60,679 nucleotides of DNA from Solirubrobacteraceae bacterium (GCA_034665245.1 JAXDGC010000237.1:1-60679); one strand, 5' to 3'; counted from the stretch's first letter, positions 1 to 60,679 are shown. Numbers and translations are program-made. The notes: a model not told the origin generated them from the letters alone.

Positions 1-122
<122 letters not shown>

Positions 123-134
123 GCGTCCCCGAGT

Positions 135-245
135 GCCGTAGGATGCCGCGCAGGGCGGCGGTGGCGGGCACCGTCGGGCGGCATCTTCCTGGTCCAACGG
201 GGCTCGCGCTGGGCCGGTCCAATCTCCTTCAGGAGTTCTCTGTCG
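135..245 (+). promoter_or_regulatory. conserved upstream leader/promoter shared with the paralog at 3063; GGTCCAA boxes at 191-197 and 216-222
   Basis: About 110 nt upstream of ATG 246 aligns at roughly 75% by eye with 2935-3062 (gccgta...ggtggcgggYaccRYcg...GGTCCAACGGG.CTCGCGYTGGGCYGGTCCAA...caggagttc...cgatgaat). GGAG lies 11 nt upstream of the ATG. Confidence 0.45.
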
Positions 246-1985
246 ATGAATGTTCCGAGCGTGCGCTTCCGCGTGCCTTTCTTCGTCCTCGCCGCTGCGG
301 TGCTCGTCGTCCTCGCGGCCCCCGGCTCGGCGATGGCCGGCAAGCGCTTCGTGGCTCCGTCGGGCTCGGACTCCGCGACCTGCACCTCGTCTACGCCGTG
401 TCGCTCACTCGATCGTGCGTATCGCCTCGCCGCCCCTGGCCAGACCGTCGAGCTCGCCGGTGGCACGTACGCGGACACCAGCCTCCCCGTCGACGCGACG
501 AAGAGCGCCACGAAGGACGTCGTGTTCGTGCCCGCCGCGGGCGCCGCGCCCAGATTCTCAGGCCCGCTGCACATCGGGGCTCGTCACGTCGAGCTGCGCG
601 GGCTGCAGGTCCAGGGCACGGTGACGATCGACGAGACCGCTCAGAACGTCACTCTGCGCGGGAGCACGATGAAGAACTTCCAGGTGTTCTCAAGCGGTTC
701 ACAGGCGCCACGCAACATCTCGTTCATCGGTGGCAGCGCGGGCCCCTCCGTGGACGACAACAACCGCATCGCATCGAACGGGACATCGACGACGGCGTCG
801 CCGACGAACATCCTGATCGACGGCATGCGGATCCATGACTTCACGCTCAGCCCGGGCTCCCCCGCGCACGTGGAATGCCTGCAGGTCTGGGCGGTGGACG
901 GCTTGACGATCCGCAACAGCACCTTCCGCAACTGCGAGGTGTTCGACGTCTTCCTGCAGAAGCTGCCGGACGGCGCGGCGGTCACTCCGACCAACATCCT
1001 GATCGAGAACAACTTCATGCAGTGCTGCGGCAGCGGCTACTACGCCATCCGGCTCGCCGATCATCCCGGCACGCATTGGACGAACGTGACGATCAGGAAC
1101 AACTCCTTCGACAAGGAGATCAACCCCGACGGAGGAGTTCCGTACACGAACGTCAAGATCGTCGGGAACATCGGTCCGAGGCTCGGCTTCTTCACGGGGG
1201 CAACAGGACGCGAATCGCCGATGCCCGCCGGGATCAGCGTCGACTACAACGTGTGGTACTCGGGCGCAAAGGTCGGGCCTCGGGACAGGGTGGCGCCGAG
1301 CGGCTACACGAACGCGGCCGCGGGCGACCTGCACCTGAAGGCTGGCGCGGCGGCGATCGACAGCGGCCATCCCACCGACCACCCGGGCGGCGACATCGAC
1401 GGCGAGACGCGCCCATTCGGCTCGGCGCCCGATGCCGGCGCGGACGAGTGGACGCCGGGAGGCCCGCCGTCCGCTCCGACCGTTCCGCCGCCGGCCGCCG
1501 ATCCTTTCCTGGGCTCGGGTGTGGGCGTGTTCGGCGCGGCCGCGGATGCTTCGATCCGCCGCGCCCACCCGCGGAGCAACTACGGCCGCTCCAAGCGGCT
1601 GCGAGCAGGCGCGAGGCCGAGGGAGGGCTTCCTTCTGAAGTTCGCGGTCTCCGGGGTCGCCAACCGGAAGGTGAAGCGCGCGACGCTGCGCCTGTACGTG
1701 GCCGACGGCTCCTCGAGCGGCGGAATCTTGCGTCGCGTCTCCAGTCGCTGGAGGGAGTCGCGCGTGACCTGGCGCAGCGCGCCCGCCCTTGTCGGCGCGA
1801 GCCGTGTTGTGCGGAAGCGCAGGGTAAAGCGAGGCCGGTACGTGGAGTTCGACGTCTCCCGGATCGTGACCAAGGACGGCATTTACAGCGTGCGCGTCTC
1901 GTCTCGCGCCCGCGACCGGGTCGCGTACAACGCCCGGGACGCAAAGCGGCACCGGCCGCAGCTCCGGGTCACGCTCGACGGCTGA
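246..1985 (+). CDS. secreted right-handed beta-helix protein (DUF1565/pectate-lyase fold, 'B-type' domain) with C-terminal DNRLRE-like beta-sandwich domain
   Basis: - Signal peptide: MNVPSVRFRVPFFVLAAAVLVVLAAPGSAMA.
- N-terminal motif PSGSDSATCTSSTPCRSLDRAYRLAAPGQTVELAGGTY, typical of DUF1565-type beta-helices.
- Repeated NxxIxxN coils.
- C-terminal [14 protein letters not shown] motif.
- Tail SNYGRSKRLRA...LLKFAVSG...ATLRLYV...WRESRVTWRSAP matches the DNRLRE-domain pattern. Confidence 0.85.
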   Translation: MNVPSVRFRVPFFVLAAAVLVVLAAPGSAMAGKRFVAPSGSDSATCTSSTPCRSLDRAYRLAAPGQTVELAGGTYADTSLPVDATKSATKDVVFVPAAGAAPRFSGPLHIGARHVELRGLQVQGTVTIDETAQNVTLRGSTMKNFQVFSSGSQAPRNISFIGGSAGPSVDDNNRIASNGTSTTASPTNILIDGMRIHDFTLSPGSPAHVECLQVWAVDGLTIRNSTFRNCEVFDVFLQKLPDGAAVTPTNILIENNFMQCCGSGYYAIRLADHPGTHWTNVTIRNNSFDKEINPDGGVPYTNVKIVGNIGPRLGFFTGATGRESPMPAGISVDYNVWYSGAKVGPRDRVAPSGYTNAAAGDLHLKAGAAAIDSGHPTDHPGGDIDGETRPFGSAPDAGADEWTPGGPPSAPTVPPPAADPFLGSGVGVFGAAADASIRRAHPRSNYGRSKRLRAGARPREGFLLKFAVSGVANRKVKRATLRLYVADGSSSGGILRRVSSRWRESRVTWRSAPALVGASRVVRKRRVKRGRYVEFDVSRIVTKDGIYSVRVSSRARDRVAYNARDAKRHRPQLRVTLDG

Positions 1986-1995
1986 CGCCGCCAGG

Positions 1996-2685
1996 TCAGC
2001 CCTCTTCGGCCGTCGCCTCGTGCGGCGCGCCGACCGGCTTGGACTGCGACGAGCCGCGCTGGCGCAGGTAGACGCTGAAGATCGCCATGCTGCCGACGGC
2101 GAGGAACTCCGACTGCCAGTTCTGCAGCGTCGCCTCCCAGAAGTCCGCGGTGCTGATGTAGCCGAGCCAGTTCACGGTGGGCTGCAGGTGCTGGATCTGA
2201 TCCGCGTTGTAGACGCTCCAGCCCGTCACCGACTGGCCGAACCAGGAGCCGAGCCAGATCACGCCCATCACGATCAGGAGCGAGTTGGACAGCAGCCACA
2301 GCCGCAGCCCCTTGGTCTTCGCCCACTTCGGGGAGGCGTCCGTCGCGTACTGCCCGACCTTCTGCTCCTCGTCGGACTCCGTGCCCACCGAGTCGAGCTT
2401 CTTGGACTCGGTCGATCCCTGCTGGACGAGCCACACGCCGGTCAGGATGAAGATCGTGAACTGCAGGTACTCCGACTGCCAGTTCTCCATCACCGCCTGG
2501 CCGAACGACGACGACGTGACGTAGCGCCACAGCGTCAGCGTCTCCGGCGTCTGGTGCAGGAGCTTGGCGTGCGCCACCTCCTCGTCGTTGTAGAGCGCGT
2601 GGCCGGCGATCGCCTGCGCGACGAGCACGACGAGGAACAACCCGAGGAAGAACAGCGACAGCCCGTTGTTGCGCACAGAACGCAC
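1996..2685 (-). CDS. DUF6766-like integral membrane protein
   Basis: 229-aa ORF with a GTG start and a hydrophobic N-terminus (LSLFFLGLFLVVLVAQAIAG). NWQSEYLQF and NWQSEFLAV motifs each precede a TM segment, as I recall for DUF6766. GC3 is high. Confidence 0.7.
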   Translation of the reverse strand: MRSVRNNGLSLFFLGLFLVVLVAQAIAGHALYNDEEVAHAKLLHQTPETLTLWRYVTSSSFGQAVMENWQSEYLQFTIFILTGVWLVQQGSTESKKLDSVGTESDEEQKVGQYATDASPKWAKTKGLRLWLLSNSLLIVMGVIWLGSWFGQSVTGWSVYNADQIQHLQPTVNWLGYISTADFWEATLQNWQSEFLAVGSMAIFSVYLRQRGSSQSKPVGAPHEATAEEG

Positions 2686-2691
2686 GGGCGC

Positions 2692-2775
2692 TCAGTGGTG
2701 CGTGAGTCCGATGACTGTGAACGTCACGAGCCCGGCCGCGATCACGACGATGTAGATGACGAACATGGCGCGCAT
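2692..2775 (-). CDS. candidate 27-aa hydrophobic micro-protein (MRAMFVIYIVVIAAGLVTFTVIGLTHH)
   Basis: ATG at 2775 and TGA at 2692-2694, ending 6 nt upstream of the DUF6766-like gene start. It is a single predicted TM helix with about 25 of 27 codons ending in G/C. No SD is seen, so it may be leaderless. It is too short for the ORF track. Confidence 0.35.
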   Translation of the reverse strand: MRAMFVIYIVVIAAGLVTFTVIGLTHH

Positions 2776-2934
2776 CGGTTGGCGCGCAAGCTACCCGCGC
2801 GGGCGCGCGCACAACCGCGCGGTCACGGCGGCGCTCGTATGTACGTCCAGGATGGTTGGACGCCCTCGCTTCATCCGCATCGGCGCCGATAGGTCGGGCG
2901 TGACTGAGTTCACCCGATGTGGGTACCAAGCAGG

Positions 2935-3062
2935 GCCGTAAGGGCAGGGCAGGGCAGGGCAGGCTACGGCAGGGCGGTTGGTGGCGGGTACCACCGACGA
3001 CATCTCTCCGGTCCAACGGGCTCGCGTTGGGCTGGTCCAAATACGCCCAGGAGTTCCGTCCG
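2935..3062 (+). promoter_or_regulatory. conserved upstream leader/promoter (paralog of 135-245); GGTCCAA boxes at 3010-3016 and 3034-3040
   Basis: Aligns with 135-245. It carries an extra (GGGCA)n insertion relative to copy 1. GGAG lies 9-10 nt upstream of ATG 3063. Confidence 0.45.
2942..2961 (+). repeat. (GGGCA)4 pentanucleotide microsatellite forming a G3N2 x4 G-tract run
   Basis: agGGCAGGGCAGGGCAGGGCAggc. Further GGG tracts lie at 2933-2935 and 2972-2974. The homologous position in the 135-245 leader has no repeat. Confidence 0.8.
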
Positions 3063-6464
<3,402 letters not shown>

Positions 6465-6482
6465 AGCCGCCCGCTTCGCCGG

Positions 6483-6506
6483 TCCCGAGGCCGCGAGGCC
6501 TCGGGA
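6483..6506 (+). terminator. GC-rich hairpin 19 nt downstream of the stop codon (candidate intrinsic terminator without U-tract)
   Basis: TCCCGAGGCC-gcga-GGCCTCGGGA is a perfect 10-bp stem with a 4-nt loop. A smaller GAAGC-cgccc-GCTTC hairpin lies at 6464-6478. Confidence 0.5.
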
Positions 6507-6619
6507 TCGGTCGGCTGCTCGCGCCTCCTCGCGTCCGGCGCAGATCACTCGATAAAGGAGCCGCGCGAGAGTTCGGCCGCCCGCACCGTATGTCCCGTGA
6601 ACCGCGACGAAGGACGGAC

Positions 6620-7684
6620 ATGCCGGAACGGCGGCCACGCCTCATTTCAATCATCGGTGCTCGCCCGGAGATCATCCAGGCGGCGCCAGTCTCAGCGGCG
6701 CTGGCGCCTCTCGCCGACGAGATCCTTGTGCACACGGGCCAGCACTACGACGACCGCATGTCCGAGGCGCAGATCCTCGACACGGCGCTGCCCCGTCCCC
6801 GCTACAACCTCGGCGTCGGCTCACGCGGGCGCGAGGAGCAGGTGGAGCTCGCCCAGGCGCGACTCGCCGCCGTGATCGCCGAGGAGCGCCCGGACGCCAT
6901 CGTCGTGCGGGGCGACACGAACGCGACGCTCTCGGGCGCCCGCGCCGCGATCGCCGCAGGCCTTCCGCTGATGCACATCGAGGCCGGCCTGCGGTCGTGG
7001 CGCGAGGACATGCCCGAGGAGGGAAACCGCGTCGAGACCGACCGGCTCGCCGACGTCCTCTTCGCGCCGGGCGAGGGAGCACGCCGCAACCTCGAGGCCG
7101 AGGGCGTCCGTGGGACCGTCCACGTCACGGGCGACCCGCTCTGCGACATGCTCGAGTCCTGGCGGGACCGCATCGTCCCGGCGCCGGGCGAGTACCTGCT
7201 CGCGACCGTCCATCGCAACTACAACACCGACGACGCGGCGCGCCTGGCCACGGTGTTGGCCTGCCTCGGCCGCTCCCCGTGGGCGGTCGTGTTCCCCGTA
7301 CACCCGCGCACCCGCGCGAAGATCGCCGAGTGGGGCCTTGAGGTGCCGGCCAACGTCGAGCTGGTCGAGCCGGTTCCCTACACGCACATGCTGGCGCTGG
7401 AGCGGGGCGCGCAGGCGATCGCGACCGACTCCGGCGGGGTCCAGCGCGAGGCCTACCTCTGGGGCGTGCGCTGCGTGACGCTGCGCGAGGAGACGGAGTG
7501 GACCGACACGGTCGACGCCGGCTGGAACCACGTCGTCGGCATCGACCCCGACCGCTTCGCGGACGCCCTGGCGGTGCCGCTGCCGGACGAGCGCCCGCCG
7601 GTCTTCGGAGATGGGACGGCAGCACGGCGTATCGCCGCGCTGGCCGTCGAGGAGCTGTCCAAGGTTGTGGAGGAGGTTCTGTGA
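6620..7684 (+). CDS. wecB: UDP-N-acetylglucosamine 2-epimerase (non-hydrolysing), WecB/WbpI-type
   Basis: Motifs: MPERRPRLISIIGARPEIIQAAPV...HTGQHYD...DSGGVQREA. ATG 6620 is preferred over 6590 because GAAGGA lies 5 nt upstream. Confidence 0.9.
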   Translation: MPERRPRLISIIGARPEIIQAAPVSAALAPLADEILVHTGQHYDDRMSEAQILDTALPRPRYNLGVGSRGREEQVELAQARLAAVIAEERPDAIVVRGDTNATLSGARAAIAAGLPLMHIEAGLRSWREDMPEEGNRVETDRLADVLFAPGEGARRNLEAEGVRGTVHVTGDPLCDMLESWRDRIVPAPGEYLLATVHRNYNTDDAARLATVLACLGRSPWAVVFPVHPRTRAKIAEWGLEVPANVELVEPVPYTHMLALERGAQAIATDSGGVQREAYLWGVRCVTLREETEWTDTVDAGWNHVVGIDPDRFADALAVPLPDERPPVFGDGTAARRIAALAVEELSKVVEEVL

Positions 7685-8727
7685 GCCGCGCTGAGCTGAG
7701 GGTCGGTCTGATCGGGGTCGGGCAAATGGGCGGCTTCCACCTCGAGACGTGGGAGAAGATCCCGGCCGGCCGCGTCGTCGCGGTGGCCGATCCCTCCGAG
7801 ACGATGGCGCGCGGCCGCATCGGCCGCCGCCCCATCGACTGGCACGCCGACTGGCGCGCCCTGCTGGAGCGGTCGGACATCGACGCCGTCTGCATCGCGG
7901 CGCCGTCCGAGATGCACGCGCACATCGGCCTCGCCGCGCTGGACGCGCGCAAACACGTCATGGTTGAGAAGCCGATCGCCACGCGCCTGGAGGACGGGCT
8001 GCGCATGGCCGCGACCGCGCGCCGCGTCGGGCGCAAGCTGATGGTGGGCCACGTCGAGCGCTTCAACCCCGCGGTCGGCAAGCTCCAGTCCCTCATCGAC
8101 GAAGGCCGGATCGGCCGCGTCTTCCGGGCACACGCCACACGCGTCGGACCGCTGCCCGCCCGCATCCGCGATGCCGGCGTCACGATCGACCTCGCCACAC
8201 ACGACCTCGACATCATGCAGTTCGTCCTGGGGCGCGACATCACCCGGGTGTACGCCGAGGGCACCCGCTTCTCGCACCCGACGCAGGAGGACATGATCTC
8301 CTGCCTGCTGCGCTTCGGCGACGACGGCCCGTTCGGGCTGCTCGACGTCAACTGGCTGACGCCCGAGAAGAAGCGCGAGCTGACCGTCATCGGCGAGGGC
8401 GGAATGCTGAGCGCGTCGTACATCACCCAGGACGTCTGGTTCACGGAGTCGACCGAGGCCTCCACCGGCTGGGAGGAGCTCGCGCGGGTCCGGGGCGACG
8501 CCGAGGGCGCCGCAGTGCGCTTCGCCCTGCGCAAGGTCGAGCCGCTGCGCGCAGAGCTCGAGGCCTTCGCCGACTGCATCCTGGACGACACGCCTGAGCC
8601 CGTGACCGCCTACGAGGGCTGCCGCGCGCTGATCGCGGCGCTCGCCGTGCGCGACTCGGCCTTCCACTCGCGCCCGATCACCCTGCTCGGCATGCCGAAC
8701 GCCCCGACCCTGACGCTCGCCGCCTGA
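7681..8727 (+). CDS. Gfo/Idh/MocA-family NAD(P)-dependent sugar oxidoreductase
   Basis: GTG 7681 overlaps the wecB stop (GTGA), with a strong SD GGAGGAGG 4 nt upstream. Motifs include LRVGLIGVGQMGGFH (Rossmann fold) and VMVEKPIA (the EKP motif). Confidence 0.85.
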   Translation: MSRAELRVGLIGVGQMGGFHLETWEKIPAGRVVAVADPSETMARGRIGRRPIDWHADWRALLERSDIDAVCIAAPSEMHAHIGLAALDARKHVMVEKPIATRLEDGLRMAATARRVGRKLMVGHVERFNPAVGKLQSLIDEGRIGRVFRAHATRVGPLPARIRDAGVTIDLATHDLDIMQFVLGRDITRVYAEGTRFSHPTQEDMISCLLRFGDDGPFGLLDVNWLTPEKKRELTVIGEGGMLSASYITQDVWFTESTEASTGWEELARVRGDAEGAAVRFALRKVEPLRAELEAFADCILDDTPEPVTAYEGCRALIAALAVRDSAFHSRPITLLGMPNAPTLTLAA

Positions 8728-8746
8728 CCCTGGAGAAAGACAGACC

Positions 8747-9571
8747 ATGATCCGATTCGTCATCCCCGCCTACAACGAGGCCGAGAACATCCCTCGGCTC
8801 CTCGAGGACCTCGCGCCGCGAGCACGTGAGCTCGGGGCGCGCGTGATCTTCGTCGACGACGGGTCGACGGACGGCACCAGCGAGGCGATCATGGCCCACC
8901 GCCAGGACCTCCACCTCGCGATCGTGCGGCACGAGGTCAACCGCGGCCTCGGCACCGCGATCAACTCCGGCCTGCGCGCCGCGCTCGGCGAAGCCCAGGA
9001 CGACGACGCGATCGTGACGCTCGAGTCCGACAACACATCCGACCTCGACGACCTCCCGCGCATGCTCGAGCGCTTCGCCGAGGGCAATGACGTCGTGCTC
9101 GCCTCGGTCTACGCGCCGGGTGGACAGATCATCGGCGTGGCCCCGTGGCGGCTCGCGGCCTCGAAGGCGGTCTCGAACACGTTCCGCCACCTCGGCGGGC
9201 TCCAGGAGCTGCACACGCTGTCCTCCCTGTACCGCGTCTACCGCGCCGGAACGCTCCGGCGCGCCGCCGAGACCTACGGCTACCTGCTGGTGCGCGAGCC
9301 CGGCTTCGCCGCCAACGTCGAGTTGCTGCTCAAACTCTTCAACTCCGGCGCGACGGTGGCCGAGGTGCCGACCGTCAACGACTGGAGCCGGCGCGCCGGC
9401 GTCTCCAAGATGAACCTCAAGCCGACCGTTCTCGCCTACGGGCGCCTGATGGCCGCGCACCTCGTCGGCCGCATCCAGCCGCCGCCGATCTCGCCGCTGT
9501 CCACGGAGCACATCGAGACGGCCGTCACCGCTCCGCCCTCGCCGGTCGCCGAGCTGGAGCGCGCGGCGTGA
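8747..9571 (+). CDS. GT2 polyprenol-phosphate glycosyltransferase (DPM1/Ppm1/GtrB/ArnC-like)
   Basis: Motifs: MIRFVIPAYNEAENIPRLL...VIFVDDGSTDGT...ESDNTSDLDDLPRML...GNDVVLASVY...GVSKMN. Its soluble ~270-aa size is typical of the lipid-phosphate sugar transferase subgroup. Confidence 0.8.
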   Translation: MIRFVIPAYNEAENIPRLLEDLAPRARELGARVIFVDDGSTDGTSEAIMAHRQDLHLAIVRHEVNRGLGTAINSGLRAALGEAQDDDAIVTLESDNTSDLDDLPRMLERFAEGNDVVLASVYAPGGQIIGVAPWRLAASKAVSNTFRHLGGLQELHTLSSLYRVYRAGTLRRAAETYGYLLVREPGFAANVELLLKLFNSGATVAEVPTVNDWSRRAGVSKMNLKPTVLAYGRLMAAHLVGRIQPPPISPLSTEHIETAVTAPPSPVAELERAA

Positions 9572-10932
9572 GCCCGGCCCCTCGCGTCGGGATCGTCGGC
9601 GGCGGTGTCATGGGGACGACGCTGGCGCTGCGACTCGCCCAGGCCGGAGCCGACGTCACGCTGCTCGAGCGCGGGCCCTCGCTCGGAGGGCTCGCCGGAG
9701 CGATGGAGCTCAACGGCCACCGGGTCGACCGCTTCTACCACGTGGTGGTGCCCTCCGACGAGCGCATGCTCGCGCTCGCCGACGAGGTGGGGCTCACGGA
9801 CGAGGTGTCCTTCAGCCCGGTCGGCGTCGGCTTCTACGTCGACGGGAAGATGTACCCGTTCAACGGCCTCGGCGACTTCGCGCGCTTCCCGCCGCTGTCG
9901 CCGCTCGGCCGCGCGCGCCTCGCGTGGTTCGTCCTGCAGTGCCAGCTGCGGCGCGACTACTCGGCGCTCGAGAAGATGCCGCTCGAGCGCTGGCTCCGGC
10001 GCCACTGCGGCCGCCGCGTGTTCGAGCGCATCTGGCGCCCGCTCCTGAACTCCCGCTTCGACTCTCGCCACGACGAGCTGCCCGCCACGTACCTGTGGGC
10101 GCGCACCAACCGGATGCGCAGCGCGCGGACCTCGCGTGGCGCAGGGGAGACGATGGGCTGCGTCCGCGGCGGCCACGAACGGCTGATCGAGGCGATCGGC
10201 GACCGCGCTCGCTCGCTCGGCGTCGACATCCGCCTCGGCGCCGGCGTCGAGGGTCTCGTGCTCGGCAGCGACGGAGCCGTCAAGGGCGTGCAGGTCGACG
10301 GCCGGGCGGAGACGTTCGACCTCACGATCTCGACGCTGCAGCCGCCGGCGCTGCGCCGGCTCCTGCCCGAGCCGCTTCAACCTCTACTCGAGCCTTACCC
10401 CAAGCGCTTCCTCGGGGTGGTCTGCCTGGTGATGGAGGTGAAGGAGTCGCTGCTGCCCTACTACTCGGTCAACATCTGCGACCCGACGCCGATCACCACG
10501 GTGGTCGAGACGTCGCATGTCGTCGGTACGGAGCACACCGGCGGCAATCGCTTGGTCTACCTGCCCAAGTACTGCGAGGCGTCCGCGCCCGAGTTCAGCG
10601 AGGACGACCAGTTGGTGTATGACCGCTTCACCGAGATGCTCGGCAAGCTCGCGCCCGGCTTCCGGCACGAGGACGTGGTGGCCTGGACCGTCCAGCGCGC
10701 CCCGCTGGTCGAGCCGGTCCATGCGCGCGGCGTCGAGTCGCGCGTCGCGCCCGTGTGGCCCGACGTCGACGGGCTCGCCCTCGCGTCTGCCAGCCAGGTC
10801 TACCCGCGGCTCCTCAACGGCGACTCGATCGTGCGCATGGCCGAGGCCACGGCGGTCGAGGCCGTCGAGCGCCTGCGGCTGAACACCGACTCCCTCGGAT
10901 CCGCACCCGCGCCGCTCGCGGCTGCCGCGTGA
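9568..10932 (+). CDS. FAD/NAD(P)-binding oxidoreductase (amine-oxidase/phytoene-desaturase/HemY-like fold)
   Basis: GTG 9568 overlaps the GT2 stop (GTGA). The dinucleotide-binding motif is RVGIVGGGVMGTTLALRLAQAGADVTLLERGPSLGG. The N-terminal part of ORF 9145-10932 overlaps the GT2 gene in another frame and was trimmed. Confidence 0.8.
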   Translation: MSPAPRVGIVGGGVMGTTLALRLAQAGADVTLLERGPSLGGLAGAMELNGHRVDRFYHVVVPSDERMLALADEVGLTDEVSFSPVGVGFYVDGKMYPFNGLGDFARFPPLSPLGRARLAWFVLQCQLRRDYSALEKMPLERWLRRHCGRRVFERIWRPLLNSRFDSRHDELPATYLWARTNRMRSARTSRGAGETMGCVRGGHERLIEAIGDRARSLGVDIRLGAGVEGLVLGSDGAVKGVQVDGRAETFDLTISTLQPPALRRLLPEPLQPLLEPYPKRFLGVVCLVMEVKESLLPYYSVNICDPTPITTVVETSHVVGTEHTGGNRLVYLPKYCEASAPEFSEDDQLVYDRFTEMLGKLAPGFRHEDVVAWTVQRAPLVEPVHARGVESRVAPVWPDVDGLALASASQVYPRLLNGDSIVRMAEATAVEAVERLRLNTDSLGSAPAPLAAAA

Positions 10933-10938
10933 GCTGAC

Positions 10939-12009
10939 ATGCCAGTGAAGGCCGTCGTGCTCGCGCAACCGCCGGAGGCGGGGGCCAAGACCCCGCTGAA
11001 CCGCATGCGACCGGGGGAGCTGCTCCCGGTCGCCAACCGGCCGATCCTGTTCCACGGGCTGGAGACGATGGCCGCGGCCGGGATCCGCGACGTGGCGATC
11101 GTCGTGACGCCGCAGACCGAGGGACCGATCCGCGAAGCCGTCGGCCACGGCGCGAGCTGGGGGCTCGACGTCAGCTACCTCGCCGCCAAGCGGTCGCGCG
11201 GGCTCGCCGGCCTCCTGCTCGAGGCCGAGGACTTCCTCGACGGCCAGCCGTTCATCCTCCAGCAGGGCAGCGGGCTGCTGCAGGACGAGCTCGGCCCGCT
11301 GGTGGGAAGCCTCCAGGACGACGCGCCCGACGCGCTCCTCCTGGTCCACCGCTGTCAGGGCGGCCGGCCCACACCGCCGGCACGCCGGCGCGATCGCGCG
11401 CTGCTCGCCCTGGCGGGCGGCCTGGCGCCCGGCCCGGGCATGGCCGTGGCGGGCGTCCAGCTCTTCGGGCGCGAGTTCATGGCGCGCGCGAGAGCACGGT
11501 TGAGCGCGCACCGCGACGACCAGCAGGTCGGCGGGCTCACCGACGACCTGCGTCGCGACGGGGCGCGTGTCGAGGTCCGGCTCGTCGAAGGCTGGCGGCG
11601 CTACGAGGGCGACCTGCACGACCTGCTGGAGCTCAACCGCATGCTGCTCGACCGGCTGCCCGGCGAACACAAGGAGGTCGGCCCGAGGACGCGGGTCGAG
11701 GGCCGCGTGTCGATCCATCCCTCGGCGCACGTCGAGGGGACCACGATTCGCGGCCCGGCGATCATCGGCGCGGAGGCCCGCGTGGTCGACTCCTTCATCG
11801 GGCCCTACACCGCGATCGGCGAGTGCGCCCAGATCGAGGGATCCGAGATCGAGCACTCGATCGTGCTCTCGGGTGCGGCGATCCTGCACATCGGCGGCCG
11901 CCTCGAGGGCAGCGTGGTCGGGCGCGGCGCGCGGGTGGTAAGGGACTTCTCCGTGCCGCGTGGCCTGCGGCTCCACGTCGGCGATGACGCGCGTGTGATC
12001 TTGCGATGA
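10939..12009 (+). CDS. sugar-1-phosphate nucleotidyltransferase, long form with C-terminal left-handed beta-helix (RmlA-like 355-aa type)
   Basis: The N-terminal nucleotidyltransferase fold (KAVVLA...LLPVANRPILFHGLETMAAAGIRDVAIVV) is followed by hexapeptide repeats (VEGRVSIHPSAHVEGTTIRGPAIIGAEARVVDSFIGPYTAIG...). Confidence 0.8.
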   Translation: MPVKAVVLAQPPEAGAKTPLNRMRPGELLPVANRPILFHGLETMAAAGIRDVAIVVTPQTEGPIREAVGHGASWGLDVSYLAAKRSRGLAGLLLEAEDFLDGQPFILQQGSGLLQDELGPLVGSLQDDAPDALLLVHRCQGGRPTPPARRRDRALLALAGGLAPGPGMAVAGVQLFGREFMARARARLSAHRDDQQVGGLTDDLRRDGARVEVRLVEGWRRYEGDLHDLLELNRMLLDRLPGEHKEVGPRTRVEGRVSIHPSAHVEGTTIRGPAIIGAEARVVDSFIGPYTAIGECAQIEGSEIEHSIVLSGAAILHIGGRLEGSVVGRGARVVRDFSVPRGLRLHVGDDARVILR

Positions 12010-12034
12010 AAGAAACACGACGCCCCATCCGTAA

Positions 12035-15000
12035 GTGCGCCAGATGACCTCCCGGCTCCGCGTCGCGCTGGCCGTACTGACCGTTTCCACGGCCGCGGCT
12101 GTGCTGGGCGCGGCGGCGCCGGCGATGGCGGCGGTCTCGTGCCCCAACTCCAACCCCGTCGTCAACGAGAACAACTGCATGGGCGCGGGGTCGCAGGGCT
12201 GGAGGATCGGCAATTACAGCGAGGACATCGCCGGCTACACGACGAAGACGAGCTTCGCCAAGGGTGAGAACGTCCAGCTGAAGATCGCGCGCAACGCCCC
12301 GATCCTGCCGCAGACGCACGTCGACATCAGCGTCTATCGCACCGGCTACTACGGCGGCGAGGGCGCGCGCCTGATCCCGGGCGCCGGCGCGACCAACGTG
12401 GCGGTCAACAACAACTTCACGTGCAACCCGGCGAACGCCACGACGGGCGAGCTCAGCTGCGCGAATTGGGGCGTGACCTTCACGATCCCCGGGTCCGCGC
12501 TGCCGGCCTCGGGCGTCTACGTGGCGAAGCTGCGCACGACGGACACGAACGTGGAGAACCGCGTGGTGTTCGTGGTCCGCGACGACGGTCGCGTTCCCGA
12601 GGCGCGCGTGCTGCTCGTGCTGCCCACGACGACCTATCTCGCCTACAACACGTGGGGCGGCAAGTCGCTGTACTTCGACAAGAACGGCGGGGCGAACACG
12701 GTCTCCGGCACCCCGCGCGCCGTGAAGGTGTCCTTCGACCGGCCGCTCGACGGCAACGAGTCCGACCGCGACCGCTACTTCGGGCCCGATTTCCAGACCG
12801 TCCAGTGGCTCGAGCAGCAGGGCTACGACGTCGCCTACACCGACGACGTCCGCGCGCACGTCGATCCCGCCGAGCTGCTCGAGCACAAGGTGCTCGTGAT
12901 CCCGGGCCACTCCGAGTACTGGTCGAGGGAGGAGTTCCTCAACTTCAAGGCCGCGCGCGACGCCGGCGTGAACATCGCGTCCTTCAGCGCCAACACGTCC
13001 TATTGGAAGGTCCGCTACGAGAATGCGACGCGCTCGATCGTCTGCTTCAAGACCGTCCAGGGCGACGGCTCGTCGGGCAGCGGGCGCGTGACCCCGAACG
13101 ACTGGGGGCCGGACGGCGTGGACGGGACCGCCGACGACGCGCTGGGCGCCGACGGGCGCGCGGGGACCGCCGACGACCACCCGGAGAACTCCACCACGAC
13201 CTTCCGCGACAACGGCGCCCTGCCCGGCGACATCAACGCGCCACCTGCCGGCCGGGTCGGGCCCGACATGCCCGAGAACCAGCTGTTCGGGGTCATGTAC
13301 GTGGGTGACAACGACAACGTGAACCATCCGTTGACGGTGCCCGCCGGCAACGCCAACGGCGAGTACGCCGCCGACTCCACGTGGCGCCGGACGGGCCTGC
13401 CGACCAACACCCAGACCTCGATCGGCACGGGCATCGTGGGCTGGGAGTGGGACGCCGTGCCGACGCAGGCGCAGTACCTCTCGCGTCAGCCCGCCGGCGT
13501 GAAGCGACTGAGCGCCTCGGACACGACGTCGGACGACCCGAGCTGGATCCAGGACGAGGGCCGGTTGCGCTCGACCGTGCCGCCCCTGGGGCAGCCCGGC
13601 ACAGTCAACGCCGTCAGGTACACCGCCGCCAGCGGCGCCCGCGTGTTCGCGGGCGGCACGAACCAGTGGGGCTGGGGCCTCTCCTACGACCCCGATCCCC
13701 GGATCCAGCAGGCGACATACAACATCTTCGCCGACATGGGCGTCCAGCCGGTGACGCCGGACGGGATCAGCCTCGATCCGACGGGCGGCAATCAGTCGCC
13801 GACTGCGGCGTTCTCCGTGAGCCCGACACCGGTGCGACCGAACCAGCCCGCGACCTTCAACGCCTCCGCGTCCTCGGATCCCAACGGGACGATCGCCAAG
13901 TACGAATGGGACTTCGACGGCGACGGCACCTACGAGGTCGACGCAGGGACCTCCGCCACCATCACCCACACCTACACGACCGAGGACACCTTCACGGTCC
14001 GCCTGCGCGTCACGGACAACAACGGCGCGACCGACCTCACCGCCCGCTCGGTCGAGGTGATCGCGAACTACGCCCCGACCGCCGCCCTGACCGCGATGCC
14101 GAACCCCGTCGTGATCGGCCAGACGGTGACGTTCAACGGCTCGGGCTCGAGCGACCAGGACGGGACGATCGCAAAGTACGAGTGGGACCTCGACGCCAAC
14201 GGCAGCTTCGAGCGCGACACCGGCGGCAGCGCGACCGTCACCACGACCTACGCGACCGCGGCGACCCGCCACGTGGTCCTGCGCGTCACCGACAATGGCG
14301 GCAAGACGGGGACGGCCACGCTGCCCGTCACCGTGAACTCCGGCGGTGTCTCCAACTACGGCGACGGCGTGCTCGACACCCCCGGCCTGACGCACTACTG
14401 GCGCCTCGGGGAGAGCTCCGGCTCCGTGTTCGCCGACTCCAAGGGCACGGCCCACGCGACCGCGGGCGGCGGCTTCACGCTCGGCGTCCCGGGCGGCGTG
14501 GCGTTCGATCCCAACCGCGCCGCGCGCTTCGACGGCACCTCGGGCTTCGCGCGCAGCGACTTCTCGCTCGCGGGCACGGACAAGCTGACGATCGAGTTCT
14601 GGGCGAACTGGCGCGGCTTCAACGACGACGACTCGCTCGCCTTCGAGTACACGAACAACTTCAACCAGAACGCCGGCGGGTTCCTGATCGATCCCGACGC
14701 GCCGCAGCAGGGCGGGAAGTTCGGCGTCGCACTCGGCAGCGGGACCACTCGCAACAACGCGTTCTTCGCCCGTCCGGCGCCGGGCACCTGGCACCACTAC
14801 GCGATCATCTTCGACACCTCGGCGCCGGCGGCCCAGCAGATCACGCCCTACATGGACGGCGCACCGGTGCCCTTCACCAAGACCGAGAGCGGTACGGGCG
14901 CCGGCAACTTCGCCGACGCGAGCCTGTACTTCATGTCGCGCGCCGGGATCGGCCTGTTCGGCGACGGCGATCTCGATGAGGTGGCGGTCTACGACCGGCC

Positions 15001-17539
15001 GCTCAGCGCCGCGACGATCTCCGACCACTACTCGAGCTACGGCACCAACCGCCGCCCGGTGGCCGACTTCGCCATCAACCCGAACCCCGTGAAGGCCAAC
15101 CGGGTCGTCACCTTCGACGGCTCACCGTCCACGGACCCCGACGGCACGCTGCATCGCTACGAGTGGGACCTCGACGGCAACGGCACCTACGAGACCGACG
15201 GCGGCAGCAACCCCATCGTCCAGCGCACCTTTGCGACCGAGCAGAACATCGACATCAAACTGAGGGTCACCGACGACATGTTCGGCACGGACACGCAGAC
15301 GAAGACGCTCAAGATCGGCAACCAGGCGCCGGATGCCGCCTTCACCGCGACGCCGAACCCGGGCGTCTCCGGCCAGCTCGTGCACTTCGACGCATCGGCG
15401 ACCCAGGACGTCGACGGCTTCGTGGACCGCTACGAGTGGGACCTCGACGGCAACGGGACGTTCGAGACCAACACCGGCACCACCAAGACGACATCCCAGC
15501 GCTACACCCAGTCGGGCACGGTCAACGTCGGGCTCCGCGCGACCGACGACGAGGGCAAGGCGTCCACGGTCGTCGTGCCGGTCACGATCAACGACGGCGG
15601 CATCAGCAACTACGGCGACTCCGTGCTCGACACCAGCGGCCTCGTGGGCTACTGGCGCATGGGCGAGGCCGCCGGCCCGACCTTCGCCGACTCGAAGGGC
15701 GCGAACCACGCGACCGCGTTCGGCGGCACGACCTTCGGCGTCACCGGCGCCGTCGCCGGCGACCCCGACAAGGCCGGGCGCTTCGACGGCATCGACGACT
15801 ACGCGAAGGCGAACGTCGACCTCTCCGGCACCTCCGCGGCGACCGTGGAGTTCTGGCTGAAGTGGACGCGGCACCGTGACGAGGACGCGCTGGCGATGGA
15901 GTTCACGCCGAACTTCAACGGCAATACGGGCGGCTTCCTCGTCGATCCCGACTCGGCCCAGTTCGGCGGGACCTTCGGCGTCGGCCTCGGTCAGTCCGAC
16001 AGCCGCAACAACGCGTTCTTCGCCCGGCCCAGCGTAGGCCAGTGGCACCACTACGCGCTCGTGCTCGACGCGACCAAGCCCGCCGCGACGCAGATCACCC
16101 CGTACGTGGACGGCCGCGCCGTCAGCTACCAGAAGCTCGACAGCGGCACCGGCGCCGGCCACTTCGCCAACTCCGTCCTGAACTTCATGTCACGCAACGG
16201 CACCGGCCTCTTCGGCCAGGGCGACCTCGACGAAGTGGCGGTCTTCGACCGCGCGCTGAGTGCCGGCACGATCGCCGATCACTACGCGAGCTCGGGCACC
16301 AACCGCCGCCCGCACGCCGCCTTCTCGATCTCGCCGAACCCGGCCAAGCCCGGCCAGACGGTCACCTTCGACGCGACCGCGTCAAGCGACCCGGACGGGA
16401 CCATCCAGAACTACGAGTGGGACCTCGACGGCGATGGGACCTACGAGCGCGAGGGCGCCTCCGCCGTCGTGACTCGCAGCTACGCCTCCGAGACCTCGCC
16501 GACCGTGAAGCTGCGGGTCACCGACGACCGCACCGGCACGGACACCGAGACCCATGCGCTCGAGGTCGCCAACAAGGCGCCCGTCGCCAGCTTCACCGCC
16601 GCGCCGAACCCGGCGCTGGTGGGTGACAACGTCGCCTTCAACGCGTCGGCGTCGTCCGATCCCGACGGAACCGTGACACGCTACGAGTGGGACCTCGACG
16701 GCAACGGGACCTACGAGACGGACGGCGGCACGAGCGCCACGACGTCGCATGCCTACAGCGTCGCGGCGTCGGTGCCGATCGGCCTCCGGGTCACCGACAA
16801 CGAGGGCCGGACGGGCACGACGACCGTATCCGTGCGGGTGCGCGCCGGCTCGTACCCGGCCGCGGTGCTCGGCACCACCGGCCTCGTCTCCTACTGGCGC
16901 CTCGGCGAGACCACCGGCACCCAGCTTGCTGACAGCAAGGGCAACAATCCCGCGACGCTGACGGGCGGTGCGACGCTCGGCGCGACCGGCGGGGTGGCGG
17001 ACGATCCGGACACGTCGGTCAGCTTCGACGGCTTCAACGACGCCGCCAGCGCCACCGTGAACCTCTCGGGCTCGAGCGCCGTGACGGTCGAGTTCTGGCT
17101 CAAGTGGGACGGCTTCGTCGACAACGACCAGCTCGCCATGGAGCTGACGGACAACTTCAACCAGAACGCCGGCGGGTTCCTCGTCGACCCCAACGCCTCC
17201 AACGGGGAGTTCGGCGTGGCCATCGGCAACGACGACGCCCGCAACAACGCCTACTTCACGCGTCCCAGCGCGGCGCAGTGGCACCACTACGCGTTCGTCC
17301 TCGACAGCACCGCGCCGGCCGCCACACAGGTCGTGCCGTACGTCGACGGCGTGGCGGTGCCCTACATCAAGGGCGCGACCGGCACGGGCGCCGGGCATTT
17401 CGCCAACGCGGCTCTGCACTTCATGTCGCGGTCGGGCCAGGCCCTGTTCGGCGGCGGCGACCTCGACGAGGTGGCCGTCTATGACCGCGCCCTGAGCGCG
17501 GCCACCATCGCCGCGCACCGCGCCGCCGGCGCACCCTGA
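12035..17539 (+). CDS. 1834-aa secreted protein: N,N-dimethylformamidase-beta-subunit-like (DUF6605-type) domain followed by three [PKD-PKD-LamG] modules
   Basis: - Signal peptide MRQMTSRLRVALAVLTVSTAAAVLGAAAPAMA (ATG alternative at 12044).
- N-terminal domain motifs: VYRTGYYGGEGARL, LVLPTTTYLAYNTWGGKSLY, EYWSREEFLNFKAARDAGVNIASFSANTSYWKVRYE.
- Six PKD signatures (YEWDLDGDGTYE...LRVTD..G).
- Three LamG/Laminin_G_3-like blocks (YWRLGE...FDG...EFW.KW...WHHYA...GDLDEVAVYDRALSA). Confidence 0.9.
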   Translation: MRQMTSRLRVALAVLTVSTAAAVLGAAAPAMAAVSCPNSNPVVNENNCMGAGSQGWRIGNYSEDIAGYTTKTSFAKGENVQLKIARNAPILPQTHVDISVYRTGYYGGEGARLIPGAGATNVAVNNNFTCNPANATTGELSCANWGVTFTIPGSALPASGVYVAKLRTTDTNVENRVVFVVRDDGRVPEARVLLVLPTTTYLAYNTWGGKSLYFDKNGGANTVSGTPRAVKVSFDRPLDGNESDRDRYFGPDFQTVQWLEQQGYDVAYTDDVRAHVDPAELLEHKVLVIPGHSEYWSREEFLNFKAARDAGVNIASFSANTSYWKVRYENATRSIVCFKTVQGDGSSGSGRVTPNDWGPDGVDGTADDALGADGRAGTADDHPENSTTTFRDNGALPGDINAPPAGRVGPDMPENQLFGVMYVGDNDNVNHPLTVPAGNANGEYAADSTWRRTGLPTNTQTSIGTGIVGWEWDAVPTQAQYLSRQPAGVKRLSASDTTSDDPSWIQDEGRLRSTVPPLGQPGTVNAVRYTAASGARVFAGGTNQWGWGLSYDPDPRIQQATYNIFADMGVQPVTPDGISLDPTGGNQSPTAAFSVSPTPVRPNQPATFNASASSDPNGTIAKYEWDFDGDGTYEVDAGTSATITHTYTTEDTFTVRLRVTDNNGATDLTARSVEVIANYAPTAALTAMPNPVVIGQTVTFNGSGSSDQDGTIAKYEWDLDANGSFERDTGGSATVTTTYATAATRHVVLRVTDNGGKTGTATLPVTVNSGGVSNYGDGVLDTPGLTHYWRLGESSGSVFADSKGTAHATAGGGFTLGVPGGVAFDPNRAARFDGTSGFARSDFSLAGTDKLTIEFWANWRGFNDDDSLAFEYTNNFNQNAGGFLIDPDAPQQGGKFGVALGSGTTRNNAFFARPAPGTWHHYAIIFDTSAPAAQQITPYMDGAPVPFTKTESGTGAGNFADASLYFMSRAGIGLFGDGDLDEVAVYDRPLSAATISDHYSSYGTNRRPVADFAINPNPVKANRVVTFDGSPSTDPDGTLHRYEWDLDGNGTYETDGGSNPIVQRTFATEQNIDIKLRVTDDMFGTDTQTKTLKIGNQAPDAAFTATPNPGVSGQLVHFDASATQDVDGFVDRYEWDLDGNGTFETNTGTTKTTSQRYTQSGTVNVGLRATDDEGKASTVVVPVTINDGGISNYGDSVLDTSGLVGYWRMGEAAGPTFADSKGANHATAFGGTTFGVTGAVAGDPDKAGRFDGIDDYAKANVDLSGTSAATVEFWLKWTRHRDEDALAMEFTPNFNGNTGGFLVDPDSAQFGGTFGVGLGQSDSRNNAFFARPSVGQWHHYALVLDATKPAATQITPYVDGRAVSYQKLDSGTGAGHFANSVLNFMSRNGTGLFGQGDLDEVAVFDRALSAGTIADHYASSGTNRRPHAAFSISPNPAKPGQTVTFDATASSDPDGTIQNYEWDLDGDGTYEREGASAVVTRSYASETSPTVKLRVTDDRTGTDTETHALEVANKAPVASFTAAPNPALVGDNVAFNASASSDPDGTVTRYEWDLDGNGTYETDGGTSATTSHAYSVAASVPIGLRVTDNEGRTGTTTVSVRVRAGSYPAAVLGTTGLVSYWRLGETTGTQLADSKGNNPATLTGGATLGATGGVADDPDTSVSFDGFNDAASATVNLSGSSAVTVEFWLKWDGFVDNDQLAMELTDNFNQNAGGFLVDPNASNGEFGVAIGNDDARNNAYFTRPSAAQWHHYAFVLDSTAPAATQVVPYVDGVAVPYIKGATGTGAGHFANAALHFMSRSGQALFGGGDLDEVAVYDRALSAATIAAHRAAGAP
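13790..17536 (+). repeat. three tandem ~1.25-kb coding modules (13790-15049, 15050-16303, 16304-17536), each PKD-PKD-LamG
   Basis: Each module restarts after a TNRRP junction (15047-15058, 16301-16312). The modules are collinear at protein level, with identity of very roughly half or more. Confidence 0.85.
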
Positions 17540-17583
17540 ATCAGCAGCGCGAGAACCGCCGCGCCCGCGGCGTATGTGCCCTG

Positions 17584-19134
17584 ATGAGCCCACCACCCTC
17601 CAGCGCATCCGCTGCCACCATCTCGCCGCCGGCCCTCGTCGGCCCCAAGCCGGGCGAGGCCCGCGCGGGCCTGGCCATGTCAGTTGCCACCTTCGCGATG
17701 GCGGCCGCCTCCGCCATCCAGGCGGTGCTGTACCTCAGCTCGTTCGGCACCAGCGGCCGCACGGACGGCTTCTTCGTCGCGTTCGCCCTCTACACGACGA
17801 TCGGCGTCTTCAGCCAGAGCCTGCGGCTTACCTCGGTGCCGTTGATCGTCGAGCCGGGCGCGCGCCTGAGCCTGCGCGAGTACGCCGCGGCGCTCGGCCT
17901 CATCGGCATCCCGCTGCTGATCGCCGCCGGGCTCTTCGCGGGCCCGCTCGCGAGCGTGCTGGCACCGGGCCTCGACGCCGCCGGCCGTGACGTCACGGCG
18001 TCGGCGCTGCCGGTGCTGGGCGCCGCGACCGTGCTCCAGCTGTGGGCCGCGGGAGCCGCGACCGTGCTCGCCGTCCGTGGCCGGTTCAACGCGATCGCCG
18101 GCAGCTACATCGCGGGCGCGACCGCCGGGCTCGTCGCCTACCTCGCGCTCAGCGACGCCGCGGGCGAGCTGGTCCTGGGCTGGTCGATGCTGGCCATGGC
18201 CGTGGTGACCTGCGGCTGGATGCTCGCGGCCACGCGCGTGTCGGGCGGCCTCGGCCCGGCACGGGGCGACCTGCGGCTGTCCGCTCTGCTGACCAAGACG
18301 GGTGTGATCCTCGGCCGTACGGCCATCTACCTCGCCTTCAACGTCCTCTTCGTGATCACGCTCTCCTACGCCAGCCACGCGGCCGTGGGCGACGCCACCG
18401 TGCTGTCCTACGCGTACCTGTTCGCCAGCTACCTCGTGGCGGGCACCGGGATGGCGCTGGGGATGTCGCGGATCCCGGAGATGACCCGCGGCGCCCGCGC
18501 CGAGCGGCGCGCGGTCGTGCGCGAGACCGTCCCGCAGGGCTTCCGCTACGCGATGCTCCTGGTCGCCCCGGCGCTCGCCGGCCTGATCACCGCGGGCGCC
18601 CCGCTGATCCACGAGCTGTTCCCATCGAGCCTGAACGCCGCGGGCGTCACGTCGCTGCGCGAGTTCGCGGCCCTGCTCGCCGCCTGGACGCTGGCCGCGC
18701 TGCTGGTCAACTTCCTGCTGCCCGCGATGTTCGCGCTGGGACGCGCGCGCCTGGTGAACACGCTCGCGGCGCCGCTCCTGGTCCTGCACGTCGCCGCCAC
18801 GGCGGCGGGCAGCAAGCTGCTGGGCGTCGAGGGTGCCGTCGCGGCCTTCTTCGTCGCGCCCGCCTGCTTCGGGGCGTTGCTCCTCGCCATGGGCGGGGAT
18901 GGCGCGGGCCGCGCGCTGGCCCGCGAGATGGGCGGCGACGCGCTCCGCTTCGTCGCCCTCGCCGCGGCCGCGTTCGGCATCGGCGAGCTGGTCGGCACGG
19001 CCGTCGCGAGCGGCCTCGCCGCCGCCGTGCTCACCGGGGTGATCGGCTCGGCGCTGTACGGCGCCGGTCTCGTGCTCGTGGCCCGCCGCCAGGTGCTCGT
19101 GCTGGTTCGCACGCTGCGCCCGGTCAAGGCGTGA
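17584..19134 (+). CDS. MurJ/MviN-like MOP-superfamily flippase
   Basis: Polytopic membrane protein. N-terminal DGFFVAFALYTTIGVFSQSLRLTSVPLIV resembles the MurJ DAFFVAFRxPNxLRRLFAEGA...VP motif. ATG 17677 is an alternative start. Confidence 0.7.
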   Translation: MSPPPSSASAATISPPALVGPKPGEARAGLAMSVATFAMAAASAIQAVLYLSSFGTSGRTDGFFVAFALYTTIGVFSQSLRLTSVPLIVEPGARLSLREYAAALGLIGIPLLIAAGLFAGPLASVLAPGLDAAGRDVTASALPVLGAATVLQLWAAGAATVLAVRGRFNAIAGSYIAGATAGLVAYLALSDAAGELVLGWSMLAMAVVTCGWMLAATRVSGGLGPARGDLRLSALLTKTGVILGRTAIYLAFNVLFVITLSYASHAAVGDATVLSYAYLFASYLVAGTGMALGMSRIPEMTRGARAERRAVVRETVPQGFRYAMLLVAPALAGLITAGAPLIHELFPSSLNAAGVTSLREFAALLAAWTLAALLVNFLLPAMFALGRARLVNTLAAPLLVLHVAATAAGSKLLGVEGAVAAFFVAPACFGALLLAMGGDGAGRALAREMGGDALRFVALAAAAFGIGELVGTAVASGLAAAVLTGVIGSALYGAGLVLVARRQVLVLVRTLRPVKA

Positions 19135-20984
19135 CGGCCACCCTCCGCCCGCGGGAGCCGGCTGCGGCGCCCGCCCGGCCGGCGCCGCCGAGCGCGCCGG
19201 CGGCCCGCACCGGGCCCGGCGACGGCGTCGTCGTCGCGTGCCTGCTCGCGGCCTTGACCCTCGTCGCGGTGCTCACGTGGCAGAAGTGGGGCAGCCCGGA
19301 GATCGACGCGGGCGCGGAGCTGTCCACGGCCGATCTCGTGTCGCACGGCGCGATCCCGTATGAGGACGTGCGCTACTTCTACGGGCCGCTCGGGCTCTAC
19401 GGGCTGGCGCTGATCTTCAAGATCCTCGGCACGAGCTACGCGGCCGCGTTCGCGTTCGGCCTGGCGCAGACGGTCGCGATCCTCGCCGTCTTCTACGTCC
19501 TGGCGCGTCAGTGGCTGCGGCCGCTCGCGGCCGGGGCGGCGACCGCCGTCATGATCGCGGTGGCCTTCTCAGGGACCGCGTTCGACTTCGTCCTGCCCCA
19601 TACCAACTCCGCGACGATGGGGATCCTCTTCCTGCTCGTCACGCTGCTGGCGCTCAAGCGCGGGTGGATCGTCGGCGCCGGGCTTGCAGCCGGTCTCGTC
19701 GGGCTCACGCGGCCGGAGTTCGCCGCCATCGAGGCGGGCATGCTCGCCGCGTATCTCGTGGGCGCCGTGCGCGAGGCGGGCTGGCGCCCCGCACTGCGCG
19801 ACGCCGGCCGGCTGGCGCTTCCGGCGGTGCTCGTGGCGGGCGGCGTCCTGGCCGTCTTCGCCGCGCTGGCGGGGACTTCGAACCTCTTCACGGAGAACCT
19901 CTGGCCGGTCGACTTCATGCGCGTGGCGGGCTTCCGCAGCCAGGCGTACTGGATGCCGTTCGACCTTCCGAGCGCCGTCGCGCTCGCCGCACGCGGGCTG
20001 CTCTACGGCGCCGGACTGGCGGCGATCGTGGGCGCCGCGGTCGTCTGGCGCGCACGCACCGGCGCGGCCCGGCTGCAGGCGCTGCTCCCGCCCGCCGCCG
20101 CGCTTGTGGGCGTGGCACTGCTGGACCTGCTCGCTCGCAAGGCCGGCGCCGTGCCCGCGACGCGGGTGGCGATCGAGACAGAGGTCAAGCATCTGCTGAT
20201 CGGGCTGAGCGCGCTCCCGGCCGTCATCTTCGCCGTCGGCGCGTGGACACTGGTGCGGTTCCGGCGCCGCGAGCGGTCGCCCCTGGGTGGCGGCTGGGCG
20301 GTCGACCTCGCACTGATCGCCGCCGCGTCCGCGTTCGCACTGCGCGCGTACAACGCGTTCACGCCGGAGGGCTCCTACGCGCCCTACTACGCCGCGCCGT
20401 TGGTGCTCGTGGCCGCGATCCTGCACGATCGCGTCGGCGATCGCTGGCCGGCGGCCCGCGTTCCCGCACTCGCTGCCCTGGGCGCCGTTGCCGTGGGGCT
20501 GCTCGCCTACTCGATCCACGGGATCTACGGCGACGAGAGCGCGACGGTCCGGACCCCGCGCGGCGCGTTCGTCACGCAGCCCGCCGCGGCGGCCCCCCTG
20601 TCCGCGGTGGTCCGCAGGGTGGACCGCGACACCGCTCCCGGCGACCGGCTGCTCGCGGCGCCCTCCGAGGGCGGCCTGTACTTCATGACCGATCGCCGTC
20701 CTGCGCTCAATGAGCTGATGCTGTTGCCGGGATTGCTCGACACGCGCGCCGACGAGGTCGCCGCCGTAGCGCGACTGCGCGCCGAGGGCGTGCGCGAGGT
20801 GGTCATCGCCGCCCGCGACTACGGCGCCTACGGGAGCGCCAGGTTCGGAGTGGACTTCAACCGGACGCTCGGCGGCTACCTCACCGGCGCCACGCGCAAG
20901 CGGATGACGTTCGGCTCGCTGACCGACCCGGCCGGTGGCACGTACCCGTCCCGCGGGTTCACCGTGCTGCGTCTGTCTGGTTGA
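19131..20984 (+). CDS. polytopic GT-C-fold glycosyltransferase (ArnT/PMT/GT39-like)
   Basis: GTG 19131 overlaps the MurJ-like stop (GTGA). After a Pro/Ala-rich N-terminus there are more than 10 TM segments, with an acidic first loop (PEIDAGAELSTADLVSHGAIPYEDVRYFYGPLG) and a soluble C-terminal domain. The N-terminal part of ORF 18042-20984 is trimmed. Confidence 0.65.
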   Translation: MTATLRPREPAAAPARPAPPSAPAARTGPGDGVVVACLLAALTLVAVLTWQKWGSPEIDAGAELSTADLVSHGAIPYEDVRYFYGPLGLYGLALIFKILGTSYAAAFAFGLAQTVAILAVFYVLARQWLRPLAAGAATAVMIAVAFSGTAFDFVLPHTNSATMGILFLLVTLLALKRGWIVGAGLAAGLVGLTRPEFAAIEAGMLAAYLVGAVREAGWRPALRDAGRLALPAVLVAGGVLAVFAALAGTSNLFTENLWPVDFMRVAGFRSQAYWMPFDLPSAVALAARGLLYGAGLAAIVGAAVVWRARTGAARLQALLPPAAALVGVALLDLLARKAGAVPATRVAIETEVKHLLIGLSALPAVIFAVGAWTLVRFRRRERSPLGGGWAVDLALIAAASAFALRAYNAFTPEGSYAPYYAAPLVLVAAILHDRVGDRWPAARVPALAALGAVAVGLLAYSIHGIYGDESATVRTPRGAFVTQPAAAAPLSAVVRRVDRDTAPGDRLLAAPSEGGLYFMTDRRPALNELMLLPGLLDTRADEVAAVARLRAEGVREVVIAARDYGAYGSARFGVDFNRTLGGYLTGATRKRMTFGSLTDPAGGTYPSRGFTVLRLSG

Positions 20985-22375
20985 GGGTGCGCGCCGGAGC
21001 GCTGGGGGCCGGCGCCGCGCTCGTTCTCGTGTGCGTCGGGTGCTCGAGTGCGAAGCCTGCGGCCCCGAAGCCACGTACGGTCCGGGCCGTGTGGGTGGAC
21101 GGGGACGCCGGCAGGTGCAGCGACATGCGCAGCCTCGCCGCCGCTCGCTCGCCGGCTACGCCGCTGTGCTCGATCCCGCGCGCGATCGCCGTGGCGCCGG
21201 CCGGGGGCACCGTCGCCGTGCGAGCGGGCCGGTATCCGGCGCTGAGCGCCCGCGGCCATTCGAGGGGGAAGCCGGTGACCGTGACCGGCCACGGGCACGT
21301 CGTGGTGGACGCGGTACAGGTCCCGGGTGGCGCCGGCAACGTGCGCCTGGACCACCTGACGATCCCGGGGGGCGTGCACCTCGCCGAGGGCGGCGCCCAC
21401 GACGTCACGATCAGCCGTTCTGAGATCTCCGCCCGCGGAGACGCGGTGTCGCTGAACTGGGGGACGCACGACGTGCGGATCGAGCGCAACCACATCAGCG
21501 CCGGCGGGGACGGCATCGTCTTCAACTCCCAGTCGCACCGCCCGGGCGCGCCGAACCCGGGCGCGCCGGAGCTCGCGCCGATCAGCCGGGTGCTGATCCG
21601 CGGCAACCATCTCGACGGCATCGGCACGGACGCTCTCCGGCCGGCGAACTTCAAGCACGTGGTCATCGAGGGCAACGAGATCAACGGGCTCCGGGAGGAG
21701 GGCGAGCACAGCGACGTGCTCCAGGTCGTGATGGGCGGGGACGACCTCGTCTTCCGCCGCAACTTCGTGCACGACAACACGGGTCAGGGGTTCTTCATCA
21801 AGGACGGCCTGGTGCGCAACGCCAGGGTCGAGGAAAACGTGTTCGTGCACAATCAGCTCCGCGGTCCGTCGCCCGCCGGCTTCGCGAGCGCGGGTTTTCA
21901 GATCGCGATCTACGAGACCACGGGCCTGCGACTGCTGCGCAACACGGTCTGGGCCAACGACCTCAACGTCGCGCTGGGCGGCAACGTCCGGGACGCCGTG
22001 GTCCGCGGCAACCTGTTCGAGGACATGGTCGCGGACACGGACGCAGGCGGCCGGGTCCCGAGCGTGCGGCAGGACTACAACCTGATCGCCGGGGGCTGGA
22101 ACTGGGGGGCCCGCGGGCGCCACGACATCAGCCGCCGCCCCCGGTTCGTCGATCCGGCACGGCTCGACTACCGCCTGGCCCCCGGCAGCGCCGGCATCGA
22201 CTCGGGCGCGGCCGACGTGGGGACGCGCCGCGACAAGGTCTGCCGCGCGCCCTACGACGACCCCCGTGCGCGCAACCGCGGCGCCGGCAACCCGCCCTTC
22301 GCCGACGCCGGCGCGCTCGAGCGGACCCCCCGCGGCTCGGCGCGCGATACGCGCCGGCGCCGCAGCTGTGGCTAG
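20981..22375 (+). CDS. lipoprotein with right-handed parallel beta-helix repeats
   Basis: TTG 20981 overlaps the upstream stop (TTGA). Lipobox LVLVCVGCSS. Beta-helix coils: VTISRSEISARGDAVSL, VRIERNHISAGGDGIVF, IRGNHLDGIG, VIEGNEINGL, FRRNFVHDNTGQGFFIKDG. Confidence 0.8.
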   Translation: MRVRAGALGAGAALVLVCVGCSSAKPAAPKPRTVRAVWVDGDAGRCSDMRSLAAARSPATPLCSIPRAIAVAPAGGTVAVRAGRYPALSARGHSRGKPVTVTGHGHVVVDAVQVPGGAGNVRLDHLTIPGGVHLAEGGAHDVTISRSEISARGDAVSLNWGTHDVRIERNHISAGGDGIVFNSQSHRPGAPNPGAPELAPISRVLIRGNHLDGIGTDALRPANFKHVVIEGNEINGLREEGEHSDVLQVVMGGDDLVFRRNFVHDNTGQGFFIKDGLVRNARVEENVFVHNQLRGPSPAGFASAGFQIAIYETTGLRLLRNTVWANDLNVALGGNVRDAVVRGNLFEDMVADTDAGGRVPSVRQDYNLIAGGWNWGARGRHDISRRPRFVDPARLDYRLAPGSAGIDSGAADVGTRRDKVCRAPYDDPRARNRGAGNPPFADAGALERTPRGSARDTRRRRSCG

Positions 22376-23430
22376 CTGCTCGTCCGCGCGGGTGGCTTGA
22401 GGCGGAGCGAGGGGCGCTCGATCAGGCGCCAGGAGGCGAAGGCCAGCCCGTATGTGATCGGGAGCGAGATGAGGAAGAGCGAGACCGGGGCGAGGTGACC
22501 GTGACCCGGCCACGCGAGCAGAATGGTCTGCTGCACCGGGAACGCGAGCAGGTACAGGCCGTAGGAGACGTCGCCGTGGCGGGTCAGGCGCTGGGCGCCG
22601 GCCGGGAGGCGGTAGGCCGCCACGAGCACGACATAGGGCAGCGCGAGCGTGGTGACGAACTTCTCGGCGGGGGTCCCCAGCGCGAGCAGGAAGGCGGCGA
22701 GCGCGAGCCCCGCCGCGTCGAGGCGCAGCGGTAGACGCTCGCGGTGCAGGTACAGCAGCCCGGACACGCCGAAGATGGCCAGCAGCTGGACGGCCTCGGG
22801 GCGACTCTGCAGCACGTCGCCGACCACGGGCATCCCGTAGGCCTTCGCGGGCGCCGCCAGGACGAGCAGGGCGCAGCCGGCGATGGCCGGCAGCGCGCGC
22901 CGGGTCAGGCTCAGGCTGCCGAGCAGCGCGACCATGAAGTACGCCTGGACCTCGATCGGCAGCGTCCACAGAGAGCCGTTGATGGAGGCGCCGTGTGGAT
23001 TGGCGGCGAAGACGCCCGGCAACTCGTACGCCGGCCCGGACAGGAACCCGCCCGATCCGATCGCGGCGAGGTTTCGCGCCACGTAGCCGAGGGGCTGGGA
23101 GCTGGTGAGGTACTCGCCGGGGGAGAGGGTGCTCAGCAGGAGGCCCAGCCCGTAGGCGCTGACCACCACGCAGACCGCCAGTGCGGGCAGGATGCGCAGC
23201 GCTCGCTTGGCGAAGAAGTCGCGCAGCTGTGGGCCCCGGTCCCAGCTCTTCGTGACCAGGAAGCCGCTGATCGCGAAGAAGATCTCGACGCCGAAGAAGC
23301 CGAACGAGGCGCCGCCGATCTGTGGCTCCGTGGCCGCGGCGAGCACGAAGGAGTGCGAGAAGAGGACGAGGGCGGCGGCGCCGAGACGCAGCAGGTCGAA
23401 GGAGTTGCGGCGGCCGCTGGCGACGATCAT
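22372..23430 (-). CDS. acyltransferase family 3 (polysaccharide O-acyl/acetyltransferase)
   Basis: ATG 23430 (MIVASGRRNSFDLLRLGAAALVLFSHSF...EIFFAISGFLV). About 10 TM segments. Its start overlaps the upstream GT4 stop (ATGA). Its stop shares CTAG with the convergent gene at 22372-22375. Confidence 0.85.
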   Translation of the reverse strand: MIVASGRRNSFDLLRLGAAALVLFSHSFVLAAATEPQIGGASFGFFGVEIFFAISGFLVTKSWDRGPQLRDFFAKRALRILPALAVCVVVSAYGLGLLLSTLSPGEYLTSSQPLGYVARNLAAIGSGGFLSGPAYELPGVFAANPHGASINGSLWTLPIEVQAYFMVALLGSLSLTRRALPAIAGCALLVLAAPAKAYGMPVVGDVLQSRPEAVQLLAIFGVSGLLYLHRERLPLRLDAAGLALAAFLLALGTPAEKFVTTLALPYVVLVAAYRLPAGAQRLTRHGDVSYGLYLLAFPVQQTILLAWPGHGHLAPVSLFLISLPITYGLAFASWRLIERPSLRLKPPARTSS

Positions 23431-24584
23431 CCCGCGGCCGTCCTGGCGCCGGCGAGGGGCGCGCCGTCGAGCGCGAGCGCCACGATGCCGTCGAACCGCC
23501 GCGGCCACGCGTTCTCCGCGATGAAGCGGAGCCGCTCGGTCTCGTCGGCAGGACCGAACGCCAGCGCCTCCTGCACCGCGGGCGCCAGGTCCGCACCCGG
23601 CCGGACCAGCGCGACGCGCGGGCTGACACCGGTGATGCCAGGGAGCGCGACGGCGGCGACGGGGCGCCCGCCGGCGAGGTACTCGTACAGCTTCAGCGGG
23701 CTCATCGCCTCGGTCATGGGGCTCTGCACATGGGGGATGAGGCAGACGTCGGCGGCCGCCACGAGGCCGGTGAGCTCGCGCCGCGGGACCCGCGGGTGGA
23801 CTTCGACGTTGGGCAGCGCGGTGAGCGGCTCGTAGTGGGCGGGCTCGAGCAGCTCGCCGACGAGCGTGATCGACCCGCTCGGGTAATCCGCCGCCAGCTG
23901 CCGCACCTGGTCGACGTCGACGCGGCGGTCGAGGCTGCCGACGTAGAGCATGCGCGGGCCAGGGCGGCCGGAGAACCATGCGGGAGCGCTGGCCGGCTCG
24001 CGCCACTCCTCGGGATCGATGCCGTTGGGCAGGACCGCGACCGGGCCGGTGGGCGCGATGCGGTCGCGGACGGTGTCGGACACGGCGCATACCGCCCGCC
24101 CGCGAGCCCGCAGGCGGGCGAACGCCTGCTCATAGACCGGCCACCAGCGGCGGTGCGGCTCCGACGCCGTCCAGTCGTCCCACGCGTAATACGTGACGGG
24201 CCCGGCCCAGCCGAAGTCGCCGAAGCCGGCGAGCACCGGATGCGTCGTGATGATCGCGGGTCGCTCAAGCCCGAGGCGCCGCGCCGCGCGGCGCAGCGAG
24301 CGCTCGTAGGCTTCCGCGTCGCGGCGGGCGGCGCCGGGGTAGGCCGGGTCGGCGCGGCGCAGTCGCAGCGGCTCGTGGAGGGCGGGGCCGGGAAACGGGG
24401 TGCGGGCCGGGCGCAGCCAGTGGGCGGCGGCGCTGCGTGGTGGATTGGCGACCAGCGCGCGACGCACGCGCGGGTGTCCGGGCAGCGCGGCGGCGAGCCG
24501 ATCCTCCGGCATGCATAGCCCGCGGGCAACGGCCCCGCTCCAGCTCGTCTGGAAGAGGGCGAAGACGACGTCGGTTCCCATCAC
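23427..24584 (-). CDS. glycosyltransferase family 4 (GT-B, GT1-type C-terminal domain)
   Basis: C-terminal motif SPLKLYEYLAGGRPVAAVALPG, with MLYVGSLDRRVD. Start is GTG 24584 or ATG 24581. Confidence 0.8.
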   Translation of the reverse strand: MMGTDVVFALFQTSWSGAVARGLCMPEDRLAAALPGHPRVRRALVANPPRSAAAHWLRPARTPFPGPALHEPLRLRRADPAYPGAARRDAEAYERSLRRAARRLGLERPAIITTHPVLAGFGDFGWAGPVTYYAWDDWTASEPHRRWWPVYEQAFARLRARGRAVCAVSDTVRDRIAPTGPVAVLPNGIDPEEWREPASAPAWFSGRPGPRMLYVGSLDRRVDVDQVRQLAADYPSGSITLVGELLEPAHYEPLTALPNVEVHPRVPRRELTGLVAAADVCLIPHVQSPMTEAMSPLKLYEYLAGGRPVAAVALPGITGVSPRVALVRPGADLAPAVQEALAFGPADETERLRFIAENAWPRRFDGIVALALDGAPLAGARTAAG

Positions 24585-24666
24585 CTGACCTACGCTTCGG
24601 CGACGGGCAGCCTTCCGTCACCGCAAGTCTCCGCGCTCGCACTCCGTACGTGGGGCAGAGGATCCC

Positions 24667-26205
24667 TTGGAGACGCCCATCGACCGATCGGATATCGAGC
24701 TTCCCGCTCGCCCGACGACCACGCTCAAGGACGCCGCTTTCGCCGGCGTCCGCTGGGTGCTCGTCGCCCGCGCCGCCGGCGAGGTCCTCGCCTTCGCCGC
24801 CGCTGTCAGCCTGGCGCACCTCGTGTCGCCGGCGGAGTTCGGCCGCGCGGCGGTCGCGCTGGCGCTCGTCCCGCTCGCCGTGATCCTGACCTTCGAGGGC
24901 TGCGCGTCCGCGCTGGTGCAGCGCCCCACCATCACCTACGCCCAGCGCGACGTGGCCATCCTCATGAGCCTCGGCGTCGGCGCGCTGCTGAGCCTGCTGT
25001 CGTTCGCGCTCGCCTACCCCGTCGGTGGGCTCGTCTTCGGGCAGCGAACCGCCGGGCTCATCGAGCTCGTCTCGCCGGTCTTCCTGCTGGCGAGCGTCGG
25101 GGCCGTCCCGCGGGCGATGCTGTGGCGCCAGCTCGACTTCAAGCGCGTCGGGCTGGTCGAGGTCGCGAGCCTGACGGCAGGCGCCGGCGTATCCGTGAGC
25201 CTCGCGTTCAGCGGGGTCAACGCCGAAGCGATCATCGCCGGCGCGCTCGCGACGACTGCCGTCTCCTCCGCCCTGCTGTTCGCCGCCTCGCCGTTCCGGC
25301 CACGGCTGCTCCGGCGCCGCGACGCCGCCGGCGACATCGCGGGCTTCGGCATCCCGGCCGCCCTCGCGGGGCTGGTGCACGTCGGCTTCGCGAACGCCGA
25401 TTACGTGATCCTCGCCGCTCGCCTCTCGCCGACCAGCGCGGGGCTGTACTGGCGCGCGTTCCAGCTCGGCGTGAGCTACCAGGAGAAGATCAGCGGGATC
25501 ATGCTCCGGATCGCGTTCCCGCTGTACGCGCGCACGACGGATCGCGACGAGCTCCGCCGGCTGCATGAGCGCGCCACCCGCCTGCACGCCACGACGGTGC
25601 TGCCGCTGCTCGCGATCCTGATCGTCGCCGCGCCCGTGCTCATCCCGTGGCTCTTCGGCCCGGCGTGGCGCGGGGCGGTTGTCCCCAGCCAGATACTCGC
25701 CGTCGCGGGCATGGTCGCCGCGATCATGACCGGCTACCCGCAGGTCATGCTCGCAGTGGGCCGGCCGAAGCCGCTGCTGCGCTTCAACGTGGGGATGCTC
25801 ATCGTCTACGCAGGGGTGGTCCTGCTGGCCGCGCCGCACGGGCTCACGGTGGTCTGCATCACCGTGGTCGGCGCCCATCTGCTGATCCTCGTGGCGGTCT
25901 ACCGGCTGCTGCTGTGGCCGTACGCCGGCGTGCCCATGAGCCGGCTGCTCACGGACACCCTGCCCGCGCTCGCGGGCTGCCTGGCCCTGCTGGGCGCCGG
26001 CTACGCGACGCGCGAGGCGATCCACGGGCCGGCCGTGGTGGATCTCGCGGCGATCGGGATCGTCGGTGGCCTGGCCTACCTCGCCTGCATCCGCTTCCTG
26101 TTCCCCGCGGCATGGGACGACGTGAGCCTCGTCGTCCGCAGGGTCGTGCCCGCGCGCCGCCGCTCGCCCGCCACCGTCCCCGCCTTCTCGCCGGGAGCGC
26201 CGTAG
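24667..26205 (+). CDS. Wzx-like oligosaccharide flippase (polysaccharide biosynthesis protein, MOP superfamily)
   Basis: TTG start with AGAGGA 5 nt upstream. About 12-14 TM segments. The N-terminus ...AFAGVRWVLVARAAGEVLAFAAAVSLAHLVSPAEFGRAAVA is typical of Wzx-type proteins. Confidence 0.8.
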   Translation: METPIDRSDIELPARPTTTLKDAAFAGVRWVLVARAAGEVLAFAAAVSLAHLVSPAEFGRAAVALALVPLAVILTFEGCASALVQRPTITYAQRDVAILMSLGVGALLSLLSFALAYPVGGLVFGQRTAGLIELVSPVFLLASVGAVPRAMLWRQLDFKRVGLVEVASLTAGAGVSVSLAFSGVNAEAIIAGALATTAVSSALLFAASPFRPRLLRRRDAAGDIAGFGIPAALAGLVHVGFANADYVILAARLSPTSAGLYWRAFQLGVSYQEKISGIMLRIAFPLYARTTDRDELRRLHERATRLHATTVLPLLAILIVAAPVLIPWLFGPAWRGAVVPSQILAVAGMVAAIMTGYPQVMLAVGRPKPLLRFNVGMLIVYAGVVLLAAPHGLTVVCITVVGAHLLILVAVYRLLLWPYAGVPMSRLLTDTLPALAGCLALLGAGYATREAIHGPAVVDLAAIGIVGGLAYLACIRFLFPAAWDDVSLVVRRVVPARRRSPATVPAFSPGAP

Positions 26206-26210
26206 CCAAC

Positions 26211-28127
26211 ATGTGCGGGATCGTCGGACAGGCGCGCAACGACGGACGCCGGGTCAGCCGGCCGCTGCTCGAGCAGATGTGCGCGGGACTCGAGCATCGA
26301 GGCCCTGACAAGCGCGGCATCTTCGCCGCCGACGGCGCCGGGCTCGGCATCCAGCGCCTGCGCGTGATCGACCTCGCGACGGGCGACCAGCCGATCGCCA
26401 ACGAGGACGGCTCAGTCGTGGTCGTCCTCAATGGCGAGATCTACAACTACCGCGAGTTGCGCGAGCGGCTCGAGCGGGCCGGTCACCGCTTCTCCACCCA
26501 GGGCGACACGGAGACGATCGTGCACCTCTACGAGGAGCACGGGACCGACTGCGTGCAGCACCTGCACGGCATGTTCGCTTTCGCGCTGTGGGACCGCCGC
26601 CGGCGGCGCCTGCTCGTCGCGCGCGACCGCCTCGGCAAGAAGCCGATGTTCTATGCGCATCGCGACGGCGCCTTCTCCTTCGCCTCCGAGATGGGCGCGC
26701 TGATGCGCGACCAGGAGATCCCCGCCGACGTCGACCACGCCGCGCTCGACGCGTACCTCGCCTATGGATATGTCCCGGCTCCGCGCTCGGCCCTGCGCGC
26801 CGTCCGCAAGCTCCCGCCGGCGCACACGCTCGTCTGGCACGAAGGGAAGGTCACGATCGAGCGCTACTGGCGGCTGGACTACTCGCGCAAGCTCGACCCG
26901 ATGCCGCTGCCCGAGCTGTTGGAGCGGGTCCGCGAGGGGCTGCGCGCGGCGACACGCAAACGCCTCGTGGCGGACGTCCCGCTCGGGGCCTTCCTCTCGG
27001 GCGGGATCGACTCCTCCGCGGTCGTCGCGGCGATGGCCGAGGCCACGTCCCGCCCGGTCAAGACGTTCTCGATCGGCTTCGAGCAGGAGGCCTTCGACGA
27101 GCTGCCGCACGCGCGGCGGGTCGCACAGCAGTTCGGCACCGACCACGAGGAGTTCGTCGTGCGGCCGAACGCGGTGGAGATCCTCCCGAAGCTGGTGCGC
27201 CACTACGGCGAGCCGTTCGCGGACTCGTCGGCGATCCCGTGCTTCTACCTCGCCGAGCTGACGCGCCGCCATGTCACGGTGGCGCTCAACGGCGACGGCG
27301 GCGACGAGGCCTTCGCGGGCTACACGCGCTACGTCTCCAACCGGATGGCCGGGACGTTCGACCGCCTCCCGGCGTCGGTGCGGCGCCTCGTGGCCGCCGC
27401 CGGCCGGCGGCTGCCCGAGCGCGGCGAGGTGTCGAGCCCGCTCAACCGCGCGCGCCGGATGGCGGGCGCCCTCGCGCTCGATCCGATCGAGCGCTACGCC
27501 AGCTACGTCTCGCTGCACGGGGCCGACCGGCGTGCCGCGCTCTACACACCCGAGTACGCCGACCTGGTGGGCCCCGTGGACGCACTCGACGTCCTGCGCG
27601 ACCCGTGGGAGGCGGCGTCGGGCGAGGACGTCCTCGACCGCCTGCTCGAGGTCGACACGCTCACGTACCTGCCCGACGACCTGATCGCCAAGATCGACAT
27701 CGCCACGATGGCCCACGCGCTCGAGGCACGCTCGCCGTTCCTCGACCACGAGATGATGGAGCTCGCCGCCTCGATCCCGGCCTCGCTGAAGGCGCGCGGG
27801 ACCGAGAAGAAGTGGGTGCTCCGCGAGGCGATGCGCGGCTGGCTCCCCGACGATCTCCTCGACCGTCCCAAGCAGGGGTTCTCCGTCCCGCTCAGCGACT
27901 GGTTCCGGGGCGAGCTGCGCTCCTACGTCTCCGACGTCTTGCTCGACCCGTCGACGCTCGCGCGCGGGTGGTTCCGCGAGGAGGCGGTCAGCGGGATGCT
28001 CGACCGTCACGCCGCCGGCGCCGACGGTGAGGCGGGTCGGATCTGGTCGCTGCTGATGCTCGAGCTCTGGCACCGCGAGCTCGTCGAGGGACGTGCGAGC
28101 GTCCCGGCGCCCGCACTCGCCGCCTGA
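26211..28127 (+). CDS. asnB: asparagine synthase (glutamine-hydrolysing) family amidotransferase, copy 1
   Basis: MCGIVG N-terminal nucleophile Cys, NGEIYNYRELR, and the SGGIDSS PP-loop. ORF 25647-28127 is trimmed to ATG 26211. Confidence 0.9.
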   Translation: MCGIVGQARNDGRRVSRPLLEQMCAGLEHRGPDKRGIFAADGAGLGIQRLRVIDLATGDQPIANEDGSVVVVLNGEIYNYRELRERLERAGHRFSTQGDTETIVHLYEEHGTDCVQHLHGMFAFALWDRRRRRLLVARDRLGKKPMFYAHRDGAFSFASEMGALMRDQEIPADVDHAALDAYLAYGYVPAPRSALRAVRKLPPAHTLVWHEGKVTIERYWRLDYSRKLDPMPLPELLERVREGLRAATRKRLVADVPLGAFLSGGIDSSAVVAAMAEATSRPVKTFSIGFEQEAFDELPHARRVAQQFGTDHEEFVVRPNAVEILPKLVRHYGEPFADSSAIPCFYLAELTRRHVTVALNGDGGDEAFAGYTRYVSNRMAGTFDRLPASVRRLVAAAGRRLPERGEVSSPLNRARRMAGALALDPIERYASYVSLHGADRRAALYTPEYADLVGPVDALDVLRDPWEAASGEDVLDRLLEVDTLTYLPDDLIAKIDIATMAHALEARSPFLDHEMMELAASIPASLKARGTEKKWVLREAMRGWLPDDLLDRPKQGFSVPLSDWFRGELRSYVSDVLLDPSTLARGWFREEAVSGMLDRHAAGADGEAGRIWSLLMLELWHRELVEGRASVPAPALAA

Positions 28128-28128
28128 G

Positions 28129-29613
28129 CTAGCGTCTGATCTCGTCGGACCCCGCGTCGACCCCGGCGCCCTGGGGCCGGGCGTCGCCGTCGATGTCGCG
28201 CGTGACGCCGGCGAACTGCGGCGGGATCCTGTCCACCGCGGGGCCGCCCGTCAGATGGAAGTCGAGCGTCGCGTCGAGGGCATCCCTCGCGTACGGGTAG
28301 GTGCCGCTGAAGCTCGCGTTGGTGCCGCCGCAGACCGTGTCCCGCCAGACGTTGTACGAGAACACGATGCCGCGCAGGGAACCGCAGTCGGACAGCAGCT
28401 CGCCGATGTTGCCGGACACGACGAAGCTCGTGAACTGCGGATCGTTGCCGTCGTCGTCGAGCGAGATGGCGCTGTCGAAGGAGTTGTTGCGGATCGTGAC
28501 GCCGGAGTCCACGCTCGAGAAGCCGAGCGCGTTGCCCTGGCGCGCGCCGTGGGTGTCCACCGGGGCGGCGAACCAGTTGTTCTCGAGCGTCACGCCCGAT
28601 ACTGGGCCGCTGTTGGCCTGGAAGAAGATGTCGTAGACCGAGTTCCCGAAGAACTTCGAGTTGCGGACGGTGACGTTCTTGCCGGCGAAGATCGCGAGGC
28701 CCTCGAGATGGCATGCGACGAGGTCGTATGTCTGGATGTCGTGGATCGTGACGCCATCGATCAGGATGTTGGCCGGATCCGTCGGCGTCACCTTGCGGAT
28801 GGAGTTGTTCGAGCCGCCGAAGTCGCCGCCGCAGGCGCTGGCGGGGCCGTAGTCGCCGCCGATCACGCTGACGTTCGTGGCCGAGAAGATCTCGAAGTTG
28901 CGGCCGTCGACGTTCTCGAGGCGGACGCTCGTGACAGCCGGCGGGTTCACCGGCAGGTCCTCCGGGCGGACGGTCACATCGACGATCCTCATCTGCCTGA
29001 CGGTCACGTAGGACGCCCAGATGTTGAGGTTGCCGGTGACGCTGACCACAGCGCCCGCCAGTGGCCTGAAGGTGATGTTCGGGCCGCTGGTCTTCGCCCC
29101 ATCGTGGACGATGGTCTGGCCGGGATAGTCGCCGCCGGCGACGCCTACGACCTCGCCGGCCGTCGCGGCTCGGTACGCCGCGTCGAACGTCCTGCACGGC
29201 GCCGTGGGCTGGTTGCAGCCGCGATTGGAGTCGCTTCCGTTCGGCGCGACGAAGCGCGTCGGCGGCGGCTCTGGCTCCGGCGGTGGCGCCGGGGCCGGAG
29301 ACGAGCCCGGAGCAGTGACGATCGGCGCCGGCACGGCGCGGACGGGGGCCCGTGCATGCCGCTTCGGCAGGCGGCGCAGGTTGCGAAGCCGGACGACGCG
29401 GCGGCGTGGATGCACGCGGCGGCTGTCGAACCTGACGACGGCCCGGCGGCGGCGCTTGAGCACCCGGACAACCTTGCCCTTCTTCCCGTCGAGCTTTGTG
29501 TGCGTTCGGCGCACGACCACGCGATCGCCCTTGCGGATCGCCGCCTGCGCGACGGTCGGAAGGACGCAGAGCACGATGCCCGCGACGATGCAGGCTGTGC
29601 GGCGGAGCCTCAA
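28129..29613 (-). CDS. secreted A-type beta-helix protein with Arg/Lys-rich KOW-like N-terminal segment
   Basis: - The A-domain is collinear with 3171-4295 and 46831-47950 (FVAPNGSDS...[32 protein letters not shown]...GVDAGSDE).
- Proposed TTG start at 29613, giving LRLRRTACIVAGIVLCVLPTVAQA as signal peptide.
- The upstream part of ORF 28129-30447 overlaps the GT2 gene and is trimmed. Confidence 0.75.
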   Translation of the reverse strand: MRLRRTACIVAGIVLCVLPTVAQAAIRKGDRVVVRRTHTKLDGKKGKVVRVLKRRRRAVVRFDSRRVHPRRRVVRLRNLRRLPKRHARAPVRAVPAPIVTAPGSSPAPAPPPEPEPPPTRFVAPNGSDSNRGCNQPTAPCRTFDAAYRAATAGEVVGVAGGDYPGQTIVHDGAKTSGPNITFRPLAGAVVSVTGNLNIWASYVTVRQMRIVDVTVRPEDLPVNPPAVTSVRLENVDGRNFEIFSATNVSVIGGDYGPASACGGDFGGSNNSIRKVTPTDPANILIDGVTIHDIQTYDLVACHLEGLAIFAGKNVTVRNSKFFGNSVYDIFFQANSGPVSGVTLENNWFAAPVDTHGARQGNALGFSSVDSGVTIRNNSFDSAISLDDDGNDPQFTSFVVSGNIGELLSDCGSLRGIVFSYNVWRDTVCGGTNASFSGTYPYARDALDATLDFHLTGGPAVDRIPPQFAGVTRDIDGDARPQGAGVDAGSDEIRR

Positions 29614-29618
29614 GGCCG

Positions 29619-30557
29619 TCAGCGTACGGGACTGAAGGGCGGCGGGTCGAGCCCCAGCAGGACGCTCAGGGCCTGGCGCTCCGCGCTCGCTCGGCTGCGC
29701 AGGGCGGGCCGCAGCACGATCTGAGGCGCGAGCAGCGCGAGCCGCACGGCATGGCGCAGGACGAGCGCGAAGTGGAAGGCCAACCGCGCCGGCGCAGGGA
29801 AGTGCTTGCGCGCGTAGAGCAGCTTGGAGAAGGAGTTCTGGGCGAACAGGTCCGGCCGCGCGGAGCGCCCGGTGTGATGCGTGGCGGTCATGAGGGGCAG
29901 GTGCCGGATGTCCCAGCCTCCCTCGCGCAGCCGCAGGCACCAGTCCGCCTCCTCCGAGAACAGGAAGAAGCGCTCGTCGAGGCCACCGACCTGCTCGATC
30001 GCGGTGCGGCGGACGAGCAGGAACCCGCCCACGAGCCAGTCGCAGGACACCTCCTCGTCGTAGGCGCCGAGGCGCTGCTCCTCCTCCTGCACGGCGCGCA
30101 GGCCGGGGAGCCGCGGCAGCATCAGCGCCTCGCTGAGCTGGCGGCCGGGCGAAGGGAAGCGACGGATCGTCGGCTGCACCCCGCCCTCCGGCCAGACCTG
30201 GATCACGCTCGACGCCCCGACCTCGGGCCGCGCGTCCATGGCAGCCACCAACTCGGCGAGCGTGCCCGACGTGATCTCCATGTCGGGGTTGAGGAGCAGA
30301 ACGTGGCGGCCGCGCGCACGGGGCAGCACGGCGTTGTTGCCGGCTGCGAAGCCGACGTTCGGCAGCCGCAGGACCTCGATGTCCGGGAACGCGGCCTCGA
30401 CCGCGTCGGGCGTGCCGTCGGTCGAGCCGCTGTCGACCACGAGCCACTCCGCGCTGATGGAGCCGAGCCGCTCGCGCGCGGCGCGCAGCGCCAGCGCGGC
30501 CAGGTCGCGCCCGTTGTGGGTGACGACGACGACGCTGAGGTCCAGTGCGCCGTCCAT
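29619..30557 (-). CDS. glycosyltransferase family 2
   Basis: Motifs: LSVVVVTHNGRDL...VVDSGSTDGT...LLLNPDMEI...FLFSEEADWCLR (rhamnosyltransferase-like GT2). Confidence 0.85.
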   Translation of the reverse strand: MDGALDLSVVVVTHNGRDLAALALRAARERLGSISAEWLVVDSGSTDGTPDAVEAAFPDIEVLRLPNVGFAAGNNAVLPRARGRHVLLLNPDMEITSGTLAELVAAMDARPEVGASSVIQVWPEGGVQPTIRRFPSPGRQLSEALMLPRLPGLRAVQEEEQRLGAYDEEVSCDWLVGGFLLVRRTAIEQVGGLDERFFLFSEEADWCLRLREGGWDIRHLPLMTATHHTGRSARPDLFAQNSFSKLLYARKHFPAPARLAFHFALVLRHAVRLALLAPQIVLRPALRSRASAERQALSVLLGLDPPPFSPVR

Positions 30558-30559
30558 GG

Positions 30560-32491
30560 TCAGGAGGCGAGGGCGAGTGGCTCGTCGGCGGAGAGCCCCG
30601 GCGCCTCGCCGTCGACGAACAGGCGCTGCCAGCGTTCGAGCAGCAGCAGGCAGAACAGGCGCTGGCTGCTCTTCTTGCCCGCCTCGCCGCCGGCCTCGAG
30701 GATCAGGCGCTCGACCGCATCGGCGCGGTACTGGCCGCGCGCGAGCGCGCGTCCGTCGAGCAGCGTCTCGCGCACCAGCGCGTCACGGTGGACCCCGAGC
30801 CAGGCGCCGAGTGCCGAGTGGAAGAACCCGCGCTTGGGCTTGTCGATGATCGCGTCCTCGACGAGCCCGCGGCTTGCGCGCTTGAGCAGCTCCTTGCGGC
30901 GCCCGTGAAAGACGCGGCGGGAGTCCGGCAGGCGCGTGCAGAACTCGACGAGCCTGTGGTCCATGAAGGGGACCCGCACCTCGAGCGACGTCGCCATCGA
31001 CATCTTGTCGAAGTACAGGAGCATGTTGTCCACGAGCGCCAGGCGCGTGTCGAGGTGCAGCGTCTCGCCGAGCGGGCTGCCGGGAGCACGCGCCAGCTGA
31101 CGGCGGACCACCGCGGCGATCTCCTCCTCGGCGTCCGGGTGCATGAAGGCGGGGTCGAGCAGCTCGGCGCGCTCGTGTGACTGGACGACCCGGCTCATGG
31201 CGAGCAGTCGCTCCACCGGGTCGTCCGTGGTCACGGCTGCGATCCCGCGCGCAAGCGTCGAGCCCGCCGGCGCGGTCCGAGCGGCAGCTGCCGCCGCGCG
31301 CCGCAGGGCGGCCGGCGCGCGGTGGAAGGTGGTGGCAAGCGCGGCGATCTCGTGCTTGCGATAGCCGCCGAGGAGCTCGTCCGCGCCCTGCCCGGAGAGG
31401 GCCACGGTCACGGTCTCGCGCGCGAGGCGGCTGAGCAGCAGGAAGCCCAGGCAGGAGACGTCGGCGACCGGCTCCTCCATGTGCCACAGCGCCTCGTCGA
31501 GCAGCGCCGGGTGGTCGACCGCGCTGGTCGTCAGCTCGTGGTGGTCGGTCCCGAGCCGCTCCGCCACACGCAGCGCGTCGCCAAGCTCGTTGGAGCCGCC
31601 GTCCTCGGCGAACGCGATCGAAAACGTCTGGACTGGCCGCGTGGAGCGCTCCGCCATGATCGCGGTGATCAGGCTCGAGTCGAGCCCGCCGCTGAGCATG
31701 ACGCCGAGCGGCACGTCGGCGACCATCCGCATGTCGATGGCCTCGCGCAGCAGCTCGAGCAGCTGCTCGGTGTCCTCGGCCCAGCTCTGGTTCGGTCGCT
31801 CCTCCCCGTCCACGTACGGGTCCCAGTACGTGTGCTCGTCGACCAGGCGGCCGTCCTCCCAGACGAGGACGGACGCGGGCGGGAGCTTGCTCACGCCCGC
31901 GAACAGCGTGCGCGGGCCGGGGACGAAGCCATGGGCGAGAAACAGCTCCGCGGCGAGCGGATCGAGCTCGGCCTCGACCAGGCCGCCGGCGATCAGGGAC
32001 TTGACCTCCGAGGCGAACGCGAGCCCGTCCGGCGTCTGCGCCCAGTACAGGGGCTTGACGCCCATACGGTCGCGGGCGAGCACGAGCCGGCGGCGGGGGG
32101 CGTCCCAGAGGGCGATGCCGAACATCCCGCGCAGGTGCCGCGCGAAGTCGACGCCGTATTGCTCATAGAGGTGGACGATCGGCTCGGCGTCGCCCATCGT
32201 GGCGAGCCGGTGGCCGCGCGAGATCAGATCGCGGCGCAGCTCGGCGAAGTTGTAGATCTCGCCGTTGAAGACCGCGCGCACGCCGCCGTCCTCCGTGGCG
32301 ACCGGCTGGTGGCTGCCCGAGAGGTCGATGACGCTCAGCCGGCGCATGCCGAGCGCGACGCCCGGCTCCACGTGAAGGCCGTCCTCGTCGGGGCCGCGAT
32401 GGCGGATGACGTCGGTCATCGCCCGGAGGCGCCCGAGGTGGACGGGAGGGCGCCTCGAGTCGCGCCCGGCGATTCCGCATATGCCGCACAT
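30560..32491 (-). CDS. asnB: asparagine synthase (glutamine-hydrolysing) family amidotransferase, copy 2
   Basis: MCGICGIAG N-terminus, NGEIYNFAELR, and the SGGLDSS PP-loop. Confidence 0.9.
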   Translation of the reverse strand: MCGICGIAGRDSRRPPVHLGRLRAMTDVIRHRGPDEDGLHVEPGVALGMRRLSVIDLSGSHQPVATEDGGVRAVFNGEIYNFAELRRDLISRGHRLATMGDAEPIVHLYEQYGVDFARHLRGMFGIALWDAPRRRLVLARDRMGVKPLYWAQTPDGLAFASEVKSLIAGGLVEAELDPLAAELFLAHGFVPGPRTLFAGVSKLPPASVLVWEDGRLVDEHTYWDPYVDGEERPNQSWAEDTEQLLELLREAIDMRMVADVPLGVMLSGGLDSSLITAIMAERSTRPVQTFSIAFAEDGGSNELGDALRVAERLGTDHHELTTSAVDHPALLDEALWHMEEPVADVSCLGFLLLSRLARETVTVALSGQGADELLGGYRKHEIAALATTFHRAPAALRRAAAAAARTAPAGSTLARGIAAVTTDDPVERLLAMSRVVQSHERAELLDPAFMHPDAEEEIAAVVRRQLARAPGSPLGETLHLDTRLALVDNMLLYFDKMSMATSLEVRVPFMDHRLVEFCTRLPDSRRVFHGRRKELLKRASRGLVEDAIIDKPKRGFFHSALGAWLGVHRDALVRETLLDGRALARGQYRADAVERLILEAGGEAGKKSSQRLFCLLLLERWQRLFVDGEAPGLSADEPLALAS

Positions 32492-32562
32492 TCAACAGTC
32501 ATACGCTCGGCCCCCCACGCTCCTTGCACCGGAAGTTCGGGCGGGTCCCGTGCGTTTGATGG

Positions 32563-33459
32563 GTGATGAACCAGCGAGTGCTGATCATCTCCCCGGTCCG
32601 CAACGAGGCGGCTCACATCGAGCGCGTCGTGCGTGCCGTCGCGGAGCAGACCGCCCCGCCGGCACGCTGGGTCGTGCTCGATGACGGCTCCACCGACGGG
32701 ACGCTCGAGATCCTGCGCGCGCTCGCGCCTGACGTGCCGTTCCTGACCGTGCTCTCCTCGGCAGACACCCCCGATCTGCAGGCCGCTCCCGACCGCCTCG
32801 CGCGCGCCGCCGCGCCGCGCGCCTTCAACCGGGCGCTCGCCACGGTCGACTGGAGCGAGTACACGCACGTGATGAAGCTGGACGGCGACATCGAGTTGCC
32901 GCCCGACTACTTCGCTCAGCTGTCGGCGCGCTTCGACGCGGACCCACGGCTGGGGATCGCATGCGGCGACCTCGTGGAGCCCGAGGGGGACGGTTTCAAG
33001 CTGGTGCCGATCCCGCCGCACCACGTGCATGGGGCGCTCAAGTGCTACACGCGGGCGTGCTTCGCGGCGATCGGCGGCGTGCAGCAGCGGCTCGGCTGGG
33101 ACACCATCGACGAGACGTACGCGCGCATGCGGGGCTTCACGACTCGCTCGTACCGGGACATCGTCGCCGTCCACCACCGTCCGCTGGCCACCGCCGACGG
33201 CGCCCTCCGCGGGCGCGCGCGCCACGGCGAATGTGCCTACGTCGCGCACTTCAGCCTTCTGTGGGTGGCCCTGCGGGCGTTCAAGATCGCCCGCTACCCG
33301 CCGGTGGGGATCTCCGGGCTCGCCTTCTTCTACGGCTTCGTCCGAGCGGCCTGTCGCCGCACGGAGCGCGTCCCTGACATCGAGTTCCGACGCTTCGCCA
33401 GGCAAGAGCTGCGTCGACGGCTGTGGCGCGCAGCCGGCCTGGTCAGGGAGGCGGCATGA
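32563..33459 (+). CDS. glycosyltransferase family 2
   Basis: Motifs: VLIISPVRNEAAHI...VVLDDGSTDGT...KLDGDIELPPDYF. Start is GTG 32563 or ATG 32566. Confidence 0.8.
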   Translation: MMNQRVLIISPVRNEAAHIERVVRAVAEQTAPPARWVVLDDGSTDGTLEILRALAPDVPFLTVLSSADTPDLQAAPDRLARAAAPRAFNRALATVDWSEYTHVMKLDGDIELPPDYFAQLSARFDADPRLGIACGDLVEPEGDGFKLVPIPPHHVHGALKCYTRACFAAIGGVQQRLGWDTIDETYARMRGFTTRSYRDIVAVHHRPLATADGALRGRARHGECAYVAHFSLLWVALRAFKIARYPPVGISGLAFFYGFVRAACRRTERVPDIEFRRFARQELRRRLWRAAGLVREAA

Positions 33460-34699
33460 GCATCGGGATCGTCGGGCTGGGCTACGTGGGACTGCCACTG
33501 GCGGTGGCGTTCGCGGAGGCCGGGGAGCACGTTGTCGGCCTGGACCTCGATAACCGCAAGATCGCGGGGATCCGGGCCGGCCACTCGTACATCGAGGACA
33601 TCCCCGACGCGCGGCTGCGCGGCGTCGACGGCCGCATCCACGCCACCTCGCGCTTCGTGGAGCTGCACGAGTGCGAGGCGATCCTCATCTGCGTGCCGAC
33701 GCCCCTGACCCGCAACCGCGAGCCGGACCTGGGCGCGCTGCTCGGCGCCGGGCGCGCGCTGGCGGGGGTCATCCGCCGCGGGCAGCTGGTCGTGCTCGAG
33801 TCGACGACCTTCCCGGGGACGACGCGCGAGCATCTCGTGCCGCTGCTCGAGGAGTCCGGGCTGCGCGCGGGCGAGGACTTCTCCCTCGCGTTCTCCCCCG
33901 AGCGGGTCGACCCGGGGCGCACCGACTACACGACCCGCACGACCCCGAAGGTCGTCGGCGGCTTGACCGCGGCCTGCACCGAGCGGGCCGCGGCCGTCTA
34001 CGCGCGCGTGTGCGACCACATCGTGCCCGTCTCAAACCCGGAGGTCGCCGAGCTCTCGAAGCTGCTCGAGAACATCTTCCGCTCGGTCAACATCGCGCTC
34101 GTCAACGAGCTCGCGATGGTCGCGGATCGGATGGGAATCGACATCTGGGAGGTCGTCGACGCGGCCTCGACGAAGCCGTTCGGCTTCATGCGCTTCGAGC
34201 CGGGCCCGGGGATGGGCGGCCACTGCCTGCCCGTCGACCCGTTCTACCTGACGTGGAAGGCGCGCGAGTTCGACATCTCCACGGAGTTCATCGAGCTGGC
34301 CGGCAAGGTCAACCAGAACATGCCCTACTTCTGCCTCGAGAAGATCGAGCGGGCGCTCAATGACGCGGGTAAGCCGGTGCGCGGCAGCGGCGTGCTCGTC
34401 GTGGGCGCGTCCTACAAGGCGGGGGTCGGCGACCTCCGCGAAGCGCCGGCGCTGAAGATCATCGAGCTGCTCCAGAGCCGTGGCGCGGCGGTCGCCTACC
34501 ACGACCCCCACGTGCCCGAACTGACCGAGCAGCACCTGCGCTCAAAGCCGCTGACCGAGGGGCTCGACGGGATCGAGCTGGCGGTCATCGTCACCGCCCA
34601 CCCGACGGTCGACCACCAGATGGTCGTCGATCGCGCCCCGCTCGTGCTCGACCTCCGTGGGATCACCCGCGGCCTCGACAGCGCGCACGTGATGCAGCT

Positions 34700-34703
<4 letters not shown>
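33456..34703 (+). CDS. UDP-N-acetyl-hexosamine 6-dehydrogenase (UDP-glucose/GDP-mannose dehydrogenase family, WecC/WbpA-like)
   Basis: ATG 33456 overlaps the GT2 stop (ATGA), with AGGGAGG 5 nt upstream. Motifs: IGIVGLGYVGLPLAVAFAEAG and GGHCLPVDPFYL (catalytic Cys). Confidence 0.9.
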
Positions 34704-36463
<1,760 letters not shown>

Positions 36464-36574
36464 GCGGACGCTCCGAACTTGAGATGAGGGACGAACGGAG
36501 CTGCGCCGCAGGTGAACGCCCGCGCGACCCGCCGAGACTACGCCCCTATGTGTACCCGCAGACTCGCAGACGTA

Positions 36575-37972
36575 TCAGACGAGACCCGGCTCCTCGTCGC
36601 GCTCGGGTTGCTGCGCGGCGACGACGAGACCGAGAACGAAAAAGAGCATGTACGTGACGTGCGCGAAGGAGAGGACGTCGAAGAGGGCGCTGCCGACCAC
36701 GAACGACGCGATCGAGCCGGAGGCCGCCGCCATGAGATGAGGGGGCACCGCTCTGGCGCGCTTGCGGGCCCGGTGGGCGGCCACCATCCCCGAGATCAGC
36801 AGAAGGAGGTAGGACGCCGTCCCCACGATCCCGACCGTCACGAGCAGCCCGAGGTACTGGTTGTCGAGGATGCGGTACTTCAGGTGATCGTAGGACCCGT
36901 AGCCGCGACCCAGGGCGGGATGGGTCCGTATGTCCGGCGCGACGGCGTCGTAGTCGTTCGAGCGCTGCTGGGTGGAGTTCGTGCCGGTCAGGCGATCCGG
37001 CTGAAGCTGCTGGCGCAGGTTCCCGATCGCGCCGGGGGCGAGGACGTGCAGGATCACGATCAGGCCGATCGCGATCGGGAGCATCTGGCGCAGTGCGCGC
37101 GGGCGGTAGGCGAGCAGGACGATCACGCTCGCGCCGGAGGCGAGGAGGCCCGTCTTGCGCTGCGTGGCGAAGATGCCCGCGAACAGCAGCCCGGTGAGGG
37201 CGAGGCGCGCCATCCGCTTCCCGCGCTCCGTGGCCTCGAGCACGGACACGAGTGCGAACGGCACCGCGAGGTTGAGCACGAGCGCGAGCTCGAGCGGATG
37301 CTCCATTGACGCGTAGACCGTCGTGCGGCCCGAGTAGTCGATCGTGTGCAGGTCCAGAGGGACCTGCACGAGCGGGCCGAGGAGCGTCGAGGTCCAGTCG
37401 TAGAACGGGTTGATCTCGAGCCGATACTCGAGGTTGGTCATGATCGCGAGGATCGCGGCGAGCCCGACCATGAGCGAGATGAAGCGCGGCACCTCGGCCG
37501 GCCGGATGATCGAGGCCACGAGGCAGAAGAAGAGGCCGTAGGAGGCGAGCAGCGCCACCTGCTTGACCGAGACCTGGAGCTCCCCGAGGTTCATGAGGAT
37601 CGTGTTGTTGGCCAGCACGCTGAGGATGGCGAGGCAGAAGAACGCGCCGACCGCGGCGTGCATGCCGGTGAGGCGCACGCGCGGGCTCGCCGGGCCGCCG
37701 ACGATGAGCAGGGCGGCCAGCCAGAGGCCCGCCATCCCGCCCAGCATGAACCGGTCCAGGGTGGCGTCCAGTGGCAACGAGATCGGCAGGGCGATCGCGT
37801 GGAACGGGACGAGCATCAGCATCACGAGGAAGCCGGCGAGCGCCCAGGGCAGCGCCCGGGCCGTGTGGGGCCATGCGTCGGTCGCCGGATCGGCGGCCCG
37901 AATGGCGGCGAGCGTCGAACCCGCGGCACCCAGGTCAGGGGCCAGCGGCGGGTGACCGGCGTAAGTGCTCAC
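36575..37972 (-). CDS. O-antigen ligase/polymerase family membrane protein (Wzy-like)
   Basis: 465 aa with about 12 TM segments. A large loop precedes the ...LTGLLFAGIFATQRKTGLLASGASVIVLL block, typical of the Wzy_C/O-antigen-ligase family. Its start overlaps the PCP stop. Confidence 0.7.
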   Translation of the reverse strand: MSTYAGHPPLAPDLGAAGSTLAAIRAADPATDAWPHTARALPWALAGFLVMLMLVPFHAIALPISLPLDATLDRFMLGGMAGLWLAALLIVGGPASPRVRLTGMHAAVGAFFCLAILSVLANNTILMNLGELQVSVKQVALLASYGLFFCLVASIIRPAEVPRFISLMVGLAAILAIMTNLEYRLEINPFYDWTSTLLGPLVQVPLDLHTIDYSGRTTVYASMEHPLELALVLNLAVPFALVSVLEATERGKRMARLALTGLLFAGIFATQRKTGLLASGASVIVLLAYRPRALRQMLPIAIGLIVILHVLAPGAIGNLRQQLQPDRLTGTNSTQQRSNDYDAVAPDIRTHPALGRGYGSYDHLKYRILDNQYLGLLVTVGIVGTASYLLLLISGMVAAHRARKRARAVPPHLMAAASGSIASFVVGSALFDVLSFAHVTYMLFFVLGLVVAAQQPERDEEPGLV

Positions 37973-38820
37973 ACGGCGCGGCCGGCGTGACGCCGCCGCG
38001 GCTCGGCCACGGTCGGGAGCGTCTCGAGCGAGGGCTCGGGCGCCGTGCTGACAGTGGCCGCATTCGGCTCGGGTCGGGTCCGCGCCGACTGTGAGAGCTT
38101 CTGGAACCCGCGGGTGAGCGCATTGAGGGCGAGGATCCCGCCCAGCCCGGCGATCGCGATCCCGATGAAGGCCAGGATGGCCATGATCGGGTCGGCGCCG
38201 GAGTTGACGGTCCCGCCCTCGGCCGAGCCGAGCTCGCGGATCTGGGTCTGCGCGTGCGCCGGGACGTTCTGCTCACGTTCGAGACGCGAGATGTAGGCCC
38301 TTACGCCCGCGACGGTTCCCGCGGCGAGCGAGATCGCGGCCTTGGCGCTCGGCGCCTGGGCGTAGATCGAGACGATCGGCAGGTCCTGCTGGTAGTCGAA
38401 GACCAGGCGGTAGCCGGCCTTCTCGCCGCGCACCTCGTTGGCGCGCGCCTCCGACGGGCGCGGGAGGTTCTGCGTGCCGCCGGCCGTCGTGTAGGGGCCC
38501 TGCGCGACGATCAGGTTGGCCGGGATGCCGGTGGCCTGGCTGATGGCCTCCTTGACGGCGTTGGAGCGCATGAACTGCGTGTAGACCGCGGCGCGGGTCG
38601 CGAGCGGTGGGGTGTCCTGCGTGAGGTCGACCAGCGAGGAGCGCGGTGAGTCGATCAGGATCTGGCTCTGCGCCGCCCCGAACTGATGCGAGCGCGTGCT
38701 GAGTCCCCCCGTGCCGACGCGATAGACGGTCGACAAGCCGCCGAGAAAGGCCACGACCAGCACCGCCACGACGGCGATCCGCTGGTCCCACAAGGTCTTG
38801 ATGATCTGGGCGAGCTCCAC
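37969..38820 (-). CDS. polysaccharide co-polymerase / chain-length determinant (Wzz-like, no kinase domain)
   Basis: N-terminal MELAQIIKTLWDQRIAVVAVLVVAFLGGLSTVY (Wzz N-terminal pattern plus TM1). A periplasmic segment is followed by a C-terminal TM (IMAILAFIGIAIAGLGGILAL). Confidence 0.65.
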   Translation of the reverse strand: MELAQIIKTLWDQRIAVVAVLVVAFLGGLSTVYRVGTGGLSTRSHQFGAAQSQILIDSPRSSLVDLTQDTPPLATRAAVYTQFMRSNAVKEAISQATGIPANLIVAQGPYTTAGGTQNLPRPSEARANEVRGEKAGYRLVFDYQQDLPIVSIYAQAPSAKAAISLAAGTVAGVRAYISRLEREQNVPAHAQTQIRELGSAEGGTVNSGADPIMAILAFIGIAIAGLGGILALNALTRGFQKLSQSARTRPEPNAATVSTAPEPSLETLPTVAEPRRRHAGRAV

Positions 38821-38838
38821 GGTGTCAGTGGTGCCGGG

Positions 38839-40101
38839 TTAGACGGTGCCGGCAGCCTCTCTGATGGACGTACGGCGTCGGGCGAGCCCTGCTTTCGCGG
38901 GTTCTTCGGTGGGCTGCGCACCTGCCAATCCGTCCATCAGCGCGAGGTAGCGCTCGCGCTGACGTGCCCATGCCAGGTCAGCCAGGCGCACGCCGGCGCG
39001 CTCGGCGCGCGCGCGGGCCCCGGCGGGGTCCGCGCAGACCGCGGCGATGGCCTGCGCGAGCGACTCGGCGGAGTCGGGTTCGAAGAAGCGGAGCTCGTCG
39101 TCGGAGAAGTAGCGCTCGATCACCGGCAGCCGGGGCGCGATCGCCGGCAGTCCCATGTGGACGTACTCCAAGAGCTTGACCGGCAGCAGCAGCTCGGTGA
39201 ACGGATCGCGCAGCGTGGGCACGACGCCGAGGTGCGCCGCCTCCAGCTCACTCGGAATGCGCGCGAACGGCACCGGCTCCGGCGCGACGTCGACGCGCCC
39301 GGGCGCCAGGCTGTCGCCAAGGGCGCTCAGGCGTGCCTGTTCGACCCCGGTGCCGCACACCCGTACGCCCACCCGCGAGGCGTCGTCCTCGAGCCGTCCC
39401 ACGGCCTCGATCAAGAGCTCGACGCCGAAGCGCGGCGCGAGCCCGCCGTGGTAGATCGCGCGCAGCGGGCCGTCCGTGGGCCAGGCGACCGGTGCTCGCT
39501 GGGGCCCGAACACGCGCTCATCGGGCGTGTTCATCACGATCGTCGTCCGCCCGGTGCCGACGCCGCGGTCATTGAGCCGGTCGCCGGCCTCGGCGGTGAC
39601 GCAGATGACCGAGTCGGCGAACGCCGCCGATACGCGCTCCTGGACCGTGATCAGTCGCACGGCCGGATGTGACCCCGCGCGCTCGAAGCGCGTCGCGAAC
39701 AGCTCCGGAAAGGTGTCGTGGACGTTGAGGATCACCTTTGCGCCTCGCAGCTTGGGCACCAGCCCGCAGAAGGTGAGCATGTCGGGCATGTTGTGCGCCT
39801 CGACCACGTCGAAGCGGCGCCTGCGCTCGAGCGCGGTCACCTTGCCCAGCGCCCCGAGGAAGAAGCGCCCGTACCCGCTCAGGTAGCTGCTCGCGCCGCC
39901 GGCGGCCTTGGCCAGCGAAACGCTGTGCACGCGGATGATTCCCGCGCCGACCCGCAGCTCACCGGAGGGCGAGAGGCAGACCAGGTCCACCTCGTCGCCT
40001 CGTTCCGCGAGCGCTCGCGCCTGGCGCTGGATCCGGGAGTCGATGTGGAAGTCCGAGTAGTGGACCATGCAGACCCGCAGCGGGCTGCGGGCCGGGCTCA
40101 C
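38839..40101 (-). CDS. glycosyltransferase family 4 (GT-B)
   Basis: Motifs: LRVCMVHYSDFHIDSRIQRQARALAERGDEVDLV...PVKLLEYVHMGLPAIAP. Its start overlaps the upstream oxidoreductase stop. Confidence 0.85.
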   Translation of the reverse strand: MSPARSPLRVCMVHYSDFHIDSRIQRQARALAERGDEVDLVCLSPSGELRVGAGIIRVHSVSLAKAAGGASSYLSGYGRFFLGALGKVTALERRRRFDVVEAHNMPDMLTFCGLVPKLRGAKVILNVHDTFPELFATRFERAGSHPAVRLITVQERVSAAFADSVICVTAEAGDRLNDRGVGTGRTTIVMNTPDERVFGPQRAPVAWPTDGPLRAIYHGGLAPRFGVELLIEAVGRLEDDASRVGVRVCGTGVEQARLSALGDSLAPGRVDVAPEPVPFARIPSELEAAHLGVVPTLRDPFTELLLPVKLLEYVHMGLPAIAPRLPVIERYFSDDELRFFEPDSAESLAQAIAAVCADPAGARARAERAGVRLADLAWARQRERYLALMDGLAGAQPTEEPAKAGLARRRTSIREAAGTV

Positions 40102-41207
40102 GCAGCCGCCCTCTCGTCCACCACGGTGTTCAGAGAGATCGGCTGGCCGTTGCGACGCAGAGACGCCTCGGCGGCCTCCATCGCGTTGACGATCTCGAGC
40201 CCGAGCGCCGCGTTGGAGCGGGGGACGCTACCCGTGCGAGCGGCCTGCGCGAAGTCCTTGAGCTCCAGGCCCAGCGGCTCCCAGGCGTCGATGCGCGGGA
40301 TCACGATGTCGCCGCTGCGGTAGGTGAGCTGGTACTCGCCGAAGTTCTCCGGCGTGATGAAGTCCATGCCCCGGTCGTAGACGCGGACGGGCTCGTCGGA
40401 CTGGGTGTCGTCGTAGACGACCATCCGCTTGCTCCCGACCACGACCATCTGCCGGACCTTGCGAGGGGCGAGCCAGGAGACCTGGACGTTCGCGTTCGCC
40501 CCGCTCGCGAAGGTCAGGGTGAGGAACGCGGTCTCCGGGACGCCGGCCTGGAAGACGCTGCGGGCCGTCGCGGCGACCTGCACGACGGGCTCCTCGAGCC
40601 AGTAGAGCAGGATCGACAGGTCGTGCGGCGCGAGGTCGCAGATCACGCCGTCGCGCTGGTACTTGCCGAGGTTCATGCGGGCGGAGGTGATGAAGTAGAC
40701 CTCGCCCACGACGCCGTCGCGAATCAGGTCGCGGACCGTGTTGACCGCCGGGCTGTAGACGAACGTGTGGCCCGGCATCAGCACGAGGCCTTCCGTTTCC
40801 GCCAGGGCCACGAGCTCGCGGGCGTCCGCGGACGTCGTCGCCAGTGGCTTCTCGACCAGCACATGACGCCCGGCCTCGAGCGCCTGCTTGGCGATCGGGT
40901 AGTGGGTCTGCGGAGGCGTCGCGACGAGGACCGCTTCGACCTCGTCGTTGGCGAGGACGTCGGCCAGGCGCGACTCCACGGGGACGTCCGGATAGCGCTG
41001 GGAGAAGGTCTCCGCGCGCGTCTCGTCGGGCTCGCACAGCGCGACGAGCGCGAGCTCGGGCCGCTCGACGACATTGCGGGCAAGGTTCGGTCCCCAGTAG
41101 CCGTAGCCGACTACCGCGACGCCCAGCGGCGCGGCTGCCGAAGCGTCCACGAGCCGCCCGTTGCTCCAAGCGTCCACGACCGTGCTCTTCGAGTTCACGC
41201 CGCGCAT
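40098..41207 (-). CDS. Gfo/Idh/MocA-family sugar oxidoreductase (WbpB-like candidate)
   Basis: Motifs: LGVAVVGYGYWGPNLARN...HVLVEKPLATT. It lies in the operon with the DegT aminotransferase. Confidence 0.85.
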   Translation of the reverse strand: MRGVNSKSTVVDAWSNGRLVDASAAAPLGVAVVGYGYWGPNLARNVVERPELALVALCEPDETRAETFSQRYPDVPVESRLADVLANDEVEAVLVATPPQTHYPIAKQALEAGRHVLVEKPLATTSADARELVALAETEGLVLMPGHTFVYSPAVNTVRDLIRDGVVGEVYFITSARMNLGKYQRDGVICDLAPHDLSILLYWLEEPVVQVAATARSVFQAGVPETAFLTLTFASGANANVQVSWLAPRKVRQMVVVGSKRMVVYDDTQSDEPVRVYDRGMDFITPENFGEYQLTYRSGDIVIPRIDAWEPLGLELKDFAQAARTGSVPRSNAALGLEIVNAMEAAEASLRRNGQPISLNTVVDERAAA

Positions 41208-41210
41208 GGT

Positions 41211-41879
41211 CTACGCAGCTCCTTTCCTTGTGAGAACAACCCACACCGTCTTGGCGAGGATGAGCAGATCGAGGCCGACGCTGTTTCGCTCGGCGTACTC
41301 GACGTCCAGCCGGACCATCTCCTCGTAGGTCCGTTCGTTGCGGCCGCTGACCTGCCAGAGCCCGGTGAGGCCCGGCTTGACGGCGAAGCGGCGGAGGTAC
41401 GAGGACGGGTAGAGCTCCGCCTCGTACGGGATGACGGGGCGTGGCCCGACGAGCGCCATGTCGCCGCGGATGACGTTCCACAGCTGCGGCAGCTCGTCCA
41501 GGCTCGACTTGCGCAGCAGCCGGCCGATGCTGGTGACGCGGTCGTCGACGGCGAGCTTGTAGAGCCCTCCGCGGGTGGTGCCCTCGTCCTGGCGATCGAT
41601 CAGGGTCTTCACGTAGTCGCGGTGCGGCGCGGAGTCCGCGTCGGCGTGCATGGTGCGGAACTTGAGGACCGTGAAGGGGTCGAGGTCACGACCCAGCCGG
41701 CGCTGGCGGAAGACGATCGGCCCGGGAGAGGAGACCGCGATCGCGAGCGCGACCCCGGCCACCACCGGCGACAGCAGCAGCAGCGCCGTCGCGGCGAGGA
41801 CGATGTCGAGGCCACGGCGCAGGGAGGCCGCGGTGCGGCTCTGCCCCTGCCGGGCGATCAGAAGCTGATGCGCTTCCAC
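41211..41879 (-). CDS. initiating polyprenyl-phosphate sugar-phosphate transferase (bacterial sugar transferase, PglC/WbaP C-terminal type)
   Basis: Single N-terminal TM (LDIVLAATALLLLSPVVAGVALAI), then PIVFRQRRLGRDLDPFTVLKFRTM...LDELPQLWNVIRGDMALVGPRP. Confidence 0.9.
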   Translation of the reverse strand: MEAHQLLIARQGQSRTAASLRRGLDIVLAATALLLLSPVVAGVALAIAVSSPGPIVFRQRRLGRDLDPFTVLKFRTMHADADSAPHRDYVKTLIDRQDEGTTRGGLYKLAVDDRVTSIGRLLRKSSLDELPQLWNVIRGDMALVGPRPVIPYEAELYPSSYLRRFAVKPGLTGLWQVSGRNERTYEEMVRLDVEYAERNSVGLDLLILAKTVWVVLTRKGAA

Positions 41880-41892
41880 GCGTATTCTCCGT

Positions 41893-43110
41893 TCAGGCCG
41901 TCATTGCGGTTGACTCGCTCGACCTACGCGCGGGCGCGGCCGGCGCTTGCGAGGACCGGGCGAAACGCCGCACGACGGCGCTCGGAGGCGCGAACTCGCG
42001 GACGGCCTCGACCACGCGCGCGAGCTGCGCGTCGGTCATGCCCGGCCAGAGCGGCAGCGAGCAGATGCGCTCCGCCAGGCGTTCGCTGACGGGCCGCGAT
42101 CCGGCGCCGAGGCCGACGTGCGCGTAGGCGTCGGTGCGATGGATCGGCACGGGATAGTGGACCGCCGAGGCGATCCCACGCTCGTCGAGGTGCTCGCGCA
42201 GCGCGTCGCGGGCGTCCGTCCGTACGACGAACAGGTGGTAGACGTGGTCCGCGCCGTCGAACGGCGCGTCGATCAGCTCCACGGCGCTGTCCCGCAGGCC
42301 GTCGCGGAGCGCTGCGCCGAGTTCACGGCGACGGCGGTTCCACCCGTCCAGCCGGCCCAGCTTGACCCGCAGGATCGCGGCCTGCAGCGCGTCGAGGCGC
42401 GCGGTGGTCCCCACCACGCGATGCCGGTAGCGCGGGCGCTCGCCGTGCGAGCGCAGGAGGCGCACCTGATCGGCGAGGTCCTCGTCACGGGTGACGACGG
42501 CCCCGCCGTCGCCCCACGCGCCGAGGTTCTTGGTGGGATAGAACGAGAAGCAGCCGGCATCGCCGAACGTGCCGACGGGACGGCCCTTGTAGGTCGCCAT
42601 GTGCGCCTGGCACGCGTCCTCGATCACGGGGACGCCGGCCGCGCACGCGACCTCCAGGAGCGGGTCGAGGTCGACAGTGGATCCGTAGAGGTGGACGGGG
42701 ATCACGCAGCCGGTCTCGGGGCGGATGTGCTCGGCCACGATCTCGGCCGTCAGCAGGTGCGTGCGCTCGTCGACGTCGACGAGGCAGGGTGTCGCCCCGA
42801 CGAGGCTGACGGCCTCGGCGGTCGCGATGAAGGAGTTGGCCGGCACGATGACCTCGTGGCCGGGCCCGACGCCCAGCGCCCGTAGAGCGAGGACGATCGC
42901 CTCCGTCCCGGAGGAGACGCCGATGGCGTGCGGGGCGTCGAACGCGGTGGCGAGCTCCGCCTCGAAGCGCTCGAGCGCCTCACCCATCGTAAAGGCCCCG
43001 GTGGCCGCGATCCCGGCGACGACGTCGAGCAGCTCGGCGACCAGCGCCGGGTCCTCGTTGTCGAGCCGCAGGAGCGGGATCCGCTCGGTTGTCGAGTCGA
43101 TCACGCTCAT
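41893..43110 (-). CDS. DegT/DnrJ/EryC1/StrS-family PLP-dependent sugar aminotransferase
   Basis: ATG 43110 (MSVIDSTTERIPLLRLD...) overlaps the sigma gene stop (ATGA). Motifs: GVSSGTEAIVLALRALG and FSFYPTKNLGAWGDGGAV (PLP-binding Lys). Confidence 0.9.
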   Translation of the reverse strand: MSVIDSTTERIPLLRLDNEDPALVAELLDVVAGIAATGAFTMGEALERFEAELATAFDAPHAIGVSSGTEAIVLALRALGVGPGHEVIVPANSFIATAEAVSLVGATPCLVDVDERTHLLTAEIVAEHIRPETGCVIPVHLYGSTVDLDPLLEVACAAGVPVIEDACQAHMATYKGRPVGTFGDAGCFSFYPTKNLGAWGDGGAVVTRDEDLADQVRLLRSHGERPRYRHRVVGTTARLDALQAAILRVKLGRLDGWNRRRRELGAALRDGLRDSAVELIDAPFDGADHVYHLFVVRTDARDALREHLDERGIASAVHYPVPIHRTDAYAHVGLGAGSRPVSERLAERICSLPLWPGMTDAQLARVVEAVREFAPPSAVVRRFARSSQAPAAPARRSSESTAMTA

Positions 43111-43772
43111 GCTGCGAGGCGGGGGCGCGACGTCTGGGGGGCCGACTCCATCTCCGCGAGCTGCTCCTGCAGCGCGCGGCGGCCCCGATGGTGCAGCCCA
43201 TGGACGGAGCTCTCGCTCCGGCCCATGCTCTCGGCGATCTCCGGCGGGGTGAGGCCGACGACGTGACGGAGCACGACGACGGTCCGCTGCTCCTCGGGCA
43301 GCGTGCCCAGCGCGTCGCGCAGGCACTGCGAGCGCTCGGTGGATGCCTCGTCACCGCGCTCGTCGCTGCCGAAGACCTCCTCGGTCGGGACGGCGCGTCG
43401 CTTGCGCAGGTGATCGATCGCGACGTTGTGAGCGAGGCGCAGGACCCAGACGCGGAACGGGGCGACGGTCGGGTCGTACTTGCCGATCACCGTCATGACC
43501 TTCGTGAAGACGTGCTGCGTCACGTCCTCGGCCTCATGGTCGTCGCGCACGATGCTGCGCACGTAGCCATAGACGTTGTCGGAGTAGCGGAGGTAGAGGT
43601 AGCGGACCGCCTCGCGGTCGCCCTCCTTGGCGCGGGCGGCGGCGCGGGCGACCATGCGGTCGACCTCCTCCGACTGATCCACGCGGGCCGCCCGACGGAA
43701 TGACGCCTTCGGCTCGCGGCTCAGCTCGTCTGCGGCCAGCTTGAGCCGCCGGCTCCCTGTCTCGTTTTGCAT
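43107..43772 (-). CDS. ECF-type sigma-70 family RNA polymerase sigma factor
   Basis: Region 2: YLYLRYSDNVYGYVRSIVRDDHEAEDVTQHVFTKV...FRVWVLRLAHNVAIDHLRKRR. Region 4: LPEEQRTVVVLRHVVGLTPPEIAESMGRSESSVHGLHHRGRRAL. GGAAAGG lies 8 nt upstream of the ATG. Confidence 0.85.
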   Translation of the reverse strand: MQNETGSRRLKLAADELSREPKASFRRAARVDQSEEVDRMVARAAARAKEGDREAVRYLYLRYSDNVYGYVRSIVRDDHEAEDVTQHVFTKVMTVIGKYDPTVAPFRVWVLRLAHNVAIDHLRKRRAVPTEEVFGSDERGDEASTERSQCLRDALGTLPEEQRTVVVLRHVVGLTPPEIAESMGRSESSVHGLHHRGRRALQEQLAEMESAPQTSRPRLAA

Positions 43773-43799
43773 CCTGCCGACCTTTCCGTGTCTGGGTAC

Positions 43800-44447
43800 T
43801 CAGGCGGCCTGATCCGCGTTGACCGCGGTCAGGCGCCTCGGGGGCTCGATGAGCTCGTGAACGTGGGCGTAGTGGCTGGCTTCTGTGCGGTTCGCGACGC
43901 CCAGCTTCCGGTAGACGTTCGAGAGGTGAAACTTGATCGTCTGCTCGGTAACCCACAGCTGGCGGGCGATCTGACCGTTCGATGCCCCGGCGGCGACGAG
44001 GCGCAGGATCTCGAGCTCCCGGCGCGTGAGCTGCCGGTGATCGGCCTCGAGATCGACCGGAGCTGCGGCAAAGGCGTGATGGATGCTTCCGGCCCAGATC
44101 TCGCGGACAAGGGGGCCGATCAGGCTGGGCTCGACCGTCTTCGCGATCGAGGCGTGCGCGCCGGCGCGGATCGCGTCGCCCAGCCAGGCGGCTGCCGGCT
44201 GGGAGGTCAGCGCGACGATCTTCGCGGTGGGGACGGCTCGGCGGACCTCCGCGATGCGGGCGACGGCGGACGACGACCAGGTCATCTCGTCGACGATCAC
44301 GACATCGGGCTGCGCCGCTGCGACCGCGGCGCCGCAGGCCTGACGACCGTCGACGTAGCCCGCCACGCGGACGCCGCTGGTGTTGCGGAAGCTGCGGCGG
44401 ATCGCCTCGGCGGCGAAGCCGTTGTCGGTGACGATGACGACGAGCAT
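43800..44447 (-). CDS. response-regulator-like protein: receiver domain plus LuxR-type HTH
   Basis: ATG 44447 (MLVVIVTDNG...DVVIVDEMTW...KIVALTS...SIAKT). C-terminal LTRRELEILRLVAAGASNGQIARQLWVTEQTIKFHLSNVYRKLGV. The longer ORF 43800-44588 is trimmed because the extension has lower GC3. Confidence 0.8.
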   Translation of the reverse strand: MLVVIVTDNGFAAEAIRRSFRNTSGVRVAGYVDGRQACGAAVAAAQPDVVIVDEMTWSSSAVARIAEVRRAVPTAKIVALTSQPAAAWLGDAIRAGAHASIAKTVEPSLIGPLVREIWAGSIHHAFAAAPVDLEADHRQLTRRELEILRLVAAGASNGQIARQLWVTEQTIKFHLSNVYRKLGVANRTEASHYAHVHELIEPPRRLTAVNADQAA

Positions 44448-44662
44448 CAGGCCGCCTCGCCCTCCGGGGGCCCGCCGCACCAGAACCGGCGCCCCGCGCG
44501 GCGCGAGGAGCGAGCAAAGCGGGTGAGGGGAATGACGTTGTCGGGCGTGTCGTCGGGCTGGGTCGTCGCGGCATGGCTGTTCGTCCATGCGACGAGGTCG
44601 ATCGGCCTGCGCATCGCCGCGTCGCGGAACGGCAGGACCGTCGCGTTCTCTTCTCGGAGCAC
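44447..44662 (-). CDS. 71-aa hypothetical protein between the two receiver genes
   Basis: GTG 44662 has GGGGAG 7 nt upstream. Its stop overlaps the next start (TGATG). About 90% of codons end in G/C. I recognise no family. Confidence 0.45.
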   Translation of the reverse strand: MLREENATVLPFRDAAMRRPIDLVAWTNSHAATTQPDDTPDNVIPLTRFARSSRRAGRRFWCGGPPEGEAA

Positions 44663-44677
44663 CGTTCGTCTCCCCAG

Positions 44678-45085
44678 TCAGGCCGCGACCGCGGCGGACT
44701 CTTCGTGGACGTCGAGCTCGCGCTCGCCGACAACCTCTGCAAGGACGAGACCGAGCGTCTCGGGACCGGCCGTGGCCGGGACGACCGCGCTCGCGCCGGC
44801 CCGGAGGGCGTCGGCCAGCCAGCCGGCTTCGGGCCGCTCGGCACGGACGACGATCCGCGCGTGCGGGAGCGTCGCGCGGATCTCCGCGATCCGCTGCAGG
44901 GCCAGCCGTGGCCAGCCCATCTCGTCCACGAGGACCAGGTCAGGGGCGAAGCGCGCCAGCGCGGGCGCGATCGCAGCGTGACCGTGACAGTGGCGCACGA
45001 TGTTGACGCGGGCCAGCGTGGACACGCTGCGCGTCATGGCCTCCATCGCGGCTCCGCTGTCGGCTACGAGCGCGACGCTGATCAC
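44678..45085 (-). CDS. stand-alone receiver-like (probable pseudo-receiver) protein
   Basis: MISVALVADSG...DLVLVDEMGWP...RIVVRAE...GASAVVPAT. The Asp at the phospho-acceptor position is present, but the conserved T/S and Lys positions appear substituted. GTG 45085 overlaps the upstream stop (GTGA). Confidence 0.6.
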   Translation of the reverse strand: MISVALVADSGAAMEAMTRSVSTLARVNIVRHCHGHAAIAPALARFAPDLVLVDEMGWPRLALQRIAEIRATLPHARIVVRAERPEAGWLADALRAGASAVVPATAGPETLGLVLAEVVGERELDVHEESAAVAA

Positions 45086-45378
45086 GACGTCGCCCCTGGC
45101 GTGAAGCGCCCAGCCGTCCGGTCGAGGTGGTGCCGGAGCGACGTGAGGATGTCCTGCAGGCTCTCGCGCTCCGCAGAGGCGAGGGAGCTCAGGAACGAGG
45201 CGGTATCGGGGAAGCCCTCGCTGTCGGCCTCGTATTCGAAGACGGGCAGGCGGGCGCTCAGGTCGAGTTTCACGCTGAGGACGGCGAGCAGGTTCTGGAG
45301 CGTCGCGTCGTGCGGATGCGCACGGCGGAGCTCAGCGAGTCGCTGAGCGGTGCTGGTCTGTCGAGGGGCATCGGCCAC
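45082..45378 (-). CDS. hypothetical ~98-aa protein, first gene of the regulatory/biosynthetic operon
   Basis: This is the 3' part of ORF 45082-45543. Proposed GTG 45378 (AAGGTGG 5 nt upstream), or alternatively GTG 45387. The predicted helical sequence is ...AQRLAELRRAHPHDATLQNLLAVLSVKLDLSARLPVFEYEADSEGFPDTASFLSSLASAERESLQDILTSLRHHL. No family recognised. Confidence 0.4.
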   Translation of the reverse strand: MADAPRQTSTAQRLAELRRAHPHDATLQNLLAVLSVKLDLSARLPVFEYEADSEGFPDTASFLSSLASAERESLQDILTSLRHHLDRTAGRFTPGATS

Positions 45379-45650
45379 GGCGTCCACCTTCGTCGGAGGA
45401 GGTCGCGGTTGGAAGGGGAACTCCGTCTGGAACGTGGAGGACTCTTTGGCCCGGTGCCTGGGGCAGGTCCCACCCTGGGTGCGGGTGAGGAGGGGGTCCC
45501 GAGGGGGTCGTACCCTGGACGAAGGTGCAGGGGAGATCTGCACCCCAGGTGGGGGAGGCCGTCCCCCGCAGTCGCACGTTCGTCCCCCAGGTTGCCTAGG
45601 GCTTGTGTGACGGATAGGTTCTTCGCTCCCCAGGAGGAAGCGCGGCCACG
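45379..45650. promoter_or_regulatory. ~270-bp divergent intergenic region between the minus-strand operon and the NarL-type regulator gene
   Basis: No convincing ORF. It contains multiple G5/C5 runs, a G3+ x4 tract at 45477-45507 (GGGtgcGGGtgaggaGGGGGtcccgaGGGGG) and a hairpin GGTGCAG-gggagat-CTGCACC (about 45524-45544). Confidence 0.5.
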
Positions 45651-46373
45651 GTGGGCATCGAACGAGTGAAACGCGAAGGAACGGAAACCGAAACGCTGCG
45701 AGCGGTCATTGCAGATGACGACCCGTTCGCCCGCCGCGTGATCAAGGACGTGCTGCAGAAAGCGGGTGTGCTCGTGATCGCCGAGGCCCGCAACGGCCGT
45801 CAGGCGGTCGAATTGACGCTGTTCTACCGCCCCGACGTGGTGGTGATGGACGTGGTCATGCCCGAGCTGGACGGCATCATCGCGACGCGTCAGATTCGCA
45901 AGGAGATCCCCGAGCAGCTCGTGATCGTGCTGACGGGCGCGGGCGAGGAGGACCAGGAGCTGGGTCTTCAGGCGCTCCGCGCCGGCGCCAGCGGGTTCCT
46001 CTCCAAGGACCTCGAGATCGATGCACTGCCGCGCGCGCTCGAGGGCGTGAAGGCCGGGGAGGCGGCGATCTCCCGCAAGATGACGCGGGCATTGATCGAC
46101 CGGCTGCGCGACACGCCCAGTGGGTCAGCGGGCATGCGGCCGGTCAAGAGCCCCCTCACGGCGCGTGAGTGGGAGGTCATCGACCTGCTGAAGGCGACCA
46201 AGTCGACCGACCAGATCGCCGATGAGCTCGTGCTCTCCACGGAGACCGTCCGCTCGCACGTGAAGAACATCCTTCGCAAGCTCGACGTGCGCTCGCGCGA
46301 GGACGCCGTCGTCGTCGCGGACCGCATGCGCGGCTCGCTCGGGGGCGAAGAGCCCCCGGACACCGCCGCCTAG
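45651..46373 (+). CDS. NarL/FixJ-family response regulator (REC plus LuxR HTH)
   Basis: Canonical REC residues (VIADDDPFARR...DVVVMDVVMPELDG...VIVLTGAG...GASGFLSKD) and HTH (LTAREWEVIDLLKATKSTDQIADELVLSTETVRSHVKNILRKLDV). Confidence 0.9.
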   Translation: MGIERVKREGTETETLRAVIADDDPFARRVIKDVLQKAGVLVIAEARNGRQAVELTLFYRPDVVVMDVVMPELDGIIATRQIRKEIPEQLVIVLTGAGEEDQELGLQALRAGASGFLSKDLEIDALPRALEGVKAGEAAISRKMTRALIDRLRDTPSGSAGMRPVKSPLTAREWEVIDLLKATKSTDQIADELVLSTETVRSHVKNILRKLDVRSREDAVVVADRMRGSLGGEEPPDTAA

Positions 46374-46443
46374 CGGCAGTTTCCTGCTGTAGCGCGGTCA
46401 GCCGGGCGGGAGTGCACCGGCGTACCCGATGACTGACTACCTG

Positions 46444-46467
46444 AACGCTTTTATTGATTCAAGCGTT
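46444..46467. promoter_or_regulatory. AT-rich inverted repeat AACGCTT-N10-AAGCGTT in an otherwise GC-rich intergenic region
   Basis: ctgAACGCTTttattgattcAAGCGTTtca. This is the most AT-rich patch seen in the window, 220 nt upstream of the gene at 46687. Confidence 0.4.
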
Positions 46468-46503
46468 TCACCAACCCTGCCGATGGGACAGGCGAAGGCG
46501 GGT

Positions 46504-46617
46504 TAGGACTCGTGCTCGGCTCCGGAGCGGAAAGGGACCGCTCTAGCCCACGAGCGCATCTATAGGGACCTCGTGCTGGCTTGGGGGGCGGGAGCTGACC
46601 GCCCTAGCGCACGACGT
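46504..46617 (+). promoter_or_regulatory. two tandem ~59-nt structured elements (nested hairpins) in the leader of gene 46687
   Basis: - Unit 1 (46504-46560): outer stem CTCGTG (46509-14) with CACGAG (46549-54); inner stem GAGCGG (46525-30) with CCGCTC (46538-43).
- Unit 2 (46563-46617): outer stem TCGTGC (46571-76) with GCACGA (46609-14); inner stem GGGCGG (46586-91) with CCGCCC (46599-604).
- Both inner loops are 7 nt and both units carry TAGC after the inner stem. Confidence 0.35.
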
Positions 46618-46686
46618 TCTGTCTTGGACCGGCGCGCTTGACGTTCCTACGCGCCGCTCGCTCACTTCCGCCTCTGGGAGGTCAGG

Positions 46687-49251
46687 TTGCAACTCCGTGT
46701 GCCCGTACGCGCCGATCAAGCGTGCGCCTCAACGCTCCGCCGCTCCGTCCTCGTCCGCCGCCTGATGCTCGGCGCGCTCGCGCTCCTGGCCCTGCTGCTC
46801 ACGCCTCTCGGCGTCGGGCAAGCCGCGGCGAAGACGCTGTATGTATCGCCCTCGGGCGTCAACGGCGCCAACACTTGTCAGAGTTCGATCAACCCGTGCG
46901 CCTCCTTCGACACCGCGTATCACGCGGCCGCCGCCGGCGACGTCGTCGAGGCCGCCGGTGGCACGTACCCCGGCCAGACCCTCAGCCGCGACGCCACCAA
47001 GACGGGCGGCGCGAACGTCGTCATCCGGCCCGCGCTCGCCGCGACCGTCACGGTCAACGGCAGCGTCACTGTCAACGCCTCCTACGTGACCTTGCAGGCC
47101 ATCACGCTGGTCGACGTCACCGTGCGCACGCTGGACGTGGCGAGTCCGCCCACGGTCACGGGAGTCACCCTCCGCGACATCAGCGGGCGAAACTTCAACA
47201 TCTTCTCGGCGACGAACGTGAACGTCATCGGGGGCGAGTTCGGCCCGGCGAGCGCCTGTGGCGGTCCGTACGGCGGCTCCAACAACTCGATCCGCAAGCT
47301 GAGCGCGGTCAACCCGGCCAACATCGTCATCGACGGCGTGCGCATCCATGAGGTCCAGTCCTACGACCTGGGCCCGTGCCATATCGAGGGCCTCGCCATC
47401 TTCGCCGGCTCGAACGTCATCGTGCGCAACTCGAAGTTCTTCGGCAACTCGGTCTACGACGTCTTCCTCCAGGGCAACAGCGGGCCGATCTCCGGCGTCA
47501 CCTTCGAGAACAACTGGTTCGCCGCTCCCGTGGGCGTCACAGGACAGGTGAACGGGACCACCGTCGCCTTCTCGGGCGTGAACTCGAACGTCACGCTGCG
47601 CAACAACTCGTTCAACGCGCTGATGTCGCTCGACGACAACGGACAGAACCCGACGTTCACGAACTTCGTCGTCACCGGCAACGTCGGCGTGCTGCCGTAC
47701 AACGGCTGCAGCCTGCGCGGCGTCGCGTACTCCAACAACGTCTGGAAGGGCCACGCCTGCGCTACCACGGACCGCAACCTCAACGGCGCCGCGCTGCCCT
47801 ACACCAACGCCGCCAACTCGAGCGCGCTCAACTACCACCTGACGGGCGGCGTCGCCGTCGACCGGATCCCGCTCGGCAGCGGCCCCGCCAGCGACATCGA
47901 CGGCCAGGCACGTCCGATGGGCGTCGGCAGCGACGCCGGCTCGGACGAGATGGGGGGCGCGACGCCGACCCCGACCCCGACTCCGACGGCGACCCCGTCG
48001 CCGACAGCGACGCCGTCGCCGACAGCGACGCCGTCGCCCACGCCGACTCCCACGCCGTCGCCGTCGCCGTCGCCGGTGCCGACGGTGACGCCGGTGCCGA
48101 CGGTGACGCCGTCTCCGACGCCGGTGCCGACGGGCAAGTTGTTTATGTCGCCGAGTGGTGTGGATACGGCGGCGTGCACGCAGGCGGCGCCGTGTAAGAC
48201 GTTGGCGCGGACCTATCGTCTGGCGACGGCGGGGATGACGGTCGAGCTGGCGGCGGGTTCCTATGCGGACTCGAGCCTGCCGTTGGACGCGTCGAAGACG
48301 TCGTTGAGCGATGTGTTGTTCGCGCCGGCTGCCGGGGCGAGCGTGACGTTCTCCGGGACGCTGCACATCTATGCCCGCCATGCCGAGTTGCGGGGGATGC
48401 GTTTCACCAACTCGGTGTGGGTCGATTCGACCGCCCAGGATGTGACGTTGCGTGGCGACACGCTGAAGAACTTCCAGATCCTCTCAAGTGGTGCCGAGGC
48501 GCCGCGTGACATCTCGTTCATCGGCGGCAGCATGGGCCCGTCGGCGGATGAGAACAACCGCATCGCGTCCAACGGGACGAGCACGACGGCGTCGCCGACG
48601 AACATCCTGATCGACGGCGTGAACATCCATGACTACACGCTCAGTCCGGGTTCGAGCGCGCATGTGGAGTGTCTGCAGGTGTGGGCCGCCGACGGGTTGA
48701 CGATCCGCAACAGCACGTTCCGCAATTGCGACGTGTTCGACATCTTCCTGCAGAAGCTGCCGGGTGGTGCGGCCGCGACGCCGACCAACATCCTGATCGA
48801 GAACAACTTCATGAACTGCTGCGCGACCGGGTTCTTCTCGATCCGTTTGGCTGATCATGCGGGCACGAGTTGGCGCAACGTCACGATCCGCAACAACTCG
48901 ATGGACAAGGCGCCCAATCTCGATGCCGGGGTGCCGTACTCCAATGTCAAGGTGCTCAACAACATCGCTCCGGGGCTCAGCCTCTACACGGGCGCGACGG
49001 GCGGGGAGGGATCGCTGCCGGCGGGCGTGACCGTCGATTACAACGTCTGGTACGCCGGTGCGAAGGTCGGCACCCATGACCAGGTCGCGGCGCACGGCTA
49101 CCGCAACCTCGCCACCGGCGACTTCCACCTCAACACCGGCGCCGCCGCCATCAACCGCGGCGACCCCGCCAACAGCCCGGCCAAGGACATCGACGGGCAA
49201 GCACGACCCCAAGGCATCGCCCCCGACGCCGGCGCCGACGAAGCCGGCTGA
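46687..49251 (+). CDS. secreted protein: A-type beta-helix, PT/PS linker, B-type beta-helix (no DNRLRE tail)
   Basis: TTG 46687 has GGGAGG 6 nt upstream (ATG alternative at 46765). Signal peptide ...[24 protein letters not shown] domain about 46831-47950 and B domain about 48133-49248, both collinear with gene 3063-6464. Confidence 0.85.
47959..48132 (+). repeat. Pro-Thr/Pro-Ser/Pro-Val linker-coding repeat
   Basis: Encodes [58 protein letters not shown]. Confidence 0.9.
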
Positions 49252-49265
49252 CGCTCGTTCCCTCG

Positions 49266-49290
49266 CCGCGCCGGCTCGCAGCCGGCGCGG
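49266..49290. terminator. perfect GC-rich hairpin between convergent genes (candidate bidirectional terminator)
   Basis: CCGCGCCGGCT-cgc-AGCCGGCGCGG is an 11-bp stem, 15 nt after the stop at 49251 and 27 nt before the kinase gene stop at 49317. Confidence 0.55.
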
Positions 49291-49316
49291 TTGGGAGGTC
49301 TTCGCTCTGGGAACGC

Positions 49317-50474
49317 CTACGCGGAACGCTCGACGGCGGCGGGGACCTCGATCCAGAAGGTGTTGCCGCTCTCCGCGCCCGGCTCGACGCCGATTGCACC
49401 GCCGAGTCGCTCCACGAGTCGCGAGCAGATCGTCAGCCCGAGGCCGACCCCCGGCACCCGCCGCTCGCCTGATGCGCGATGGAAGGGCTGGAAGATCCGC
49501 TCGGCTTCCTCCTTCGGGATCGGCATGCCCTCGCTTACCACCGAGATGCGCGGGCCGTTCGGGCCGGGCTCGGATGCGATCACCACGCGCCCGCCGGTGC
49601 GGGGGCCGTACTTGAGCGCGTTGGAGACGAGGTTCTCGAGCACGACCGAGAGAAGGCCCGGCTCCCCGTGGACATGGGGAAGCTGCCCGGTGACGATCGT
49701 CGCGTTGCGCTCCCGCACCTGATGGTCGAGGCTCGCGAGTGTCTCCTCGACAACCGCGGCGAGATCAACCGTGCACAGGTCGAGCGTCCGTCCGTCCGTC
49801 CGCGCGTCGGCCAGCAGGGCGTCCATCAGACGACGAGCGCGGGCTGCCCCGCGGCCGATCGCGTCGAGCCGCCCGCGGAGCATCGGGTCGAGATCCGTCC
49901 CGAGCTCTTCGGCCACCAGGATCGCGGAGCTCTCCGCGATGACCAGCGGCTCAGCGAGCTGGTGGGCCGCGGTGCCGGCGAAGCGCTCGACCGCCACATA
50001 GCGTTCTTCGAGTTCGGTGAGCCGGGCGGCGAGCTCCGCATTGCGGCGCTCGAGCAGAACCGGCGCGTTCTTGCTGGTCATCGCGACGGGGGGATCCGTG
50101 CGGTCGTGGCCGAGGCCAAGGACGCTGTCGGGGCCTGCGCCTGCGACGAACGTCCAGCTCGTCAGGCGGTGGCCGCCGGTCGGGACGGCGAGCCGCACGT
50201 CGATGTCGCGCTCACAGCCTTCGCCCTGACGCACTCGGCTCAGGATCGCACCGACGCGATCGCGGTCGGCAGGATGCACGATCTCCTCCCAGTACCAGCC
50301 GTGGAGGTGGTCCGGCTGCCAGCCGAGAACCGACTGCCATGCACCCTCCAGGAGCAGGAAACGCCCCTCCAAGTCGAGGGACCAGCGGAGCTCCCGCGAG
50401 AAGGACGCGAAGAAGGCATCGCGCGCGCGGGAGGAAACACCAGTCCGCGAGCCGGGCTGCGGGAGTGAGGTCAT
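49317..50474 (-). CDS. cytoplasmic PAS-domain sensor histidine kinase
   Basis: ATG 50474 (alternative 50507). PAS-like N-terminus (LEGAWQSVLGWQPDHLHGWYWEEIVHPADRD). H-box FAGTAAHQLAEPL. HATPase motifs (LENLVSNALKYGP, GVGLGLTICSRLVERLGG). No TM segment. The upstream part of ORF 49317-51002 is trimmed. Confidence 0.85.
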   Translation of the reverse strand: MTSLPQPGSRTGVSSRARDAFFASFSRELRWSLDLEGRFLLLEGAWQSVLGWQPDHLHGWYWEEIVHPADRDRVGAILSRVRQGEGCERDIDVRLAVPTGGHRLTSWTFVAGAGPDSVLGLGHDRTDPPVAMTSKNAPVLLERRNAELAARLTELEERYVAVERFAGTAAHQLAEPLVIAESSAILVAEELGTDLDPMLRGRLDAIGRGAARARRLMDALLADARTDGRTLDLCTVDLAAVVEETLASLDHQVRERNATIVTGQLPHVHGEPGLLSVVLENLVSNALKYGPRTGGRVVIASEPGPNGPRISVVSEGMPIPKEEAERIFQPFHRASGERRVPGVGLGLTICSRLVERLGGAIGVEPGAESGNTFWIEVPAAVERSA

Positions 50475-50684
50475 GTTTGCGCGCACTTCTGTCAACTGCG
50501 CGGCCATGCGCCCTTGCCGCGTCCGTTTTCCTTGGGGGCCATCAGATCTCTTTCCGTCCATGTGTGTAAGCCCTGTCCCATCCGTGTACTCGGGCTTGGC
50601 CTCCGGCATGCCGACAGTAGCCGAGGTGCGCGAGAGGGCGCAAGTGGCGGATCGGGCATATGGACGGATAGAGTCGCCGTCCGG

Positions 50685-51044
50685 ATGGGCAGCGTCGGCA
50701 TCGACCTTCTCGAGATCGACCGGCTGGAGCGGGCTCTGGCCCGTCGGCCGCATCTGGCCGCGCGCCTGTTCACCGAGTCCGAGCGCGCCTATGCGGCCGC
50801 CCGGGCGCGACCCGCAATGCACCTTGCAGCGCGGTTCTGCGCCAAAGAGGCGGTCGTCAAGGCGCTCGCGCTCGAGGTCTGGAACCCGCACGACGTCGAA
50901 GTGGTCAGGGAGGCGACAGGCGCGCCTTCGGTGCGGCTGTCCGGGCACGCGGCGGCGCGCGCCGCGGAGCTCGGGGCCTCGGTCACCATCTCGATGACGC
51001 ACACGCGCGCGATGGCGGCCGCGGTCGCGACGGTCGGCGCGTGA
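50685..51044 (+). CDS. acpS: holo-[acyl-carrier-protein] synthase
   Basis: MGSVGIDLLEIDRLERAL...FCAKEAVVKAL. 119 aa. ORF 50514-51044 is trimmed to ATG 50685. Confidence 0.85.
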   Translation: MGSVGIDLLEIDRLERALARRPHLAARLFTESERAYAAARARPAMHLAARFCAKEAVVKALALEVWNPHDVEVVREATGAPSVRLSGHAAARAAELGASVTISMTHTRAMAAAVATVGA

Positions 51045-52558
51045 CGAACCCCCGCTGGCTCGAGCCGCTCCCCGACGCCGGGCTCATGCGCGCCACCGAC
51101 CAGTGGGCGATCGAGACCAAGGGCGTCCCCGCGCGGCAGCTGATGGAGCGCGCGGGGGAGGGGCTCGCCCGCGCCGTGGGCAAGCACGCGCCCGCCGGGC
51201 GGATCGCGATCGTCTGCGGCAAGGGCAACAACGGCGGCGACGGCCTCGTGGCGGCCCGCCTGCTCCGCCAGGCCGGACGCGACGTCGACGTGCTGGCGGT
51301 CTGGCCGCCCGAGTGGATGGGCGAGGACGCCCAGGCCCAGGCCAAGGTCCTGCCGGGGCCGGCGCCGGTGCCCTTCCATCCCGATCGGCTCCAGAAGGCG
51401 CACGCGATCGTCGACGCGGTGCTCGGGACGGGCTTCGAGGGGACGCCGCGCGACCCCGCCGACGCCGTCATCCTCGCGATCAACTCGGCGCGCGCGCGGG
51501 TGATCGCGGCCGACGTGCCCAGCGGTGTCAACGCCTCCACGGGCGAGGTCGAGGGCTCGGCCGTGCGGGCGCTCGCCACCGCGACCTTCCACCAGGCCAA
51601 GCCCGGGCTGTGGATCTCACCCGGCAAGGAGCACGCGGGCATCGTCGAGACCGTCGACATCGGCATCCCCGCCGGCGCCCCCGGGGAGGCGGAGATCGGC
51701 CTGATCGGCGGTGGCGTGCTGTTCGAGATGCCGCGCCGCACCTCGGGCTCGACGAAGTTCTCCTCCGGGAACGTCTTCATCATCGGCGGCTCGCACGGGT
51801 TGACCGGCGCGCCGTCGATGGCGGCGCTGGCGGCGATGCGCGCCGGTGCCGGCTACGTCACGGTCGGCGGTCCGCAGTCGCTCGAGCTCTCCTTCACGGT
51901 GAGGCTGCTGGAGGCGATGATGGTCGGCCTGCCCGAACGCGACGGGTCGCTGACGCCGACCGCGCTCCAGCCCGCCCTCGAGGCGATCGGCCGCGCCGAC
52001 GCCGTCGTGCTCGGCCCGGGGATCGGCAAGCAGAAGGGCGCGCAGGAGCTCGCGCGCGAGCTCGTCGAGCGCATCGACGTCCCGCTCGTGGTGGACGCGG
52101 ACGGTCTCGGCGCGCTCGCCGGAGGGGCGATGGAGGAGCTCGTGCGGGTGCGGCCCTGGCCGACGGTGATGACACCGCACGCCGGCGAGCTCGGGCGGCT
52201 GCTCGGCGTCGACTCGAAGGAGATCGGCCGCCACCGCCTCCGGTACGCGCGCGAGGCCGCGGCCAAGGCCAAGGCGATCATCGTGCTCAAGGGCGACGAC
52301 ACGCTGGTGGCGACGCCCAACGGTCGCGTGGCGGTCTCGCGCGGCTTCGCTCCCGCGCTCGCGACGGCCGGCACGGGCGACGTGCTCTCCGGCGTGATCG
52401 GGGCGATGCTCGCCAAGGGCCTCGCCCCCGCCCACGCGGTCTGCGCCGGCGTCTACGCGCACCTCCGCGCCGGCCAGATCGCGGCCGCCCCGGACGGCCC
52501 GGACGGTGTCATCGCCTCCGACGTCATCCGCGCGCTCCCCGCCGCACTCGGGGGCTAA
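51041..52558 (+). CDS. nnr: bifunctional NAD(P)H-hydrate repair enzyme (epimerase / ADP-dependent dehydratase)
   Basis: GTG 51041 overlaps the acpS stop. YjeF_N motif CGKGNNGGDGLVAARLL. C-terminal kinase-like GGSHGLTGAPSMAALAAMRAGAGYV...GTGDVLSGVIGAMLA. Confidence 0.9.
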   Translation: MTNPRWLEPLPDAGLMRATDQWAIETKGVPARQLMERAGEGLARAVGKHAPAGRIAIVCGKGNNGGDGLVAARLLRQAGRDVDVLAVWPPEWMGEDAQAQAKVLPGPAPVPFHPDRLQKAHAIVDAVLGTGFEGTPRDPADAVILAINSARARVIAADVPSGVNASTGEVEGSAVRALATATFHQAKPGLWISPGKEHAGIVETVDIGIPAGAPGEAEIGLIGGGVLFEMPRRTSGSTKFSSGNVFIIGGSHGLTGAPSMAALAAMRAGAGYVTVGGPQSLELSFTVRLLEAMMVGLPERDGSLTPTALQPALEAIGRADAVVLGPGIGKQKGAQELARELVERIDVPLVVDADGLGALAGGAMEELVRVRPWPTVMTPHAGELGRLLGVDSKEIGRHRLRYAREAAAKAKAIIVLKGDDTLVATPNGRVAVSRGFAPALATAGTGDVLSGVIGAMLAKGLAPAHAVCAGVYAHLRAGQIAAAPDGPDGVIASDVIRALPAALGG

Positions 52559-52568
52559 GGTCGCGCCC

Positions 52569-53030
52569 ATGGCCCAGACCGTCGCGGACATCATGGACAC
52601 CGGCGCGCCGAGCGTCGAGACGACCGACTCGGTCGAGCACGTGCTCGAGGTGATGCGCGAGCACGAGCTGCCCGGCGTGGCCGTGGTCAACGAGGGCGGC
52701 CGCTGCGTCGGGATCATCACCGAGGCGGATCTGATCCTCTCGGGCGAGGACGCCGACCTGCACCTGCCCCACTACTTCCAGCTGTTCGGCGGCTTCGTGT
52801 TCCTCGAGAGCCTGAGCCACTTCGAGGAGCGGCTGCGCAAGGCGGTCGCCTCCACCGCCGGGGACCTGATGACCGAGCACCCGGTGACCATCGAGCCGAG
52901 CTCGAGCGTTGACGAGGCGGCGCGCGTGATCGCCCGCAAGAAGCACAACCGCCTCCCGGTGGTCGAGCACGGCCGCCTGGTCGGCGTGGTGACCCGCCTC
53001 GACGTGCTCGAGGCGCTCACGAAGGAGTAG
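52569..53030 (+). CDS. CBS domain pair protein
   Basis: Two CBS modules: IMDTGAPSVETTDSV...LPGVAVVNEGGRCVGIITEADL and LMTEHPVTIEPSSSVDEAARVIARKKHNRLPVVEHGRLVGVVTRLDVL. Confidence 0.85.
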   Translation: MAQTVADIMDTGAPSVETTDSVEHVLEVMREHELPGVAVVNEGGRCVGIITEADLILSGEDADLHLPHYFQLFGGFVFLESLSHFEERLRKAVASTAGDLMTEHPVTIEPSSSVDEAARVIARKKHNRLPVVEHGRLVGVVTRLDVLEALTKE

Positions 53031-53032
53031 CG

Positions 53033-54133
53033 GTGCCACTGCGCGCCCTCGCCCGGGTCGATCTGGGCGCGATCGAGCGCAACGCGCGGCGGCTGGCGGC
53101 GGTCGCCGGGCCGGCGGCGCTGTGCGCGGTGGTCAAGGCCGACGGCTATGGGCACGGGATGGTCCCGGCCGCCCGCGCGGCCCAGGCGGGAGGCGCGAGC
53201 TGGCTCGCCGTCGCGACGGCGCAGGAGGCGCGCGGGCTGCGGGACGGCGGGCTCGAGGGGCCCGTGCTCGTGATGGGGGCGCTCTCGGAGGAGGAGCTCG
53301 CGGTCGCGGTCGCCGCCCGCGCCGACGTCGTGGCCTGGCGCGAGGCCTTCGTCGACCGCCTCGCCGCCCTTCCCGGGGCCGAGGGCAGTGGTGTCCACGT
53401 CAAGCTCGACACGGGCATGGGCCGCCTCGGCACGCGCGACCCCGGCGAGGCGAGCCGCGTCGCCGTGGCGGTCGCCGGCCACGACCGCCTGCGGCTCGCC
53501 GGCGCGATGACCCACTTCGCCACCGCCGACGACGACGCCGGCTTCATGGCCGAGCAGCTCGAGGCGTTCACCCCCTGGGCGGAGGCGGTCAAGGCCGCCC
53601 ACCCCGAGGTGCTCGTGCACGCGGCCAACTCGGCGGCGACCCTGCGCGGGCCGGCCGCGCGCTTCGACCTCGTGCGCTGCGGGATCGCCGTCTACGGCAT
53701 GGACCCGTTCCAGCGCGATCCGGTCGACCACGGCCTCGAGCCCGCGCTGGCGCTCGTCTCCTACGTCGCCGAGGTCAAGGCGGCGCGGCCCGGGCAGAGC
53801 AGCGGCTACGGCCGGCGCTTCGTGGCCGAGCGGCCGACGCAGGTCGGGACGCTGCCGATCGGCTACGGCGACGGCGTCCGCCGCGCCCTGACCAACAACG
53901 CCGAGGTGCTGGTCGAGGGGCGCCGCGTGCCGCTTGTCGGCACGGTCTCGATGGACAACATCACGGTCGACCTCGGCGAGGCGGGCGCCTCGGTGGGAGC
54001 CGAGGCGGTGCTGATCGGCGCCCAGGGCGGCGAGCGGATCCTCGCCGAGGAGATGGCACGGCGTCTCGACACGATCAACTACGAGGTGACCTGCGGCATC
54101 TCCGCCCGCGTGCCGCGGGTCTACGGGCCATGA
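53033..54133 (+). CDS. alr: alanine racemase
   Basis: GTG start. AVVKADGYGHG (PLP-binding Lys), MTHFATAD, GYGDGVRR, VSMDNITVD. Confidence 0.9.
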   Translation: MPLRALARVDLGAIERNARRLAAVAGPAALCAVVKADGYGHGMVPAARAAQAGGASWLAVATAQEARGLRDGGLEGPVLVMGALSEEELAVAVAARADVVAWREAFVDRLAALPGAEGSGVHVKLDTGMGRLGTRDPGEASRVAVAVAGHDRLRLAGAMTHFATADDDAGFMAEQLEAFTPWAEAVKAAHPEVLVHAANSAATLRGPAARFDLVRCGIAVYGMDPFQRDPVDHGLEPALALVSYVAEVKAARPGQSSGYGRRFVAERPTQVGTLPIGYGDGVRRALTNNAEVLVEGRRVPLVGTVSMDNITVDLGEAGASVGAEAVLIGAQGGERILAEEMARRLDTINYEVTCGISARVPRVYGP

Positions 54134-55515
54134 CGGAGCCGCTGGAGGCCGCCCGCGCGGCGCTCGCCGGGGAGCCGGCGTGGCTGGTCGGCGGCGCGCT
54201 CCGCGACCGGCTGCTCGGGCGCGCGACCAGCGACTTCGACGTCGCGGTCGCGGGTGACCCGCGCGCGGCCGCCGGCGCGATCGCGAGGGCGGCGGGCGGG
54301 ACGGCGTTCGAGCTCTCCGGCGCGTTCGGGGCGTGGCGTGTGGTGGGCCGCGGAGGCCTCTGGAACGTCGATCTCGTGCGCCTGCGCGACGACGACCTCG
54401 CCGCCGACCTCGCCGCCCGCGACTTCACCGTCAACGCCATGGCCGAGCCGCTCGCGGGCGGCGACCTGCTCGATCCCCACGGCGGGCGGGCCGACCTGGA
54501 AGGGCGACGGCTGCGCATGGTCTCGGCGGCGGCGCTGGCCGACGACCCCCTGCGAACCCTGCGCGCGGCGCGCCTCGCGGTCGAGCTAGACCTCGAGCTC
54601 GAGCCCGAGACGCGGGAGGCGGTGCGGCATCACGCGCCCGGGCTCACCACGGTGGCGCCGGAGCGCGTGTTCGCCGAGCTCAAGCGGATCGTGGGCGCCG
54701 AGCGCGCCGCCGCCGGCCTGATCCTGGCCGAGGACCTCGGCGTCGCCGCCGTCGTGCTGCCGGAGCTGGCTGCGCTGCGCGGTGTCGAGCAGAACGTCTT
54801 CCACCACCGCGACGTCCACGGCCACACGCTGGAGGTGCTCGACGCGGTGGCGGAGCTGCAGGCGGGCTCGCCCGCGCTCGGCGAGCACGCCGGAGCGGTG
54901 CAGGCGCTCCTGGCCGAGCCGCTCGGCGACGACCTCAGCCGCGGCGACGCCATGCGCTTCGCCGCGCTGCTGCACGACGCGGCCAAGCCGGCGACGCGCG
55001 GCTACCGGCCGGACGGCCGCGTCACGTTCATCGGCCACGACTCCGAGGGCGCCGAGCTCGCGCGCGGCGTGCTGCGGCGGCTGCGCGCCTCCGAGCGCGT
55101 CGCCGACTATGTCGCCACGCTGACACTGCACCATCTGCGGCTCGGCTTCCTGGTCCACGAGCGGCCGCTGTCGCGGCGCGCGATCTGGCGCTACCTGGCC
55201 GCGACGGAGCCCTATGCGGCCGAGGTCACCGTCTTCACGGTGGCCGACCGCCTCGCCACCCGCGGGCGCAACGCCGAGCCGGCGATCGCGGCGCACCTCG
55301 AGCTGGCGCGCGAGATGCTCGGCCCCGCCCTGGCGCGCCGTTCGGGGTCATCGCCCGCCCCGCTGGTGCGCGGCGACGAGCTCGCGGCCGCGCTCGGGAT
55401 CGAGCCCGGCCCGCGGCTCGGCGCGCTCCTCGACGCGCTCGAGGAGGCACGCTATGCGGGGGAGATCGCCACCCGCGAGGACGCGGTCAGGCTCGCTCGC
55501 TCGCTGCTGTCCTGA
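54130..55515 (+). CDS. cca: CCA-adding enzyme / poly(A) polymerase-family tRNA nucleotidyltransferase with HD domain
   Basis: ATG 54130 overlaps the alr stop (ATGA). Motifs: WLVGGALRDRLLG, DFDVAV, RDFTVNAM and an HD region (HHRDVHGHTLEV...LLHDAAKP). ORF 53122-55515 is trimmed. Confidence 0.75.
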   Translation: MTEPLEAARAALAGEPAWLVGGALRDRLLGRATSDFDVAVAGDPRAAAGAIARAAGGTAFELSGAFGAWRVVGRGGLWNVDLVRLRDDDLAADLAARDFTVNAMAEPLAGGDLLDPHGGRADLEGRRLRMVSAAALADDPLRTLRAARLAVELDLELEPETREAVRHHAPGLTTVAPERVFAELKRIVGAERAAAGLILAEDLGVAAVVLPELAALRGVEQNVFHHRDVHGHTLEVLDAVAELQAGSPALGEHAGAVQALLAEPLGDDLSRGDAMRFAALLHDAAKPATRGYRPDGRVTFIGHDSEGAELARGVLRRLRASERVADYVATLTLHHLRLGFLVHERPLSRRAIWRYLAATEPYAAEVTVFTVADRLATRGRNAEPAIAAHLELAREMLGPALARRSGSSPAPLVRGDELAAALGIEPGPRLGALLDALEEARYAGEIATREDAVRLARSLLS

Positions 55516-56653
55516 TCGCCGCCTCGGCGACGCGCGCGGCCGCCGCCACCGTGCCGAAGTCGACGTTGCGCGGGATGTCGCGCTGCGAGTGGTAGTTGGA
55601 CGGCATCTTGTACTCGTCGCAGGAGGCGAGCGTGGCGGTCCGCATCCCGCCGCGCAGCGCCGACAGCGCGTCGGTGGCGAAGCCGAGGCGCAGGCCGCGG
55701 CGCAGCGCGACGCCGGCGCGCTTCGCGCTGTCCGCGATCAGATCGCGCACGCCGGCGTCGTAGTCGGTCATCCAGATCATCCCCTCGCCCTCGAGCAGGA
55801 TCAGCTCCGGCGAGCCCAGCGTCTCCAGCACCACGACGCGGGTGCGCGCCGGGTCGAGCCCCGGGCCGTGGCGGCGCACCCAGCCGCGCATCCCCTCCAT
55901 GAAGGACTCCTCCGAGCCGGTCGAGACGAGCAGCACGCGCACGCCTTGGACCGGCTCCTCCCGCAGCCTCCGTGCGAGCTCGAGGATGACCGCGACGGCG
56001 GTGAGGTTGTCGTTCGCGCCCGGGACGACGGTGCGGGTGGCGATGTCGAAGAAGGCCACCATGCTGCCCGCGGAGATGAACGTGCCCAGCTTGCGCAGCG
56101 CCCGCCACCCGGTGAGCGCGCCGAGGCCGGCGAGGGCGGGGCCGGCCGCCACCAGCCGCAGCATCTGCGGCGACGTCTGCTGGCGCGCGTACCAGGCCGG
56201 GAAGGTGTCGGCCACGAGCCGGGTCAGCTCGGGGCGGAAGATCAGGCCACCGTTGGCGGCGTCGTGGTGGGCGACGAAGACGAGCGTCTCCGCGGCGTCC
56301 GGGTCGCCGGCGGTGCCGGTGACGTTGAAGGTCGAGCGGTGGGGGAGGAGCCGGCGGAAGAGGTGCGGCCCACCCGAGACGTCGTCGACGATCCCCGCGG
56401 CCGCCAGCAGGCCGAGCAGCGCGGTGCGGCGCCCGCCGACGCCCGCGGCGAAGCCTCCCGCCGACAGCAGCCCCAGCGGCAGCGCCATCGAGCCGACCGC
56501 GGGCTCCTCCTCGATGCGCGCGGGCACGCCGTGTGCCTCCAGCTGCCCGCGGATCCACTCCGCCGCCTGCCGCTCGCCCTCCGAGGCGGACGGCCGGTCG
56601 AAGCCCGCGAGGTGCTCGACGGTGGCGCGCAGGCGGGCGAGTTCCGGCTCCAT
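55487..56653 (-). CDS. M28-family metallopeptidase
   Basis: ATG 56653 (MEPELARLRATVEHLAG). Metal-ligand motifs VFVAHHDAANGG, PGANDNLTAVAVILELAR, STGSEESFMEGMRGW and NYHSQRD. The 3' end overlaps the convergent cca gene by 29 nt. Confidence 0.8.
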   Translation of the reverse strand: MEPELARLRATVEHLAGFDRPSASEGERQAAEWIRGQLEAHGVPARIEEEPAVGSMALPLGLLSAGGFAAGVGGRRTALLGLLAAAGIVDDVSGGPHLFRRLLPHRSTFNVTGTAGDPDAAETLVFVAHHDAANGGLIFRPELTRLVADTFPAWYARQQTSPQMLRLVAAGPALAGLGALTGWRALRKLGTFISAGSMVAFFDIATRTVVPGANDNLTAVAVILELARRLREEPVQGVRVLLVSTGSEESFMEGMRGWVRRHGPGLDPARTRVVVLETLGSPELILLEGEGMIWMTDYDAGVRDLIADSAKRAGVALRRGLRLGFATDALSALRGGMRTATLASCDEYKMPSNYHSQRDIPRNVDFGTVAAAARVAEAAIRTAASERA

Positions 56654-56662
56654 GGCGCGCTG

Positions 56663-56680
56663 AGGGTATTGGAGTACCCT
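56663..56680. promoter_or_regulatory. inverted repeat AGGGTA-N6-TACCCT in the 36-nt divergent gap between the M28 peptidase and HIT genes
   Basis: tgAGGGTAttggagTACCCTgc, read directly from the sequence. Confidence 0.3.
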
Positions 56681-56689
56681 GCGGCGGCG

Positions 56690-57106
56690 ATGGCCGCGGA
56701 CCCGGATTGCCTGTTCTGCAAGATCGTGGCGGGGGAGGTGCCCGCCACGCGCGTGTACGAGGACGAGCGCACGATCGCGTTCATGGACATCAACCCCGCG
56801 ACGCGCGGCCACCTGCTCGTGATCCCGCGCGAGCACGCCGCCGACGTGCATGCGATCGACCCGGAGGACCTGAAGGCCGTCGTGGTGGCCGCCAAGGGCC
56901 TCGCGGGGCGCGTGCGCGACCGGCTCGGCGCCGACGGCGTGAACCTCCTCAACTCGACCGGCAAGGTCGCCTGGCAGACCGTCTTCCACTTCCACCTGCA
57001 CGTGATCCCGCGCTACGACAACGATCCCCTGCGCCTGCCGTGGCAGCCTGAGCCCGGCGACCGCGACGCGATCGCGGCCGCCGCCGAGGAGCTCAACGAA
57101 GAGTGA
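56690..57106 (+). CDS. HIT-family (histidine triad) nucleotide hydrolase
   Basis: CLFCKIVAGEVPATRVYEDERTIAFMDINPATRGHLLVIPREH...HFHLHVIPR. ORF 55214-57106 is trimmed to ATG 56690. Confidence 0.9.
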   Translation: MAADPDCLFCKIVAGEVPATRVYEDERTIAFMDINPATRGHLLVIPREHAADVHAIDPEDLKAVVVAAKGLAGRVRDRLGADGVNLLNSTGKVAWQTVFHFHLHVIPRYDNDPLRLPWQPEPGDRDAIAAAAEELNEE

Positions 57107-57690
57107 GACTGCGCCGCGCCGTGGCGGGCCTGGTGGTCGTCTGCGCCCTGGCGCCGATCGCGTCGGCGCAGGTCATCCCGACGTTCCGCAAGGACTCGGC
57201 CACCGACGGGCGCGGCGCGCTCGACATCGTCCGCGTGGCGATGTCACGCGGCACCGACGGGCGGCTGCGGGGCGAGGTCACGATGGAGAAGGCGTGGACG
57301 ACGGCCGACCTGCGCTCCGCCACGGGGCCCTCGGGCTCGATCTGCCTGACGCTCTCCACGGCCCGCGAGCCGGGCGCCGATCCGCCCGACTGGCTCGTCT
57401 GCGCGACGCCACCCAAGGTGGGCGACGAGCTCCACGGCCGCGTGCTGCGCGACCGCGCCAACGGGCTGCCGCGGCAGGTGGCCGCGGCGACCGTGACGCG
57501 CCCGACCGCCCGCACGGTCTACCTCCGCTTCCCCCAGTCGGCGATCGACCGCCCGGCGAACGTGCGCTTCGCCGCCGAGGCCGTCACACGGGCGGCCCGG
57601 TGCCCGCGGCCGCTCGGTTGCCGCGACACGGCGCCGGACGCTCCGGCGACTGGAAATCTGACCTTGCGCAGTACTGCTCCGTCCGGTTAG
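57103..57690 (+). CDS. hypothetical secreted protein
   Basis: GTG 57103 overlaps the HIT stop (GTGA). Signal peptide [22 protein letters not shown]. No family recognised. Confidence 0.6.
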
Positions 57691-57757
57691 CGTTGTCAGC
57701 GTCAGGACCGGTCGGTCCGGCCGGTCGAAGGGTGCAGCCAGCGAGGTAGAGGCACGA

Positions 57758-57961
57758 ATGGGCACCGGGACGGTCAAGTGGTTCAGCGACGACAAGGGCT
57801 TCGGGTTCATCACCCCGGATGAGGGTGGCCGCGACCTGTTCGTCCACTTCTCCGGCATCACGGGTGACGGGTATCGGTCGCTCGCGGAGGGCACGAAGGT
57901 CTCCTACGACGAGGAGCAGGGCGACAAGGGCCCGAAGGCGGTCAACGTAGCCAAGCTCTGA
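57758..57961 (+). CDS. cspA: cold-shock protein (CSD)
   Basis: [34 protein letters not shown], carrying the RNP1 (KGFGFI) and RNP2 (VFVHF) motifs. 67 aa. Confidence 0.95.
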
Positions 57962-57990
57962 GGGGCGCCCGCAACCCGCGCGAGCCCGTC

Positions 57991-58680
57991 GTGTTCAATG
58001 CCGGGATGCGCCCGACCCAGAAGGGACTCCTCGCCGTGCTCGCCGCGGCCGCGCTCGCGGCCGTGCCCGCCGCGCCCGCGTCGGCCCGGATCATCGAGAT
58101 CGGCCAGACGGCGCAGCAGAACGCGCCGTCCTGTCCGGCCAATCCCTGCCAGGCGGTCTCCCGCACGACGGGCTACCAGGCCAAGGTCGGCAGCCAGCGC
58201 GGGCTCATGCGAGCGCCGGCGGACGGCAAGATCGTCGCTTGGACGATCACGCTCGGCACCCCGGGCGCGCGCCAGATCCGCTTCTTCAACCAGAACTACG
58301 GCGGCGCGTCGCAGGCCGGCATCTCCGTGCTCAAGCCCGGCACCAGGCTGTTCGGCCGCGTCACCGGCCGCAGCGCGCTCCAGAGCCTGCAGCCGTACTT
58401 CGGCACGACCGTGCAGTTCCCGCTCGGCCGCGCGCTCAACGTCCACAAGGGGTACCTGATCGCGTTGACCGTGCCGAGCTGGGCCCCGGCGCTGGCGCTC
58501 GGCATGGGCAACGACACGTCGTGGCGCGCGAGCCGGGCGCGCAACGGCTGCTCGGAGCCCGGCGTCCAGTCGGCGCAGCTCGACCTTGCGGACCTCGCCC
58601 AGTACCGCTGCCTGTATCGCACGGCGCGCCTGACCTACACGGCGACGCTGATCACGACGCCGAAGCCACCGAAGCGCTGA
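57991..58680 (+). CDS. hypothetical secreted protein
   Basis: Signal peptide ...MRPTQKGLLAVLAAAALAAVPAAPASA (ATG alternative at 58006). Four Cys residues. No family recognised. Confidence 0.6.
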   Translation: MFNAGMRPTQKGLLAVLAAAALAAVPAAPASARIIEIGQTAQQNAPSCPANPCQAVSRTTGYQAKVGSQRGLMRAPADGKIVAWTITLGTPGARQIRFFNQNYGGASQAGISVLKPGTRLFGRVTGRSALQSLQPYFGTTVQFPLGRALNVHKGYLIALTVPSWAPALALGMGNDTSWRASRARNGCSEPGVQSAQLDLADLAQYRCLYRTARLTYTATLITTPKPPKR

Positions 58681-58699
58681 CCGCGCCGCGGCGCGGCCG

Positions 58700-59080
58700 T
58701 CAGCAGGCGCCGGCGTTCTCCTGGCAGAACTGCTCGAACTGCTGAGGCGGCGAGCCCGCGGCGGGCGCCTGGGTGGCGGCCGGGCTGCCCTGCGTGGCGG
58801 GCGCCGGCGTTGCCGACGCGCCCGTGTTCGTGCCCGTGGTGCCGGTCGAGCCCGTGGTGCCGGTGCCGGCGGGCGTCGGCGTCGGGGTCGCCCCGGCGGA
58901 CGGGGTCGGCGTCGGGGTGGCCGACGGCGAGACGTCGGCGGCGCCCTTCTGGTGCGGGACGGTGAGCACCGGCGGCGGCCCCGGGACCTCCGGGGCGGCC
59001 GAGTCGCTCCCGCCGCAGCCCGTCGCGACGAGCGCGAGGCCGAGAAGCGGCAGCGGAAGGACGGATCGGAGCCGGCGCAC
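58700..59080 (-). CDS. small Thr/Pro/Gly-rich lipoprotein
   Basis: GTG 59080 gives VRRLRSVLPLPLLGLALVATGCGG (lipobox LVATGC). The mature part is low-complexity, [29 protein letters not shown]..., ending QQFEQFCQENAGAC. ORF 58700-59200 is trimmed. Confidence 0.55.
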   Translation of the reverse strand: MRRLRSVLPLPLLGLALVATGCGGSDSAAPEVPGPPPVLTVPHQKGAADVSPSATPTPTPSAGATPTPTPAGTGTTGSTGTTGTNTGASATPAPATQGSPAATQAPAAGSPPQQFEQFCQENAGAC

Positions 59081-59091
59081 GACGGAGCCGA

Positions 59092-59355
59092 TCAGCGCGG
59101 GAGCGCGGCCATGCGGCGGCCGCACACGGGGCAGTCGTTGAGGTCCTTCTGTGCGAGCTGGTCGCACCAGTTGCAGAAGCGGAGGTTCTCGGTCGCCCAC
59201 GGAAGCTGAGACTTTGACGGGGCGAGCGGCAGAACCATTCCGACGACCTCGAGCGGCTCGCCCGTCTCGCGGTCGACGTAGGTCTGCCCCGGCTCGGCCT
59301 CGCGGATGATCTCGCGGCCGGTGGAGGGCGTGCGAAGACGATACTTCTGGCCCAT
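59092..59355 (-). CDS. 87-aa zinc-ribbon-like hypothetical protein
   Basis: ATG 59355 (MGQKYRLRTPSTGREIIRE...). C-terminal CNWC...CPVC pair. High GC3. The rest of ORF 59092-60546 is antisense to a GT4 gene and is rejected. Confidence 0.55.
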   Translation of the reverse strand: MGQKYRLRTPSTGREIIREAEPGQTYVDRETGEPLEVVGMVLPLAPSKSQLPWATENLRFCNWCDQLAQKDLNDCPVCGRRMAALPR

Positions 59356-59406
59356 CGGCGCCAGAGTAGCAAGGGCCGTCGCCCGTTCCGCGGCTAGGGT
59401 CCGCTC

Positions 59407-60679
59407 GTGCGCATCCTGATCTTCCACGGCTACCTGCTCGGCGGCACCGGCTCCAACGTCTACAACGCGCGGTTGGCGGCGGCGCTCGTGCGGGCCGGTC
59501 ACGAGGTGCACCTGATCTGCCAGGACCGCGAGCCCTTGGAGCAGGCGTGGGTCGACGCCGCCGGGGACTGGGACGGCGGCGAGCTGTCGCTGACCACGCG
59601 TGCCGAGCCCGCGCACGCCACCGTCTACCGCCCCGACCTCGGCGGCCTCCTGCCCGTCTATGTCCCGGACCGCTACGACGGGATCGAGGCGCGCCCGTTC
59701 CCCGACCTCTCCGACGCCGAGCTCGACCGCTATCTGGATCGCAACGTCGCCGCGGTGCGCGAGGTCGCAGAGCGCGTGCGGCCCGACCTCGCGCTCGCCA
59801 ACCACCTCGTGATGGGGCCGGTCGTGCTGGCGCGCGGGCTGGCGGGCCTCGACGTGCCCTACGCCGCGAAGATCCACGGCTCGGCGCTCGAGTACACGGT
59901 CAAGCCGCACCCGCGCTTCCTCCCCTACGCGCGCGAGGGCCTGGCGGGGGCCCGCGGAGTGCTGGTGGGCTCGCGCCACACGGCCGAGAGCCTGTGGGCG
60001 GCGATGGACGACCCCGAGCTCGAGCGCCGGACCCGGCTCGGGCCGCCCGGCGTCGACATCGAGCAGTTCGGGCCACGCGAGCCCGCGGCGGCGCGAGCCG
60101 GCCTCGGCACCCTCGTCGACCGCGTCCGCTCCGCGCGCGCGGGCACCGAGGGATCCTCCTTCGCGCGCGACCCGGCGGCCGCCGCCGACGCGCTGGCGGG
60201 CCTCGACCCCGAGCGCGACCGCCTCGTCGTCTTCGTGGGCAAGCTGATCGCCTCCAAGGGCATGGAGCTGCTGCTCGCCGCCTGGCCGCTCGTGCTCGCC
60301 CGCGTGCCCGACGCGCGGCTCGTCGTGGTGGGGTTCGGCGGCTTCCGCGAGGGGCTGGAGCAGCTCGCGGCCGACCTCGCCCGCGGCGACCTCGCGGCGG
60401 CGCGGGCGACACAGGGGGAGCACGGCGAGCCGCTCGAGCTCCTGCAGGCGTTCCTGGACGGCCTGGGGGACGCCGAGGCGGGGGAGTACGCCGAGTCCGC
60501 CGCCGCCCTGCCCGCGCGCGTGACCTGGGTCGGGCGGCTCGAGCACGACGAGCTGGCCGACCTGCTCCCCGCCGCGGAGGCGCTGGTCGTGCCCAGCACC
60601 TTCCCCGAGGCGTTCGGCATGGTCGCGGCCGAGGCGGCGGCCGCCGGGGCACTGCCCGTCGTGGCGCGCCCCGCGGGCC
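59407..60679 (+). CDS. glycosyltransferase family 4 (GT-B), 3' end outside window
   Basis: Not in the ORF track because it has a GTG start and no stop in the window. An in-frame TAG at 59395-59397 precedes the first start, GTG 59407. Translation: VRILIFHGYLLGGTGSNVYNARLAAALVRAGHEVHLICQD...LVVFVGKLIASKGMELLL...LVVPSTFPEAFGMVAAEAAAAGALPVV (the E-x7-E region). Confidence 0.8.
   Translation, partial: MRILIFHGYLLGGTGSNVYNARLAAALVRAGHEVHLICQDREPLEQAWVDAAGDWDGGELSLTTRAEPAHATVYRPDLGGLLPVYVPDRYDGIEARPFPDLSDAELDRYLDRNVAAVREVAERVRPDLALANHLVMGPVVLARGLAGLDVPYAAKIHGSALEYTVKPHPRFLPYAREGLAGARGVLVGSRHTAESLWAAMDDPELERRTRLGPPGVDIEQFGPREPAAARAGLGTLVDRVRSARAGTEGSSFARDPAAAADALAGLDPERDRLVVFVGKLIASKGMELLLAAWPLVLARVPDARLVVVGFGGFREGLEQLAADLARGDLAAARATQGEHGEPLELLQAFLDGLGDAEAGEYAESAAALPARVTWVGRLEHDELADLLPAAEALVVPSTFPEAFGMVAAEAAAAGALPVVARPAG

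What the first reader, a model, noticed from the sequence alone, without database searches (positions are those of the whole stretch)
246..49251. Glycan-assembly island that carries an unusually large secreted glycan-binding/processing protein set
**Seen, biosynthesis side:**
- A Wzx/Wzy-type assembly set: PGT 41211-41879, Wzx-like 24667-26205, Wzy-like 36575-37972, PCP 37969-38820.
- A MurJ-like flippase plus GT-C pair.
- 3 GT2, 2 GT4 and an acyltransferase-3.
- Nucleotide-sugar enzymes and two AsnB-type amidotransferases.

**Seen, exported side:** these genes are interleaved with seven signal-peptide or lipobox proteins, starting at 246, 3063, 12035, 20981, 28129 (minus), 34700 (minus) and 46687. 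Together they hold 7 right-handed beta-helix domains, 5 LamG, 6 PKD and 2 DNRLRE-like domains.

**Established:** EPS/O-antigen loci usually encode zero or one enzyme of this fold (lyase, glycanase or C5-epimerase).

**Inference:** the island may specify both a polymer and a dedicated multi-protein extracellular apparatus for it, such as matrix scaffold, trimming or epimerisation. I am not aware of a described system with this composition, but I cannot search.
Basis: partly seen in the sequence, partly recalled or inferred. Interest (0 to 1): 0.7.

Follow-up and report, generated by a model that had tools for sequence, protein, structure and literature searches.

The report
Glycan locus with built-in secreted enzymes
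A soil actinobacterium of the order Solirubrobacterales keeps the genes for building an acidic cell-surface sugar polymer together with seven secreted proteins that look like enzymes and binders for that polymer, and relatives keep the same pairing, which makes it a candidate dedicated polymer-finishing toolkit that nobody has yet tested.

Summary
The 49-kb block holds a Wzx/Wzy-type glycan assembly set and sugar-nucleotide genes pointing to N-acetylated uronic acids and uronamides. It also holds seven exported proteins that take up 36% of the block.

Six beta-helix domains are paralogues of one uncharacterised family, in two subtypes (A and B). The model built for the B subtype resembles uronate-cleaving polysaccharide lyases most closely (PL9, PL31, PL6, Vibrio RbmB). 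Two of these proteins carry very basic CBM96 modules.

- The largest exoprotein starts with a dimethylformamidase/N-acyl-amino-acid acylase-type amidohydrolase domain whose iron ligands are conserved.
- The lipoprotein-like beta-helix P4 is fused to the neighbouring GT-C-like membrane protein in at least eight relatives.
- The block is a conserved chromosomal locus beginning right after glmS, not demonstrably a mobile island.

In 28 species-level Solirubrobacterales/Thermoleophilia genomes, and in two distant family members, the beta-helix genes sit inside glycan loci, usually in 2-6 copies. They also do not look like adhesins.

All enzyme activities remain predictions. I rate it a new variant of a known kind (polymer locus plus processing enzymes, as in vps/rbm or the AlgE epimerases), of moderate-to-good interest.

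The parts
246..1985 (+). P1: signal peptide, B-type beta-helix (aa 31-402), very basic CBM96/DNRLRE module (aa 430-576)
   Evidence: CBM96 79 bits; DNRLRE 76 bits; choice-of-anchor Q. Model and fold search. CBM96 module pI 12, net charge +30.
1996..2685 (-). DUF6766 membrane protein lying between P1 and P2. Its role is unknown and it is absent from all related loci examined.
   Evidence: 289 bits; no homologue in 29 loci.
3063..6464 (+). P2: signal peptide, A-type beta-helix, PT linker, B-type beta-helix, PT linker, CBM96
   Evidence: The B domain is 80% identical to that of P1 and the CBM96 79% identical.
6590..7684 (+). Non-hydrolysing UDP-GlcNAc 2-epimerase (WecB/WbpI type)
   Evidence: TIGR00236, 215 bits, above cut-off. 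60-65% identical in the 17 core-arrangement loci.
7681..8727 (+). GFO/IDH/MocA oxidoreductase resembling UDP-GlcNAc(A) 3-dehydrogenase (WbpB-like)
   Evidence: NF040723, 264 bits, below cut-off; start refined.
8747..9571 (+). GT2a, the most conserved gene of the locus. Its nearest named families are polyprenyl-phosphate-sugar synthases.
   Evidence: PpgS, ArnC, Dol-P-hexose transferase; all far below cut-off. 75-81% identical in 17 of the 18 related loci that carry it (55% in L007).
9568..10932 (+). FAD-dependent oxidoreductase (amine-oxidase fold, PRK07233 family)
   Evidence: 389 bits, above cut-off.
10939..12009 (+). Sugar-1-phosphate nucleotidyltransferase with a C-terminal left-handed beta-helix (RmlA-long-like)
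12035..17539 (+). P3: signal peptide, DMFase/acylase-type amidohydrolase domain, then three (PKD-PKD-LamG) units
   Evidence: Profile against PDB sequences. Model and fold search. Fe ligands and catalytic His invariant: compared with PMC7686228.
17584..19134 (+). MurJ-like MOP-superfamily flippase
   Evidence: weak hits only. 63-68% identical homologues lie next to the GT-C-like gene in L021, L023-L025 and L032.
19131..20984 (+). GT-C-like polytopic membrane protein (ArnT/PMT-like by the naming of homologues)
20981..22375 (+). P4: lipoprotein-like NosD-type beta-helix. Its start overlaps the GT-C-like stop by 4 nt, and the two are fused in relatives.
22372..23430 (-). Acyltransferase-3 membrane O-acyltransferase
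23427..24584 (-). GT4a glycosyltransferase
24667..26205 (+). Wzx-type MOP flippase
26211..28127 (+). AsnB-type amidotransferase 1 (nearest family: XrtA/PEP-CTERM EPS amidotransferase)
   Evidence: 653 bits, below the 817 cut-off; start refined.
28129..29613 (-). P5: signal peptide, 96-aa polybasic segment, A-type beta-helix
29619..30557 (-). GT2c glycosyltransferase
30560..32491 (-). AsnB-type amidotransferase 2
32563..33459 (+). GT2b glycosyltransferase
33423..34703 (+). NDP-sugar 6-dehydrogenase, closest to UDP-ManNAc/UDP-GlcNAc dehydrogenases; makes a uronic acid
   Evidence: TIGR03026, 407 bits, above cut-off.
34700..36463 (-). P6: signal peptide, LamG_3, Big_7, PT linker, LamG_3. No catalytic domain was recognised.
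   Evidence: Only weak homologues (27-28% identity) in related loci.
36575..37972 (-). Wzy_C-domain membrane protein (polymerase; a ligase or O-oligosaccharyltransferase is not excluded)
   Evidence: Wzy and PCP homologues are adjacent in L017 and L031.
37969..38820 (-). PCP-like chain-length protein, identified by topology only
38839..40101 (-). GT4b glycosyltransferase
40098..41207 (-). Second GFO/IDH/MocA oxidoreductase
41211..41879 (-). Small monotopic phosphoglycosyl transferase (initiating enzyme)
41893..43110 (-). DegT-family sugar aminotransferase
43107..43772 (-). ECF sigma factor, conserved beside the locus in L007, L017 and L019
43800..44588 (-). LuxR/NarL-type response-regulator-like protein
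44678..45085 (-). Stand-alone receiver-like protein
   Evidence: read from the sequence only.
45651..46373 (+). LuxR-type response regulator
   Evidence: Homologues lie beside the beta-helix genes in L021 and L023-L025.
46687..49251 (+). P7: signal peptide, A-type beta-helix, PT linker, B-type beta-helix
49317..51002 (-). PAS histidine kinase at the right edge. Whether it belongs to the locus is uncertain.

Best explanation
This is a conserved chromosomal locus of a Solirubrobacterales (Thermoleophilia, Actinomycetota) bacterium. It makes an acidic, heavily N-acylated heteropolysaccharide of the cell envelope or matrix, and it encodes the secreted proteins that bind and process that polymer outside the cell.

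**Assembly (steps shown by family assignment)**
- A small phosphoglycosyl transferase starts a lipid-linked repeat unit.
- Three GT2 and two GT4 enzymes extend the repeat unit.
- Wzx flips it across the membrane, a Wzy_C protein polymerises it, and a PCP-like protein sets chain length.

**Sugar chemistry (inferred from the enzyme set)**
WecB, a UDP-HexNAc 6-dehydrogenase, two WbpB-like 3-dehydrogenases and a DegT aminotransferase point to 2,3-diamino or diacetamido uronic acids of the ManNAc(3NAc)A type. Two AsnB-type amidotransferases would turn some carboxylates into amides. An acyltransferase-3 would add O-acyl groups.

**Second module (inferred)**
A likely polyprenyl-phosphate-sugar synthase (GT2a), a MurJ-like flippase and a GT-C-like membrane enzyme would add a sugar, or transfer the chain, on the outer face of the membrane. 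The GT-C-like protein works together with the beta-helix lipoprotein P4. The P4 gene overlaps it here and is fused to it in relatives.

**Outside the cell (inferred)**
- Six paralogous beta-helix domains (P1, P2, P5, P7) cut the polymer, or less likely epimerise it. Lyase-type beta-elimination at the uronic acids is the most likely chemistry.
- These proteins are held on the polyanion by polybasic CBM96 modules (P1, P2) or a basic N-terminal segment (P5).
- P3 removes N-acyl or amide groups through its iron amidohydrolase domain, positioned by its PKD and LamG modules.
- P6 is a lectin-like binder.
- An ECF sigma factor and LuxR-type regulators control the set.
For: **Organism and locus**
- All homologues of P1 that carry an organism name, and 24 of the 28 genome loci, come from Solirubrobacterales MAGs; the other four loci are two Thermoleophilaceae, one Gaiellaceae and one labelled only Actinomycetota.
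- The window starts with the 3' end of glmS, as in a relative at 82% identity where the order is rplM-rpsI-glmM-glmS-P1.
- GC content is uniform across the window.

**Pathway**
WecB, the NDP-sugar dehydrogenase and the PRK07233 oxidoreductase score above their curated cut-offs.

**Linkage between exoproteins and biosynthesis genes**
- 17 of 28 genomes share the arrangement GFO2-PGT | WecB-GFO1-GT2a-oxidase ... B+A beta-helix | P3 | A beta-helix; 13 of the 17 also show the start of the GT-C-like gene, or a short match to it, at the locus edge.
- There are 2-6 A/B domains per 21-kb locus.
- A relative at 87% identity keeps the order P3, MurJ-like, GT-C-like, P4, Acyl3, GT4, Wzx, AsnB, followed by a 546-aa minus-strand gene where P5 lies in the window.
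- L031 and L032 keep P3 and a P4 homologue (fused to the GT-C-like protein in L032) in glycan loci; L032 has clearly different sugar genes.
- Two distant family members (38-43% identity) lie between Wzx, GT2, AsnB and PGT genes.

**GT-C-like and P4**
At least eight homologue clusters of about 1000 aa are GT-C::beta-helix fusions. Their C-terminal parts are 44-46% identical to P4. In the window the two genes overlap by 4 nt.

**Beta-helix fold**
- The B-type model has pLDDT 83.5 and pTM 0.86.
- The top Foldseek hits are the PL9 rhamnogalacturonan lyase (E 1.5e-6), a PL31 alginate lyase, PL6 alginate lyases, Pel9A and RbmB. The first adhesin is at rank 41.
- An H/R/E/R row and the H-x-E motif are conserved in five of the six window copies; the last R is Q in P2-A.

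**Binding of an anionic polymer**
The founding CBM96 binds alginate (PMC9971899). The two CBM96 modules here have pI about 12 and net charges of +26 and +30. The basic segment of P5 has net charge +24.

**P3 amidohydrolase domain**
- Pfam DMFA2_C scores 268 bits.
- A profile of the domain hits N-acetyl-beta-Phe acylase at 1.6e-17 and DMFase at 1e-7.
- Foldseek gives 1.2e-17 for DMFase, and the next unrelated hit is at 1e-5.
- The DMFase residues Y399, Y440, E521 and H519 (PMC7686228) align with invariant residues Y204, Y213, E294 and H292 of P3. The Y440 equivalence goes through the acylase alignment, because HMMER leaves that DMFase stretch unaligned.

**No sign of a foraging role**
The block contains no sugar-uptake or uronate-catabolism genes.
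Against: - No biochemical or genetic data exist for any member, and I found no literature.
- The structural matches of the beta-helix are at fold level only (TM 0.35-0.5).
- Profile-to-sequence matches to PL6 and PL9 cover only the N-terminal cap. No known lyase Lys/Arg-Ca2+ site, and no epimerase DPHD motif, could be aligned. Lyase, hydrolase, epimerase and non-catalytic roles therefore all remain open.
- I had no model coordinates, so I could not check that the conserved residues line a cleft.
- The sugar structure is inferred from enzyme families, most of which score below equivalog cut-offs.
- The GT-C, MurJ and PCP assignments are weak.
- No LCP ligase or export component that would define the polymer's destination lies in the window.
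- P6 has only weak homologues, and the DUF6766 protein none, in relatives' loci. P4 recurs beside the GT-C-like gene but lies outside the 10-kb flank in the anchored loci.
- A distant DMFA2_C homologue (40% identity) is not in a glycan locus.
Confidence: 0.6

Rival explanations
1. The exoproteins are glycoprotein cargo rather than enzymes for the polymer. On this reading the locus is a protein O-glycosylation or surface-layer system. The Wzy_C protein or the GT-C-like protein acts as an oligosaccharyltransferase that decorates the Thr/Pro-rich linkers of P2, P6 and P7, and the beta-helix proteins form the glycosylated surface coat.
For: - P2, P6 and P7 have long (T/S)P-rich linkers, which are classic O-glycosylation sites in Actinomycetota (general knowledge).
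- The Wzy_C domain is shared by O-oligosaccharyltransferases and ligases.
- Homologues of the GT-C-like protein are named protein mannosyltransferase-like.
- In L021 and L023-L025 the beta-helix genes sit beside only the MurJ-like/GT-C-like pair.
- Wzx also gives a weak match to an O-glycosylation flippase.
Against: - A PCP-like gene next to Wzy_C suggests polymerisation of long chains.
- P1, P3, P4 and P5 lack long PT linkers, and such linkers are common in secreted actinobacterial multidomain enzymes anyway.
- CBM96 modules, a lyase-like fold and an intact amidohydrolase site are features of enzymes, not of a passive coat.
- This reading does not exclude the best explanation: the enzymes could themselves be glycosylated.
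Confidence: 0.12
2. The exoproteins are foraging enzymes for foreign polysaccharides (plant pectin, algal or microbial polyuronates). They lie beside the biosynthetic genes for regulatory or historical reasons only.
For: - The best structural matches are catabolic lyases for pectin, alginate and chondroitin.
- The founding CBM96 comes from a catabolic alginate lyase (PMC9971899).
- These are soil organisms, and the family has 1351 clusters at E<=1e-30 in metagenomes.
Against: - The window has no uptake or uronate-catabolism genes.
- The linkage to Wzx, Wzy, PGT and GT genes is conserved across at least 25 species-level genomes and in both distant members that I sampled.
- The P4 fusion with a membrane glycosyltransferase-like protein is hard to reconcile with foraging.
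Confidence: 0.1
3. The beta-helix and LamG/PKD proteins are non-catalytic matrix scaffolds or adhesins. They cross-link the polymer or attach cells to surfaces, in the manner of RbmC/Bap1 or PfbA.
For: - No catalytic constellation of a known CAZy family could be aligned.
- P6 has only lectin-like and Ig-like domains.
- Beta-helix adhesins do appear among the weaker structural hits (PfbA, rank 41).
- The polybasic modules would glue polyanions together.
Against: - A row of invariant polar residues (H, D/E, H-x-E, R, E) is conserved between the A and B types at 35% identity and across the family. This pattern is more typical of an active site.
- P3 keeps the complete DMFase metal and His site.
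- The top 12 structural hits are all polysaccharide-degrading enzymes: 11 lyase chains and one polygalacturonase.
Confidence: 0.12

Closest known systems
Vibrio cholerae vps-I / rbm / vps-II region, with the lyase RbmB and the matrix proteins RbmA, RbmC and Bap1
   Same: - One chromosomal region encodes a Wzx/Wzy-type polysaccharide that contains an amidated uronic acid, together with secreted proteins that bind it and a right-handed beta-helix lyase that cuts it (PMC11637428, PMC12993940).
- RbmB is among the structural matches of the B-type domain (E 2e-3).
   Different: - The rbm region has a single lyase. This locus has six paralogous beta-helix domains of another family, plus a seventh beta-helix coupled to a GT-C-like protein.
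- The rbm region has no amidohydrolase like P3.
- The binding modules differ (CBM96, LamG and PKD here, against FnIII, beta-propeller and beta-prism there).
- The organism here is a monoderm actinobacterium.
- There is no detectable sequence similarity to RbmB.
Azotobacter vinelandii secreted mannuronan C-5 epimerases AlgE1-7
   Same: - A family of several secreted, modular paralogues acts on a polyuronate outside the cell. Each has one or two beta-helix catalytic modules plus accessory binding modules (general knowledge).
- The AlgE4 A-module is a structural match (E 2.6e-3).
   Different: - The algE genes are not embedded in the biosynthetic cluster.
- AlgE proteins use a type I secretion signal and R-modules, not Sec signal peptides and CBM96.
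- The DPHD-type catalytic motif is not present in the A/B domains (read).
Polysaccharide lyase families PL9 (Pel9A, BT4170), PL6 and PL31
   Same: - Right-handed parallel beta-helix with a similar N-terminal cap.
- These families give the best Foldseek hits.
- Homologues carry precomputed Pel9A-like_beta_helix hits.
- The substrates are uronic-acid polymers, which is what this locus is predicted to make.
   Different: - TM-scores are only 0.35-0.5 and sequence identity 12-16%.
- The profile match is restricted to the cap.
- The catalytic Lys/Arg and Ca2+ ligands could not be aligned.
- My own Pfam scan of P1, P2, P5 and P7 gave only the generic Beta_helix and DUF1565 families.
Dimethylformamidase large subunit and N-acetyl-(R)-beta-phenylalanine acylase (Pfam DMFA2_C)
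   Same: - Same fold (Foldseek E 1e-17 and 1e-16).
- Same family by Pfam (268 bits).
- The 2-Tyr-1-Glu iron site and the catalytic His are conserved (PMC7686228).
   Different: - Those enzymes are cytoplasmic and act on small amides.
- P3 is secreted, about 1800 aa long, carries six PKD and three LamG modules, and is encoded in glycan loci.
- No small subunit gene is evident.
- The substrate is unknown. Processing of a polysaccharide or cell-wall amide would be a new role for the family.
Exopolysaccharide de-N-acetylase/hydrolase partners (PgaB, PelA, IcaB, Agd3 with Sph3 and Ega3)
   Same: The logic is the same: the biosynthetic locus encodes extracytoplasmic enzymes that deacylate and trim the nascent polymer (general knowledge).
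   Different: Those deacetylases belong to CE4 or CE18 and the hydrolases to GH13-like, GH153, GH135 or GH114 families. Here the candidates are a DMFase-type amidohydrolase and a new beta-helix family.
Three-component extracytoplasmic glycosylation systems (GtrA/GtrB/Gtr*, ArnC/ArnT, PpgS/Rv3779)
   Same: Each combines a GT2 polyprenyl-phosphate-sugar synthase, a flippase and a GT-C transferase. GT2a's nearest named families are PpgS, ArnC and Dol-P-hexose transferases, and homologues of the GT-C-like protein are named ArnT-like or PMT.
   Different: - All the matches are far below cut-off.
- The flippase here is MurJ-like, not GtrA-like.
- I know of no described member of these systems in which the GT-C partner is coupled or fused to a beta-helix domain.

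Membership tests
Wzx/Wzy-dependent glycan assembly pathway | Initiating polyprenyl-phosphate phosphoglycosyl transferase | tested here: met
   41211-41879: Bac_transf 208 bits against a cut-off of 27. TIGR03025 scores 263 bits, just below its cut-off because the protein is the short one-domain type.
Wzx/Wzy-dependent glycan assembly pathway | Wzx (MOP) flippase | tested here: met
   24667-26205: Polysacc_synt_3 167 bits against a cut-off of 23.
Wzx/Wzy-dependent glycan assembly pathway | Wzy polymerase | tested here: inconclusive
   36575-37972: Wzy_C 43 bits against a cut-off of 31.7, with about 10-12 transmembrane segments. The domain is shared with ligases and O-oligosaccharyltransferases, so polymerase activity is not shown.
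Wzx/Wzy-dependent glycan assembly pathway | Polysaccharide co-polymerase (Wzz/CpsC type) | tested here: inconclusive
   37969-38820: Wzz E = 0.2 only. Two transmembrane segments flank a loop of about 180 aa, and the gene lies next to Wzy here and in L017 and L031.
UDP-2,3-diacetamido-2,3-dideoxy-uronic acid (WbpA/B/E/D/I-type) pathway | 6-dehydrogenase, 3-dehydrogenase, aminotransferase, N-acetyltransferase and 2-epimerase all present | tested here: inconclusive
   The dehydrogenase, two GFO-type enzymes, DegT and WecB are present. No clear WbpD-type N-acetyltransferase was found; the only left-handed beta-helix is the tail of the nucleotidyltransferase at 10939-12009. Most hits are below equivalog cut-offs.
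CBM96 (Pfam PF24517, NCBIfam DNRLRE) | Sequence match above the curated cut-off | tested here: met
   P1 scores 79 bits and P2 73 bits against a cut-off of 26. DNRLRE scores 76 and 61 bits against a cut-off of 34.
CBM96 (Pfam PF24517, NCBIfam DNRLRE) | Binding of a polyuronate | not testable with these tools
   Only indirect support: pI about 12 and net charges of +26 and +30. The founding member binds alginate (PMC9971899).
Polysaccharide lyase family 9 (Pel9A-like) | Family-level sequence or structure match across the catalytic core | tested here: not met
   Foldseek against 5olq gives E 1.5e-6 with TM 0.39, and against 1ru4 E 7e-4 with TM 0.40. The profile aligns only residues 1-43 to 5olq. 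My Pfam scan did not return PF22842, although it is precomputed for homologues.
Polysaccharide lyase family 9 (Pel9A-like) | Ca2+-binding Asp cluster and catalytic Lys | not tested
   No residue-level alignment of the core and no model coordinates were available.
Polysaccharide lyase family 6 | Family-level sequence match including the catalytic Lys/Arg and Ca2+ site | tested here: not met
   The profile hit to 6qps (E 1.7e-6) rests on the N-terminal cap, residues 29-95. The core stretch scores only 6 bits.
Mannuronan C-5 epimerases (AlgG/AlgE) | Beta-helix carrying the DPHD-type catalytic motif | tested here: not met
   AlgE4 is a weak structural hit (rank 29, E 2.6e-3). No DPHD or DPHE motif occurs in the six domains.
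Autotransporter or adhesin beta-helix passengers | C-terminal translocator barrel or wall anchor, and best matches to adhesins | tested here: not met
   There is no translocator or LPXTG domain. The proteins end in the choice-of-anchor-Q motif or in CBM96. The first adhesin in the fold search is at rank 41.
DMFase / N-acyl-beta-Phe acylase amidohydrolases (Pfam DMFA2_C) | Sequence match above cut-off and the same fold | tested here: met
   268 bits against a cut-off of 27. Profile against PDB sequences gives 1.6e-17 and 1e-7. Foldseek gives 1.2e-17 to 6lvb.
DMFase / N-acyl-beta-Phe acylase amidohydrolases (Pfam DMFA2_C) | 2-Tyr-1-carboxylate Fe site plus catalytic His (Y399, Y440, E521, H519) | tested here: met
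   These align to invariant Y174, Y183, E264 and H262 of alignment A3, which are P3 residues Y204, Y213, E294 and H292 (PMC7686228). The Y440 equivalence goes through the acylase alignment.
DMFase / N-acyl-beta-Phe acylase amidohydrolases (Pfam DMFA2_C) | Amide hydrolysis and iron binding | not testable with these tools
   Needs biochemistry.
GT-C glycosyltransferases (ArnT/PMT, COG1807) | Family profile match | tested here: inconclusive
   The window protein has no Pfam or NCBIfam hit. A few homologues carry PMT_2, and JGI names several ArnT-like or PMT.
GT-C glycosyltransferases (ArnT/PMT, COG1807) | Polytopic membrane domain with acidic residues in the first outer loop, plus a soluble C-terminal domain | tested here: met
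   14 partly overlapping hydrophobic windows up to residue 462, then a soluble tail. The first loop reads ...SPEIDAGAELSTADLVSHGAIPYEDVRYFYGPL.
MurJ/MOP flippases | Family profile match above cut-off | tested here: inconclusive
   Pfam MurJ scores 23.8 bits against 27.4. TIGR01695 scores 43 bits against 235 but covers residues 47-499. The homologue in L032 carries MurJ.

The most novel reading that the evidence does not exclude
Thermoleophilia may have an undescribed machinery for maturing a cell-surface polysaccharide outside the membrane, built from three new parts:
- A new polysaccharide-cleaving beta-helix family, kept in 2-6 copies per locus and tethered to the polyanion by polybasic CBM96 modules.
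- The first DMFase-type iron amidohydrolase that works on a glycan, removing N-acyl groups or uronamide groups after export. That would be a new class of polysaccharide deacylase or deamidase unrelated to CE4.
- A GT-C-type membrane transferase physically coupled (and fused in relatives) to a beta-helix finishing domain, so that synthesis and modification are joined at the membrane.
Probability: 0.3. Interest if true: 0.75.

Novelty: new variant of a known kind. Interest (0 to 1): 0.58.

Why it matters
Solirubrobacterales are among the most abundant soil Actinomycetota, yet they are barely cultured and nothing is known about their envelope polymers.

If the reading is right, the locus offers four things:
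- A new family of polymer-specific depolymerases (1351 clusters at E<=1e-30 in metagenomes).
- A new biological role for the dimethylformamidase/acylase fold, whose natural function is unclear because DMF is man-made.
- A case of gene fusion linking a GT-C membrane enzyme to a beta-helix domain.
- A clean comparative system: one conserved set of extracellular proteins riding on glycan loci of differing sugar chemistry. It could show how bacteria finish, remodel or release their own surface polysaccharides.

It may also supply enzymes for tailoring amidated or N-acylated polyuronates.

Tried and rejected
- **Exact look-ups failed.** P4 and P6 were not found in the assembly index, so the window's own contig could not be retrieved there. 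The organism was inferred from homologues instead.
- The 13-sequence A/B alignment was too diverse for the scan. It was redone with six B-type sequences, so the genome survey is anchored on the B type only.
- **Single-sequence PDB searches gave little.** P1 gave nothing. P2 gave only low-complexity matches of its PT linkers to circumsporozoite protein. The P3 N-domain gave nothing. Profiles were needed.
- **Phage tailspike or depolymerase origin.** PHROGs gave nothing relevant for the A/B domains and only a weak tail-spike hit for P4.
- **Non-coding RNA elements.** No Rfam hit in the window.
- **Mobile island.** GC content is uniform and the block begins after glmS in this window and in two close relatives. 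A transposase was seen only in one relative's locus (L009).
- **Spurious ORFs.** 43534-44844 and 44573-45346 were rejected as high-GC artefacts. Frame-specific GC3 shows three smaller minus-strand genes there.
- **Long N-terminal extensions rejected.** This applies to P5, AsnB1, GFO1, DegT and Acyl3.
- **Literature searches.** Searches on Solirubrobacterales with beta-helix, on DUF1565, and on Solirubrobacter exopolysaccharide clusters found nothing relevant.

Full report
**1. What is in the window**

The DNA is about 71% G+C throughout, so long spurious ORFs abound. I called genes by frame-specific GC3 and checked them against Pfam and NCBIfam.

- An initiating phosphoglycosyl transferase (41211-41879).
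- A Wzx flippase (24667-26205).
- A Wzy_C protein (36575-37972) next to a PCP-like protein. The PCP has no significant family hit but has the right two-transmembrane topology (37969-38820).
- Three GT2, two GT4 and an acyltransferase-3.
- WecB, an NDP-sugar 6-dehydrogenase closest to UDP-ManNAc/UDP-GlcNAc dehydrogenases, two GFO/IDH/MocA enzymes closest to UDP-GlcNAc 3-dehydrogenase, a DegT aminotransferase, and an RmlA-long-like nucleotidyltransferase.
- An FAD oxidoreductase of the PRK07233 family.
- Two AsnB-type amidotransferases, closest to the amidotransferase of XrtA/PEP-CTERM EPS systems.

The MurJ-like flippase (17584-19134) and the 'GT-C' (19131-20984) are weaker calls. The GT-C-like protein has no profile hit of its own. 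It is a polytopic membrane protein with a soluble tail, and some of its homologues are named ArnT-like or PMT, or carry PMT_2.

The enzyme set fits a WbpA/B/E/I-like route to 2,3-diamino or diacetamido uronic acids, with some carboxylates converted to amides. That is an inference from family membership. No clear WbpD-type acetyltransferase was found.

**2. The seven exported proteins**

All seven have signal-like N-termini. Together the proteins use 36% of the 49 kb.

Six of the beta-helix domains belong to one family with two subtypes:
- A type: P2 N-terminal domain, P5, P7 N-terminal domain. These are 58-70% identical to each other.
- B type: P1, P2 middle domain, P7 C-terminal domain. These are 69-80% identical to each other.
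- A and B types are 35-37% identical.

Each domain starts with a Cys-containing DUF1565-type cap (SPSGSDS..C....PC) and ends with the choice-of-anchor-Q motif (DIDG..RP.G..DAGADE). P1 is essentially a copy of the B-CBM96 part of P2.

The seventh beta-helix, P4, is a different, NosD-like type with a lipobox-like signal.

**3. What the A/B beta-helices resemble**

A model of the P1 B domain, built on 13 homologues, is confident (pLDDT 83.5, pTM 0.86).
- Its best PDB matches are polysaccharide lyases that act on uronic-acid polymers: the PL9 rhamnogalacturonan lyase (E 1.5e-6), a PL31 alginate lyase, PL6 alginate lyases and chondroitinase B, and Pel9A. Further down come the V. cholerae VPS lyase RbmB and the AlgE4 epimerase.
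- The first adhesin, PfbA, is at rank 41.
- TM-scores are only 0.35-0.5.
- A sequence profile aligns only the N-terminal cap to PL6 and PL9 entries.

This is therefore a resemblance of fold and likely function, not membership of a known PL family.

The repeating strand motif places H, R, E and R on successive turns (IHD / IRN / IEN / IRN). These residues, and an H-x-E motif, are conserved between the A and B types and across the family. That suggests a functional groove, but I could not inspect coordinates.

The family is large and uncharacterised: 1351 clusters at E<=1e-30 and 5769 at E<=1e-10 among 1.84 billion representatives. I found no literature on it.

**4. Binding modules point to a polyanion**

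CBM96 was defined on an alginate-specific module (PMC9971899). The two CBM96 modules here are extremely basic (pI about 12, net charges +30 and +26 over about 155 residues). P5 has a 96-residue N-terminal segment with net charge +24. The beta-helix domains themselves are acidic. This fits enzymes tethered to an acidic polymer, which is what the biosynthetic genes predict.

**5.

P3 residues 98-550 match Pfam DMFA2_C at 268 bits.
- A profile of 18 homologues hits N-acetyl-(R)-beta-phenylalanine acylase (E 1.6e-17) and the dimethylformamidase large subunit (E 1e-7) among PDB sequences.
- A model of the domain (pLDDT 80, pTM 0.87) matches those two enzymes at E 1e-17 and 1e-16. Nothing else scores better than 1e-5.
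- DMFase binds Fe(III) through Y399, Y440 and E521 and needs H519 (PMC7686228). In the alignments these correspond to P3 residues Y204, Y213, E294 and H292, all invariant in the 18-sequence alignment. The Y440 equivalence goes through the acylase alignment, because HMMER leaves that DMFase stretch unaligned.

Both characterised relatives hydrolyse small amides (a formamide and an N-acetyl group). P3 is a secreted 1834-residue protein with the architecture amidohydrolase-(PKD-PKD-LamG)x3. The most economical reading is an extracellular enzyme that removes N-acyl or amide groups from a glycan decorated with exactly such groups. Its role would be analogous to PgaB, PelA or Agd3, but the enzyme family is unrelated. 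That step is inferred.

**6. Relatives keep the exoproteins inside glycan loci**

All homologues come from uncultured Solirubrobacterales/Thermoleophilia.

In two relatives at 82% identity the P1 gene follows rplM-rpsI-glmM-glmS; on the contig that continues, the next genes are fragments of a P2-like gene. The window itself begins with the 3' end of glmS. To the right of the block lie nnr, a CBS gene and alr. This is a fixed chromosomal locus, not an evident mobile island.

A scan of one genome per GTDB species with B-type motifs gave 28 loci. I compared all window proteins with these loci by tblastn:
- 17 loci share GFO2-PGT | WecB-GFO1-GT2a-FAD oxidase ... (B+A beta-helix protein) | P3 homologue (57-61% identical to P3) | A-type beta-helix; in 13 of them the start of the GT-C-like gene, or a short match to it, is visible at the locus edge.
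- 4 loci have several A/B genes next to the MurJ-like/GT-C-like pair.
- 2 Thermoleophilaceae loci have them next to DegT-GFO2-GT4b, and on the longer contig also PCP-Wzy-GT2b-AsnB.
- The Baekduia and Gaiellaceae loci have them among AsnB and GT2 genes plus either Wzy, Wzx and WecB or DegT and PGT.
- The rest are short contigs.

A/B domains occur in 2-6 copies per 21-kb locus, typically three.

Further loci agree:
- A relative at 87% identity keeps the window's order P3, MurJ-like, GT-C-like, P4, Acyl3, GT4, Wzx, AsnB, then a 546-aa minus-strand gene where P5 lies in the window.
- Two loci, one of them (L032) with clearly different sugar genes, still contain P3 and a P4 homologue, fused to the GT-C-like protein in L032 (L031, L032).
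- Two distant A/B family members chosen only for contig length (38-43% identity) also sit between Wzx, GT2, AsnB, CE4 and PGT genes.
- By contrast, a 40%-identical DMFA2_C homologue is not in a glycan locus. The association therefore holds for the P3 subfamily, not for the whole Pfam family.

**7. P4 and the GT-C-like protein are one functional unit**

Among the homologues of the GT-C-like protein, at least eight clusters are proteins of about 1000 residues that carry Beta_helix/NosD domains. The C-terminal 375 residues of two of them are 44-46% identical to P4. In the window the P4 start codon overlaps the GT-C-like stop codon (TTGA). Such a gene fusion is strong evidence that the two proteins act together on the outer face of the membrane.

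GT2a is the most conserved gene of the locus (75-81% identity in 17 of the 18 related loci that carry it, 55% in L007). Its nearest named families are polyprenyl-phosphate-sugar synthases (PpgS, ArnC, Dol-P-hexose transferase), all far below cut-off. Together with the MurJ-like flippase this suggests a GtrB/flippase/GT-C-type outer-face glycosylation module. That is an inference.

**8. Best explanation and rivals**

I favour a Wzx/Wzy-built acidic, N-acylated and partly amidated heteropolysaccharide of the envelope or matrix. The teichuronic-acid enzymes TuaB, TuaD and TuaH are among the nearest named relatives. On this reading the polymer is finished outside the cell by locus-encoded proteins:
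- A/B beta-helix depolymerases or modifiers, with a lyase most likely given the uronic acids, the structural neighbours and CBM96.
- The P3 amidohydrolase.
- The GT-C-coupled P4.
- The lectin-like P6.
- Control by an ECF sigma factor and LuxR-type regulators.

Confidence is about 0.6.

The rivals are as follows. Each is disfavoured but not excluded, and they are partly compatible with the main reading.
- **Glycoprotein cargo of an O-glycosylation system.** For: PT-rich linkers, the ambiguity of Wzy_C, and PMT-like naming of homologues.
- **Foraging enzymes for foreign polyuronates.** Against: the conserved linkage, the absence of catabolic and uptake genes, and the fusion.
- **Non-catalytic scaffolds.** Against: the conserved polar rows and the intact P3 site.

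**9. Comparison with known systems and novelty**

The idea of a polymer locus with its own extracellular proteins is known. Examples:
- V. cholerae vps/rbm with the beta-helix lyase RbmB (PMC11637428, PMC12993940).
- The seven secreted AlgE beta-helix epimerases of Azotobacter.
- PgaB, PelA and Agd3-type deacetylases.

What is new here is the composition:
- A lineage-wide, multi-copy, uncharacterised beta-helix family.
- A DMFase-type amidohydrolase recruited to glycan loci.
- A GT-C/beta-helix fusion.

I therefore rate it a new variant of a known kind. No activity is demonstrated, which caps the score, but the comparative evidence is unusually consistent and the predictions are directly testable.

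Noticed in passing
window 19131-22375; homologues P0250, P0253, P0259, P0261, P0272, P0274, P0284, P0287; L032 5551-8568: The GT-C-like membrane protein and the P4 beta-helix are separate, 4-nt-overlapping genes in the window. In at least eight homologue clusters they are a single protein of about 1000 aa.
   Followed up: yes
window 12125-13780 (P3 aa 31-582): The N-terminal domain of the largest exoprotein is a DMFase/N-acyl-beta-Phe acylase-type amidohydrolase, not a beta-helix. The 2-Tyr-1-Glu iron site and the catalytic His are invariant.
   Followed up: yes
window 1521-1985 (P1 CBM96), 5994-6464 (P2 CBM96), 29260-29547(-) (P5 aa 301-396): The CBM96 modules and the N-terminal segment of P5 are extremely basic (pI about 12, net charges +24 to +30). 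All the beta-helix, LamG and PKD parts are acidic, except P4 (pI 10).
   Followed up: partly
window 43107-46373 and 49317-51002: A regulator cluster: an ECF sigma factor, a LuxR-type response-regulator-like gene (43800-44588, minus strand), a stand-alone receiver-like gene (44678-45085, minus), an unknown 153-aa gene (45082-45543, minus), a LuxR response regulator (45651-46373) and a PAS histidine kinase. The long ORFs 43534-44844 and 44573-45346 are high-GC artefacts.
   Followed up: partly
window 7681-7684, 19131-19134, 20981-20984, 22372-22375, 23427-23430, 34700-34703, 37969-37972, 40098-40101, 43107-43110: Many adjacent genes overlap by 4 nt. On one strand the pairs are WecB/GFO1, MurJ-like/GT-C-like, GT-C-like/P4, GT4a/Acyl3, PCP/Wzy, GFO2/GT4b and ECF sigma/DegT, which suggests translational coupling within sub-operons. 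P4/Acyl3 and UDP-DH/P6 are convergent pairs whose stop codons overlap.
   Followed up: no
window 44-121; L001 1-9918: The window starts with the 3' end of glmS. In close relatives the locus follows guaB-guaA ... rplM-rpsI-glmM-glmS. To the right of the block lie nnr (51041-52558), a CBS-pair gene and alr (53033-54133). The glycan locus thus begins directly after glmS, and housekeeping genes (nnr, a CBS-pair gene, alr) follow it in the window.
   Followed up: partly
window 1996-2685 (minus strand): A DUF6766 membrane protein (289 bits) is wedged between P1 and P2 on the opposite strand. It has no homologue in any of the 29 related loci examined.
   Followed up: partly
window 8747-9571: GT2a is the most conserved gene of the locus (75-81% identity in 17 of the 18 related loci that carry it, 55% in L007). 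Its nearest named families are polyprenyl-phosphate-sugar synthases (PpgS, ArnC, Dol-P-hexose transferase). It is always followed by the PRK07233-type FAD oxidoreductase.
   Followed up: partly
L009 5461-9434: In one relative, an MFS transporter, a PD40-repeat protein and a DDE_3 transposase lie between the FAD oxidoreductase and the beta-helix gene. This shows the locus tolerates insertions at that junction.
   Followed up: no
L032 (GCA_046462295.1, JBKGUS010000049.1): A variant locus keeps P3, MurJ-like, the GT-C::beta-helix fusion, GT4 and Wzx. Its other genes are an AMP-binding enzyme, an acyl carrier protein, a hexapeptide acyltransferase, FemAB, a CE4 deacetylase, a formyltransferase and dTDP-sugar genes. 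This implies N-formyl, N-acyl or aminoacyl sugars.
   Followed up: no
window 4300-4450, 5580-5900, 35360-35470, 47940-48120: Long Thr/Pro (and Ser/Pro) linker repeats in P2, P6 and P7. In the PDB sequence search they produced spurious matches to Plasmodium circumsporozoite protein. They are potential O-glycosylation sites.
   Followed up: no
L030 7834-12247: A distant DMFA2_C homologue (40% identity) is not in a glycan locus. It lies next to an Nramp metal transporter and an iron-dependent repressor, which is of interest given the family's iron site.
   Followed up: no
window 54133-60679: Outside the finding: an M28 peptidase (55487-57001, minus strand), several small unassigned ORFs, and a further GT4 glycosyltransferase that runs off the end of the window (59398 onward).
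   Followed up: no
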